A DNA stretch of 63,902 nucleotides, filler included, from Octopus bimaculoides (GCF_001194135.2; 7 parts of 7 records of this genome joined end to end with filler, not necessarily neighbours in it), one strand, 5' to 3'; positions 1 to 63,902 are shown, counted from the whole stretch's first letter. The notes: a model not told the origin generated them from the sequence alone. Numbers and translations are program-made.

Positions 1-621
1 GCAGATGTTTATAGCATCAGTAATTACCTACCGCCTGACCGTGGTGCCTTGTCCCGATTTGTGGCTGAACAAGTTGGAGAGAATCCTTTTCCGCTTTTTG
101 TGGAAAGGAGGAAAACCACTTGTAAAGCGCTCTGTCTGCTGCCAGAAACCGCTAAAAGGTGGGCTAGGGATGCCTTGGCTGAGGATGCGAAAACTCGCGT
201 TAAGGTTGAAGCACCTCTGGCTTTACCCGTTCGGTTCTTCCTTCCAAAGTTAGTGTCCTTAACGGACATTGGTACATGGATTAAGCAGAGACATAAGCTG
301 GGAGGCTTGCATTTGGAGTGCCGCCAGGCGCTCCAGCTACTCTCTCGGGCAGGCAATGCCGGCAGCAGGAGTACCACCGCGGATTTTTATAGCGGGTTAG
401 TGGAATCTATGTCAGAAGACACCTTGGGGGAGACCCTAGGCTACGATGAAAGTCAGTTGGTCAGCCTATTTAGGAGAACGTTCGGGCCGAGGTATCTGGA
501 TAATTACCAGAAATCCCTGGCTTGGCAATGTTTCCGAGCGACGTTACCTGTTCGCGACAAGCTGTCAAGGCACGGAAGTGCTGTCTCGCCGACATGTCCG
601 AGATGTGGGCAGGATAGGGAA
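1..621 (+). pseudogene. L1/Tx1-clade non-LTR retrotransposon ORF2 C-terminal fragment (post-RT region plus zf-RVT), frameshifted, runs into gap
   Basis: One frame gives KLERILFRFLWKGGKP...PLKGGLGMP. After a frameshift near 210-250 a second frame gives SLAWQCFRATLPVRDKL...TCPRCGQDRE. These are typical L1/Tx1 ORF2 motifs. Confidence 0.85.
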
Positions 622-1630
622 NNNNNNNNNNNNNNNNNNNNNNNNNNNNNNNNNNNNNNNNNNNNNNNNNNNNNNNNNNNNNNNNNNNNNNNNNNNNNNN
701 NNNNNNNNNNNNNNNNNNNNNNNNNNNNNNNNNNNNNNNNNNNNNNNNNNNNNNNNNNNNNNNNNNNNNNNNNNNNNNNNNNNNNNNNNNNNNNNNNNNN
801 NNNNNNNNNNNNNNNNNNNNNNNNNNNNNNNNNNNNNNNNNNNNNNNNNNNNNNNNNNNNNNNNNNNNNNNNNNNNNNNNNNNNNNNNNNNNNNNNNNNN
901 NNNNNNNNNNNNNNNNNNNNNNNNNNNNNNNNNNNNNNNNNNNNNNNNNNNNNNNNNNNNNNNNNNNNNNNNNNNNNNNNNNNNNNNNNNNNNNNNNNNN
1001 NNNNNNNNNNNNNNNNNNNNNNNNNNNNNNNNNNNNNNNNNNNNNNNNNNNNNNNNNNNNNNNNNNNNNNNNNNNNNNNNNNNNNNNNNNNNNNNNNNNN
1101 NNNNNNNNNNNNNNNNNNNNNNNNNNNNNNNNNNNNNNNNNNNNNNNNNNNNNNNNNNNNNNNNNNNNNNNNNNNNNNNNNNNNNNNNNNNNNNNNNNNN
1201 NNNNNNNNNNNNNNNNNNNNNNNNNNNNNNNNNNNNNNNNNNNNNNNNNNNNNNNNNNNNNNNNNNNNNNNNNNNNNNNNNNNNNNNNNNNNNNNNNNNN
1301 NNNNNNNNNNNNNNNNNNNNNNNNNNNNNNNNNNNNNNNNNNNNNNNNNNNNNNNNNNNNNNNNNNNNNNNNNNNNNNNNNNNNNNNNNNNNNNNNNNNN
1401 NNNNNNNNNNNNNNNNNNNNNNNNNNNNNNNNNNNNNNNNNNNNNNNNNNNNNNNNNNNNNNNNNNNNNNNNNNNNNNNNNNNNNNNNNNNNNNNNNNNN
1501 NNNNNNNNNNNNNNNNNNNNNNNNNNNNNNNNNNNNNNNNNNNNNNNNNNNNNNNNNNNNNNNNNNNNNNNNNNNNNNNNNNNNNNNNNNNNNNNNNNNN
1601 NNNNNNNNNNTATATATATATATATATATA

Positions 1631-1783
1631 TGCGTTCTGGGTTCAAATTCCGCCCAGATCGACTTTGCCTTTCATCCTTTCGGGGTCGATAAATTAAGCA
1701 CCGGTTGTATACTGGGGTCGATCTAACCGACTGCCCCCTTCCTCCCCAATATTTCGAGCCTTGTGCTTTGAGTAGAAAGGAAT
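1631..1783 (+). mobile_element. SINE family B, 5'-truncated
   Basis: GTTCAAATTCCGCC...CCTTTCATCCTTTCGGGGTCGATAAA core shared with more than 10 copies in the window. Confidence 0.85.
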
Positions 1784-2407
1784 ATATGAGATATCCCATC
1801 ATCCATTTAATCTAAGCTCCACTTAGACACTATGGCTTGGTACTATAACCCGTGCAAATAGCCATTGCATCGAAAAATTGACGAATAATTTACCAACTAG
1901 CAGAGAACTTGCGTCCTACAGATCCTGCATAAGGAGTTAAATTTTAGAATTTGAGGTTAACCTAATAGAGATAATCTTTTATTTTCCATCTTTTTTTACT
2001 TGCTGTGTTTGGGGGGATGGAGCAGAACCCATAACTATTACAGCTTCACCGATAGGATAGGTGAAAGAGATGCCGTTAATGTTCCGCTTAAATTATTGCA
2101 GTTGGTTACTACAGGTAATCATCTGCAATAATTTAGTTTTAGTCAGTTATAGTATGTGCTAATTATATTGGCGAGCTGTCCACGAATTATAAGGAAATGT
2201 CTTCGTAAATCGGACACAACCATTCAATTTAATGTTTAGGCCGCAAAATAGCCAATGACAGGTTACGAATCATAGATTAGATACGTCGTAATTATGACTT
2301 AATCCAGTCGCTGTTACTACACAATATTGCTTGCTAGATCAGTTTTACACTGGTGTCAGGGGTTCATCAATTACTGTTTTTGTCAGTAAATTTTTTCATA
2401 AACAGAA

Positions 2408-2584
2408 GGCTTAAGAGTGGCTGTGTGGTAAGTAGCTTGCTTACCAACCACACGGTTCCGGGTTCAGTCCCACTGCGTGGCAGTTTGGGCAAGTGTCTTC
2501 TACTATAGCCTCGGGCTGACCTAAGCCTTGTGAGTAGATTTGGTAGACGGAATCTGAAAGAAGCCCGTCGTATATATGTGTATA

Positions 2585-2627
<43 letters not shown>

Positions 2628-2850
2628 GTGTGTGTATATGTTTGTGTGTTTGTGTTTGTCCCCCCCTCCAACATCGCTTGACAACCGATGCTGGTATATT
2701 TACGTCCCCGTAACCCAGCGGTTCGGCAAAAGGTGCCCGATAGAATAAGTACTAGACTTACAAAGAATAAGTCCTGGGGTTGATTTGCTCGACTAAAGGC
2801 GGTGCTCCAGCATGGCCACAGTCAAATGACTGAAACAACAGAGTAAAAGA
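2408..2850 (+). mobile_element. SINE family A, full length, with internal (TA)/(TG) microsatellite
   Basis: tRNA-like head (TGGCTGTGTGGTAAG A-box, GGTTCAGTCCC B-box) and tail ATGACTGAAACAA..GTAAAAGA. Possible TSD ATAAACA at 2398-2404 and 2853-2859. Confidence 0.9.
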
Positions 2851-3477
2851 AAATAAACAACTCTTATTTGATAGATAATAACAACAATAATAATAATAAT
2901 AATTAATGATGATGATAATGATAATAATAATAACTATCATAATAATAATAATAATAATAACAATCATAATAAGGAAAATTACAAACAAATGAAGTTTACA
3001 AACAAATGAATATAACTATCGTGTTAGTTTGTAATTGCTCGGTAGTGATATATTACATTGTTCTTGGCCGGACGGAAAGAAAATAATTATGTAATTCTTT
3101 ATTGAGATATCACTCCATAATTCAATTTGGACATAATATGAAATTACTCTATCGGTCAATTTAGATGAAAAGTCATTCCTAGATTAGTCATACAAGAATC
3201 AAATTTCATAAATTACAGAATATTGTTCACTTTACTGTCAAAAGTTTCCCCACACTTAGTCTAATATAGATCATAGAGAAGAGAATAATTAAGTCCAATT
3301 CACTATGTACACAGACTTAGAAAGATACTTTCTCAGTTATTTTAACTGTCGGTGTCTGGCTGTATCAATAGAGCGATCTAATCGATTATGTTATCCCTCT
3401 ACATCTGTGATTTTCTGCTTTACTGCAAAGATGGTGAAGTGACAGAAACATTTCCAAGTTCTGAAGTTAACTGCAAT

Positions 3478-3863
3478 TGTTGTTGGCACTCCATCGCTTA
3501 CGACGTCGAGGGTTCCAGTTGATCCGATCAACGGAACAGCCTGCTCGTAAAATTAACGTACAAGTGGCTGAGCACTCCACAGACACGTGTACCCTTAACG
3601 TAGTTCTCGGGTATATTTAGCGTGACACAGTGTGACAAGGCTGACCCTTTGAATAACAGGCATAACAGAAACAGGAAGTAAGAGTGAGAAAAAGTTGTGG
3701 TGAAAGAGTACAGCAGGGTTCGCTACCATCCCCTGCCGGAGCCTCGTGTAGCTTTTAGGTGTTTTCGTTCAATAAACACTCACAACACCCGGTCTGGGAA
3801 TCGAAACCGCGATCCTATGACCGCGAGTGCGCTGCCCTAACAACTGGGCCATTGCGCCTCCAC
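3478..3863 (-). mobile_element. SINE family C, full length
   Basis: Reverse complement of the 6006-6377 copy, with tRNA-like head. 10-bp TSD TA(A/G)CTGCAAT at 3468-3477 and 3864-3873. Confidence 0.9.
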
Positions 3864-4315
3864 TAGCTGCAATATTCGCCAGTTAAATAGCGAGGTGAAG
3901 AAAAGATCACATACACATAAATGTCTACATAAGGTTATCAATAAACTGCAGGAATTTTATTTGAAATGTTTACAAAATAAACGAGGCACATTTTAAACCT
4001 TTCATTTAATCTACTTCTAATTACTTCCTATACCTTTATAAAACATTCCTCATGTAGTTGTGCGTATTATTTAAGCTGCAAATATCGGCTGAGAAATTTG
4101 TGACTCTATATAATTCGCCTTCTCATTAGGAATTCTTAGTAATCTTCATCTCATAAATATTGAAATATTTGATGGTCCTACGTATGGCTTCCAAAACACC
4201 GCGTCTATCACTTATCTGTTGTGTATTGTTGTTGTTTGTTTATTATATCTTGTTTATTTTAATGTCGCTTGTCGCTTGATATAAATTTTTTGGCCTATAT
4301 CTATCTATATTATAT

Positions 4316-4706
4316 GTAGGGAGTGGCTGTGTGGTAAGTAGCTTGCGTACCAGCCACATGGTTCTGGGTTCAGTCCCACTGCGTGGCATCTTGGGCAAGT
4401 GTCTTCTACTATAGCCTCGGGACGACCAAAGCCTTGTGAGTGGATTTGGTAGACGGAAATTGAAAGAAGTCCGTCGTATATATATATATATGTATGTATG
4501 TGTGTGTGTTTCTGTGTTTCTCCCCCCAATATCGCTTGACAACCGATGGTGGTGTGTTTACGTCCCTGTAACTTAGCGGTTCGGCAAAAGAGACCTATAG
4601 AATAAGTACTAGGCTTACAAAGAATAAGTCCTGGGGTCGATTTGCGCTCCACTAAAGGTGGTGCTCCAGCATGGCCGCAGTCAAATGACTGAAACAAGTA
4701 AATGAG
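4316..4706 (+). mobile_element. SINE family A, full length
   Basis: Colinear with 2408-2850 along its whole length. Confidence 0.9.
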
Positions 4707-4859
4707 TATATATATATTTATATATNNNNNNNNNNNNNNNNNNNNNNNNNNNNNNNNNNNNNNNNNNNNNNNNNNNNNNNNNNNNNNNNNNNNNNNNNNN
4801 NNNNNNNNNNNNNNNNNNNNNNNNNNNNNNNNNNNNNNNNNNNNNNNNNNNNNNNNNNN

Positions 4860-4894
<35 letters not shown>

Positions 4895-5327
4895 TAGAGA
4901 GAGAGAGAGTGAGGCATACATAAATAAAAATATGTACATATACATATATGCATATACACATATGTATGCATACACACTTATGTATCTTTAAATATATACA
5001 CTGAGGAACAACGAGTTCTGTCAACCAGGTGTCATTTACAATGAGTTGGTGAACAGAAAACACTTGTTCGAGGTGCCATGAACTCGTTAATCATGCAGTT
5101 ATATTTACACTGATAAGTATACATACATACATTGATACATACATACATGTATACTTACATACGTAAAATGCACGTATTTTATATATAAATCTACATTTAA
5201 ATATATATATATATATTCACACAAACACATATATATATACATCCATACATATATATGCATATATATATATTTATATATCTATGTGTATATATATGTATGA
5301 GTGTGTGCACATGTGTTACAGACTTAA

Positions 5328-5443
5328 CCCTTTGATCTCGCAACACCGGTTTACCGGTGGATGGCTTATTTTCCTCTATACCGTAGCACTACTGTACCAG
5401 TAGAGTCTATCAAATAAGGTTCAGGAATTCAGGGCTCAAATGG
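5328..5443. mobile_element. piggyBac-type MITE (116 bp)
   Basis: TTAA on both sides (5324-5327, 5444-5447); termini CCCTTTGA and TCAAATGG are imperfect inverted repeats. Confidence 0.6.
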
Positions 5444-5762
5444 TTAATTTCAATATTCTGGAATAATAGTAAAATCGATAGAGAGTTGAGGTTATATTTA
5501 ATGTTTTAATGTAACGCTCGAATTTATGTGCATCGGGTAAAATAATTTTTTTCAGTGTGTCCATATTTTTTTCCGACGTCTTCAGATAACAACTAGGGTG
5601 TGATTTTGTATTTTGTTGCCTTACTTAGTAAAGTATTGCACTGCACCAATCGTAAATCGCTAAATATGAATTGAATGAATACATAAGTAAATACACGAAA
5701 TTATATTAGGATGAAAGTAAACAAAGTTTGCTTTAGAAGCGTTAAGATGTATTGGAAGATAA

Positions 5763-5898
5763 ATGTGTCAGCGGCCAGCCATGAGACTCGAACTCACATC
5801 CCTGTGAATACGCGTAGCAGTGCTTTACCTTTAAGCTAAACTGAGACGCGTAATCACAGGTATGTGAATTCGAGTCTCATGACCGGCAGCCGACATAT
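5763..5898. mobile_element. Fold-back element built from a tRNA-like sequence
   Basis: 53-bp inverted arms (5763-5815 / 5846-5898, 8 mismatches). Minus strand reads TAGCTTAAAGGTAAAGC...GAGTTCGAGTC (A-box and B-box like). Confidence 0.65.
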
Positions 5899-6005
5899 TT
5901 TTCTGCAAAATATGGGCAGTTTATCCTGTACATGTTATATTATTGTCATTATCCCGCGTTTGAGAATAATATTATTTCCTTATCTTACAGAATTATATAT
6001 CTAAT

Positions 6006-6377
6006 GTGGAGGCGCAATGGCTTAGTGGTTAGGGCAGCGGACTCGCGGTCATAGGATCGCGGTTTCAATTCGCAGACCGGGCGTTGTGAGTGTTTATTGA
6101 GCGAAAACACCTAAAGCTCCACAAGGCTCCGGCAGGGGATGGTGGCGAACGCTGCTGCACTCTTTCACCACAACTTTCTCTCACTCTTACTTTCTGTTTC
6201 TGTTGTGCCTGTAATTCAAAGAGTCAGCCTTGTTACACTGTGTCACGCTGAATATCCCCAAGAACTACGCTAAGGGTACACGTGTCTGTGAAGTGCTCAG
6301 CCACTTGCACGTTAATTTCACGAGCAGGCTGTTCAACTGGAACCCTCGACGTCGTAAGCGACGGAGTGCCAACAACA
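6006..6377 (+). mobile_element. SINE family C, full length
   Basis: tRNA-like head GGCGCAATGG..AGTGGTTAGGG..GGTTTCAATTC. Perfect 11-bp TSD ATATATCTAAT at 5995-6005 and 6378-6388. Confidence 0.92.
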
Positions 6378-7106
6378 ATATATCTAATAGCAGGAGAAAT
6401 AGTGTTGTTAAGTAATAAAATAATTTATAGGCATTCCAACGAAAAATAAAGAAAATCTTTGTTAGTGTGTTGCTTGCATTTTTAATGCATGGACAATTAA
6501 GAAGCTCAAACTTGTATAAGTTCAGTGATGGCTCCGTTCTCTGCTTCTTATATAAAACTGAAGAGCTATTGTTAGTTTCATTTCCCTGCTAGCTTTCTGC
6601 CGAACATAGAAATATATCTTTGTCATCTTTTAGTGAGTATTATTTGACGATTCCTTTTCATTTCCTCTTATTCTATGTTCTTGCCTTCCTTTTAACGCAA
6701 ATATCTATTATTTTGTGTTCTATGAATAGCTACCATTTTGAATCACTCTGTCTACATATGTATGGAGAATAGCTGGTTGAAATGTAATTTAGAATGTCCA
6801 AGCAAGACTTGTTTGTTTTGACGTGAACCAAGTGATAACACGCATTCTGAACACTTTTCCTGAAACAAGGGAAAAATCTGAATGTAGTTTTAAACTTTTA
6901 GCTCATAGAATCGTAATCTAATACCTTGTGGGAAGTTAAATAAAAGAAACTGTAGTATTCATTGAATTCGTTGCCGTTTTCTTCTCACTGTCTCTGTTTT
7001 GTTAGGATCATTAATCATTGTCTAAACCAAACATCCCACCCTTTTCAGGATATCAAATTACAACCACTGTCCATCGGATTTAAGGCAATTTATGACTGTT
7101 ATTTAG

Positions 7107-7181
7107 TCAAGGCTTCAGTGATTCTATACAGTCTATGGCACGTGGCAAAAGTGCTACGCCAGAAACCGTCATAAATAACAG
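7107..7181 (+). CDS. Candidate internal exon (75 nt, phase 2-2): QGFSDSIQSMARGKSATPETVINN
   Basis: ttatttag acceptor, CAG|gttatg donor, open frame; no recognisable homology. Confidence 0.2.
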
Positions 7182-7365
7182 GTTATGGAAATCAGCTATA
7201 CATATCCCTGCACATACATTGCAAATCCACAAAATTATATCTTTCTTGTAGTTCGTAAATGCATTGTTGTTATAGGTGCGATTAAACATCGGCTACGGTA
7301 AATGAATAAAATCTATTATCCCAAATTGGAGTGCAGTGCATTACATACATATAAATGTGTGTGCA

Positions 7366-7427
<62 letters not shown>

Positions 7428-7523
7428 CCTATTACAGTTCTATATTTAAGAGATGAGAAATTATGTACAATATTCAGCATTATTTACATTTGGCGGATAT
7501 TTGTCCTCATCTTGTTTGTTGTT

Positions 7524-7567
7524 AACACGTTTCGGTTGATATTACCCTCCAGACTTCCTCAGGTATC
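7524..7567 (-). ncRNA. Minimal hammerhead ribozyme, degenerate copy in the left arm
   Basis: Minus strand gatac-CTGAGGA-A-gtctg..caacc-GAAA-cgt-gtt; stems partly eroded. Confidence 0.45.
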
Positions 7568-7620
7568 TTGGGGAAATTTCGAACCAGGGTTCTCATTCCT
7601 AAGGTATTTTTCGATGTTGC

Positions 7621-7674
<54 letters not shown>

Positions 7675-7749
7675 TGTCACTGCCTGGAATCGAACTCAGA
7701 ATCTTGGTGGTAGTAGCCCACGCTGTTAACCACTACGCCATTTTCCGAA

Positions 7750-7795
7750 GACACCTGATGAAGGCTGGTGGGTATATCAACCGAAACGTTGTGTT
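7750..7795 (+). ncRNA. Minimal type I hammerhead ribozyme (Penelope-type)
   Basis: GACAC-CTGATGA-A-GGCTG(10 nt)CAACC-GAAA-CGT-T-GTGTT. Helix I 5 bp, helix II 4 of 5 pairs, palindromic ACGT helix III. Confidence 0.7.
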
Positions 7796-7863
7796 AACAA
7801 CAAACAAGATGAGGACAAATATCCGTCAAATGTAAATAATGTAAATAATGTTTATATATATAT

Positions 7864-7899
<36 letters not shown>

Positions 7900-8248
7900 G
7901 ATATATTTATATATATATGTTTGTGCGTGTGTGTGTCTGTATGTGTGTTTAACATAAAGGCACATGAGGTGCCTACCTGCTAGAAAGAGGAGCTAAAACC
8001 CTCGGTTAAACCAACAATCACACTGAAAAATTCAACACATAACAAAAGTAGTCGGTCGAATGGATAAAGAATTTAAACATACTATAACAGCTTAATGCTA
8101 TATAGTTTGACATTTGGATGCACTTGTAACATTATTTCACGTTCTGGCGAAAAGGCCTTAGCACTCCTCAGCAAGTTTTACTAAGTGAGTGCATGTATTA
8201 AATGATTTTTACCTAAAATGTATGTATTAAATGATTTCAAAATAGATA

Positions 8249-8288
<40 letters not shown>

Positions 8289-8606
8289 GACAGCGAAACG
8301 GGCTGATTACTACCTAGCTCAGATACCAGGAAACCTCAAAATGGCTGAAGTTCAAAAGATAGTGCTCATGGGAACTGCCCATATCCTACGTAAAATACTG
8401 TCTATGTGATCTCAAAGTTTAAAACAAACACATATTTTTCTTATGGTTTCTCAAACATTCTCTAGAACAACACTATGTACAAATCCAAATATATGATACC
8501 CTGGGCATAACACCTACATGAACGTCTAACTTGTTGACTCTTGAGGTCTCTGGGTGAGACTTGGATCCAACTTGTACAAATGCAAAGCAAAAGTCAACCA
8601 TAAAAT
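8289..8606 (+). mobile_element. R4/Dong-type LINE 3' end (ORF C-terminus plus 3' UTR) flanked by (TAA)n tracts
   Basis: 8290-8409 translates to ..QIPGNLKMAEVQKIVLMGTAHILRKILSM*, a typical RLE-LINE C-terminus. (TAA)n at about 8254-8288 and 8607-8649. Confidence 0.75.
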
Positions 8607-8607
8607 G

Positions 8608-8649
<42 letters not shown>

Positions 8650-9160
8650 GCGAGCACAAACGACTTCATGACAATGTGGCAACAATGATCCATTGGGAGC
8701 TCTGTGGAAATCACAGCCTACAAAGAGCAAAGACGTGGTATGAGCGAACTTCAGAAGGAGTTAGCGAAAATGAAAATTGCAAAATCCTGTGGGATGCAAT
8801 TATCCATTGCGTTGACCCGACCAGACATAGGAAACCGGACATTGTTGTGGTGAATAAAAAAGACATGTATGATAAGCGACATAGCATGCCCCGGTGACAA
8901 CAGGATCAATGTGAAAGAAGAAAAGAAAGAAGCAACTATGACGATTTAAAGTCGGAAATACGAACGTTGTGGTCAATGAAGAGAGTAGATGTGATACCAA
9001 CAGTAATTGGTGCACTTGGAAGTATCAGCACTCAACTACCAACATGGCTGAAAAAGATGGGTGCAAGTGTGAAGGTAGAACACCTACAAAAATCAGCATT
9101 GTATGGAACTGCAAGAATTCTTCGCAGGGTTCGATATGGCAAGCTAATTGTCTCGGCTAT
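8650..9160 (+). pseudogene. R4/Dong-type LINE restriction-like endonuclease domain, frameshifted
   Basis: KRLHDNVATMIHWELC..KILWD..RKPDIVVV..DIACPGD..K..YDDLK..IGALG..LQKSALYGTARILRRV. Confidence 0.88.
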
Positions 9161-10064
9161 TGTTTGATCCAGGATTACGACTCCGTCAAAGAGATGAGCT
9201 ATGGAAAAAACGCATCGGATAAAGTGCAACCGAACCTGTTCAAAATCAAGGAAATGTTGGAGTTGTTGCAACTGTCGATGCCTACGTACCGTCAGTAAGA
9301 CTTTCCCACCTTAATGAAGCAGATGATGACAAGAGCACCTGACCAGGTGAACACGTTTCTTCCACAGAAAGTAAAACAGCATGCGGTGCCCTCCAGTCAA
9401 ACAACAGTAGATGACGGGGAGAATGTGGGCATTTACCATCTTTATCTGACATCTCTGAGGAAGTTCCCTAGGTGGTTGCTCTGTTTGTCACTTCATCCCA
9501 GTTCTCTGAAGGATTGGAGCAAATCAGAAACCAATTTAAATGGTCCGTGTATCCACCGCCCCATGATGATATTAGACCGTATGTACCTGCTTCTCAAGAT
9601 GCTGAGCTGTAGTCCCAGTAATTATTTTTAGTATAGGCCCCAATCCAGCAACTTTGAAGTGAGGAGCTCTGCGTATTATAATATAAACCTTAGCACAGGA
9701 CTGATACTCTATTTTAGTAATCCCATGAGCGATGAAATATAATTTTGACTTCGGTGAGATCGAACAATACATCATGTTCTTTGGATGAGCTACTCACCAC
9801 ATACGAATACTTTCAGTCATTTTAAACGGAAATTATTTTGCCTTTTACATTTTACGAAATTTAAAGTCTAGATAGCATATGTTCATGAAGATATTTCAAC
9901 GTAGACGAAAATTTGCCGTCTGGCGTTAGTATTTAGCAACGGATACAAATGAAATTAAAATATCAATTTACTACAACAAACTAGGTGTGATAGGATGCGG
10001 TAGATGGGAACTGGGGAAAAGATGTACAGTGATCTTTGACTTATATTTTCCTGTTACAATTTAG

Positions 10065-10137
10065 AAACAGCTGCTTCATAAAAGTTTTGTATTCACCTTC
10101 AGAAAGCTTAATGATATTGCCGTCAAGATAACTAAAG
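10065..10137 (+). CDS. Candidate exon (73 nt, phase 0-1): KQLLHKSFVFTFRKLNDIAVKITK
   Basis: Good acceptor ttttcctgttacaatttag, weak donor AAG|gttaaa, only one open frame. Confidence 0.25.
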
Positions 10138-10643
10138 GTTAAATGATAAAACTCGTCTGTGGAATATTTTTCTTATCTTTTGCCTTGTGAAAAATTTCAA
10201 TAGATTACTGATTCTGTAGAGTTTGTTTTATTTTCTGTGAATCTATATCCATTTGTACAACGAGTACATTCACAAAAGAAATGCTACTTGCTGATGATAC
10301 TGTGCTGCTGCTAAAATGGTTGCATATATTATTACAGTTGTTTGTTAAAGTCGATAACGGCTTTTGTTATATATCGTCGGAAATGTATAGGGAGATTTTA
10401 GGAGACCTAAAATGTTTAATACTCCATGTTTCAACAGACATAATTTGCCATTGATTCCTTCTCATATATGTTCATGTAATATATTTATCTCACTCACTGT
10501 GATTCTGTCTCATATATATATTTGTATGTATGTGTGTATGTGTGTGTGTATGCGCGTGCGTGCGGGCAACAAAGGAAAGCAAGGGTATTTTCAGTAACAC
10601 TCATGACGAATTCTTGATTTATTAGAATCATTTTCGTTTCCAG

Positions 10644-10667
10644 AGAAGAAAGAATTATTATTTAGAG
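10644..10667 (+). CDS. Candidate micro-exon (24 nt)
   Basis: Acceptor cattttcgtttccag and perfect donor GAG|gtaagt; reading frame ambiguous (KKELLFR or RRKNYYLE). Confidence 0.35.
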
Positions 10668-11141
10668 GTAAGTTGGACCAGCCCAGACCCAAATGAGAAG
10701 GTGTGGTATACCTAAATTACAAGAACCCTCCAAAAGCTTACATCCCATTAATGAGAAGACAGTCTAATTGTCTGGAGAATATTGGACAGCAGTGGACACG
10801 TATTTCAGAGTTAGAAGTCCTCATCGGAACAGTCACACTACCTTAATAGATCGAAATATGCAGGTAAATAAATATCGAGTAGAACACGTTTATGACCTAA
10901 ATAACAAAAATGCTATAAGTATTCCACCAGTGAAACTGCAGAAGAGGTCACTACGTGGTTTTGGGTAAATGGAACAGTCCAAGAGTTTGGTGTTACTGGG
11001 ATTTAAGTTGCAACTTGATCAACTCCGACTGTGTTAAACGGGCAAGGGGTTCTAATAGGTAAAATCCCGTAATTCTCTGAGATTTCAGAAATAACACTAA
11101 AGATGTATTCCAGACCATCTGCCAAATATATCTCAAAGTTA

Positions 11142-11177
<36 letters not shown>

Positions 11178-11194
<17 letters not shown>

Positions 11195-11410
11195 ATATAT
11201 ATGTAAGTATGTGTGTGTATGTGTGTGTGTGTATATATATGTAAGTATGTGTGNNNNNNNNNNATGTGTGTGTGTGTGTGTATATATATGTAAGTATGTG
11301 TGTGTATGTGTGTGTGTGTATATATATGTAAGTATGTGTGTGTATGTGTGTGTGTGTGTATATATATGTAAGTATGTGTGTGTATGTGTGTGTGTGTGTG
11401 TGTATGTGTG
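11178..11410. repeat. Higher-order minisatellite (about 40-bp unit made of GT/TA runs plus GTAAGTAT)
   Basis: Unit (GT)n-(AT)4-GTAAGTAT-GTGTGTGTAT repeated about 5 times, interrupted by a 10-N gap. Confidence 0.85.
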
Positions 11411-11575
11411 TGCGTGCGTGTATGTTTTGTAGTATCTTTCAGGTTTCACTTGTAGATTTAATCATTCATTTCAAACCCGTTCTTCTTCAACAATGAACTT
11501 TCGATAATATATTAGTGGCATTTACCAATTAAGATATATTACTTTATCTGCTAGAATGCCTTTCTTCATTTTTAG

Positions 11576-11603
11576 GAAATGACAGATCCAGGAAGAATCT
11601 TCA
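11576..11603 (+). CDS. Candidate micro-exon (28 nt)
   Basis: Strong acceptor cctttcttcatttttag and donor TCA|gtgagt. Confidence 0.35.
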
Positions 11604-11854
11604 GTGAGTAGGCAGTCACAGTATTGTTTAAAGCAGGTTTGTTCCAGGTTTTAGATCGAAACACCTTAAAGTTTTTCTTTTACGTAAACCCAACTGAAAA
11701 TTATATTGCGTTAATAAGGAATCTATTCAACAACTAAGTATCTTACAGAATTTAGTCTGCAATATTGGTTGGCATATTTTACGAGATGCAATTACTTTTG
11801 GAAACAAACCTTCGTGTTTCGAAAAAGAAACACCTACTCTTTGCGGATTTTCAG

Positions 11855-11913
11855 AGAGGACAGAATTATATTATTAAGCCTTCAAAGAAAGAATACTTAT
11901 TTAGAAAACTCAA
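11855..11913 (+). CDS. Candidate exon (59 nt)
   Basis: Acceptor ggattttcag, donor CAA|gtgagg; contains a 19/21 match to the 10644 candidate. Confidence 0.25.
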
Positions 11914-13644
11914 GTGAGGTTTTAAAACAATTACATGTTGTGGTTGCCACTTTGTTGAGGAAGAAACTTCGTAACGACAAAACAATTCTTTAGGCAAATA
12001 AATACACTGATAAGCTTCGATATATTGAAGGCCTGTTGAAGCCATATAGCGTACATAACGTCTGCCATCCATTACATCTGCAAAAATCACACCCTTAAGT
12101 CTATAGAATGAGTTCCTGTAGTTTCATTTTCATTTTTAAAGTCAGAACCCTTGAACCTTTACAGAACCCCGATACATATGGAAGGAGGGAGACGTTATCC
12201 TTAAGAAACGAAGCTAATTAATGTTTATTAAAAATATTTTATCAAAATACAAAAATTTAGCAATTAGTATGATAGTAGTGACCGATTCCTTATTAAAGCC
12301 GATTAATTCGCACATTAAATATTTTCGAGAATAATTATCCGCTCTCATAATCCCATTTTTATTCAGTCAAAAATGTCGTCTGTTATTGTGGAAGGAAGAA
12401 ATCAATAAAATGTGAATAGAATTGAGATGGAGAAGTTTAAGTGGGATGTTCAAAAATCTTGTTATGTATTCGCACTTTTAATCTGAAATGTTTAGCTGTC
12501 ATCAAGATGACAAGTTTACTATTTTGTGTAGTTTAGCAAATCAAAGCGATATTGATCATGCTGTCATATTCCTGATCTAAACCCATTAGATTTTAGACGT
12601 TTGAATGAGCTATTCAACATGATGTATTTGTTTAGAGTTATTTTATAAGCACGGGTGATGTGAGGAGATAGAAAAAACGAAAACGAAATAGGATGTGGTT
12701 TTATGATATTCAATAGGCATATAATAATATTTACGCTATCGAGAAATTTTTCTGGAGACATACATTACTAGCCATGAATTTACACTTTATATACATATTT
12801 TGACCCTTCTCTTTCTTCCACTAAGTTTTCTCCCAAGAGAATGTTTGATTTCAATGACGCAAATGAAAAAAACATGTCAGATATAAACTGACGATGTCAT
12901 ATACAACAATGGACTGTTTTGCATTAGGCTATCTTCTGTTGCTATGGAAGGGAGGATAATGTATGTTTTCTAACCCCTTTAACTATCCCTGGAAACATTC
13001 AAGGTCACAAACCGGTAATATTAATTCGTCGGATTAACTGGTTATATCATTAATTATTGGATACATAAAGTCTAACATGTCGAATATTTTATGTGTTTTT
13101 GTACAAAGGATTTCTGCTCATGAGTCTTTTTCTGACATATTCTTATATAATTGTTATATATAAAGAGCTATGCATCTGTTGAACGCGCGTGTGTGTACAT
13201 TCGTACGTATGAGCGTTCGTGTGTACGTGCGTGTGTGCGCGCGTGTGTGTGTCTGTATGTCTGTGTGTGTGTGTGTGTGTCTATGCGTGTGAGTATATGT
13301 GTATGTGTGTATATATCTGTGTGTATGTGTGTTTATTCAAAGTTGTCAATTTCGATATCCGAAAGCATATAAATCATTTTCCATCGGAAAAAAATTATAA
13401 TCCGAAGCTTTCCAATTAACGTACATATTGACTCGTGCTTTATTTCCATTACTAATCACTAAGGATTATCTAGAAAAGTAAAATATGAAAATTTGTCACA
13501 TATGTTTCGTATTTCCAAATGAAGTTTTGGAACAGGACTGACGGGAAGAAAGTCTGTAGGTGTTTCAATATTTCTTGAAAACAATCTAATTTAGGTTACA
13601 TCATCGTGTCCTTTGCCTTCCTGAATCGGGAACAAAACATGTAT

Positions 13645-13886
13645 TACTCTTTTACTCTTTTACTTGTTTCAGTCATTTGACTGTGGCCATGCTGGAGCAC
13701 CGCCTTTAGTCGAGTAAATCGACCCCAGGGCTTATTCTTTGTGAGCCTAGTACTTATTCTATCGGTTTTTCTTTTGCTAAACCACTAAGTTACGGGGACG
13801 TAAACACTTTAGCATCGGTGGTCAAGCGATGTTGGAAAAGCAAATACAGACACACAATCATATACACACACATATACATATATATG
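13645..13886 (-). mobile_element. SINE family A, 3' half
   Basis: Reverse complement of the tail and body, ending at the internal microsatellite. Confidence 0.88.
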
Positions 13887-14091
13887 TTGCATGTCTCGTT
13901 TCTCTATTTGTTATTTTCGTTGTTCGAAAAAAGTTCGTTTTCTGTTTTCGTTTTTAAGTTTTCGTTTCTCATTGTGCTTAACATTTTTCTTGATACCCTG
14001 TACCCATATATGCATGTATGTATACATATAGATGTAGGTATGTACAAATATGTATGGATATATGCATATATTTATATTATATTATATAGAT

Positions 14092-14129
<38 letters not shown>

Positions 14130-14173
14130 NNNNNNNNNNNNNNNNNNNNNNNNNNNNNNNNNNNNNNNNNNNN

Positions 14174-14185
14174 TTAATTAATTAA
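14174..14185. other. Artificial scaffolding spacer TTAATTAATTAA (also at 21104, 38426, 52358, 59346, 62547)
   Basis: Centred in a 44N+12+44N = 100-bp gap; gives stop codons in all six frames. Confidence 0.95.
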
Positions 14186-14435
14186 NNNNNNNNNNNNNNN
14201 NNNNNNNNNNNNNNNNNNNNNNNNNNNNNAGTTTGTTGTGAAGTTGGTGGTTACATTGCCGGTGATGGTAACTGGTTCTCAAGGTAGTAGTAGTAGTGGT
14301 GGTGGTGGTGGTGGTGGTCGAGGATAAGGGAAGATGAGTGGATAGGACAGGGGAAGTTATGATTGAGATTTGGCGGTAAAATGAAGGTAAAATAGGGGCC
14401 GAAAACGACAGTGAGAGAGGGTGATAGAGAGAAAT

Positions 14436-14648
14436 GTACGGTTCTCAACCATTTTTTGCCCAAGGACCCTTTGATTCTTATGTTACTCTGCCGGCCCCCA
14501 TAGCTATTCGATGTTTTTTTTTTATAATTAAATATTATTAAGAATTGTATTAAGAAATGTTTTAAATATTTTGTTTATTGTAGAAGTAAATCAATTTGTT
14601 TTATAATCTTTAACAAGATCTTATATGGACTCCGGTTGAAAACCACTG
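14436..14648. mobile_element. hAT (Charlie-like) MITE, old
   Basis: Termini ..GGTTCTCAACC and GGTTGAAAACCACTG match the CAGTGGTTCTCAACC-type TIR; 8-bp TSD not recognisable. Confidence 0.6.
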
Positions 14649-15558
14649 TTTTAGAGAGAATAAAAATGAAGGAAGACGAGAAAGATAAATCTCACAGGAA
14701 AAAACTTGAAAGCGTAAGAAAGAAATAGATGATGGAAAAAGATAAGCGAGAAAAGAGCGAAAGTGTGAAAAAATGTGAGAGAATGTGGGTTGATGTAAAG
14801 AGGTTAAGAAAGAAGGGGTGTAATATGGAAAGAGAGAGTAAGAAACAAGTTAAACAATTGATAATGATTGGAAGGGGATAAAGTAAGAGAAAGAGAGAGA
14901 AAGGAAGTTAAAAGAGAAGTGATAGACGAAGGGAAAAAGAAATGATAAGGTAGAGAAGAGAGGAGAAAGAGAGCGAAATAGAGAGAGAAAGAAAAGAGAA
15001 TATGCAAAAAGAAGGACGTGAGTGAGTTGGAAGAAAACTGTGTCTGCTAAGAAAGAGGCGGGGAATAAATTTCAGGAGGAGCGAAGAAAGGAAGTGAGGG
15101 TAAAAGAGACAGAGGAAAAGGGAACAGTAGGTAAGTATATATACAGAAGAAGGGACAATAGACATGAGGGAGAGAGAGAGAGGAATATAAAAGTACACAA
15201 CCCTCTTTCAACGGTAGACGGCCACATTTACATGTTTGTTTCTGTTTCGTTTTCTTTTTATGGAGAGCTGGTTGATCTATAAAATTTAGTTTTGATGAGA
15301 TATTGCGTTAGAAAAAGTGTGGCATCCAGATGGATATTTTACTGAGGCTGTTCTGCCTTCCAAACTCACCCAACGTTTCAACAGGTGGCATTGATGTCTT
15401 TTGGATTTCTACAAATTGCTTCGTTGATTCTTTTGCGGCGTTTTTAAAGAAAAAAATATCTTTCTCTGTTATTTTATTTTATTTTTCTACTTCTTTCAGT
15501 CATCAAAGTGCGGCCATGCTGGTGCACCGCTTCCAATCAATTGACTGACCCCAGACGA

Positions 15559-15850
15559 CCCACTGCGTGTACTTTACTCAAGTGTCTTCTACTATAACCT
15601 TGTGAGTGCGTTTGGTAGGAAACTGAAAGAAGCCCGTCATATATGTGTGTGTGTGCGCGTGTGTGCATGTGTATTTGACCCCAGTACCACTTGATAATCG
15701 GTGTTGGTTTGTTTATTTCCCCGTATCTTAGCGGTTCGGCCCAGGGGACGATGTAATAAGTACCAAACTTTTAAGAAATAATTACAGGGGTCGATTCGTT
15801 CGACTAAAATTTTTCGAGGCGGTGCATGGCCGCAGTCGAATGACTAGAAC
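15559..15850 (+). mobile_element. SINE family A, diverged, 5'-truncated
   Basis: CCCACTGCG..CAAGTGTCTTCTACTATA..CTGAAAGAAGCCCGTC..GGCCGCAGTC. Confidence 0.8.
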
Positions 15851-15985
15851 AACTTTTTAAAAATTCCCATGATTAATTCCTTTGCTGAAAGCTACATTGT
15901 TCGTGTTATTGTAGTTCATATGAAAGGAAACGAATGAAAAATATCACTTCCTATCACTGCACATCTGTAAATGTGCTTATAAAGG

Positions 15986-16188
15986 TTTCTACTATCGGCA
16001 CAAGGCCTGGAATTTGAGGGTAGGGGATAGTCGATCATATAAACCCTAGTACTATACTGGTACTTAATTTATCGATCCCGAAAGGATGAAAGGCAAAGCT
16101 GACTTCGGCGGAATTTGAACTCGCGACGGGCGAAATACCGCTAAGCATTTCGCCCGGAATGCTAACGCTTCTGCCAGCTCGCCGCCTT
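15986..16188 (-). mobile_element. SINE family B
   Basis: Reverse complement of head GGCGGCGAGCTGGCAGAA and the family B core. Confidence 0.85.
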
Positions 16189-16224
16189 ATAAGGGTTACT
16201 AATACCAATCCACAAATATATTAA

Positions 16225-16440
16225 GTAAGATACTTTATTTCAAGTTGCTCCAGTCCACTCACCTGTCAAAAATGAGTAGTACCTGTTATTCAAAAGGCCC
16301 AGCCTTGTCACATTCTGTGTTATGCTGAATCTCCCGGAAAACTACGTTAAGGGTACGCGTGTTTGTGGAGTGCTCAGCCACTGGCACGTTAATTTCACAA
16401 GCAGGCTCTTCCACTAATCGCATCAACGCCATCGCAACAG
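16225..16440 (+). mobile_element. SINE carrying the family C body/tail behind a different upstream segment
   Basis: GTACCTG..CAGCCTTGTCACA..CTACGTTAAGGGTAC..GTTAATTTCAC matches family C, but upstream is GCTCCAGTCCACTCACCTGTCAAAAATGAGTA. Confidence 0.7.
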
Positions 16441-16690
16441 ACGGATTGCTAGTAACTACTGATTTGCTCAGTAAATAAATTTGAAATGATACCAAGCACT
16501 TAAAGACAGCGTCAGAATTTGAGAAATCAAGTATTATGGTGGCTTAAATTAGCCGCGTTAAAGTTCTGAGTGGATGGTTTATAAATATATTAGAAGATTT
16601 TGTACGTTTGCATCACAATGAACTGGATAGTACACCTAGTATTTGCTGGAAAAAAAGGTCATTGAAAAACACAGTTAACCGCTAGCTCAT

Positions 16691-16836
16691 TTCCTCGTGT
16701 TCTTTTCTGATGAAGAGCGTAGGCTCGAAACGTAAAAGACTTTCTCACCTTCCCGAGCGTTAAACTAATACACTTGATTGTTGTTCATACACCTGTCTTC
16801 GTCTTTTGTTTTTCTGTAAATTTCAACTATACACAC
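16691..16836 (+). mobile_element. Family D Penelope-type pseudo-LTR fragment with minimal hammerhead (16701-16739)
   Basis: TCTTTT-CTGATGA-A-GAGC GTAG GCTC-GAAA-CGT-A-AAAGA; homologous to 52660-52810 and 27835-27975. Confidence 0.7.
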
Positions 16837-17189
16837 NNNNNNNNNNNNNNNNNNNNNNNNNNNNNNNNNNNNNNNNNNNNNNNNNNNNNNNNNNNNNNNN
16901 NNNNNNNNNNNNNNNNNNNNNNNNNNNNNNNNNNNNNNNNNNNNNNNNNNNNNNNNNNNNNNNNNNNNNNNNNNNNNNNNNNNNNNNNNNNNNNNNNNNN
17001 NNNNNNNNNNNNNNNNNNNNNNNNNNNNNNNNNNNNNNNNNNNNNNNNNNNNNNNNNNNNNNNNNNNNNNNNNNNNNNNNNNNNNNNNNNNNNNNNNNNN
17101 NNNNNNNNNNNNNNNNNNNNNNNNNNNNNNNNNNNNNNNNNNNNNNNNNNNNNNNNNNNNNNNNNNNNNNNNNNNNNNNNNNNNNNNNA

Positions 17190-17263
17190 TATACCGCCAC
17201 CAAAACAGGTTGATTGCCCAGTCAGCCTTGCCAAATCGTCCAAACAGCCACGCCCAGTTGTTA

Positions 17264-17297
<34 letters not shown>

Positions 17298-17399
17298 CAT
17301 ATATATTTATATATGTACAAGACAATTGGGCGCGGCTGTTTGGGCACTGACGATTTGGCACGTCTGACTGGGCAAGGAACCTGTTTTGGTGACGGTATA
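17190..17399. mobile_element. Fold-back element with (TA)-rich loop
   Basis: Inverted arms 17190-17261 / 17322-17399 (TATACCG.CACCAAAACAGG...); left end abuts a gap. Confidence 0.7.
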
Positions 17400-18698
17400 T
17401 CATGGCACTGGAGGCAAACACATTCATGCATACGAATGTAACGGGTGACACGCAGAAATATATATAAACACACACACATACATACATACATAAATACATA
17501 CATACATTCATACATACATGTCTTGTGTTTGGGGTTAGAAGTTTAGAGTTAGAGTATATAATGCGTCGCAAAATTTCATTGCAAATGATAATTCGTTTTT
17601 ATACCGTAAGGTTTCATTGCATTTTTTCATCTCTAAATGTTTTATAAACTTTATTTTCTTTCATTAAAATTTTTCATCTCTAAAAATTATTCACAACGTT
17701 TCAATTTTCTTTCATTATATTCCTTTTATTATTAGAAAGGAAAAAAAAAAACACATAGCAATAGCGATTTCCGGTATGTCGATAATGGAGGTTTCTGATT
17801 GGGTAAAATTAGCAAAAATGTCAATTTTTAAGGGTTCATAATTTTTTATCATTAATTCCTGCCAAACATTAATGTAATTTTTGCAATTAGCATGCAAATC
17901 TAGAAAATTTAAAATAAATCGGGCACAGTGACTCAAACGGAAACGATTGTGTATGGTCGATAATTTCTGAGATGAAAATTAAATTGAATCATCATTTCGC
18001 AGAACTAACAAAGGAGTTTCTACTCGTCTATGTGCCATGTTAACAGCTTGAGATAGTAGCCATATCTCCCTCGGAGCACATTCTTCAGTTTTAAAAATGG
18101 ACGGACATTGGAAAATGTAGTCTGACAATAAACTGCTTACCACTAAAGGCACAAGGCCTGACATTTTTTGGGAAAAGGGATTAATCGATTAATCGATTTT
18201 TTTGTCAATTCTGAATGGATTTTTTCCCAAAATTTCCTTCTTGATGTAGTTTTGATTGCTGATGACGGAAATTACATTATTTCTTTTTTCTTTTCGTAAA
18301 AGTAATAATAAAGAAGTTTTTTTTTAGTTATAAAGATCCCAACCTTGTGAACAACACAACTGTGCCTGCGCCTAATGTTGTATTAAATACGTGAAACTAT
18401 CAGAATAAAGCAGGATGGTCGTGGCGGGAATGCTTTTGATCATAGAACTACTTTGCCAGACCTGACCTGGGGCTAAATAACATCATCACTGCCTTATTGC
18501 CACCACCACGTCACCACCACCTNNNNNNNNNNNNNNNNNNNNNNNNNNNNNNNNNNNNNNGCCACCACCACCACCGTCACCGCCAGCACTACCACCACCA
18601 TCGATGTCGCTGCCGCCACCACCACCACCACCGATGCCGCCGCCGTCAGACCCCATATAAATCAATGTTGAAACAAAGCAGGTAGGTATAGGGTATCA

Positions 18699-18893
18699 TG
18701 ACAGGTACGACGAGTCGAGAGTGGTGTACTTGTGAACCTGGATTTATTAACTCTTCACTCTTCGTTGCCGTCTCTTCCTCTCACCTTATTCCAAGCGTCC
18801 AACCCCTTCGTCATTGAGGGAGGACAGAAGGACAGCAGAAGTCAAAGGTCATCTACATATGCTAACGGCGAAGATGACCCAGAGTCAGCAACA
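18699..18893 (-). mobile_element. Putative solo LTR (195 bp)
   Basis: TG...CA termini, minus-strand AATAAA about 45 bp before the end, GC-richer than flanks; no clean TSD. Confidence 0.4.
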
Positions 18894-19000
18894 ATACACA
18901 AGGATATAAGATTTGCTTTTTTCCGCGACCGCAATATATCATTTAAGCTAATTCTTTTTGTCTTCAATACTGATATAGTTTTCAAAATAAAATTGAATCA

Positions 19001-19160
19001 ACTGGCAGAGTTGTGAGTTCGCCAAACAAATGCGTTGACGGCGTTTCGTCCGTCATTACGGTCTGAGTTCAAATTCCGCTGAGGTCGATTTTGTGTTTCT
19101 TCCTTTCGGAATCGAGAAATTAAGTACAGTGGGATACGCATATAATCGACTAGTCCCCTT
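19001..19160 (+). mobile_element. SINE family B, diverged
   Basis: CTGGCAGA..GAGTTCAAATTCCGC..AAGTAC..TAATCGACT. Confidence 0.8.
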
Positions 19161-19329
19161 GAGCCGGGTGCACCAACTGCTTAAACAACATGAAATACGA
19201 AAGTAAACGAGTTAAATACGCAAGCAACGAGAGAAAAAAAAATGGAAAACAGGACAAGTAACACAGAGAACGACCCTTCATCAGTTGTAGATAGCCGACA
19301 ACTTCTACTTTCTCTGCGTAAGCACGGTA

Positions 19330-20180
19330 TCTATTAAATTCACTGTGTGTGTGTGTGTGTGTGTGTTTCCTCTATGCACGACCAAATCGCTGGATCAATC
19401 TGTACCAAATTTGACATGAAGGTTCGGGGGTGGTTCTAGGGGGATCACTAAATTTTTAACTTTTTCAAAAACAGAAATATGTTTTACATACCTATCGTAT
19501 ACGTCGGTTTTGTGTTTTCGCTTCAAAGGTAAGCGATTGTGATAGAAGCAAACACGATATTGAATAATTCTCCGTCATACGTCTACGACCCCGTTTTTTT
19601 TTTTTAAAGTAAAGATAAACGCTTTTTAATTGTGATAATGAAACAAGAGGTTTAGTCCTTACCGCCAAAATTCATTTCTCTTGGGAAATATAAGGGTGAC
19701 GATGTCTTCATCCCACGGACCCCACTAATCCCATCTGATCTCCCCTATGAATTTAATCGACTCCAGTTCCCAGTGAAACTAAGTTTTGCTATGTCCATAA
19801 ACAAATCTCAAGCACAATCTCTCATCACTGTTGGACTTCTCCTTGCTTCTCCTTGCTTCTCCTTGCTTCTCCTTGCTTCTCCTTGCTTCTCCTTGCTTCT
19901 TGCTTCTCCTTGCTTCTCCTTGCTTCTCTCATGGGCAATTATATGTAGGATGTTCGCGAGTTGGAAGTTCCAAAACTCTTTCTCTTTGCACACCAATTAA
20001 AGGACACGTTGAAAACATTGTATATTTAGAAGTTCTACAAAATCAAAACTGATTGATTTCAGGATTTGTTTTAATAACGTCATCTGATAAAATTTTTCTG
20101 AAAATATCTTTTTTATCAGAATATATTTATTTCCTTTAACATTCTTCAAACTTCCGACCAAACGCCGACACTTAGGCTAG
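19330..20180 (+). mobile_element. Internally deleted Helitron retaining the PIF1 helicase C-terminus
   Basis: A|TC...CTAG|T termini and 5' (TG)n. About 19690-20050 translates to VFIPRTPLIPSDLPYEFNRLQFPVKLSFAMSINKSQAQSL..PCFSHGQLYVGCSRV. Confidence 0.88.
19836..19930 (+). repeat. 10-bp tandem repeat CTTCTCCTTG (about 9 units) inside the Helitron helicase motif
   Basis: 6 perfect units, one 7-bp deletion unit, 2 further units and a partial. Confidence 0.95.
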
Positions 20181-20475
20181 TGTATGTATATATATTTCTA
20201 GCCAGCTATTTAATGCATTTAGTAAGTTAACACTGGCTTAAAGTATTGTTATATATCTGACAATGCTTTTCTTTGTTACATTATAAAGCTTTACTCAAGT
20301 GAGACGGAAGTGTGGAGATGTTATTACAAGGAATATGATATAAGCCGATGTAAAGACGTAAGCTTTTCGTAGAGCGATATTGTTGTCTATAATATTATTC
20401 TGTTATGGTCTGTAATGTTACTATGAAACACTTAAATTATGGAACAAAATCTGATATGTAATCTACCTACAACAG

Positions 20476-20522
20476 CAAATTCGATGACAATTTGTCTTAC
20501 TTAAGTATGGAACACAATCGAG
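20476..20522 (+). CDS. Candidate exon (47 nt, phase 2-1): KFDDNLSYLSMEHNR
   Basis: ctacaacag acceptor, GAG|gtataa donor, open frame. Confidence 0.15.
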
Positions 20523-20636
20523 GTATAACTTATTATAGATAAATGTCATATGATTCTGTTTGTCACTCTGTTAGTAAGTTAGCACGCGCGTTACGCTCTG
20601 TTGGGCATTTATCACTAAAAATTGGTAATATTATTG

Positions 20637-20820
20637 AGGGCCAAGCTGGCGGAATCGTTGGCACGCCGAACAAATGCATCGTGGCATTTCTTCCAGCCTT
20701 ACGTCCGGAGTTCAAATGCCGCTGAGGTTGAATCTGGCTTTTCATACATTCGAGTTCGATAAAATGAAGTACCAGTTGAGCACTGAGGTCGCTGTAATCG
20801 ACCAGCGCTCTTTTCCCAAA
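20637..20820 (+). mobile_element. SINE family B, diverged
   Basis: Colinear with family B head and core. Confidence 0.8.
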
Positions 20821-21310
20821 GTTTGGAACTATTTTTTAGCCCCAGATCCATTGATGGAACTGATCCATTATCAAGGGCATTCCAACCATGACCAGCTTGT
20901 CTTTTTATCTCTATGCAAGGAACTCATGCATGATATGAGGGAAGTTTAACTGCTATTTCTAGTGAATAATGTTAGACAAATATAAGTAGTTGTGGTGATG
21001 GTAGGAAAGATGGAGGTGCAAGTAAAGAAAATAAATATCATTTTAGATTTTTTTTTTTTNNNNNNNNNNNNNNNNNNNNNNNNNNNNNNNNNNNNNNNNN
21101 NNNTTAATTAATTAANNNNNNNNNNNNNNNNNNNNNNNNNNNNNNNNNNNNNNNNNNNNGGGACGATACGATAATGTAGAGTGTGGTAGTGTGATAGATG
21201 AAAAGATAAGTTAGTAGCAATTCATACATACATACACACACACACATATACATATATGCATATATTCATGCATGAATGCATGCATACATACATACATGCA
21301 TTATAATAAA

Positions 21311-21545
21311 GGCGGCGTGCTGGCAGAAACGTTAGCACACCGGGGGAAATGCTTAGCCGTATTTCGCCTGTCTTTATGTTCTGAGTTCAAATTCCGCCGA
21401 GGTCGACTTTGCCTTTTATCCTTTCGGGGTCGATAAATTAAGTACCAGTTGCACACTGGGGTCGATGTAATCGACTTAATCCCTTTGCCTGTCCTTGTTT
21501 GTTCCCCTCTATGTTTATCCCCTTGTGGGCAATAAAGAAATAAGA
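21311..21545 (+). mobile_element. SINE family B, full length, tail type 1
   Basis: Head GGCGGCGTGCTGGCAGAAACG; tail CCCCTTGTGGGCAATAAAGAAATAAG. Confidence 0.92.
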
Positions 21546-21695
21546 TCATTACATGCATACATACATACATACATACATGCACGTACATATACATACATAC
21601 ATGCATACATACAATCATATATATATGCATGCATGCATGCATACATACATACATACATGCATGCAATACATACATATATACACGCACGTAAACAT

Positions 21696-22012
21696 CACTA
21701 AAGTGACAAAGACATCTAGTCAGTAATCCTAGAAATAAATTTTATCATTTATGTTTCACTTTTAACGTTTATGAAATTAGCTTGAGATTTCAATGAAAAT
21801 CTTATAAACCGACAAGGCGAGCTGAGTTTACCCGTAGGCACTGTGAAAGCCACTGATGAGCATCAAAATGTGGAAGCATTTAAATGCGAAATCATCGATC
21901 ATCTGGCTATGTCTGTTGATGTTGAGATAGTACTTTCCGTAGATATTGAGTTGTTTTTGACTATTATTTCTAGCACCACTGGTGCTGATAGGTGCCTTTG
22001 TCACTTTCGTGT
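21696..22012 (+). mobile_element. Short fold-back element with an internal hammerhead, lying between microsatellites
   Basis: Imperfect inverted arms AAAGTGACAAAG..CTAGAAATAA (21696-21739) / TTATTTCTAG..CTTTGTCACTTT (21963-22012). Confidence 0.6.
21848..21908 (+). ncRNA. Type I hammerhead ribozyme with canonical core
   Basis: AGCCA-CTGATGA-GCAT(20 nt)ATGC-GAAA-TCATCGATCAT-C-TGGCT. Helix I 5 bp, helix II 4 bp plus extension, near-palindromic helix III, AUC cleavage triplet (C21903). Confidence 0.75.
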
Positions 22013-22020
22013 GGACTATC

Positions 22021-22086
<66 letters not shown>

Positions 22087-23650
22087 CTCTCTCCATATAT
22101 NNNNNNNNNNNNNNNNNNNNNNNNNNNNNNNNNNNNNNNNNNNNNNNNNNNNNNNNNNNNNNNNNNNNNNNNNNNNNNNNNNNNNNNNNNNNNNNNNNNN
22201 NNNNNNNNNNNNNNNNNNNNNNNNNNNNNNNNNNNNNNNNNNNNNNNNNNNNNNNNNNNNNNNNNNNNNNNNNNNNNNNNNNNNNNNNNNNNNNNNNNNN
22301 NNNNNNNNNNNNNNNNNNNNNNNNNNNNNNNNNNNNNNNNNNNNNNNNNNNNNNNNNNNNNNNNNNNNNNNNNNNNNNNNNNNNNNNNNNNNNNNNNNNN
22401 NNNNNNNNNNNNNNNNNNNNNNNNNNNNNNNNNNNNNNNNNNNNNNNNNNNNNNNNNNNNNNNNNNNNNNNNNNNNNNNNNNNNNNNNNNNNNNNNNNNN
22501 NNNNNNNNNNNNNNNNNNNNNNNNNNNNNNNNNNNNNNNNNNNNNNNNNNNNNNNNNNNNNNNNNNNNNNNNNNNNNNNNNNNNNNNNNNNNNNNNNNNN
22601 NNNNNNNNNNNNNNNNNNNNNNNNNNNNNNNNNNNNNNNNNNNNNNNNNNNNNNNNNNNNNNNACGTTGATGGTGCTATCCAATTGTTAATAAAATATAC
22701 AAGGCGGTACCTAATGTGACTGTAGGCTATTGTTTCAGACTGTAAACAATAAATAAATGTAATATAATCGAAAATAGACATATATTTCCCTCTCACATCT
22801 TGGGCACGTGTTTATACTCACACACGCAGACACACACAAACACACACACGCACACAAACACACGCACACACAGACACGCATAGGCACACACACGTACACA
22901 TACACACATCTCTCTGAAGAAATACAAAAACTTTTTAAAAGAATTTTAGAGAAACGGAATGACGCAATTCTTTTGTCGCATTGTGTGCAAGCCTTTGGTA
23001 TCCATCTTTTTTTTTAAACACGCGGAGAGTAAACCGATAGATGACTCCATAACATGTGTTTAAAGTATTGAACAAAGAAAGCGCTTACACACAATTCGAA
23101 ATATACATCATACTATGTTCGTGTAATCCTGCTTTTCTAAGATTCTTAAAACCAATTTATTAAATTTTAAAAAGATGTTTCTTTATATCTAATTACAGTA
23201 TCAAGTATATTTTGCAATAAAAACATCTTATATATGCTATACGTACATACGCATACACTCACACACACATACACACACACGGACACGCACAGAAACAGGC
23301 ACACACACACTCACACACACACATATATATTTTGATTCTTGATAAACTCTTGTTTATCCTTGTCTTTACTTATAATCTATGCTTGCATATATATGCCCAC
23401 GGTTAAACATAGGTGATATACCGGTAGTGTAATGGATATTTCTATCCCTTAGTTGTTTATTTTTACCTCTAACTCAGCTAACCTAATATTTTACCTGCTT
23501 TTACTCATTAGGTTAAGAGAGAGAAATGGCGATAAATATGGTAACAATAACGACGATAACGTTGACAACATCAACAAGAACGACAACATTGACAACAACA
23601 CATATAGATGCAACAACAATTGCAATAACAAAAATAGTAAAATCAATATA

Positions 23651-23827
23651 GACGCAGGAGTGGCTGTGTGGTAAGTAGCTTGCTTACCAACCACATGGTT
23701 CTGGGTTCATTCCCACTGCGTGCACCTTGGGAAAGTGTTTTCCACTATAGCCTCGGGTTGACCAAAGCCTTGTGAGTGGATTTGGTAGACAGAAACTGAA
23801 AGAAGCCCGTCGTATATATGTATATAT
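23651..23827 (+). mobile_element. SINE family A, 5' half
   Basis: Head through GAAGCCCGTCG, ending in (TA)n. Confidence 0.9.
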
Positions 23828-24044
23828 GTCACACACAACATTCTGTATTATAGTACAACAATATTATTTGTTCATAAATAGTATCAAAGAATGCAAATAT
23901 AAGAATTACAGACTGATGCTTGGCTGTGGAACTTCGATATCGTTTGTTAGCTGACGTCATCCGCAGACGGGTTAATTTCTATGAAATTAAACCCGTTAGA
24001 TTTCATCTGGACGATTTATTATTACTGCCGTGAGGTGGCGTGCC

Positions 24045-24102
24045 AATCGTCGTAAAGTCGATCGGTCGTAAGTCGGATAAGTCGTAAGTCAACGACGACC
24101 TG
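24045..24102. mobile_element. Tigger/pogo-type MITE right end
   Basis: GTCGTAAGTC repeats ending ..ACGACCTG|TA, resembling the TACAGGTAGTCCTCGACTTACGAC-type TIR. Confidence 0.55.
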
Positions 24103-24134
24103 TACTCCGATGAAGTTCTGTACCATTTTCGTGT

Positions 24135-24266
24135 ACTCTGTCACATACACAAGACTTAGCTTGATCTGAGGCAATGACAACATACACTTAACCAAGATAC
24201 TATGTGTTGGGATCGAACCCGTGTTTTCATGACTGCGAAGCGAATTTCTTGACCACTCGGCCACGT
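24135..24266 (-). mobile_element. Old tRNA-headed SINE related to family A
   Basis: Minus strand GTGGCCGAGTGGTCAAG...GGTTCGATCCC (A-box and B-box). Confidence 0.65.
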
Positions 24267-24792
24267 GTTAGTGCAATCCCCACCGACAACAATATCGACA
24301 CTAATCTCTATACGCATAACAAAATAACATCACGTGAACCAAACAGTCTATCCACTGCTCGTATTTCACGAGAACAGGGAGCCTCTATCTCTATCTAGTC
24401 GTAAGACCTAATAGACGTAAGTCACATTTCCTTCATATCACACATTACCATGTAAAAGACAAAAATGGTAGTACTAAATACACGGTATCAGATATAAGAA
24501 AAATCGCGATGGTCATGAATGGAATGTCATTCACAGTTGTAGGGACTAAACAACAAAATTACATATCGTTCTCAAACATCTCAATCACCACAATTTCCAA
24601 CAACTTACAGTAATTATTTTTTCATTTAAAAAATACTTTTTTTATTATCATTATCATCAACCAAATGTAAATAGAAAATTAAAAAAAAATGTGGCCTTTG
24701 AAATATCTAAAAATCAATTAGTTTGTATCGATATTCTACGCTCATAAACATAATAAAGGTAAGAAAATATATAAAGCCGACTTTTCTACGTC

Positions 24793-24844
<52 letters not shown>

Positions 24845-25022
24845 TTCCTATGCGCGTATCTGTATATTTTCCCTATGTATGTATGCCTGCATGTATATAT
24901 GTTTGTATGTATGGTTGTATGTGTGCATATCAGTATGTATGTATGCATGTATGTATGGTTGTATGAGTGTATATCTGTATGTACCATTACATGTATTTAT
25001 GTATGAACGTATCTATCAATGA

Positions 25023-25088
<66 letters not shown>

Positions 25089-25674
25089 TTACTTTTCACT
25101 TCCTTTTCTCTTCCTATTTCACTCTCATCACAAAACTAAGAGAAACATTTAAATTGTCAAATTAATTATTTTTCAACCATTTAATGTTCTCTTTGAAAAA
25201 GGAAGACAAAAAGGCCAAAAAAACTAAATAAATAAAGAAACAAATAAAATTGGTAAAACGCACACGCGCGCATGCGCAAAAATTAACAGTTCGCCATTTA
25301 ATTTGACTAGCTTGTCTGTCTCATTCAAAGACTGACAAAATGTATCTATTGGAAATAAAGTTATCTCCAAAGACTAGTTTGTTTGTCAGGAACCAGGAAC
25401 GGAAAGTCTCAAAAGAATCATATGTCTATGAGAAATTTAGTATTTGAAAATAAAATGAAATAAAATAAATAGGCTGTCTCTGTCATAAGTGGACTGTCCC
25501 CACGAAATATATAGTTAAAAAAAAATATTAAAAAAATACAAATTATCTTTGTAGTAGTTTTTTGTTTGTCTTTTTGTTTGCTGTTGTCGCAGACGTTGTT
25601 GTAGTTATTCTTGCTGTTGTTTCGTCTCATGCCCGGGCCTGACCTCGGCTGCCCAGTGAACAATGATACTCCAG

Positions 25675-25834
25675 TCATCATCACCATCATCGTCCTCCTC
25701 CTCCTCCTCATCATCATCATCATCATCATCGTCCTCATCATCATCATCATCATCATCATCATCGTCATCATCATCCTCACTATCATCATCACCGCTATCA
25801 TCATTGCCACTAACATCGTCGTCGTCATGATCGG

Positions 25835-25887
<53 letters not shown>

Positions 25888-26091
25888 ATATCATCATCAT
25901 CATCATCATTATCATCATCATCATTATCATCATCATCATCATCATTATCATCATCATCATTATCATCATCATCNNNNNNNNNNATCATCATCATCATTAT
26001 CATCATCATCATCACCATCACCATCATCATCATCATCATCATCTTCATCATCATCATCATCATCATTATCATCTTCATCATCATCATTATC

Positions 26092-26127
<36 letters not shown>

Positions 26128-26173
26128 TATCATCAGCATATTCACCATCACCATCATCATCATCATCATCATC

Positions 26174-26212
<39 letters not shown>

Positions 26213-26230
26213 TTCATCATCATCATTATC

Positions 26231-26262
<32 letters not shown>

Positions 26263-26471
26263 ACTTCATCATCATCATCATCATCATCATCATCTTCATC
26301 ATCATCATCTTCATCATCATCGTCATCGTCATCATGATCATCATCATCATTGTCGTCCATCCTCGTAATCATCGTCATTACGATCGTCATCGTCGTAGAC
26401 ACCATCCTTCGTCAACGTTCTCATTACCGTCATCATTACCGTCATCATTAGCACCGTCATCGTCATTCCAT
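25675..26471. repeat. Long degenerate (ATC)n trinucleotide microsatellite
   Basis: About 800 bp of ATC/ATT/GTC units; source of the poly-I/H/S/M/D pseudo-ORFs. Confidence 0.95.
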
Positions 26472-26749
26472 NNNNNNNNNNNNNNNNNNNNNNNNNNNNN
26501 NNNNNNNNNNNNNNNNNNNNNNNNNNNNNNNNNNNNNNNNNNNNNNNNNNNNNNNNNNNNNNNNNNNNNNNNNNNNNNNNNNNNNNNNNNNNNNNNNNNN
26601 NNNNNNNNNNNNNNNNNNNNNNNNNNNNNNNNNNNNNNNNNNNNNNNNNNNNNNNNNNNNNNNNNNNNNNNNNNNNNNNNNNNNNNNNNNNNNNGTGTGT
26701 GTGTGTGTGTGTGTATACACATAGATATATACATATATATATATACATG

Positions 26750-26946
26750 TCTGTGTTTGTACCTCACCATCGCTTGACAACCGATGTTGGTGTGTTTAGG
26801 TCCCCGTAGCATAGCGGTTCGGCAAAAGAGACCGATAGAATAAGTACCAAGCTTACAAAGAATAAGTCTAGAGTGGATTTCTTCGACTAAAAAAGGTAGT
26901 ACTCCAGCATGGCCACAGTCATAAATGACTGAAACAAGTAAAAGAA
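26750..26946 (+). mobile_element. SINE family A, 3' half (5' part lost in or before the gap)
   Basis: CATCGCTTGACAACCGATG...ATGACTGAAACAAGTAAAAGA. Confidence 0.88.
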
Positions 26947-27324
26947 CTTATTTAGTTATTAATGAATGAATGAACTAATTTATCTTTAGTAAGTTTTGGC
27001 TGCTCGTTTTAGCAGGTCACTGGTCTCTATACTGACTCGTTTGCTAGCTTGTGTAAATGTTTCAGCCATTAAACGAGACTGGTAGTGCTTACTCAATATG
27101 TATTTGCTTTAAGACTGTAGTATTAATTAATTAATTAATTAATTAATTAATTACTTGATATATTGATTTATTTATTTCGTGTAGCAAGTTTTGGCTACCC
27201 TTTTGCAGGTCAATGGGCACCATACATGTTTCCTTGTTCGCTTCTCTAAAAGTCTGATTCAATTAATAGAAAACTGGTGTACATACTCAGTTCATATATG
27301 CTTTAAGGATTCTGAAAAAAAATA

Positions 27325-27557
27325 AGCATACTTTTATGGTTGCGACGACCTACACGTGTTTCCGCTGCTATGAGTATGGGCAGTCGCATATGCAACCGGG
27401 AATAATTTTCTGTGCAGCTTCTTTCAAGGTCTTTCGACTAGCTTGACTTAAAGCGAACTCGAAGCTGCACAGAAAATTATGCCTGGTTGCATGTGCAACT
27501 GCCCATACTCAGAGCAGAGGAAACACGAGTAGGTTGCCTTAACCATGAAAATATGCT
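27325..27557. mobile_element. Fold-back element (97-bp arms, 39-bp loop)
   Basis: Arms 27325-27421 / 27461-27557, about 85% inverted identity by eye. Confidence 0.75.
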
Positions 27558-27834
27558 GTATGACATTGTAAATAAAAGAAAATAAATGTTGAGGTTTTAC
27601 CAATTTCCATATTCTCTATCGTTATAATTACTGCTAATATACACTACAAATAATATTACTATCCACTGAAGCGAACACAGAATTGCCTATCGGAGGAATT
27701 TACCGCGAGTGACAACTCCTAGTAGTCATAGACGTTAAATACTAATAGATGCGGTTAACTGTAACCTGAAACACAGCTGAGAACTACCAAGGTTTCCGAC
27801 CGGATAATATACCGCTCTGTACTCACATGGTGTA

Positions 27835-27975
27835 TTAAAAAAAAATTTTAAAACACGAACTCGAAGACAAGATACAAAGAACAACAAACCGATTGTTTTG
27901 GGTTTGTGCTCAGGGAATGGAGAGCGAAATGTCTTTTACATTCGAGCCTACGATCTTCTACAGAAAGTAAAGAAT
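27835..27975 (-). mobile_element. Family D pseudo-LTR, degenerate, with hammerhead remnant (27931-27968)
   Basis: Minus strand TTT-CTGTAGAAGATCGTAGGCTC-GAAT-GTAAAAGAC, followed by family D downstream sequence. Confidence 0.6.
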
Positions 27976-28659
27976 AGATGATTAAAAAATTGACATATAA
28001 TAGAACAAACTCGTATTAATTAGACCATCACCGGATACATGCATGTACTGCATGTATTTATGTATGTCTGTACGTATTTATGCATGCATGCTTGTATCTA
28101 TATATTCATGCGTGTATGTACGTTTGTAAGTATATATATATATATATATATACACATATAATACATATATACATATATATTTCATATACATCAGACACGT
28201 ATGCTAGAAAGACGCAGGGAGCTATAGTTATTTTAGCACTTTACATGATTACAGCTTAATTCACTGTGAAGATCAATTTATGTCTCAAGATAGAAACTAT
28301 AATTATTATACTGATGATTTCCTGTATCATCACATTGAATATACATCTTGAGAGATCCACCAAGGAATTTAGTAATATATGTGTTCCAGTGGTATTGCTC
28401 TCAAGTTTAGCTTAGAATACTTTAATGGTTTCGTTTTAAGGATACCCATGATCGGCTGGAATATATACCAATGCCAATTAACAAGCAGCGATACGAAATT
28501 ATTGAAAGACTTTCCATTTGATTGATAACGGTTGCCAAATGTTGTGTTTATTTTTATTTATAGCAAATGAGTAATGTATAAATTATATATAATTTATATT
28601 CATTTCATCGAAGGGAAAACGAGCAAGTTGTAAAATACCGATGAACTGTTGTCGCAAAG

Positions 28660-29042
28660 GTACTGCAATGTGGTTTCAAACTCGTTTTGAAACCACATAA
28701 TTTTGGGTTCAATCCTGTTGTGCGGCACTTTGGGGGAAGCATTTTCGACTATAGCTCCGGAGTGGCCATTGTTTTCTGAATCTTCTCGACGGAAACTGAA
28801 CGGAAGGCCGTTGTATATATATGAGAAGGTATGTGTGTATCTTTGTCTTTATGCTGTGTTTGTGCCACATCTGTTGTTAGTTTGTTTACGTCCTCGAGAA
28901 TTAGCATCTCGGAAAATGAGAATGATGTAATACATATCAGACTTTAAAACAAAACAATGTACCGATGTCAATTTGTTCGACTAAACCTTTCAAGGTTGTG
29001 CTCCAGTATGATCGCAGTCCAATGACCGAAACAAGAAAAAGA
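28660..29042 (+). mobile_element. SINE family A, old full-length copy
   Basis: Degenerate but colinear head, body and tail (AATGACCGAAACAAG). Confidence 0.75.
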
Positions 29043-29741
29043 TTATTAAAGATAAAAAACGCAACAATTAAAAACATTTGCACGACAATCTTCAACATCA
29101 CATGATTAGACACTTGCCGCGAAAAAAACAATACACGTTTCCTCTAGCAGAAGATAATGGTGGAAGTAGAGCGAAAAATATAAGCCAAATTTTCTGAATT
29201 TAGCACTCTAGTGTCGAACGACACTTGTATAAAGTTGTTCGCTACAGGAAACCAAAAACGCAATGGTTACAGGTGGATTTTCCTAGTGCAATATGTTTAT
29301 ACGTTCAGAACTATTCTTGGTGGAAAATATCAACATTATCATTACTATCCATCCAACTTATCTGAAGATCATTTGTTTGAATATGATTTTCTATCATGAA
29401 TGATTGTTTCAGTCTTCTCTTGAATCTCTGAATTCATTCAACCTTGGAAGCCAGTGATTATTAAACAAAAAGTATTTTTGTTTCGTTTTTCTTTCTAAAC
29501 CGTTGCCTCCTTTTCGAAGTTTGCATTTCTGTTGTCAATTTATATGGATATTAAGTGCGTGGCTTAGCTCTATTCAACATGTCACATGCTGGGTGAGCTA
29601 CAGGTTATGCGAAAAATGATATCAGTCAAATGAAAAACGAAATGGAATACAAACTCCATTCCTCCTAACTTAGCGACATAACAACATAATAAAATTTCTG
29701 TCAGCTATTGGTGGGTATAGTAATTAATAGTCCAAAGTACA

Positions 29742-29827
<86 letters not shown>

Positions 29828-29828
29828 A

Positions 29829-29863
<35 letters not shown>

Positions 29864-32295
29864 GAAAGTGAGTGAGAGACAGAGAGAGAAAATGAAAGAG
29901 AGAAAGGAATTCATTTTATTATCATTTGTTAACCCTTTAGTTAAATTTGGAACAAATATTTCAACCAACTGCGTAAATGGAAATGTGAATATAAAAAATT
30001 ACTATATATATATTTTTTTGTTTTGTAATCCATTAGAGTTTTTGTTAATAGTTTTCCTAAATATTTTTTATAATGTGTATCAGATACGGAGTGGGTGGTT
30101 CGCTTGACTGTTACAGCTATATTCGATTAAGCATCAGTTTTACTCATAACTCATAGCAAACATAAAATCACTAGAAATCATCGGTTTAAACTTGCTTGAC
30201 TGGAATTACCAGCCTGAAATGATTTCGGTGGCTAAGTTGAAGCTACTGGTTGGAAAATTTCGTCGCATTGCTGATGTTTGTTTTCTTTTTGTTATTGTTT
30301 TTCTGGGTGATAATGTTAGTGATGATGGTGACAGTAATCTTCCTTGATCGATGCAACTTATGTTCGAATGCGTTACAGCCTGGCCATTCAGTTTGATTTT
30401 AAAAACACGATGCATCTAGAATTACATAATCGAATATATCTTGCCTTTATTAAAATGGTAGTAGTTTGAGATTTGAAAGAGGTTTAGCCTCTATGATTAG
30501 TTAATCCAACGACTACGAAGTCTTTTCGTCAGTTAGCCCATGACGTTGATGTTAGTTTAATAATTTCGATATGGTAGTAAGACAATTGCAGGTGGAGTAA
30601 CTCATAATGATTTTGGTATCTATTAGAATAATACACATAACACGATTAGCAATCTTCTTTGTTTTAGAATAAAGGAATTACAATTAAGCAACATCGTTCC
30701 TAGCTCTAAATAACTATGCTGATCTGATGAGCTTTAAGATGTTAGAAACTACTCTGTAGTTCACATGCTATCTGAAAATAAAAACTAAATTTTTTAAAGG
30801 ACGATAATTAATAATTTCATGTCAAGACAATTATTTTCTTAAAATCACTTCTTTTCTGTGAGAGTCGCTAACAAATTTTGGTAGTCGTTTTTCTTTTCTT
30901 TAGTTGAATAAGAGGCATATTTAAATTTAATACGAATATTTTGCATATGTCATTCAGTGCATCGCGACCTATCGTGTTCATCAAAATTCATGCCTTGAGT
31001 CTATTTTACTTACTTCCCTTAGTAAGTAGAATCTTGTTTTAAAGATCTTAAGATGAAAGGATATGAATTGAATCCATTACTGGAAACTAGTTTCATGGAT
31101 AAATCTAATAGCAGCAGTATCTATAAGAGTAACAACAGCATCAACAACAACTGCAATATCTAAAAATAAAGAATTAAACAAGAAAAACTGAAACAATTAC
31201 AATAACATCAGAAACGATAAAAGGAACTCAACATAGTTCGTAAAGTCGATAAAGAGGAACGAAATAGCAATAAAAGCAATGCTATGCTCAGTGAAACTTA
31301 AGAGAGAACGATCAATAACAGCAATGGCAAGAACATTGCAACGATTGAGATCTTGTGAGGAATTTTCAGTCGCTAGAAATAGCAGCCAACGTTTATTAAA
31401 TCGCTTTCGGTCGCCTTAGAAAATTAGCACGAGGATTATATACAAAAGGAGAAAACAAACAGCAAAATATGTACAAAATAAAGAACAAAAAGAAGAGGTG
31501 AAGCAAAACCGTGCAGCAGCAAATGGCACTAAAATGTATAAGACTGGAATACGTATTATTAATCACGTCACTTCTGTCATTATCACGTTAAACATGGGAA
31601 ATAAGATCGCCAATAACTACAACAAACGATTCAACGAGAGAGCTGCGACTGGATCATTTGTCCTCCTAGAAATAGTCGGCAAATCTTCCTCATATCTCAC
31701 ACTACTCTTTTCTTAACAGGCGACCGTGGATGATGTAGTGAGATATAATATTACTGTTCATGTTTTGGTGTGTTTCTTTGCGGGAGATAATAAGAAATTT
31801 GACGTTCCCAGGTTTATCAGTCATCACCAGGATAGGACAAATATTGTAAAAAAAGGGAAATTTAGGTTGTACTGTGAAGTTATAAGGGAATAGCTGGAAG
31901 AGAATTGAGAGAGGATTCAGATGTTATAATCCGAAGTGAGTATAATATGGTGGAACAAATGAAAGGGATTTTATAAATTGAATACATCTACTCTGTAATA
32001 TAATAAGATTGAATGCAAGTGACGACGTTCAGTATGCAACTGAGTATGAAAATGGAGTCCACTGGACTCTGTCGCACGTGTCCATCAGCCTCCGGATATA
32101 CACTCGTAGAGTTATATTTTATCATACTTTTTATATATGGTTAGCATTCGATAATGATTCTTTGATGACTATAATTCAGTCCAATTTCACATTTGTTTGC
32201 AGACCCTTTTTTCGAATAAGTTTTTTAAACAGCAGTATCGGAAAAGGATCCTCCGTCCCACCACAATGGACTTTCAAGAACCCCTTTCAATTAAT

Positions 32296-32347
<52 letters not shown>

Positions 32348-32360
32348 GTAAAAATATGTG

Positions 32361-32440
32361 ACACTGATTCGGTAGCCATGATAAAACACCGAGTTTCGGA
32401 TGCCGGGATGGGAACCCACGCCAACATCTCTTCAGTAAAG
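32361..32440 (-). ncRNA. Hammerhead-like motif next to (TA)n; helix I eroded
   Basis: Minus strand CTGAAGA-GATGTTGG(14 nt)CCGGCATC-C-GAAA-CTCGGT(14 nt)ACCGAAT-C. Helix II 8 bp, helix III 6 of 7 pairs. Confidence 0.5.
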
Positions 32441-32821
32441 TTATGACAATAAGGAATAACAAACAAATACGCAAACAAACAAACAAAAAACAAAACAAAA
32501 TAAAAAAAAAGTCCGTCCTCTGAAATCTGAAATCTCGTTGTAACTTGAATGAATGAAGAATAAGAGCAGAGAGCTTGTTTGCGTTGTAATTGGCAAATAT
32601 AGAATTATTCTTCGCCAACATCCTTCTAAAGGAATTGTATATGTTATAATCTCGTTCCTGCCGTCCCCCTTAGCTGAATATCTAAATGAGCATATCCGTT
32701 TTTTGAACATTATCCTGTATACAAGGCAACATATATTTTATTTGAGTTGACCAAATCATAATCTCTTTACACGCTGTAACACTTGAAAACCTTTATTTAT
32801 CTACACAAACACTACAACTTA

Positions 32822-33058
32822 TGTTAGTTATACACAGTCGACCACCGACCTCGTTCATTAACACTCGCCTCAACACTCAGCTCATTTATATAAGCTATAT
32901 CATTTACATTATGTTTCCCTCGTTACGTTTAGTGTTGTTTATGTTGCTTTAAAAGCTGTTCCTATCCGAGGCTTACATATGTTATATTTTACCGAGGAAA
33001 CCTAATAAAAACGGAACATTTTCGATATTGTCTCCCATCCTTGCTAGAGTAGTTAACA
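32822..33058 (+). mobile_element. Putative solo LTR (237 bp)
   Basis: TGTTA...TAACA termini, TATATAA and AATAAA inside; no TSD. Confidence 0.35.
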
Positions 33059-33075
33059 ATATTAAGTCGTTTGTA

Positions 33076-33308
33076 GGGCTGGGAGCTGGCAGAAACGTTA
33101 GCACGCCTGAGGAAATACTTAGCTGGATTTCGTCCTCTGTTACGTTCTGAGTTCAAACTCCGCTGCGGTCGACTTTGCCTTTTATCCTTTTGGGGTCGAT
33201 TAAATAAGTACCAGTTACGCACTGGGGTCGATATAATCGACTTAATGCTTTTGTCTCTCCACGTTTGTCCCCCTTATGTTTAACCCCTTGTGGGTAATAA
33301 AGAAATAA
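33076..33308 (+). mobile_element. SINE family B, full length, tail type 1
   Basis: Colinear with 21311-21545. Confidence 0.9.
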
Positions 33309-33804
33309 ATATTAATTTATAAATATTATCAACACTACATTCTAATTAGCTCATTTTCAAGCTAGTCATACGCAATATCTTAACACTAATTTGGCTGTTG
33401 ATTTTCACTCAGACAACATCTCTGAGTAATTTCTTCACATGCTTACCACTAAGTGTAGCTATTCGCATCGCCATTGCACAGCATAAGAAGAACATACCAC
33501 CCACCCACCAGCCCTATGGCTTGCTCTTCCAGTAAAATAATTTGCGTTACCCCAAATTGTAAGGCACTTAAAATCTACAAGACAGACATTGCAAGCTCAG
33601 CGGTGTATCTTTGTGAAAAAGTAGGAGGAGTTTAGAGATAATATAGCGTGGAAAGATTCAAAACGATAAATGTCTGTGAAAACACGAAGTTAGCAACGGT
33701 ATGTGTGTGTGTGTGTGTGAGTGTGTGTGTGTGTGCAGTTTATATGGAAACTGAAGCTCAGAGTTGGCCTCGAGTCGAATTTCATGCCAGTGCAATATAG
33801 CGAT

Positions 33805-33858
<54 letters not shown>

Positions 33859-33884
33859 GTGCGTATCTTTGTTTATATATATAT

Positions 33885-33926
<42 letters not shown>

Positions 33927-34084
33927 TGTATGTGTGTGCTTATGTATGCATGTCTCTTCTATTTTTTTCATTATTATAAATCTTCCACTGAGGAGGGAGC
34001 CGGTACCCATGTATGCAGCCAGACTTCCCACGTGATCAGAAGAGATAAACCTATTTCCCCTTTATCATGTAACTTATTTTCCTT

Positions 34085-34298
34085 TCTTTTCTACTCTAGG
34101 CACAAGGCCCGGAATTTTGGGAGAGGGGGCCAGTCAATTACATCGACCCCAGTACGCAAATGGTACTCAATTCATCGACCCCGAAAGGGTAAAAGTCAAA
34201 GTCGACCTCGGCGGAATTTGAACTCAGAACGTAAAGACAGACGAAATACTGCTAGGCATTTCGCCCGGCGTGCAAACGTTTCTGCCAGCTCGCAGCTT
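34085..34298 (-). mobile_element. SINE family B, full length, tail type 2
   Basis: Reverse complement; tail GGCCTTGTGCCTAGAGTAGAAAAGAA. Confidence 0.9.
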
Positions 34299-34432
34299 TA
34301 TCATGTAAATTATATTAACATGATACAACTATTATATTGGATGACAAATATATTAAGTTTCGACCTTCATTTTTAATCATAATGTCTCACTGGTAACATG
34401 TGATACTTTTAACTTACGTGTTAACATGCACA

Positions 34433-34499
<67 letters not shown>

Positions 34500-34889
34500 A
34501 CACACACACATTTTCACAATTGTATCAACACTTTCTCTCTTCTCCCACTTCTCGTTCTCTGCCCGATACAGATAAAAATGCTTTAAGCCCTCCACACACG
34601 ACGACAGAATGTAATGGAAACAAAATGTGACTTCATCTCAAAGCGTTTCACTCAACATTGTTTTCATCACTTTTTCACAAAGTTACTTAATTTTGTTGTT
34701 GTTACTAATTCTATAACAAAAATATGCTTTCTATATTTCTTTTAATCAAGAGTGGGGGAAAAGGTATTCACGATCTTTCACAGAGCCTCCAAGAATGTTG
34801 GGAGAGAGGAAAAAATGTGTCCGCAAACCGGAGGCTTTAGATGAATGTTTGAAACAGCCCGGATGCTAGGTTTTGAGTTAAAACAGAAA

Positions 34890-35069
34890 CATGTGAGCTG
34901 TGTTGGACGTTTGCTTCTCAACTACATGGTTACGGGTTCAGTCCCACTGCGTTGTACCTTGGACAAGTGTTTTCTGCTATAACCTCGGGTCGACCAAAGA
35001 CTGGTGAGTGGATCTGATAGACGGGAACAGAAAGAATTGTGTTGTAAAGATATATATGAGTGTGCGTGT

Positions 35070-35122
<53 letters not shown>

Positions 35123-35304
35123 TGTGTAGCTGTGTGTGAGTGTGTGTTTATATATATGCGTATGTGTGTGTGCTTGAAAAAAGGAATAGAATTGAATTTT
35201 CTATTAATTTCTATTCATTTTCTCAAATTTGTATGTGTGTATTTGTGACTTTGTTCCCTTCCAAAGCTTGATATCGGTGTTCGTTTGTTTACGTCACCGC
35301 AACT
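34890..35304 (+). mobile_element. SINE family A, old, with expanded internal (TG)n
   Basis: GGTTCAGTCCCACTGCG..CCTCGGGTCGACCAAAG; body resumes after the microsatellite. Confidence 0.75.
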
Positions 35305-36489
35305 CCCTGTCTGTCTGTTTGTCTGTCTCTGTCTGCCTCTCTCTCTCTCTCTCTGTCTCCATAAATCTATCTATTCTCAGAATCAGCTGTTTGCACTGTA
35401 GGAAGTGAGATGCAGAACCACAGTCAATGTCCACTTCTCCAGAATTAGAAACGGGCCGGTTAAAAAGCTTACATTATTTACACGCAGAAATAAAAGAAAA
35501 AACAAACAAACACTTGTATGGTTGTTGAGCCGTTCACAGTTAGATCAATATGCAAATACATGAGAGAACGAAAACAATAAAGAAATGTCGCTGACTGGCA
35601 TATAACAGTACTCTTCTAAAGCAAACTCATTTGGAACAGAACTTCCATATTCATATCTCGTAGATAACTACTTTGTAAATAACTAGATATTAATACGTTA
35701 GTTTAATCAATGCTTTTATCTAGATTTGAATACGAATTAATTTATCTGGATGATATGTTCGTGGGATGCAATTTGTAAACTTATATCAGTATAAGTTTGT
35801 CTCTCAATGTAGGAGAACGCAACAGCGTGAGTATGTAGTGTGTATGTAGTATGTATATAGTACCTATGAATCAACATATATTGCTGTATATGAAATTACT
35901 CTATTGACCTACGTTTGCTAACAAATTGGCCTGAGACAATGGAGAGGTAGATTTAAACTATAATAGGATAACAGGAATAACAAAAACCACATTTATTACT
36001 TGAAAAGTAGAGATAATAATAATATAACTTTCTAGCTTTCAAGTTTCATGCATTTGATAGCCAGCTCTTTCTTTTTCCATTACTTCTCTTCTCCCTCTCC
36101 TGTTCCCCTCTACGCCTTTCCTTCTACTCTGTATAATGGACACATAATTCAATATCTTGGGTGAGAATTGTGGTTAATTGAGGAATAATTCAGAATTATG
36201 TCTTAATTACATTGGAGAGACAGAGCAAATATTTTATTTAAATGTTTGTCGCAGCGTCCATGATACCTACGTAATTCATTAGTCTGTGTTTCTGCTGCAA
36301 ATTAAATTAGTACTTTTGGTTCTGCGGCTATACTACTAAGCTGGAATCACCAAGATTTACTGCGATAACAAACAGACATTAAAACGTGTTTTAGCAACAC
36401 TAAGAACATCGTGTAAGATGCCATCAGCTTTTATTATGTTACATTGGCCGGTTCATAAGTATTGAAATAAATTAGTAAATTGCCGTTTT

Positions 36490-36877
36490 CGTATACTGAT
36501 GTCTTATACATACATAGATAGGTACATACATACAATCATACATACATACATACATACATACATACATGCATACATACATACATACATACCCACATACATA
36601 CATACATACATAGGTACATACGTACATACATACATAAATACATGTATATATACATACATACATACATACATACATACATACACAGATAATGTATACAAAC
36701 ATAGATACCTACCTACGTACATACATACATACATACATACATATATACATATATAAGTGCATGCATACATACATTCATGCATACATACAAGCATACAAAC
36801 ATCAATCAGTCAATACATACATGCATTCATAAAGCATACCTCAATATCTCCATCCATCCATACATACACACATACAT

Positions 36878-36908
<31 letters not shown>

Positions 36909-36950
36909 TACATACATACATACATACATACATACATGCAGGCATAATAC
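36490..36950. repeat. (TACA)n compound tetranucleotide microsatellite
   Basis: Direct inspection. Confidence 0.95.
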
Positions 36951-37029
36951 ATACAAAGCTTTCAGCGTTTTATATATGAAAGGGTTTTTTGTATTATTGT
37001 AGCATTTATGTGCTTCAATATACTGAGGT

Positions 37030-38200
37030 GAGTTTGGAGGGGGTGGGTGGGGACGGAGGAGGAGATGAGGTCATTGATAGTGGAGGACACAGTCTGTTGG
37101 TAGCTGGGCGTAGGGTCCGAGGACAGAGGGCAGTAGAAGGAGGTGTCTTGAAATTGGCGGAGAGCTTCTGCCTTGTAGAGATCCGCGCGCCACACCACTA
37201 CGACTGCACCCTTGTTGGCCGGTTTTATGATGATGTCAGCGCGGCGTCGGAGACATCGAAGGGCCGAGAGTTCGGCTGGGGAGATGTTCAGATGACGGAG
37301 ACGGCTGGAAAAGTTAAATCGGTCCACAGCGCGCTGACAGGCGCCCGCAAAAAGCTCGACTGCTTGGAACTGGCCAGGAGCTAGCGTCCACAGGGATGGT
37401 CGGTGGCCAGGTCGGTGAAGCAGTCCTCATCATTAGATGCAGGTGGAGTGTCGCGGAAAAGCGCACACAATCGAACACGGCGCACAAAGCTGTGGATATC
37501 GGCACGATTCCGAAATTCGTTACCTGATACAGTGAGAGGCATGAAGCGCAGACCCTTACGGAGGAGGGAGCGCTCCTCCTCGGAGAGGGGCAGATCTGGA
37601 GGAATGGTAACAATAGACTGAAGTTGAGAAAGGGTGGATGGGATAGAAGAAGGAGGGGTAAATAGGATAGAAGTAGGAGGGGCGGTAGGAAGGATGGAAG
37701 GCTTGGAGGGAGAGGATGGGGTATATGTGTGTGTGGGGGGGCAGGGGTTGGGTGAGGGGGGTATCAGAGAGGGAAAGGGGGTAGTGGAGGAGTTAGGGTA
37801 GTGGCATCGAGTGTGATGGAAAGGAGGAGTGAGTGGAGTTTACGTTGTTTGGTGTGAGCGATAAAATTGATGAAAGAGATAATTTAAATGAATTATGTAA
37901 CGTAACGTAGTGTTGGCATGGGAGGGTGACTGAGTGTTGAAGAAGATGGAAAAAAGCAAGATGGAGAAGACGGCCGATGGTGTGTATTTTGGACAGATTA
38001 GAGCGAATGGTGGTACGCATAAGGTGGTAGGATGTAGTACGGAGTACGAGTAGGATGGTTGTAGTAGAGTGGAGATGGGTGGAAATGGAGGCGGGAAACC
38101 TTTAGGGATGAGGCGAAGATGTAAGCAGCGTCTGAGAAACGAATGTGACTACAAGCTAGATGTTTACCGCAGGCTTCTCTTGAGGGCGAAGTTGTCTGAT
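37030..38200 (-). pseudogene. Penelope-like element, 5' part of ORF (N-terminal domain to start of RT), with frameshifts and stops
   Basis: HSFLRRCLHLRLIPKGF; PPDLPLSEEERSLLRKGLRFMP; NISPAELSALRCLRRRADIIIKPANKGAVVVVW..Y..EA.RQ...Y..L..DPT. Confidence 0.88.
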
Positions 38201-38247
38201 GATATATATATATATATATATTTCATTTAAAATGCAGAGATGCCTAT

Positions 38248-38381
38248 AATAGGACATCTACTCGCTAGAAATAGCAGCAAAAGACTATATACCACAAAAA
38301 TTAGGGATAATTTCGAAATTATCCCTAATTTGTGTGGTATATAGTCTTTTGCTGCTATTTCTAGCGAGTAGATGTCCTATT
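38248..38381. repeat. Near-perfect 134-bp palindrome ending at a contig edge
   Basis: 67-bp arms centred on TTCGAA (38314/38315), one mismatch, no loop. Confidence 0.9.
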
Positions 38382-39050
38382 NNNNNNNNNNNNNNNNNNN
38401 NNNNNNNNNNNNNNNNNNNNNNNNNTTAATTAATTAANNNNNNNNNNNNNNNNNNNNNNNNNNNNNNNNNNNNNNNNNNNNAAAAAAAAAAAAAAAAAAA
38501 AAAAAAAGCAACTGACCAATGTAAAAAGAATGGGTAGCTTGAAAAGCAGAAAGATCATGTGTGCCTTTTGGAAAGGAACAGAAATTGATGGTGAAAGTGT
38601 GTGAAAGAAAGATAAAGAGTGAGAGCGAGGAAAGGCCGTACAGAGATAAAACAAAGTACAGATAGACAAAACATAAAAACTGAACAGACAAGAAGTTAGA
38701 GAAAAATAGATACTAAAAAGGAGAGAAGATCGTAAGATAAAACGAGAGAATAAATAGCTAAGGCAAGATACGTTTCCCACATCTGTATTCTGTAACTGGT
38801 TCTTGAAGATTTTGTTGAATTGGTCTGTTGTCCGATACGCTTCTTTTGCAAAAGAACATTATTTTACCACTTTAGAGCCCAATAGAGCAGCAGGTTTGGA
38901 CTTCAACGGCCCTCAGCAAAAAAAAAAAAAAAAAAAAAANNNNNNNNNNNNNNNNNNNNNNNNNNNNNNNNNNNNNNNNNNNNNNNNNNNNNNNNNNNNN
39001 NNNNNNNNNNNNNNNNNNNNNNNNNNNNNNNNNNNNNNNNNNNNNNNNNN

Positions 39051-39101
<51 letters not shown>

Positions 39102-39959
39102 GCTGTGAAGATCAAATAAACTAATAGTCACACCATTAGCGCTATCCTAGAATGTCCACAACCTTTGGCTGAAAGAAATAACAGTAGAGGTAAAAGTTAA
39201 ATTTAAACGCTAAAATAACTTATGTTGGCAGGTGACGAAACGTCCGGTAATAAAACATCTGATCACTGACTCTAACCAGTAAACACAAGCTAATTTAGTT
39301 TAAAAAGCTTTTATTAATAATAATAATAATAGAATTTCAGGTATTTGCAAGAAATTTCGAAATTAATTCAAAATTTCTATCCCCACATTTCAGTTTAATG
39401 ACATTTCAAATATTGATCATTTCGGTTTTGTAATATAAACATGAAATAGATATTATATTTATTAATTATTTCATTGTTCAGCACGCACTCATAGGGTAAA
39501 GCGTTGTCAAGATTATAACTACTCTTAACTTCTTATGCCAGTGCTGCGTTGAAGTAGTATAAATCAATAAAAGCAGCAGAATAGGCGGAAGTATGTTTCT
39601 CCCTGACATTGTAACAGCAAACAATGGCCGACATAGTTTAAGTCCTCCAATCCTTTTTGTCATTGGTATCTCACTGGCAAGATCCTGGATACGTCGTTAA
39701 GCAGCATCTAGTTCAGCTAGATCCACCAGGCGATCTAGCTGAATACCATTACACTACAATACAATAGATAGGGCTGGAATCCTCAATAGATCTTCCCTGC
39801 ATACTTCAGGGTAGGATTACCTACATCAGGATGCACTGGTGGTTTTAGCAACCGCCCGAAGCTCTCTATTTCCGCTATTAAAAAACTGAAAGTGTTCAAG
39901 TTGCTCCGTGGCCTTCGACTTCATACGTGAACTATTATTAAGCTCATTCATTTATACAG

Positions 39960-40043
39960 TTGATGCAGTTTTTATGATATTGAAAAATATAGACGAAAAA
40001 GGAAAACGCGAGAAATTTTTCCATGCACGAAATGGAAGCGGCA
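39960..40043 (+). CDS. Candidate exon (84 nt, phase 1-1): DAVFMILKNIDEKGKREKFFHARNGSG
   Basis: attcatttatacag acceptor, GCA|gtaagt donor, single open frame. Confidence 0.3.
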
Positions 40044-40720
40044 GTAAGTAACGTATCTCGACTATAGTTCAGCATTAGAATAACAGTTACAATATCTTTG
40101 GATAGATCATAGCTGCACTTAGTCGCCCTGCTAAATATGCATATATTAACCTTGAGGAACTGATTTTCTCACGGAATCGACAGAGATGGTTAACCCAAAT
40201 TCGGCGAAGACAGTCCATCAACAGGACAGTGGAAATCTACAGAAATTTTTACAAAGCTTTAACATTTGACAATTACTGCTGTCTGACATCCAGTAAAATA
40301 GACTTATACTTTTGTTCAGACCGACTACAGACATTAAAAAAGTGTTAAGAATAAAGAGCAGACATAAATACATATATAATTAGATAGGTAGGTAGACATA
40401 AATATATACATATGGAGATACATCCCTTATCACGTACACACATGAATGTAGTGGTTGTACGTGTCTATGTGTGTCAGAGAGAGAGAGAAAAGGTTTTGTG
40501 TGTGTGTGTGTGGTGAGAGATAAAGGGGTGGTTAGGGGTGGGTGAGAGAGACAGAAATGCATACGAAAGTCTGAGAGATTCGAGCAGGAGAAAGATTGTG
40601 TGAATATACATATGTAAATGTGTGTTTATATCAACATGCAGAAACAGGTACGCGCGCACCCCCCCCCCCTACACACATATACACGCGCGATCGCGCTCAC
40701 ACATATAACATACACATATG

Positions 40721-40860
40721 CAGACAGACAGGCACACGTATGTTGACAGACAGACAGTCAGACANNNNNNNNNNCAGGCACACGTATGTTGACAGACAGA
40801 CAGGCACACGTATGTTGACAGACAGACAGGCACACGTATGTTGACAGACAGACAGTCAGA
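40721..40860. repeat. 26-bp minisatellite CAGACAGACAGGCACACGTATGTTGA, about 4 copies, within a (CAGA)n region
   Basis: Direct inspection; interrupted by a 10-N gap. Confidence 0.85.
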
Positions 40861-40872
40861 CAAACTGACAGT

Positions 40873-40903
<31 letters not shown>

Positions 40904-41021
40904 CTAGCTAGCTAGATAGATAGATCTCATCAGTCGTATCAGTGAAAGTAACTTCCGACAGTATGTAATAAGGATATATATATGTGTATTTATGTATGCG
41001 TGTGTGTATGTATAGAGAAAA

Positions 41022-41110
<89 letters not shown>

Positions 41111-41243
41111 TGCATGTATCTATGCATACATGCATGTATAGTACGTATATATGTATGTTTAGGAATGTGTATGTATGTATATGTATGTATATGTGTATGA
41201 GTTTATGTGGGAAAACGACGATAATGATGATAGTCTTTTCCAG

Positions 41244-41324
41244 AATTTGTCACAAAGTATAAAATCGCGAATTTGGTGCTTCCAGACAAGGAAAGTCATT
41301 CCGGCTTTCAAGAAGAAATCCGTG
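41244..41324 (+). CDS. Candidate exon (81 nt, phase 1-1): FVTKYKIANLVLPDKESHSGFQEEIR
   Basis: gtcttttccag acceptor, GTG|gtaaca donor; phase-compatible with the 39960 candidate, but alternative splice sites exist. Confidence 0.22.
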
Positions 41325-41690
41325 GTAACACTTTTTACAGTTGTCTCAGCGATTATTTTCTCCAAAATTTACTCTGAAGAAAGGGGTAAGTCGATAGCAC
41401 AGTTCTTTGTCACTCATAGTGTGTGAGGAGAGAGGGACGACAATTCCACGATGATCTGTCTGTCATTATCTCTCTTAGGAGCAACAGTTCAACTTACTGG
41501 TTTGTTCATAGAATAATGCCGAGTTTCAGTGGCGGCTCATGTATAAGCACTGTGGAACTGCAGCACCCCCTATTTCAACTCAATATTATCGATTACATTC
41601 AATATAATGAGTCCTGTTTTCTTTAATTCTTTCTTCATTCTTGTACATTATATAATCCTTAAACTTAATTTCAGTAGCCATCTCCTAGTT

Positions 41691-41744
41691 TATAGGAGTG
41701 TGCGCTTGTATAGAAGTGTGCGCTTGTATAGAAGTGTGCGCTTT
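41691..41744. repeat. 18-bp tandem repeat TATAGAAGTGTGCGCTTG x3
   Basis: Direct inspection. Confidence 0.95.
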
Positions 41745-41813
41745 ACAGTTCTAGCGATGCGGTGTTTGGCTGTTGTGCGCATGCTCACATGTCGAGATAG
41801 GAAGCTTCACGCT

Positions 41814-41860
<47 letters not shown>

Positions 41861-41862
41861 GA

Positions 41863-43205
41863 GTACTGTCATTCACGCAGTACCGACCCCGGTGTGCTGG
41901 TGAAAGGTAGTGTTTCTTTTTGATTCTGCGTGTGTTGTGCTTAAAAACGTGTTTATATGCTTGAATGTGATAAAGTGTAGAATTAAATTATCCTGCTTCC
42001 AGCTATGTGGTAGAAAGTTCGGTACGGTAGAGGTGCGATTTACGAGTGAGGAAGAGGCGAAAAAGCACTCCACTGTACCCTTAAGAACGGCTAGGTGGGC
42101 ACTTTTACCTACCTATTGTGGAAGAAGAGCTGCACGTGTGAGAATTGGATGGGCACCTCCCGAAATAGACCCGGAATGGCTGGTTACAGCCATTATTCAT
42201 AACTGCAAAGATGAAGTGGAAGTTTTAAAAGTAAAAAAATCGAGAGAGATAAACTGGTGGGGATTTGGTGTAGATGCACTCGTACACATAACCCTACCAG
42301 ATCTGCACAACATAGCAGAAGAATTGGAGCTCCCCGACGGAACACAACTGAGAGTTGTAGTGGAGGGAAGACCACCAATATGTTACAAATGTAAAAGTAG
42401 GGGACACATGCAGGCGGTGTGTCCCCGCAGAGAAGTACAAGTGGAAAAAAGTAGAGGTCTGTGAAGAGGAGATGGTGGAAGGCGAACAAGAGGAGGTGGA
42501 GAAAAAGCAGGTGGAGACTGTGGAGTGCGAGAAAATTTCTCAAGAAACNNNNNNNNNNNNNNNNNNNNNNNNNNNNNNNNNNNNNNNNNNNNNNNNNNNN
42601 NNNNNNNNNNNNNNNNNNNNNNNNNNNNNNNNNNNNNNNNNNNNNNNNNNNNNNNNNNNNNNNNNNNNNNNNNNNNNNNNNNNNNNNNNNNNNNNNNNNN
42701 NNNNNNNNNNNNNNNNNNNNNNNNNNNNNNNNNNNNNNNNNNNNNNNNNNNNNNNNNNNNNNNNNNNNNNNNNNNNNNNNNNNNNNNNNNNNNNNNNNNN
42801 NNNNNNNNNNNNNNNNNNNNNNNNNNNNNNNNNNNNNNNNNNNNNNNNNNNNNNNNNNNNNNNNNNNNNNNNNNNNNNNNNNNNNNNNNNNNNNNNNNNN
42901 NNNNTTGCAAGAATAAAAGGATTAGTAAGACTTAAACTGGACCCTGAAGCGTTTGAAGGAAAAAAGAAAGCTATATTGGTGGAAGCACATGTGATGCAGA
43001 GACTGCAACAGATACACCCGGACAAGTTTCAAATAAGTGGATTATACGTGGGCTACGACACCCTGCCAAGTGTAGTAACGGTAGAGGAGCTGTGGCCACT
43101 TACAATTGTTAAAGAAAAAAAATGACCATAAACTGTATGAGAGAACTGTTAAATAAAACTGCGTGTTTTAGGGGACTCGTAAGCCATTTCATCACCTCAT
43201 TGTAA
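41863..43205 (+). mobile_element. Tx1/L1-type ORF1 (CCHC zinc knuckle) element with no ORF2 visible
   Basis: EGRPPICYKCKSRGHMQAVCP. A +1 slip in an A-run near 42445 separates it from a Glu-rich linker. Stop at 43125 and AATAAA at 43152. 356-N internal gap. Confidence 0.75.
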
Positions 43206-43679
43206 GTAATTCATTTCATTCATCATTCGTTCTTTGCACCCCACGTGCTGTATTGTTTTGTCTGTCCTTGTAGTGTCATCCCTCTGTGTAGTGGCCGCAG
43301 TGCCAAAATAAAGAAAAAGTTGAGTAGCAGTCGAGTAGAAGTTGTGTAGCGGTTGAGTAGAGATCGTCCGAAGGTACTAGATAGCAGTAGCTTGAGACAT
43401 AACAATGTGTTTGTTTCCCTTTACACAATGTTAAAACAACGGCTAACTTTATCTACGAGCTGCCACTACCGAATTCTACACTAATTCCAACGTTATTTGC
43501 AATCTTTGTAAGGGCTGCACTTGAGATCATGGCAGATACTATGATATGTAAAATGTATATCCACGCTGAAGTATGAATAAATGGCTGCCGAAACCTATCT
43601 AGGCTAAAATCCTCTAGGAAGTGCCGTGATATGTGCATTCATGATCAATACTAAATATGTTCTGCCGGAATCGAACATA

Positions 43680-44828
43680 CAGGGGTTGGACAAAATAATG
43701 GAAACACCTTGCATCATAGCATCAAATTTTGAAATATCTATAAAACCGTCAAAAGCTTGTTTATTTTTGTTTTTATTTTATTTATTATTAGTGATGCTTA
43801 ATATGTTTTGCTAAAATTGCTGTTTCTTTACAGATATCATCAGAAAAAGGTAATTAAAGTTCATTAAAATGACAGATCTATCGGACTTTCAAAGAGGTTG
43901 AATTGTTGGTGCTCGTATGGCAGGCGCTAGCGTAACGAAAAACAGCCTAAATGTTTAGTGTATCAAGAAGTACTGTCTCCAAAGTAATGACAACCTTTGA
44001 GAAAGAGGGAAAAATCTCCTCGTCGAAACAAAATTCCAGAAGAAAACCAAAGCTGTCAGATAGGGACCGTCGGACTATTACGCGAATTGTTAGAAAGGAT
44101 CACAAAAGTACAGCTCCCAAAATTATAGCAGAGCTTAATGACCACCTCGAGAACCAAGTTTCCATAAAAGCTGTTCGCCAGGAGCTATTTTCTTGGATGA
44201 GACATCCTTTACCTTATTTCCGATCACCAGCCGAGTATACGTGTGGAGATAGCCGAAAGAAGCATTTGACCCAAACTGCCTTCTTCCAACTGTTAAACAT
44301 GGAGGGTGATCTGTGATGATCTGGGGGCGCTGTATCTTCGAAATCCGCCGGCTCAATGATTTTCCTTCGTGGCAGAATTAATAGTCAAGACTATTTAAGC
44401 ATTTTATCTGTTCAAATTCATCCTATGGTTGCAGAACTGTTTCCGGAGGGAAACGCAATCTTTCAGGATGATAATGCACCAATTCACACAGCTAAAGTTG
44501 TTACTGAATGGCACGAGAAACATTCTAGTTTAAGTTGAACATCTTATCTGGCCACCACAGTCCCCACATCTCAATATTACTGAACATTTATGGTGCATTT
44601 TAGAAAAACAAGTAAGGAGTCGATATCCTCCACCATCATCACTACAAAAAGTGGAGACTGTTTTAGCTGAAGAATGGACAAAAATTCCTTTGGAAACAAT
44701 TCAAACTTTGTACGTGCCCATACCTCGTAGAATTGAAGCTGTAATTACTGCCGAAGGTGGTCCTACCCCATGTTAAAATAAATTTGTTTGAAATTTTAAG
44801 GTGTTTCCATTATTTTGTCCAATTCCTG
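43680..44828 (+). mobile_element. Tc1 (DD34E-type) DNA transposon, near full length, inactivated
   Basis: 31-bp TIRs CAGG(GG/AA)TTGGACAAAATAATGGAAACACCTT with TA on both sides. Transposase remnant 43869-44776 (TVKHGG, FQDDNAPIH, WPPQSPHLNITEHLW) with stops, frameshifts and an internal deletion. Confidence 0.95.
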
Positions 44829-45011
44829 TATATTTGGTGATACATGCGACTCATAGAGAACATGGTATGAGCGCTTGAAAGCACTCGAATCAGGATAATC
44901 AAGCGATGTCCCATTGTATGAGATTGATTGGGTACAAATGCCTGGGGGAAGTCAGCGATGATGAAGAATTATAACGAAAATGCCATTGTTGCAGAGGCGA
45001 AATGTAAGTAC

Positions 45012-45073
<62 letters not shown>

Positions 45074-46065
45074 NNNNNNNNNNNNNNNNNNNNNNNNNNN
45101 NNNNNNNNNNNNNNNNNNNNNNNNNNNNNNNNNNNNNNNNNNNNNNNNNNNNNNNNNNNNNNNNNNNNNNNNNNNNNNNNNNNNNNNNNNNNNNNNNNNN
45201 NNNNNNNNNNNNNNNNNNNNNNNNNNNNNNNNNNNNNNNNNNNNNNNNNNNNNNNNNNNNNNNNNNNNNNNNNNNNNNNNNNNNNNNNNNNNNNNNNNNN
45301 NNNNNNNNNNNNNNNNNNNNNNNNNNNNNNNNNNNNNNNNNNNNNNNNNNNNNNNNNNNNNNNNNNNNNNNNNNNNNNNNNNNNNNNNNNNNNNNNNNNN
45401 NNNNNNNNNNNNNNNNNNNNNNNNNNNNNNNNNNNNNNNNNNNNNNNNNNNNNNNNNNNNNNNNNNNNNNNNNNNNNNNNNNNNNNNNNNNNNNNNNNNN
45501 NNNNNAAAAAAAAAAAAAAAAAAAGAAAGAAGAAAGAAAGAAAGAAAAAAGCTGTCAAGTATCTAATAAACAGCAGGAATAAACAGCTTTGCAATGAAAT
45601 AAATATCGGTGCGGCGTTTGTTGTTTTGTATCATGATAAACAGTAAAAGTATATTTAACAGTTGCCACAATGCCTTCAGCCTAACCAGAGAATACAATAA
45701 AGTTTTCTGTCTCTTTATATACGTACATACATACATACATTCATTCATACATACATATACACATTAATATATGTATATATATATATATATTCATTAGTAG
45801 ACACACCCAAGAAGTGGATATCCGCCACAAGTGTGTGCGTGAAGTAGAGCAACAAGTAGTTAACTCGCTGAGAAGTCGCATTGATCGAGGAGTGGTTGAG
45901 GTGGTGTTAAAGTTCTGGGTGTGTTGAGGCTTGCAATCAAACAAGAAAATTATATGGTTGACTAAGAACAATGAATTGTAAGCTAGAACGAAAGTGAATA
46001 TCCAGAAATAATCGCTATCGTCATTATGATCATGATCATCATCATCATCGTCATCATCCTTATTA

Positions 46066-46240
46066 GGCGGCGAGCTAGCAGAATCGCTAGAACGCCTTAT
46101 TAAATGCTTAGCGGTATTTTGCAGGTCGTTACATGCCGAGTTCAAATTTCGCCAGAGTCGACTTTGCCCTTCATCCTTTCGGGCGTCGATAAAATAAATA
46201 TCAGACGAGCACTAAGTTCGATGTAATCGACTTACTCCCT
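46066..46240 (+). mobile_element. SINE family B (1st of a tandem triplet)
   Basis: Head and core present; tail short. Confidence 0.85.
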
Positions 46241-46249
46241 TATTATTTA

Positions 46250-46466
46250 GGCAGCGAGCTGGCAGAAACGTTAGCACGCCGGGCGAAATGCTTAGCAGTA
46301 TTTCACCTGTCTTTATGTTCTGAGTTCAAATTCCGCCGAGGGCGACTTTGTCTTTCATCCTTTCGGGGTTGATAAATTAAGTACCAGTTTCGTACTGGAG
46401 TCATTTCGATCGACTGGCCTCCTCCTCAAAAAAATTTCGGGCCTTGTGGCTAGAGTAGAAAAGAAT
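46250..46466 (+). mobile_element. SINE family B (2nd of triplet), tail type 2
   Basis: Full length. Confidence 0.9.
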
Positions 46467-46625
46467 CGTTAGCATGCTGGGCAAAATGCTCTGCGGCATT
46501 TCGTTTGTCTTTAGGTCGACTTCGCCTTTCATCCTTTCGGGGGATAAAACAAATACCAATTGAAGCCTGGGATCAATGTAACCAACCTACCCCTCCCCCA
46601 AACATGTTGGCCGTGTGTCAAAATT
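46462..46625 (+). mobile_element. SINE family B (3rd of triplet), internally deleted
   Basis: Begins at AGAAT, shared with the previous copy's tail. Confidence 0.8.
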
Positions 46626-46680
46626 ATTATTATTATTATTTGCACAGCTTCTAACGCTGGAGATGTATTTATAATAATAA

Positions 46681-46732
46681 CTAGCAGAGATACCCGGCCT
46701 TGCACGGATTAAAATGGCATAGATTTTGATTG
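46681..46732 (-). mobile_element. Helitron 3' end remnant
   Basis: Minus strand CCGTGCAAGGCCGGGTATCTCTG-CTAG|T. Confidence 0.55.
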
Positions 46733-47030
46733 CTTTACTTGTTTCAGTCATGTGACTGCGGCTATGGTGGAGCACCGCTGTTGGTCGAAGAAATCAACCA
46801 CAGGATTATTCTTTGTAAGCCTAGTACTCATTCTGTCAGTGTCTTTTACCAAACCGCTAAGTTACAGGAATGTAAACACAGCAATATCAGTTGTCAAGAA
46901 ATGGTGGGGTACAAACACAAGACACAGGCACACACATACACAAATATACACATATATACGACAGTGTTCTTTCAGTTTCCAAGTACGAAATCCACTCACA
47001 AGGTTTTGGTCAGCCTGAGGCTATAGTAAG
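46733..47030 (-). mobile_element. SINE family A, 5'-truncated
   Basis: Reverse complement of tail and body. Confidence 0.85.
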
Positions 47031-47053
47031 TATATATATATATATCATATATC

Positions 47054-47461
47054 GTGCGAATGGCTTTATTATACGGTGCCATATTTTACAATCTTGTAAA
47101 TAATAATAATGATATTTTTATATAAGCTGAAAGCTTATGCCGTTCACAGTGCAATGACTAACGAAAATAGTGTAATAATGGAGCATATAAGCCCTCGACA
47201 GAAAAAAAGAAGGCTTTCCCATCCGCGTAGGACGCGAATCCACATTCCTTTGTGAACATGACTGGGTGTGTTACCTTCACACACGGATAGGAAAGCCTTC
47301 TTTTTTCTGTCGAGTGCTTATATTCCTCGTTATTAGACTATTTTCCTTAGTCATTGCACGGTGAACGCCATAAACTTTAAGCTTATATTAAAAAAAATAC
47401 CATTATTATTATTATTTAGATGATTGTAAAATACGGCGTCGTATAACAAAACCATTTGCAC
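47054..47461. mobile_element. Large fold-back element with a tRNA-like loop
   Basis: About 175-bp inverted arms (47054-47228 / 47281-47461). Loop on minus strand reads TGTGAAGGTAACAC...GGATTCGCGTCC. TA-rich flanks. Confidence 0.78.
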
Positions 47462-47929
47462 CGAAAGTATATATATTTATAATTCTAAAACATGAACAGT
47501 TTCATAACATTGTTTGCAAAATAATAGCTAATCTTTTGCGAAGGATCGTATGTACAGTGAACACATGATTTTTGCTCTGGTAACTTCTGCTCTCTCCCAT
47601 ATTCACGCACGACCAGCTATATGTCGCTATGAGTCTCCCTCTGTTTACACAGTCGCTAGAAGGGGACTTAACTCATGCTCCGATTTGAAAATTGTTAGAA
47701 TTTATGGTTTAAAATTATTTCTAATACAAAAATTCAGGTCTTAGGAAGCAATAAAAAAAATAATAAATGACCGATTCCGGGCATTTTCGACCATGAGGAA
47801 TTCATTGGTGCGACTCCCAGATTACTATCTTGTAAGGTGTGGATTTCTATAGATGCAACACACACACACACACACTCAGAAACTCAGCTATACAATAGGT
47901 ATAGATAATAATAATAATAATTATTATTA

Positions 47930-48232
47930 TCTCTTTTACTTGTTTCAGTCATTTGACTGCTGCCATGCTGGAGCACTGCCTTTAGTTGAGGAAATCGACC
48001 CCAGGACTTATTTTTTGTAAGCCTAGTACTTATTCTATCGGTTACTTTTGCTGAACCGCTAAGTTACGGGGCCGTAAACACACCACCATCGGTTGTCAAG
48101 CGATGTTGGAGGGGGGGGGGACACAGACACACAAACACACACACATATATATATACTTATACATATATACGACGGGCTTCTTTCAGTTTCCGTCTACCAA
48201 ATCCACTCACAAAGTTTTGGTCGGCCTGAGGC
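47930..48232 (-). mobile_element. SINE family A, 5'-truncated
   Basis: Reverse complement, high similarity to the 2408 and 4316 copies. Confidence 0.9.
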
Positions 48233-49012
48233 GTTCGTCTTTTCATTCTGAGTTTAAAATTTCCCTCAGCACCTGAATAATTAAATAATTCTATTATGAT
48301 AGAATCGATACGATTTTGCAAGGAAGTAGCAAAAAATAAATTACTAGGGAACTATTATGAGGTGGGTATACACGTCTGGTGTATAATAGTATTATACAAT
48401 TAAATAGTTGGTTGTGGTCATCTAAAAATAACCTATCGCAGAAATGTATCCTAACACTGAACGCACTCCGTACTACTCGAACGTAGGTACGATACTCAAT
48501 ATTCACTGTTAAACCAACACACGATGAACTAACACGAACTCACGCGTAATCGGTTGGTCCGCCTTCAGTCACGTGGGGTATTCAGGATTCTCCCATAACA
48601 GGAAGTAACAAGTAAATTAGAAAAGGCGATTGGCATTGCGATAATCGTACTTGCAGCTCTCTACTATTTCTTCAATTGAAAGCTCGAAAGTTGGTAGAAT
48701 TCAGTCGCTTACTTTTTGACACGACAGACCAGAAGCTGTATAATATGGCAGCGTATATTATTGTTTGACTAGTATGAAGTACTGAGTTTTACTTAATCGA
48801 CTACACTCTCCACTCATAATGTGTCGCCTTTTGTTTAAGTTCGAAATAGTTATTACGAAGTATTCATCAAGGATTTCCATTAGATATTTATCTTAAACCC
48901 ACATAAATATTTCTGATGATCATGAATTACAGTATTAACTTTTTTTGTTTCGCATTCAATTTCTTAAAGAGAACAGTGTATGACTGCTGAATAATAAATT
49001 AACTTGTTAAAT

Positions 49013-49222
49013 AGGCGAGCTTGCAGAATCGTTCGCACACCGAGCAAAATGCTTAGCGATATTTCGTCCGTCTTTACGTTCTGAGTTCAAATTTCTCTAA
49101 GGTTGACTTTGCCTTTCATCCTTTCGGAGTCAATAAAATAAGTACCAGTTGTACACTGGGGTCGATGTAATAGACTTACATCTCCCTCGAAATTGCTGAC
49201 CTTGTGCCAAAATTTGAAACCA
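49013..49222 (+). mobile_element. SINE family B, tail type 3
   Basis: Tail GAAATTGCTGACCTTGTGCCAAAATTTGAAACCAA. Confidence 0.88.
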
Positions 49223-49844
49223 AGGAATTAACTTGTTGACTAGAGAGGCCCCGGAGATTGATTAGATTTAAGATCCTTTATATTCTTATAAATAAAATCC
49301 TTCATAAATTATATATCGTGTTTAAAGGAATTATTTTCGCTGAACTAAATTAACTTTTGACATAATCAGCCATATCCTGTTGGCTAATTTCTTTCCACTC
49401 AGCAACACTTTCATTGAGGTTAATGACCTCTGAGATGGGTTTGCAATACGTGTTCCCGAGTTTGTTGAATCATTTCCTTTCACTCATTTTTCGTACGTAA
49501 AATTTTCCATCCAAAATCAATAGCTCTGAATGCAATGGTTTACAACGGAATAATTTGCCCTCGGTTCGCTCACCTACTGAAATAACAGATGGTAAACCAA
49601 CGTATCATTTAATAGGTCTGGGACGGTCTTATTTTCTTCGTGACCACGTCAATGTATTTCTGTTGTTGTTGTTTAGCTCCGGTTAGTTTTAATCGACAAA
49701 CCTATGAAATCTGTTGGATATATGAGTGAAATTTGTTCCTAAAATTTTGGACGTGTAATTCTATACAAATATTTGTCAAGTACTATGTATTATATATTCA
49801 TGTTTTCAATCATACGTAGACAAAGATGTAGCTGGGTAGATAGA

Positions 49845-49995
49845 CTCAGGCGTGACTGTGAGATAAGAACTGTGCTTCCCAGCTACATGATTTCAGATTC
49901 AGTCCCATTGCTGGCACCTTGGACCAGTGTCTTCTATAACCAAACCCTTGTTAATGGATTTGGTAGACGGTAACTAGCAGAAGCCTGTCGTATAT
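49845..49995 (+). mobile_element. SINE family A, old 5' half
   Basis: ATTCAGTCCCATTGC..GGATTTGGTAGACGG..GAAGCCTGTCG. Confidence 0.7.
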
Positions 49996-50179
49996 GTATG
50001 CACATATGTTTATGTATGTGTGTATGTGTGCATATATATATACATACATACACACATACACGCGCGCGCGCGTGTTTCTCTTCTATTTTTAATCATTTAA
50101 ATTCTTCCTCCGAAGAAAGGACTGGTTTCTAACAAAGATATAAAATTCCGTCTTTGGAATGTAGATAACGAAAGCAATG

Positions 50180-51655
50180 TGACATTTTAAATCTGTGAAA
50201 AGTCTTGCATAATTTTACTGTTCCACTTACAGACTGATTTTGTAATGTGCAAGTCAGTTGGTTGATTTCTTTTTCTGAAAATCCAAGCTTATCCAAACTG
50301 ACAGCTAGGCATTTTCTTACAAAACCAAGTACTCCAATCCTTATTGGTATATATGTAAATTTGTAAACCGGATATAGAAGCTAGAGGTATAGAAGCAATT
50401 GTTCATAGTTATCCTCTTTCTCTTTGATTTTCAAAGAGATATGAACATCTGTTGAACAGTTGACCTCTATGGCGGTACATACTTTTTCTTGTTTGTCCCA
50501 AACAATATCCGGCTTGTTATGCTTACACTTGACAGATGTCTTTATGAGTATGTCCGACCAATATTCCTTGTGCTATTTGTGTACGTATTCAATAACAGGA
50601 AGATTCTCTATATTTATTCTAGGACAGTCTTTTTTCCGAATGGCATTGCATATTGTTTTTGCAACAACATCATGTCGCATAGGGAGGTAGTACTTTGATA
50701 ACATTTTTGGACAGCTGATTTCCAAAGAAATAAGGCATAACTACAATTTCGGTTGCATCTGGGAATTTCAAGGGTCACTTTTGCTGATTAGGTATTTAGT
50801 AGCAATCACCTGTTTTTGGATTCCAAATGTATTGCCTTCGAAGTGTGATGTGATGTGGTGGTCACGAATCCAAGAGAGGCTTCACTTCATGTGAATGTTA
50901 CTATCTTCTTTAAGTCTTTGGGAAACATATCCATGCACGATCTTTTTTGGTATATTGGGCGTTGCACCTTCAGCTCTTCTTTGAGGTATGCTAGTCCGGA
51001 TGTTTTAAGGTTGTACGGGAGGCCATCAGGAAGAAAGTGCTTCTTGAGGAGCTCACTTCCAATTCGTAAGATATTGTTTTTTTCGCTTTTCAGCACTAAA
51101 TTAATGTATTTATTTTTGCTGCTGTTGTTTAACAAGTGCAGTTTGAGAGAGACTATGCGACATTCGAAGGCTGCCTGCACTGATCCCAAGCCCCTACCTC
51201 TTTTATCTCTTCCTAGGTTGAGCCTGTCGAAGTCACTTTTCCTGTGGAGATATCCAGTTTATGTTAGAATCTTGCGGGTTTTTAATGTCTATGAAGTGGA
51301 TTTCTTCTACAAACTAGTCAAATATCCCAAATGTTGGAATCAGCACTGGTACTGCAAATACATTGTAAGAGGAAAGTTCTGACTGCCATACTTTTCTAAG
51401 TCTGGTGTAATATTCTTGGGTCACTAATTTTATTCACAGTACTTTTATATGATACATTTTCATGAATGCCTAGGTGCTTGTAGCATTCTTTGTGTGGGAC
51501 AGGAGAGATAGTGAGACTATTGATGTACAAGTTTTGTGTTTGGGGAACTGATTTCTCCAGATCGACAATCAACTAAGAACATTTCTTCTGGCCAAGTTTC
51601 ATTCCTATTTCAGCTGAAAATGTTATTAATTCCAGCTGTTTTTTGGCATTGTTAA
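50180..51655 (-). pseudogene. R4/Dong-type LINE: RT C-terminus, zinc-knuckle region and RLE domain; 5'-truncated and decayed
   Basis: Minus strand, across frameshifts: KKCS..CYKHLG; FAVPVLIPTFG..KSDFDRLNLGRDKRGRGLGSV; MRHDVVAK; KHNKPDIV; IGVLG..LQNQSVSGTVKLCK. Confidence 0.85.
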
Positions 51656-51762
51656 TATTTCTAGCATAAATCTTAGCCTAAATTTGGAAATATTGTATGT
51701 ATGTATATACATATATATGTATATATACATGTATGTATATATGTATGTATGTATGTATGTAT

Positions 51763-51924
51763 GTGTGTTTGTCCCCCGCTTCTGCTTGAGAGCCGGTGTT
51801 GGCTTGTTTACGACCCTCATAACTTTGCGATTCGGCAAAAGAACTGGAATCGATTTTTACAAAAAAACTCTTCAAGGTAATGCTACAACATGACCGCAGT
51901 TTTAATGACTGAAAAGATGAAAGA
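51763..51924 (+). mobile_element. SINE family A, old 3' half with deletion
   Basis: TGTTTGTCCCCC..GATTCGGCAAAAGA..ATGACTGAAA. Confidence 0.7.
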
Positions 51925-52413
51925 CACACCCACGCACACACACACGCACATATACACACACACAAACACGCGCGCGCGCCCAATTAGGAAAAAACACACA
52001 CATACACATACATAGACATAATGAGGAGATATGAGCAGGGCGAGTCTGGAAGTGAATTCAGCTATAAATAATAGCATGTGAAGTCTTAGGTAAAATATTT
52101 TTTAAATCCCTTGGATGGAAAAAAATGTCAAGGGTTATCTCGTCGTCATAGTTACAGAAAAAGAGAGTGAATGTCCCGTAGCCTTCGATCTTTTTCCCGT
52201 CTCAAACATTTTTATTTTTTTTTTTGCAACCCATTTCATTGCATGATATTATTTATAGGCGTATCCACCTCTAGGCGCACCCTGAAAATGCACACACACA
52301 CACACACACACACNNNNNNNNNNNNNNNNNNNNNNNNNNNNNNNNNNNNNNNNNNNNTTAATTAATTAANNNNNNNNNNNNNNNNNNNNNNNNNNNNNNN
52401 NNNNNNNNNNNNN

Positions 52414-52810
52414 CACACACTACAACTGACCAACCCCTTTCTCCCCTCCCCATTTTCACACATGCATACGTCAAGATCACCAGCATTCTATCTCTCACAC
52501 ACACAGCCCCTCGTTCTTCGATCACCGTTCTTTCTCCCCCTTTTGTTATCTCCCCCTTTTCTTAGCTCTCCTGTGTAAAAAAAGAATTCTAACTTCTGGT
52601 CAGCCATAGCTATGATTGACTGTTGACCGAACACTATTCAATTTTTTTCCTCCGTGTTTTTCTCCTTGTCTCCGTATTCTTTCTGTTGAAGAGCGTAGCT
52701 CGAAACGTTAAAGACTTTCCGTATTCCCGAGCGTCATACTAATACATCCTTTTGTTGTTTACACCACCTGTCCTCGTCTGTTGTTGTTTTTTCGTACATT
52801 CTCCCATATA
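52414..52810 (+). mobile_element. Family D Penelope-type 3' region/pseudo-LTR with hammerhead remnant (52678-52714)
   Basis: TCTTT-CTGTTGA-A-GAGC GTA GCTC-GAAA-CGT-T-AAAGA; ends in (TA)n; homologous to 16691-16836. Confidence 0.68.
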
Positions 52811-53059
52811 TATATACATGTATACATACACACACATATACATATCTTTATATCAAGCATATATACATTATGTATGTGAACTCGTTTAGCTAAATGCAAC
52901 TAAATCATATCGGGTGGGAGAGACGCAATAATAGGGATAAGTGTAAGACGGACGAGTAGGACGGGTGAGTCTGAATGAAGAAAGTATGAGAGCGTACCCA
53001 GATCCAAGATCTGTGATCATTATAATAGATGTAGAAAAAGCTGTAGTGTGTCTGTGAAT

Positions 53060-53220
53060 GATTTATGCCAGTCATTCAGGTTTCTCTTTTCTAGATTCAG
53101 TTTAGGTTATTTGTGGAGAGCAGCTGCAGTGACACAAATATGAGAACAATATTCTATCATAGACCTATCAGGACCAATACTTGTTTATGGAGGAAGTATG
53201 TTTAATCACTGAAGAGAAGT
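53060..53220 (-). pseudogene. Highly decayed Jockey/CR1-group LINE RT C-terminal fragment
   Basis: Minus strand YKQVL..RSMIEYCSHI resembles the LYK.QVRP.MEYCSH.W motif. Confidence 0.4.
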
Positions 53221-54630
53221 CAGTTGTTGGTATGCGATCTTACTATAGTTTAAGATGTGTTTTCACGAGAAGAGATTCTTGGCAATAGTGAAACCTAAGG
53301 TTTAAGACTATTTTAAGGGGTTTAGATGACTTCAGCTCGTGATTAAGGGGATTTGATGTGGTGATGCCTTTTTGCTAGTCATGCGCAGTGTATGTGTTTT
53401 CTTGGTATTGAATGAAGTAAAATTGTCATAACCGCTTAGGTAGATGCTTTCGATGTCTCACTGCTTAGAATCAGTACATGTTTAATGTGCAACACCTGGG
53501 TTGTGAGGGAATCCATAGTTGGATAACGTTTGTGAGAAGTGAAGAATATTGGCATATTCATAAGTATGAATGTTTTTCCCTCATGGCAGCAAATGGTTAC
53601 TTATTTACATTCGTTGAAGTGGATTGTATTTCACTCACTTTTATTACCAGTCAGTCATCCAGTTAACTATTTAACTAATTAAGTAATTACTTGTTTGATC
53701 AATAGTCTAATCAGCCAATCGGCCAGCTTATCGAAATCCATTTGTCGTAGTGTGCGAACTTATTGAAGAGAAGATATCTCTGAGATATACTTCCCTTAAC
53801 CAAATGCGTCTGGCCAAATTAGATTCCGGTCCTGTTTTTTTTTCTTTTATTATACTGTTCATTCGTTCCATGTTCATGTGTATTCATTAATGTGTTTATT
53901 CTTTTGCGCCTATTGATTAGCCGCCATTTTATGTTTCTTGGTTGGTTGTTTATCTGGCTGAATGTGCTCTTTTGTTATATGTGTGTTTAGCTCTTTGTAT
54001 ATTTTATTGTATTATTTATTTTTAATACTTTTAGATGCAATCCCGTTTGATAAGTATTTTTCTAAAAACCTAATCAAAGAGCTAAGGATTTATAGAAAAT
54101 TTTGAGCGTGTCACGCATTGTAAGTTGCATTATTGTATAAAGTCAAATGATATTTACTAATGTGTAATATTTAAATGTTTTACTCAAGACTGAAATACTT
54201 AAAGGCTTGTATATGGTAGTACTCACTGAATTTATCTGTTAAACAAATCAAAGATTTTTGTTTATGCATTGTTAAATCTGTTTCTTTCGTTGAAAAGTGA
54301 TCGAATTTAGGAGTGTCACGTGTTGCTCTTAGTATTCACGGTGAATGACATTTCCTGGCTGTCATTACTAAGTTGACTTATTTAAAATTTTGCATGTTCA
54401 AGATTAAATGGTTTAATTTATAATTGGCTTTATGTGTTTGTTTTGTATAGGTATCTCTCTATGTGTGTATGTGTGTTTTTGGATAGGGTTCATAAATAGC
54501 TAGTATAATAACATATATTGTTAAGTATCTTCGCCTGTGTAAAGGCTTTCTCCTATTCATCTCTATTGTTTATGTGTGTAGTGTAACATACGTTAAACTG
54601 TGTTGTCTGGGGTCTGATTTTTATTGATGG

Positions 54631-54702
<72 letters not shown>

Positions 54703-54938
54703 TTGTGTGTGTTACTCTTTATTTTGTTACCCTTTTGACAGAATAGGGCAGATGATGGTACGTCATTGTTTTGTTCAGTGACTGCAACAAAAGGGCTTCG
54801 ATAAACTGATTGGTTGGTTGATCAGAAGATTGATCAAACAGGTAATTAACTAATTAGTTAACTGGATGATTGATTGATAATAGAAACAAGTGAAATATAG
54901 ACAGTACGTGCGTTTTCATACGCAGAACAAATGTGCAG

Positions 54939-55046
<108 letters not shown>

Positions 55047-56499
55047 CGTGTGTAAGTTAAAATACATATAATAAATGCACAAGCAAACGGGAAACAGACA
55101 CAAAAGGTCATCAAATTCTAATCAGTTATCAACCAGAGTGTCAAACGCAATTTCGTGCCTTAACGGTAGTATTGTTTCCCCTCTGGTGAGGCTGGAAAAT
55201 GGCGAGCCAACAAACAAGGGACCAAACATGACAGAAAATGAACAAATAAACAAGAAATAAGCAACTATGCAATACAGAAAATGAACATATAAATGTGGAA
55301 TAAAGGTAATTCAAGAGAAGACAATTAGTGGACGGACGAGGGTCAAAGACGAAAACAAACAGGACTAGATGTGGACATTCGAACGAACTGAAATAAATAA
55401 ACAGAATACGACCTTATATATATATTATGAAAATAATAAGATAGGTTTGAAAATGCTCTAAATTTTTATACATATATATTTGAATAAACCAAGTTTATTT
55501 TATTTTTTTAACATAGGAAGTAGATGTTTTCAATATATATCTATATGAAAATGAAAATAGAATAACATGTTTTTCACTCAAATGATTTCCCATAACAGTC
55601 TTACTGTAAGAATGTTAGAGTAAGTTTTCACCAAATGAGTTTTATACAAACATAAAAAAAGAGAAAGAGAATAATATACAACTAAAACGTTTTCGTATAG
55701 AAGAGTTTTTGCATTAAACCAAGTTTCCGTATTTAAAAAATGATTTCCTAAATGAATTTTAGTGCATGTTGTAACCAAAAGAGGTTTGGAAGTAGGAAAA
55801 ATTCACATTTTTTTGACCGGTTTTCGGTGTCGGTCAACCTTCCAAAGTAAAAAGTATGTTTTTTCAATGTGTGTGTGTATGTGTGTGTGCTTCTGTGCGC
55901 ACGTGTGTATGTATCGTACGTACGGGTGTATATGTGTGCGTGTATATGTGTAAGTGTACATAGTGAAGAACACTTCACAAACCAAAGTTAAGATACAAAT
56001 CAAATTGTTTGAACAGCATTACTGCCTTTGGTCATTTAAATGTTTACTGCCTTTGGTCATTTGAATGTTTTTAACTTGCTTTCTTTATGCATTCCAATAT
56101 CTTCATCCTTGTCACGTCTCCATATCGCTGAGCCAGTCATTCTAAAGCTATTTTGTTATTTTGCCTTCTATTTTCCGAAACTCATCACATTTGCAAGTGG
56201 TCTATTCGCAATTTCACTTATCATAGATTGTATTTACCTTAGTTTGTCACTCGCTGCAATATTCTTGCTACCCCGATCATATACTCTTTCCTATTGCAAT
56301 TCGGAAAATGGTTAGATAATTCCAGCTGAATGTTAATGATTTTAATTAAATCTCTTATGGCCGCGTCACTGACAAATTTTTCTGTTTTCTTGCGTCACTA
56401 TGAGCCAAAATGTTTTTACAACTGAATTCCAAACCATACTTATTGAAAAAATACAAAGTCTTCTTCTCATATATGGTAATTCATCTTTAGAAGCAGCAA

Positions 56500-56930
56500 A
56501 CAAAAGACAAACGCCGTCTGCAAATCCTTGACTATTAATCTTGCACCAATTTTCTCTGTGCTTTAAAAATCCTCCTGGGCGTCTGTTATGATTTGCTCAG
56601 GAAATAGATTGAAATGCCTTGGAGATAATGAGCAGCCCCTATGTTTATTTCAAACAATTGCATTGTTGTTCAGAGCAGCATGCGGCCTTTTCTCACAAAG
56701 ATTTCGTACTCTTCCAATTAGAGTCATTTAGATGTTGTATGTCTTCAGGAAATTCCCATGTTAATTCTCTCTTACCTGTCAAATGCTTTTTTTGAAAATC
56801 AACAAATATACCTAGACTGTCTAAAATATGATCTAAAAATGAATTATATTAAAGTACAATTTTCTGAAAAACATGCGGTTGATAGGGAACCATGGTTGGA
56901 AATATATACCCGGTGTGTTTAAGATTATTT
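56500..56930 (-). pseudogene. RTE-clade reverse transcriptase fragment, decayed
   Basis: Across frameshifts: IFVDFQK-AFDR, GCSLSP..FNLF.EQI, GFADG (FADD equivalent). Confidence 0.62.
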
Positions 56931-57920
56931 AAGATAATCGCATAAAGCACCCAAAAATAGAAATAAGATTCGATTCTAACAAACAACATACATATAAATA
57001 ATTCCTTATAACCGAGTTTACCTTTCTAAGGCTGGTCTTGTTCGCCACGTCATTCAAGTTTATATGAAACAAAGCAAATTAATAATAGATCATCGCTACC
57101 AGAAAGAAAATATTTCTGCTAATCATGTAACAAACGTTGTCTTTCCAACGGTCATTTGACAAGACATATCTGGACACAATACCAATGATTTTGTGTTGCA
57201 TTTAGTTGAAAAGAAACTTCTCCATAATAGCTGTGTTAAAAGCTGCAAATAATCAACTTGGCTGAATAAAAACATCTTTACTTTGAGCACATTAAAAAAC
57301 AATGGCCATATTTACCATTGAACTGAAGTTATATATGAATGAATGGATGGATGACTAAAGAACGGAAGTTAGGTAACCACTTTCATTAGCTTACAACTGT
57401 TTCTGCTATAAATAACCATGTACTAGAGCTGAGTGTCAGTGCGACATATTATACCTTCCTTATACATACTTGCATATTTGAAACTATTTAATACTATCAC
57501 TATGGTTAAGGGAAATCATATGTATATGTATATATGTATGTATATGTGTGTGTGTGTGTGCATGCACATGTGTGTGTCCATTTTAAAACAAATGAAATTA
57601 ATAAGTTCTCAGTGCATAATCTAGAAGTATTTATAATAACAGCAGTGAAAGAACTGGGTTTTCACACTTGTTTACTCTGAGTAAAGAAAAACTGTCGTCT
57701 AAAGGTATTTTGATACAAGACTTCGTAACATGAATGAAATGATGGGTCCGTTATTGAGTAACCTTGTTCCAATGTCAACAAAAGGGCTTCCTTGTGTGCA
57801 TTGTATATTATTTATACAATTCCCCCCGTTCTCTAAAATTTTATTTATTTTTTCATCTTACATTTATTTACTTTTTCATCTTACATTTATCTTTCATAGC
57901 TATTACTGTTTTATGATCAA

Positions 57921-58130
57921 GGCTGCGAACGGGTAGAATTGTCAACACGCCGGACAAAATACTTAGCGACATGTCATCTGTTTTTACAATCCGAGTTCAA
58001 ATCCGCCGAAATCGACATTGCCTTTCTTCCTTTCGGAGTAGATGAAATAAGTACCAGTTGAGTACTTGGGTTGGTTTAATCGACTTAGTCCCTTCACAAA
58101 ATTCCAGGTCTTGTGCCTATAGTAAAAAGG
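57921..58130 (+). mobile_element. SINE family B, diverged, tail type 2
   Basis: Colinear with the family B consensus. Confidence 0.82.
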
Positions 58131-58230
58131 TTTAGCTTCATTATAATTGGTATTTTCACTATGAATTCACTATCTCAACTTTCTCATTTTCCATATTACC
58201 TCCTTTGTTTTCAGGTATTTTATCTATATA

Positions 58231-59102
58231 TGTGATCTGATCAATAGGTATCCGGACTGTCACTATAGTAACAAAGCTTAAGCACGCAGAGTAAAGCCGC
58301 TTGGCACAGATTGACCTTGAACTCTGCTGTACAAGCGCGCTAAGTATTAACGTTCTATATCACTTCTGCTGTTTACAGCAGTGCTTGGAAGGAAGGTGTG
58401 TAGCGTGTGATCGTCGCATTAACCATGACAGAGAAAGTTGAGCAGAGAATTTGCGTCAAATTTTGCCAAACGTTTTCAGTTTTCACTGTTTTCGACGCAA
58501 TCAAGGAGATCTTGTGCTACTGAAACCCCAGTGTCTCTTTGTTCAGCTGAAAGCAGTGTTGACACAAACTTGGCATACACGCGTCTCATACCCAAATCGT
58601 CACTGATAATGGACTGGACTGAATTGAACCATAACTGATTTGCACATCATCTGATAACTCGTGGATGCTGATTCGATGATTTCTCCTCATAATGGCACGG
58701 ACATCTGCAATGTTTTTCTCAGTTCTGCTGGTCGCGGGTCTCCCAGAACGTCCGTCAATTTTGACATTTATTCGGCTATTTTGGAAACGTCTGACCCCCC
58801 CCTCATACACTTGTGTGCGGCTCATACACTCATCTCCATACACTTTCTGCAACTCAACTTTGTGTAGGCCTCTTGAGCAGGTATCGCCGTGAAAACTTTC
58901 TCTGTTATGGTCAATGCGACGATGACACGCTACACAGCTTCCTTCCAAGCACTGCTGTAAACAGCGGAAGTGAGCTACAACGTTACAACTTAATGCGCGT
59001 GCACAGATGACTTGACGGTCAATCTTTGCCAAGCGGCTTTGCTCTGCATGCTTTACCTTCGTTACTATGGCAACAGTCCGGATACTTATTGATCAGACTT
59101 CG
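58231..59102. mobile_element. Mariner derivative made of two facing 5' ends (long inverted repeats)
   Basis: TA on both sides; about 210-bp inverted arms. Left arm starts MTEKVEQRICVKF. Minus strand carries the HTH region (GRSGRPATSRT, DDLGMRRVYAKFV). No catalytic domain. Confidence 0.85.
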
Positions 59103-59401
59103 TATTTATAAATATGCATTTTTTAAATCCTTGTTTACAAATTCATCCTCTTTATTTTATAAATTTATTTTTTTCATTTATTCTCTCACAAAAACTCTGT
59201 TGTGTTTCTGTGTGTGCATGTATGTACGAATTCACACACAAACGCACACACACACGTGAATATATATACATTTATATATACATATACATATACATATATA
59301 TNNNNNNNNNNNNNNNNNNNNNNNNNNNNNNNNNNNNNNNNNNNNTTAATTAATTAANNNNNNNNNNNNNNNNNNNNNNNNNNNNNNNNNNNNNNNNNNN
59401 N

Positions 59402-59504
59402 AGGCAAAGGCGACCGCGGTGAAATTTGAATATAGAACGTAGAGACGGACGAAATGCTGCTAAGTAATTGGCTTTTCTAACGATTCTGCCAGTTCGCCGC
59501 CTTA
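59402..59504 (-). mobile_element. SINE family B, 5' part (rest in gap)
   Basis: Reverse complement of the head. Confidence 0.8.
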
Positions 59505-59527
59505 CGCATATTAAATAATCCTTTCTT

Positions 59528-59719
59528 CCTGAAATTGGTGGGGAGGGGACAATTCAATTACGTTGACCCCAGTGCTCAACGGGTATTTATTTTATCGACC
59601 GCGAAAGGAGGAAAGGCAAAGTCAATCTCAGCAGAATTTGAACTCAGAACGTAAAGACGGACAAAATGCTGCTAAGCATTTTGCGGGACGTGCTAAAGAT
59701 TCTGCCAGCTCGCCACCTA
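59528..59719 (-). mobile_element. SINE family B
   Basis: Reverse complement, in tandem with the previous copy. Confidence 0.85.
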
Positions 59720-60149
59720 CAAATGGTTTCGTGTGAGCGTATTATGTACGTGTGTAAGTGTGTGGGGGGGGTTCAAATGTGTATATGAGTGAGTTTATAT
59801 GTCTGTAATTATGAATGTTGATCGGTGTCTGTATGCTATAAATGTTTATACGAATATGTGTCTTCGTGTATGCCTTCGTATGAATATTGGTGCGCGTGTG
59901 TGTGTGTAAGTACGTGTGTGTACGTACGTAAACCATGTGTGTTGGTGGCTTAAAATGTCAACAGTTACAGAACGTAATACATTAATTAAGTACTGAAAGG
60001 TGTGTCACTGGAGAAATAACTGATCACATTGGAGACAGTCTTCCCTTCCAGCAGTATCTTTGCTATTATCATTACATCTACCACAATCATCAACATCATC
60101 ACCATCATCACCATCATCACCACCACCACTGTCANNNNNNNNNNGAATA

Positions 60150-60410
60150 AAATTTGTTGAAAAAATGCCGCAATAATTATGCACCAACCCAATATATATC
60201 CCCACATATTCGCGATTCGGCATTCGTGGTCCCGGTTATTCGCGGAACTAATAATTGTTAGCGGAAACCACCGCATATTCGCGGAATGGTAAATATCGTC
60301 CGCAATTTTTTATGGCTTTTTTTTTCGTGGCAATATATATTTCTTCACACTCTTTAAGGCTAAATCATTAATGACAATATACCGTATTTACCGGCTTACT
60401 GGACGCCCGC
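60150..60410. mobile_element. Tigger/pogo-like terminal remnants
   Basis: Three TATTCGCG motifs and TA|CCGTATTTACCGGCTTA at 60380, which resembles a pogo TIR. Confidence 0.4.
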
Positions 60411-60771
60411 CCCTTTGCAGCTGAAGCTCCCCCTGATTAGAATAGCCGCGCATCACGTCGCTTGATTTCTTTTAGATACAAGTACACTGTATCGTGTATC
60501 TCTTGTTCCTGCTTTCAGTCAAAGTTTGCTAATTAGTATAGCAACATCTATGTGATACACACTCTCCCACTCTCGCTGTATTTGTCCCTCAACAACACTT
60601 GGGCTAGCAATGACAGATCAAAAATATATACAACATGAGACTGAACGGTAATTTTATACCAGCACTTTTTTTAAATCATCGCTACATTTGATCATACACA
60701 TTGTTTATTTCAACAGGATAATTTTTAAGGTCGTGAGCCAATATAGCTTCATTGAAATTGGGCTACTTACT

Positions 60772-60813
<42 letters not shown>

Positions 60814-61383
60814 NNNNNNNNNNNNNNNNNNNNNNNNNNNNNNNNNNNNNNNNNNNNNNNNNNNNNNNNNNNNNNNNNNNNNNNNNNNNNNNNNNNNNNN
60901 NNNNNNNNNNNNNNNNNNNNNNNNNNNNNNNNNNNNNNNNNNNNNNNNNNNNNNNNNNNNNNNNNNNNNNNNNNNNNNNNNNNNNNNNNNNNNNNNNNNN
61001 NNNNNNNNNNNNNNNNNNNNNNNNNNNNNNNNNNNNNNNNNNNNNNNNNNNNNNNNNNNNNNNNNNNNNNNNNNNNNNNNNNNNNNNNNNNNNNNNNNNN
61101 NNNNNNNNNNNNNNNNNNNNNNNNNNNNNNNNNNNNNNNNNNNNNNNNNNNNNNNNNNNNNNNNNNNNNNNNNNNNNNNNNNNNNNNNNNNNNNNNNNNN
61201 NNNNNNNNNNNNNNNNNNNNNNNNNNNNNNNNNNNNNNNNNNNNNNNNNNNNNNNNNNNNNNNNNNNNNNNNNNNNNNNNNNNNNNNNNNNNNNNNNNNN
61301 NNNNNNNNNNNNNNNNNNNNNNNNNNNNNNNNNNNNNNNNNNNNNNNNNNNNNNNNNNNNNNNNNNNNNNNNNNNNNNNNNNN

Positions 61384-61435
61384 GTTGATCGGATCAAATG
61401 GAACCCTCGACGTCGTAAGCGACGAAGTCCCAACA
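61384..61435 (+). mobile_element. SINE family C 3' end (body in gap)
   Basis: GTTGATCGGATCAA..CCCTCGACGTCGTAAGCGACG..CAACAAC. Confidence 0.85.
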
Positions 61436-61639
61436 ACTATATCTAGTGGTAATACAAACTAAATTTTTCAAAACCATGATTATTTTTAATTTCTGCTCAA
61501 TCTCCCATTGGTGGTATGCGCATATTAGAAACAAAGAAGATTTTTTGTAGGTTTTTTGTTTGTTTTTTTTTTGGGGGGGGGGATGCGTCCAGTAGCTATC
61601 TCTTGTATTTTGTTGAGTGCTGTGTTTTTCGCGGCGTGT

Positions 61640-62075
61640 TATTAAAGCCCAAACACTTTACATCTAAGGATTCTGGCAGTGAACCTAAGCGCCAGAAGAA
61701 GGTTATGACGCCCCATTAGAAGGCACAACTGTTGGATATGTTCCGGGAAGGTAACAGTTATGCTGCAGTAGGTCGCTATTATGTTGTCAACAAAAGCACC
61801 ATATGCTACACAAAGAAAAACGAGGTGGCGACTAGGGCAACCATCGCAGTAAGTTTCTGTGAAAGTGCCAAAAAGATAACGATAGTAAGAAATAAGCACT
61901 TCGTCAGGGTTGAATCTGCCTTGGCATTGTGGATCAGTGACTGCAAGAAGGAAAACATCCCCTTGAGCGGTAACATCATCCGCGAGAAAGTGCGGAAATT
62001 ATACCAGCAGCTCAACAGAGGAGACGGGGCAGAAAGCACCGAAGAACTGCAACCAAGACCAAATACATGCATAAA
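61640..62075 (+). pseudogene. Tigger/pogo transposase N-terminal (CENP-B-type HTH) fragment
   Basis: PKRQKKVMT..*KAQLLDMFREGNSYAAVGRYY.VNKSTI..ESALALWISDCKKENIPLSGNIIREK.RKLY; truncated at (TACA)n. Confidence 0.85.
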
Positions 62076-63009
62076 ACAAAACATACATACATACATACAT
62101 ACATACATACATACATACATACATACATACATACATACATACATACCCTGCTGATGTTATTGAAATTCCAATGAAGGAGCCTTGGATCTAAGTTCGAAAC
62201 CGGCTCTTATTCTATCGATATGAAATCTTGAAAATAAACTGAATAATGACATACATATATACATACATACATACATACATACATACATAGGATATTCCTA
62301 AATTATCTTTAACTTGCACAGTCTATTGCACGTATCGATTAAACGACTAAATACGTTGCGCGCAACCAATGGAATCCGCGTGGACGTGTTCTGATGTTCC
62401 TAACAAAACGTTTTGTTTGCCAATGAGTTCCGCGATTTGACCTCAGAGAGCACAAAGTCAGAATAAGCAATGGTTTCGAATTTTAGCACAAGGCCAGCAA
62501 TTNNNNNNNNNNNNNNNNNNNNNNNNNNNNNNNNNNNNNNNNNNNNTTAATTAATTAANNNNNNNNNNNNNNNNNNNNNNNNNNNNNNNNNNNNNNNNNN
62601 NNTGTACTGAAATAGCAGATGTAAAAAATACCAGACCACCACCAGAAAACCCAGCATGCTAGAGACAAAAAGCTATAAGTGAAACATTGGGAGTTTGCAG
62701 TCTTTTGAGAGTGGTGAGGTGATGGGCGAATGTTTGGGAAGGGGATTTGAGTGTTTCTTCAAGAAAAAAAAGGAAGAAGAAAATTTGTAAAGATTGATAG
62801 TCTCTGTTTTTTCTCTGTGGGTTACCAAGAAAAAAATTTGGAAAAAAGTAAAATGAAGAAATTGGGATGAAGAGGGAGAAAATTAAAATACTGAGAATGT
62901 GTTTTTTGGGCAAAATCCTAATCTCTTGTATTGAAAACATAGGAGTTGGAAGAAATTTAGAAAAAAGATAAGGGAGGGGCGCAAATGTCACATTGTATAT
63001 GTGAGAAAC

Positions 63010-63902
63010 AACAAGTAATACCATACCTAGCAAAAATTTCATGCAGAAATTCAACTGCTACCGTGGATGTCAGTTTTCTGCATTTACACATTTCTGGCCA
63101 TTTAGTAATTAGAAAATATGATCGGTTTAACGGTTCTGCGAAGTTTATGTGTATTCTTGACCATGGAATATCAGTTTGGGGACAAGGTTGAAATTTTATA
63201 GGTGATGATTTTGCTGTCAGAACACAACCTCTGCAGGATTTTACCAGCCTCTCGATATCTAGATCCATTTTTGGCCAGTAAATTTGAAACTGTGTTACAT
63301 CCAGCCACATGTATTTTTTTATTTGTTTCTTCTGATATCACTATTTTTTTCATTTTTATGATAAACTCATCTGTCTCTGCCTTAATTTTTATTTCCTCCA
63401 ATGTCACAGGCAATTCATGCACAACACCGTACAATATATCTTTTTTTTCATTTTCGGCTTTTAACGCCACTGTCATTGTGTCTTCTAGTGATTCACTGTA
63501 TTTTGGTATTAATCTTGACAAACCATCTGCATGTCCCAATTTTTTCGATGGCAAATACTCCATCTTGAAGTTGTAATTCAGTAGGATCATTCCCCAGTAC
63601 TGCAATCTGTTGGCTATATAAGTGGTGATCCATAGAGTAACAATAATGGGTGGTGGTCTGTCTGCAGACAGAACCTTCTTCCATGTATAAATTTATGGAA
63701 TTTTTTTACTACAAATATAATGCCTCTTTTTTTATTTGATGGTAGTTTTTCTCAACCAGTAATAATGAACGTGAAACATGAGCTTACTACTTTCAGGCTA
63801 CCAGCTTCATATTTGTGTAAAATCACAGCTCCAATAACTAACACACGCGACTGATTCCTTCACTTGCTCCTAAAATCTTTGCCGAATTAATACGACCATA
63901 AC
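63010..63902 (-). pseudogene. Ty3/Gypsy pol fragment (RNase H to integrase), decayed, with deletions
   Basis: EKNY; QTDH.PL; WGMILLNYNFKMEYLPSKKLGHADGLSRL; YWPKMDLDIERLVKSCRGC; PWSRIHINF. Confidence 0.9.

Follow-up and report, generated by a model that had tools for sequence, protein, structure and literature searches.

A tRNA-headed, hammerhead-bearing fold-back family in octopus DNA as a candidate Penelope passenger

Small elements that pair a tRNA-type promoter with a ribozyme have a precedent in Schistosoma, where the SINE-like Sm-alpha and Sj-alpha carry a tRNA-derived head and then a hammerhead, reach high copy number, and are reportedly transcribed by Pol III; the available text of the two accounts names no Penelope partner for Sm-alpha (PMC6765202, PMC2770079). 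The non-LTR retrozymes of animals are also non-coding and carry a type I hammerhead, and for them mobilization by Penelope-like elements and kinship with pLTRs have been proposed (PMC7761336; 10.64898/2026.07.22.740005); the sampling of Li, Clavereau and Pollet 2026 comprises vertebrates, insects, and a coral, with no mollusc (10.64898/2026.07.22.740005). Penelope elements proper leave a signature of an inverted truncated 5′ copy, a one-sided 30- to 40-bp tail, and a microsatellite bias (Craig 2021; Arkhipova 2013; Frangieh 2024), and their minimal hammerhead has an extra nucleotide before stem II, a G-C closing pair, and a palindromic helix III (Cervera 2014). The commonest form of autonomous Penelope elements is the 5′-truncated end (Cervera and de la Pena 2014), and in Adineta a pLTR-bearing sequence has reportedly been mobilized in trans (Craig 2021, Cervera 2014, Arkhipova 2013, Frangieh 2024). 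Chlamys elements, in the portion of Craig 2021 available, mostly lack hammerheads.

Architecture of family A and its described counterparts

The window, by which we mean the whole 63,902-nt stretch of DNA analysed, contains one insertion, here called family A, with features of several of these systems at once (Table 1). We consider it probable that family A is a SINE-like, tRNA-headed hammerhead passenger copied by Penelope and not by a LINE, that the remaining hammerheads of the window are ordinary truncated Penelope ends, and that most of the other fold-backs are unrelated. A box-pattern scan places an A box and a B box at the body's 5′ end, but the head has no cloverleaf in the window copy and no Rfam tRNA match, and ARAGORN reports 0 tRNAs. 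The 314-nt body holds no RT plus GIY-YIG ORF, and TTTT does not occur on its sense strand (7746-7433). The predicted ribozyme at 7750-7795 has a 5-bp stem I, an extra A after the core, a stem II, and a palindromic helix III, and it is classed as Penelope type because the extra nucleotide, the G-C closing pair, and the palindromic helix III agree with Cervera 2014. Microsatellites lie on both sides of the window copy, in which no target-site duplication is readable against such flanks, and the loose ends of contigs are AT-rich and agree poorly with one another. Searches of metagenome, prokaryote, and viral collections with a 28-nt pattern from family A gave 0 matches.

Table 1. Coordinates of the features discussed, in positions of the window
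Feature	Position	Strand	Basis
Family A insertion: inverted 3′ copy, head, (AAT)n, spacer, hammerhead, 3′ part, and tail	7433..7851	-	Sequence comparison; read-based family status
tRNA-type head, A box 7740-7730, B box 7695-7687	7673..7746	-	Box pattern match
Internal (AAT)n tract, after the head in other copies too	7623..7672	-	Repeat scan; read loose ends
Spacer, (AAT)n to hammerhead	7568..7622	-	Equals read loose-end consensus before 7740/7748
Body hammerhead copy, decayed, 3-nt deletion at cleavage site	7524..7567	-	Alignment; fails descriptor
Tail of ~35 nt, body copy only, absent from inverted arm	7433..7466	-	Alignment; loose ends
Inverted 5′-truncated copy of 3′ part, 88% identical to body	7740..7851	+	Alignment
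Minimal type I hammerhead, predicted cut after 7790	7750..7795	+	Descriptor; majority letters at 7769 and 7780
(TA)n flank	7853..7918	.	Repeat scan
(TATC)n flank	7366..7432	.	Repeat scan
tRNA-headed fold-back without hammerhead	5757..5904	-	Rfam; box scan
Family B, minimal hammerhead 16703-16738 and ~95-nt 3′ part	16696..16830	+	Descriptor; alignment
Family B copy, one core mismatch	52673..52810	+	Descriptor; alignment
Family B copy, decayed core	27879..27966	-	Alignment; fails descriptor
Family C, single hammerhead candidate, 107 nt before (CTAT)n	21848..21908	+	Descriptor
Family D, hammerhead-like core, stem II only	32361..32440	-	Fails descriptor
Broken front half of Neptune-type Penelope ORF, with frameshifts and stops	37028..38200	-	HMMER; tblastn

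In its variable inverted 5′ copy, one-sided tail, and conserved minimal hammerhead, family A has the insertion features of a Penelope element. With the endonuclease-bearing Penelope-like elements (Neptune and the Penelope/Poseidon clades) it shares the minimal hammerhead, the inverted 5′-truncated copy, the one-sided tail, and, in the window copy, the microsatellite flanks, and it differs from them in lacking an ORF and in having a tRNA-type head in place of the pLTR promoter. The likeness to Sm-alpha and Sj-alpha, as far as the available descriptions go, lies in the order of tRNA-type head and hammerhead and in high copy number; Sm-alpha, however, is there a tandem repeat processed from multimers, whereas the window copy of family A is solitary and non-tandem with an inverted truncated 5′ copy, and the one-sided tail and the minimal Penelope-type hammerhead are likewise unlike that description. 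Animal retrozymes resemble family A in being non-coding, in the type I hammerhead, and in their proposed Penelope mobilization, but they are tandem repeats with circular RNA and are said to be without promoters, in contrast to the A and B boxes and the fold-back monomer found here. MRC1 of Chlamydomonas (Craig 2021) and a short non-autonomous Heliconius Penelope (10.1101/596502) are, as family A probably is, small non-coding elements carried by Penelope-like ones, and the accessible parts of those accounts mention no tRNA head of the sort that family A has.

The tRNA-type head would also suit a conventional SINE dependent on a LINE of the Dong-R4, RTE, or CR1 kind, with an incidental hammerhead and with inversions made by twin priming, and Dong-R4 elements target microsatellites. 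Twin priming yields an inversion of upstream sequence with no second copy of the 3′ end, unlike the arrangement in family A, where alignment shows both arms ending at a single 3′ terminus. The window copy, moreover, has no poly(A) or repeat tail, and its minimal hammerhead and one-sided tail are of the Penelope type. LINEs and SINEs are the two commonest orders in Octopus vulgaris (Bonar 2026), which favors this explanation; even so, we regard it as very improbable.

Family A in public DNA and RNA reads

A 180-base stretch of family A matched 23,816 contigs from one organism (X1) and 19,628 from another (X13), pointing to a very high copy number. Summed depth divided by median single-contig depth gives rough figures of 2-3 x 10^4 for the head, 4 x 10^4 for the core, and 2.6-2.9 x 10^5 for the 3′ part, good to an order of magnitude only, as summed depth is not copy number. 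The 3′ part is thus about 10 times deeper than the head, and depth rises toward the 3′ end along a gradient confounded by edge effects and by the window copy's own mismatches. Head and hammerhead occur together on single RNA reads through joints 7676-7740 and 7676-7748 (95 + 53 reads in X21, 67 + 52 in X22, with 32-55 start places each); this head-to-body joint was found in RNA reads only, with 0 in DNA contigs, and a few expressed loci could suffice for it. Loose ends at 7676 were present in 143 and 120 contigs. The tail is seen as loose ends behind 7843-7851, and in RNA reads behind 7849/7851.

Among the 15 joints listed of 110, 9 connect the head (7733-7741) to inverted arms, in contigs of both organisms, with 2-9 letters between where listed; in 7 of the 9 the short side is under 30 letters at 80% likeness, a class flagged as unreliable in repeats. 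The arms begin at 8 different places between 7788 and 7823 among the same 15. Behind 7741, loose ends of 819 and 612 RNA reads (consensus agreement 0.63 and 0.62) run through the rest of the head and then into an approximate inverted head.

These joints bear on a reading in which head, hammerhead, and tail are the pseudo-LTR of an autonomous Penelope that has captured a tRNA-like stretch, the copies being its truncated ends. The tenfold excess of the 3′ part over the head would follow naturally, lone hammerheads belong for the most part to truncated ends of Penelope (Cervera 2014), and the sequence upstream of the head can be read only as 30-letter loose ends. On the other hand, the inverted arms join 2-9 letters from 7741, where the head itself has its 5′ end, and the consensus of the loose ends at that place is inverted head and not the end of an ORF. 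Truncated copies of a long template would not be expected to gather at the 5′ end of the head, so this reading is disfavored, and we leave it a small but real chance. A fold-back DNA transposon, or MITE, with long terminal inverted repeats would explain the long arms, the TA-rich flanks, and the head-to-head palindromic copies that are apparently common in the loose ends, and the window does hold a mariner-derived fold-back at 58221. However, because the arm starts vary and depth climbs to the 3′ end, family A is not a fixed MITE end; with at least 8 arm starts, a one-sided tail, strongly 3′-biased depth, and no fixed symmetric terminal repeats, we give the MITE reading hardly any weight.

The variation among copies also fits a Penelope-copied passenger. 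The majority letter at 7780 is G (90-96% in all four runs) and restores a 5-bp stem II, and the core is conserved in the family majority. Among the 24 places listed of the 29 that vary by at least 5% in X1, one lies in the hammerhead core, and it is a CpG whose variation (10.6%) compares with 11.5-14.2% at CpGs outside the core; 25 variant rows stand beyond those listed. Family A sequence was present in 8,023 and 6,448 unstranded RNA reads, in which no pile-up of read ends was seen at the predicted cut or start site, a library type poorly suited to showing one. The steepest depth step, at 7787-7798, which brackets the predicted cut, was set aside as a sign of cleavage since it coincides with CpG variation, and the arm starts are not clustered at 7791. 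Nor do the reads give evidence of RNA editing: the number of A>G places was 5 in DNA contigs and 17-18 in RNA, but the rows for G>T, A>T, and C>T increased just as much.

Other hammerheads, fold-backs, and the Penelope ORF fragment

A type I descriptor that spanned the core, allowing one mismatch at most, and stems I-III was controlled with 12 dinucleotide shuffles and returned four cores in the window, at 7755, 16707, 21853, and 52683, with scores of 14, 10, 10, and 9. The shuffles gave 7 matches in total and none scored above 9; three of the seven sites named beforehand therefore exceed every shuffle, and 52683 ties the best. Those at 7524 and 27931, decayed relatives of sites that pass, both fail, and 32361, with its stem II, has no valid cleavage triplet and no stem I. 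The suggestion of at least four unrelated hammerhead families is accordingly borne out for 7755, 16707/52683, and 21853, which share no DNA beyond their cores, and not for 32361; across all four groups the only similarity is in core matches of 13-19 nt. Rfam, for its part, gave no hammerhead among the 150 matches listed of 162 in the window, and none in 7430-7860. A CTGATGA at 38196 was discarded as a hammerhead, being on the strand opposite to the ORF and lacking a second half. Short-period arrays lie within 170 nt downstream of 4 of the 7 sites; the background share is 0.12 (binomial p 0.005), the distance was chosen after looking, and two of the seven sites belong to one element.

No A or B boxes were found by the box scan upstream of families B, C, or D. 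16701/52678 and 21848 look like ordinary 5′-truncated pLTR ends of autonomous Penelope elements, a reading that accounts for them as well as a passenger would.

Local inverted repeats whose arms are at least about 40 nt long number 7 in the range examined (5757, 7433, 17189, 27325, 38248, 47054, and 52036), with 1 outside it (58221), and the fold-backs are predicted to form long double-stranded RNA (z -16.5). Six had been thought to share one layout, an inverted 3′ part followed by a body; with an A/B-box body this holds for 5757 and 7433 and for none of the other 5, and a hammerhead is found in only 1 of the 7. The 5757 fold-back, a plausible second passenger present in one copy in the window, has a tRNA-like stretch at 5845-5773 (Rfam 28.6 bits, E 2e-4 on 161 bases, with a gathering score of 29) and an inverted 3′ copy at 5904-5850. 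The box scan found no A or B boxes in 17189, 27325, 47054, or 52036, and two apparent tRNA-like stretches, 27325-27557 and the centre of 47054-47461 (the latter seen by eye), were dropped for want of any Rfam or box match. The 38248 fold-back is a 98.5% palindrome adjoining a gap, and 58221 contains part of a mariner-type HTH, with no PDB match and a weak Pfam match. Several fold-backs look like DNA-transposon derivatives; besides 5757 and 7433, those in range look in some cases MITE-like and in some possibly artefactual.

The Penelope ORF fragment is as the original prediction had it, being recovered by both HMMER and tblastn, although tblastn support covers 37028-37662 and the stretch near 38100-38200 was recognized by eye only. 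The fragment is decayed; word-index and Pfam searches passed over it, and a full HMMER search detected it. RT core, linker, endonuclease, and pLTR are all absent from 37028-38200. Its relatives carry RVT_1 in 6 and GIY-YIG in 7 of the 10 scanned, and 11 of 12 long relatives have a CX2-5CxxC linker; the clade may alternatively be Nematis. The fragment shares no DNA with any hammerhead or fold-back family of the window, and no longer protein turned up in a weak test that searched with the 3′ part of family A translated over 40 aa; these comparisons gave no autonomous partner with the 3′ end of family A.

All four hammerhead groups and six fold-backs might nevertheless be one diversified, non-autonomous Penelope passenger system, which would extend our explanation of family A to the whole set. 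Four sites do pass the descriptor, 4 of 7 lie within 170 nt of a microsatellite, and there is a second tRNA-headed fold-back at 5757; yet the missing A and B boxes (upstream of B, C, and D and in the four fold-backs scanned), the failure of 32361, and the gap-side palindrome at 38248 all speak against it, and we think it decidedly unlikely. What stands of the predicted Penelope-dependent system is family A, with its head, hammerhead, and variable inverted 5′ copy, and the single diversified set is not supported.

A possible Penelope SINE and its meaning

For family A we infer Pol III transcription, cleavage, and a Penelope as the mobilizing enzyme. The A and B boxes inside master copies would drive their transcription. 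The 3′ 110-150 nt would then imitate a pseudo-LTR, a Penelope protein would nick AT-rich or microsatellite DNA, and reverse transcription would begin internally at either of two sites, so that some copies have the tail and others lack it. Most copies are 5′-truncated, and a second truncated copy, inverted, is set against the 5′ end at variable breakpoints; these patterns are observed, and the mechanism behind them is presumed. A hammerhead with only a palindromic helix III is predicted to cut as a dimer, and since cutting would part the promoter from the 3′ end, head-bearing copies should come from uncut RNA.

The broader claim, which we hold tentatively and rate a little short of an even chance, is that family A is a true “Penelope SINE” and ranks among the commonest repeats in these genomes. 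On that view it would be a Pol III-driven RNA with a tRNA head and a hammerhead, so far undescribed as a SINE of this kind, that hijacks a Penelope RT instead of a LINE, and 5757 would stand for at least one independent sister family without a hammerhead. SINEs are usually regarded as LINE-dependent. If the claim is true, passengers derived from small RNAs would have a third kind of partner. Helenus and Ajax, in the part of PMC10886601 available, are comparable in their small-RNA-derived promoter, non-autonomous nature, and non-LINE partner, with the difference that their partners are LTR-retrotransposons. SINEs of the Sm-alpha type would be linked with retrozymes, and a large share of cephalopod repeats would be reclassified. 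With a template of about 300 nt whose 5′ end is fixed and whose copies run to tens of thousands, counting junctions could show where the inverted copy comes from, how the two-start tail arises, and what the hammerhead does; there would be tens of thousands of natural insertion junctions showing how Penelope makes inverted ends. Cephalopods edit their RNA heavily, and the double-stranded RNA predicted from these fold-backs would be formed in such animals.

Family A in the window and in public reads

The window copy of family A is a fold-back unit in which the 3' part is repeated in inverted orientation before a head with A and B boxes, followed by a microsatellite and a hammerhead-bearing body (table). 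The whole unit is predicted to fold as a long hairpin (z -16.5). Inspection of its sense strand revealed no run of four T, and the head gave no Rfam tRNA match.

Features of the window, by position
Feature	Position	Strand	Description
Family A unit	7851-7433	minus	inverted 3' copy, head, (AAT)17, spacer, hammerhead, 3' sequence, tail; flanks (TA)n and (TATC)n
Inverted copy of 3' part	7740-7851		88% identity to body
A box of head	7740-7730	minus	
B box of head	7695-7687	minus	
3' sequence after hammerhead			~60 nt
Tail			~35 nt; on body, missing from inverted arm
Type I descriptor cores	7755; 16707; 21853; 52683		scores 14; 10; 10; 9
ORF piece	37396-37055	minus	stop-free, 114 aa
Fold-back	5757-5904		A and B boxes, inverted 3' copy; tRNA match 28.6 bits (gathering 29)
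Fold-back	17189-17400		symmetric about (TA)n, ends TA-rich; MITE-like
Fold-back	52036-52284		43-nt terminal repeats, no clear TA duplication; MITE-like
Fold-backs	27325; 47054		long arms, short centres; in 47054-47461 the ~55-nt centre is a partial cloverleaf by eye, then T7 on the minus strand
Fold-back	38248-38381		98.5% palindrome ending at N gap
Fold-back	58221-59114		outside the range of the original prediction; 215-nt arms, mariner-type HTH coding sequence; two opposed mariner 5' ends, one strand carrying the transposase start and the opposite strand the HTH region
Conventional SINE, >10 copies	21309-21545; 33077-33308; 34084-34299; 46063-46622; 49014-49221; 57919-58134; 59402-59719; others		presumably resembles octopus OR families
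A-box SINE, ~390 nt	3476-3863; 6006-6379; 16276-16427; 61384-61445		presumably resembles octopus OK family
Repeat, ~430 nt, ~10 copies	2415-2850; 4320-4706; 13648-13836; 23657-23829; 26765-26946; 46734-47028; 47931-48232; others		interrupted by internal (TA)n/(TG)n; head tRNA-like by eye, A/B-box patterns unmatched
Fragments between (TAA)n tracts	8289-8600; 8650-9000		by motif, presumably 3' end of a restriction-endonuclease-type LINE
Inverted pair	53627-53751 / 54781-54897		74% identity, 1 kb spacing

Only family A was placed on public reads (query 7673-7852, likeness cut-off 80%), the other families being judged from the window sequence. It is abundant, matching 23,816 DNA contigs of organism A (X1), 19,628 of organism B (X13), and 8,023 and 6,448 raw RNA reads (X21 and X22). 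In X1, contig depths add up to 1.4 million over the head, 0.36 million where the junction lies, 2.1 million over the core and 13.5 million around 7820. The ratios of these sums to the median depth in eight of the contigs listed, to be read as orders of magnitude only, are ~27,000 for the head, ~41,000 for the core and ~260,000 for the 3' part, with X13 similar. The core is conserved. At 7780, G predominates (90-96% in each of the four runs) and restores the five-pair stem II. X1 has 29 places where 5% or more of the depth varies; of the 24 listed, one lies within the core, a CpG varying at rates like other CpGs. This is the pattern expected of neutral decay from an intact master. Separately, A>G places in 7673-7852 number 17-18 in RNA reads versus 5 in DNA contigs; this is no evidence of RNA editing, since other base changes also rise in RNA.

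Variable inversion at the head

Joint counts rest on the 15 joints listed of 110. Two of them (7676-7740 and 7676-7748) tie the head end to the body inside single RNA reads, 148 in X21 and 119 in X22. Neither was found in the DNA contigs, probably because contigs break at (AAT)n; that tract is visible after the head in the loose ends of 143 and 120 contigs. The inversion is variable: nine of the 15 link the head at 7733-7741 to arm starts at 7788, 7798, 7803, 7808, 7809, 7816, 7818 and 7823, with 2-9 letters between where given. Because seven of these nine have a short side of less than 30 letters and are singly weak, the argument rests on their number and their occurrence in two organisms. 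The remaining four comprise two with a strand change inside the arm and two internal skips. Upstream of the head, loose ends in 819 and 612 RNA reads (agreement ~0.63) give six further letters of the head, after which the head recurs approximately in inverted orientation, i.e., head-to-head copies. Behind 7849-7851 the RNA loose ends are tail sequence, and from 7843-7851 on the contigs diverge into mixed, AT-rich flanking sequence. No pile-up of read starts or ends was seen over 7673-7852 in the RNA libraries, both unstranded.

Other hammerheads, fold-backs and the Penelope ORF fragment

Hammerheads had been predicted in at least four unrelated groups. Four sites pass the type I descriptor, which on 12 dinucleotide shuffles gave 7 matches in total with a top score of at most 9, and the window comparison found no likeness between groups beyond the core. 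The predicted group at 32361 is not confirmed, having stem II only and failing the descriptor; the sites at 7524 and 27931 are homologous to passing ones but decayed. In sites 7755, 16707 and 52683, stem II is preceded by an additional A, the closing pair is G-C and the four bases of helix III are palindromic, features listed for Penelope minimal hammerheads, which cut weakly and require dimers (Cervera and de la Pena 2014). The window, which is animal DNA (GC 34.5%; 4,336 N), holds many microsatellites, and a short-period array lies at most 170 nt downstream of 4 of 7 hammerhead sites (background 0.12, p 0.005, post hoc). Family B comprises the hammerhead copies at 16696-16830, 27879-27966 and 52673-52810; by eye, two of these run out into short TA/CA stretches or a gap, the third into neither. 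Upstream of family B and of family C (the 21848 site), a pattern search of the window found no A/B boxes. The simpler reading is that both are truncated ends of autonomous elements rather than passengers.

The fold-back layout proposed for the whole set is an inverted 3' copy followed by a body; with an A/B-box body it is seen in 7433-7851 and 5757-5904. The latter, in which both hammerhead and microsatellite are absent, is, judging by its sequence, a good candidate for a sister family of family A. The box patterns found no match in the MITE-like 17189 and 52036, nor in 27325 and 47054, which also gave no Rfam tRNA or hammerhead match. The palindrome at 38248-38381 may be an assembly artefact.

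A Penelope ORF fragment is indeed present, and such elements exist in the genome: a protein search with the 114-aa piece returned 1,842 relatives with E-values no higher than 0.001, and by tblastn the window carries only the stretch before the RT core (~residues 140-355). Ten scanned relatives included six with RVT_1 and seven with C-terminal GIY-YIG, and 11 of 12 long relatives carry the CX2-5CxxC linker, a mark of Neptune and Nematis. Since the window comparison found no DNA common to the fragment and any hammerhead family, the fragment is not established as a partner.

Family A as a probable Penelope passenger

Insertions of endonuclease-bearing Penelope-like elements carry a 5'-truncated copy in inverted orientation and, at one end, a tail of 30-40 bp, and they show microsatellite bias (Craig 2021); head-to-head palindromes and trans-mobilisation of sequence bearing pseudo-LTRs (pLTRs) are also reported (Arkhipova 2013). 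In vitro work has shown that the tail spans the interval between two internal start sites, that AT-rich DNA is a substrate for cutting, and that insertion can proceed without hammerhead cleavage (Frangieh 2024). Family A has a like insertion pattern on a non-coding unit, with inversions clustered at the 5' end of the A/B-box head, which argues that it is probably a Pol III-driven passenger mobilised by Penelope. Its anatomy, abundance, conserved core and variable inversion are observed; on this reading Pol III would transcribe it, its hammerhead would cleave, and the mobilising enzyme would be of Penelope type. The predicted system of such passengers is supported in part and shrinks to one strong family, A, and one candidate, 5757-5904.

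Parts of this scheme have precedents. Sm-alpha and Sj-alpha are tRNA-derived, SINE-like, tandem, Pol III-transcribed elements with hammerheads (Weinberg 2019 PMC6765202; Copeland 2009 PMC2770079); animal retrozymes are tandem, promoterless and pLTR-linked (de la Pena 2020 PMC7761336; Li 2026 10.64898/2026.07.22.740005); and non-autonomous Penelope families are already known (Craig 2021; 10.1101/596502). The giant squid genome paper gives 235 hammerhead matches. In O. vulgaris, Penelope-like elements are annotated at 6.83% and SINEs at 11.6%, no classification is given for 893 of the 900 SINE families with recent activity, and a search of the annotation supplement found no mention of ribozymes (Bonar 2026). 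Searches of the accessible literature turned up no description of a tRNA-headed Penelope passenger or of family A; given its abundance, family A very probably sits in some repeat library under a different label. We suggest, tentatively and at slightly under even chances, that family A may represent a so far undescribed, Penelope-dependent type of SINE.
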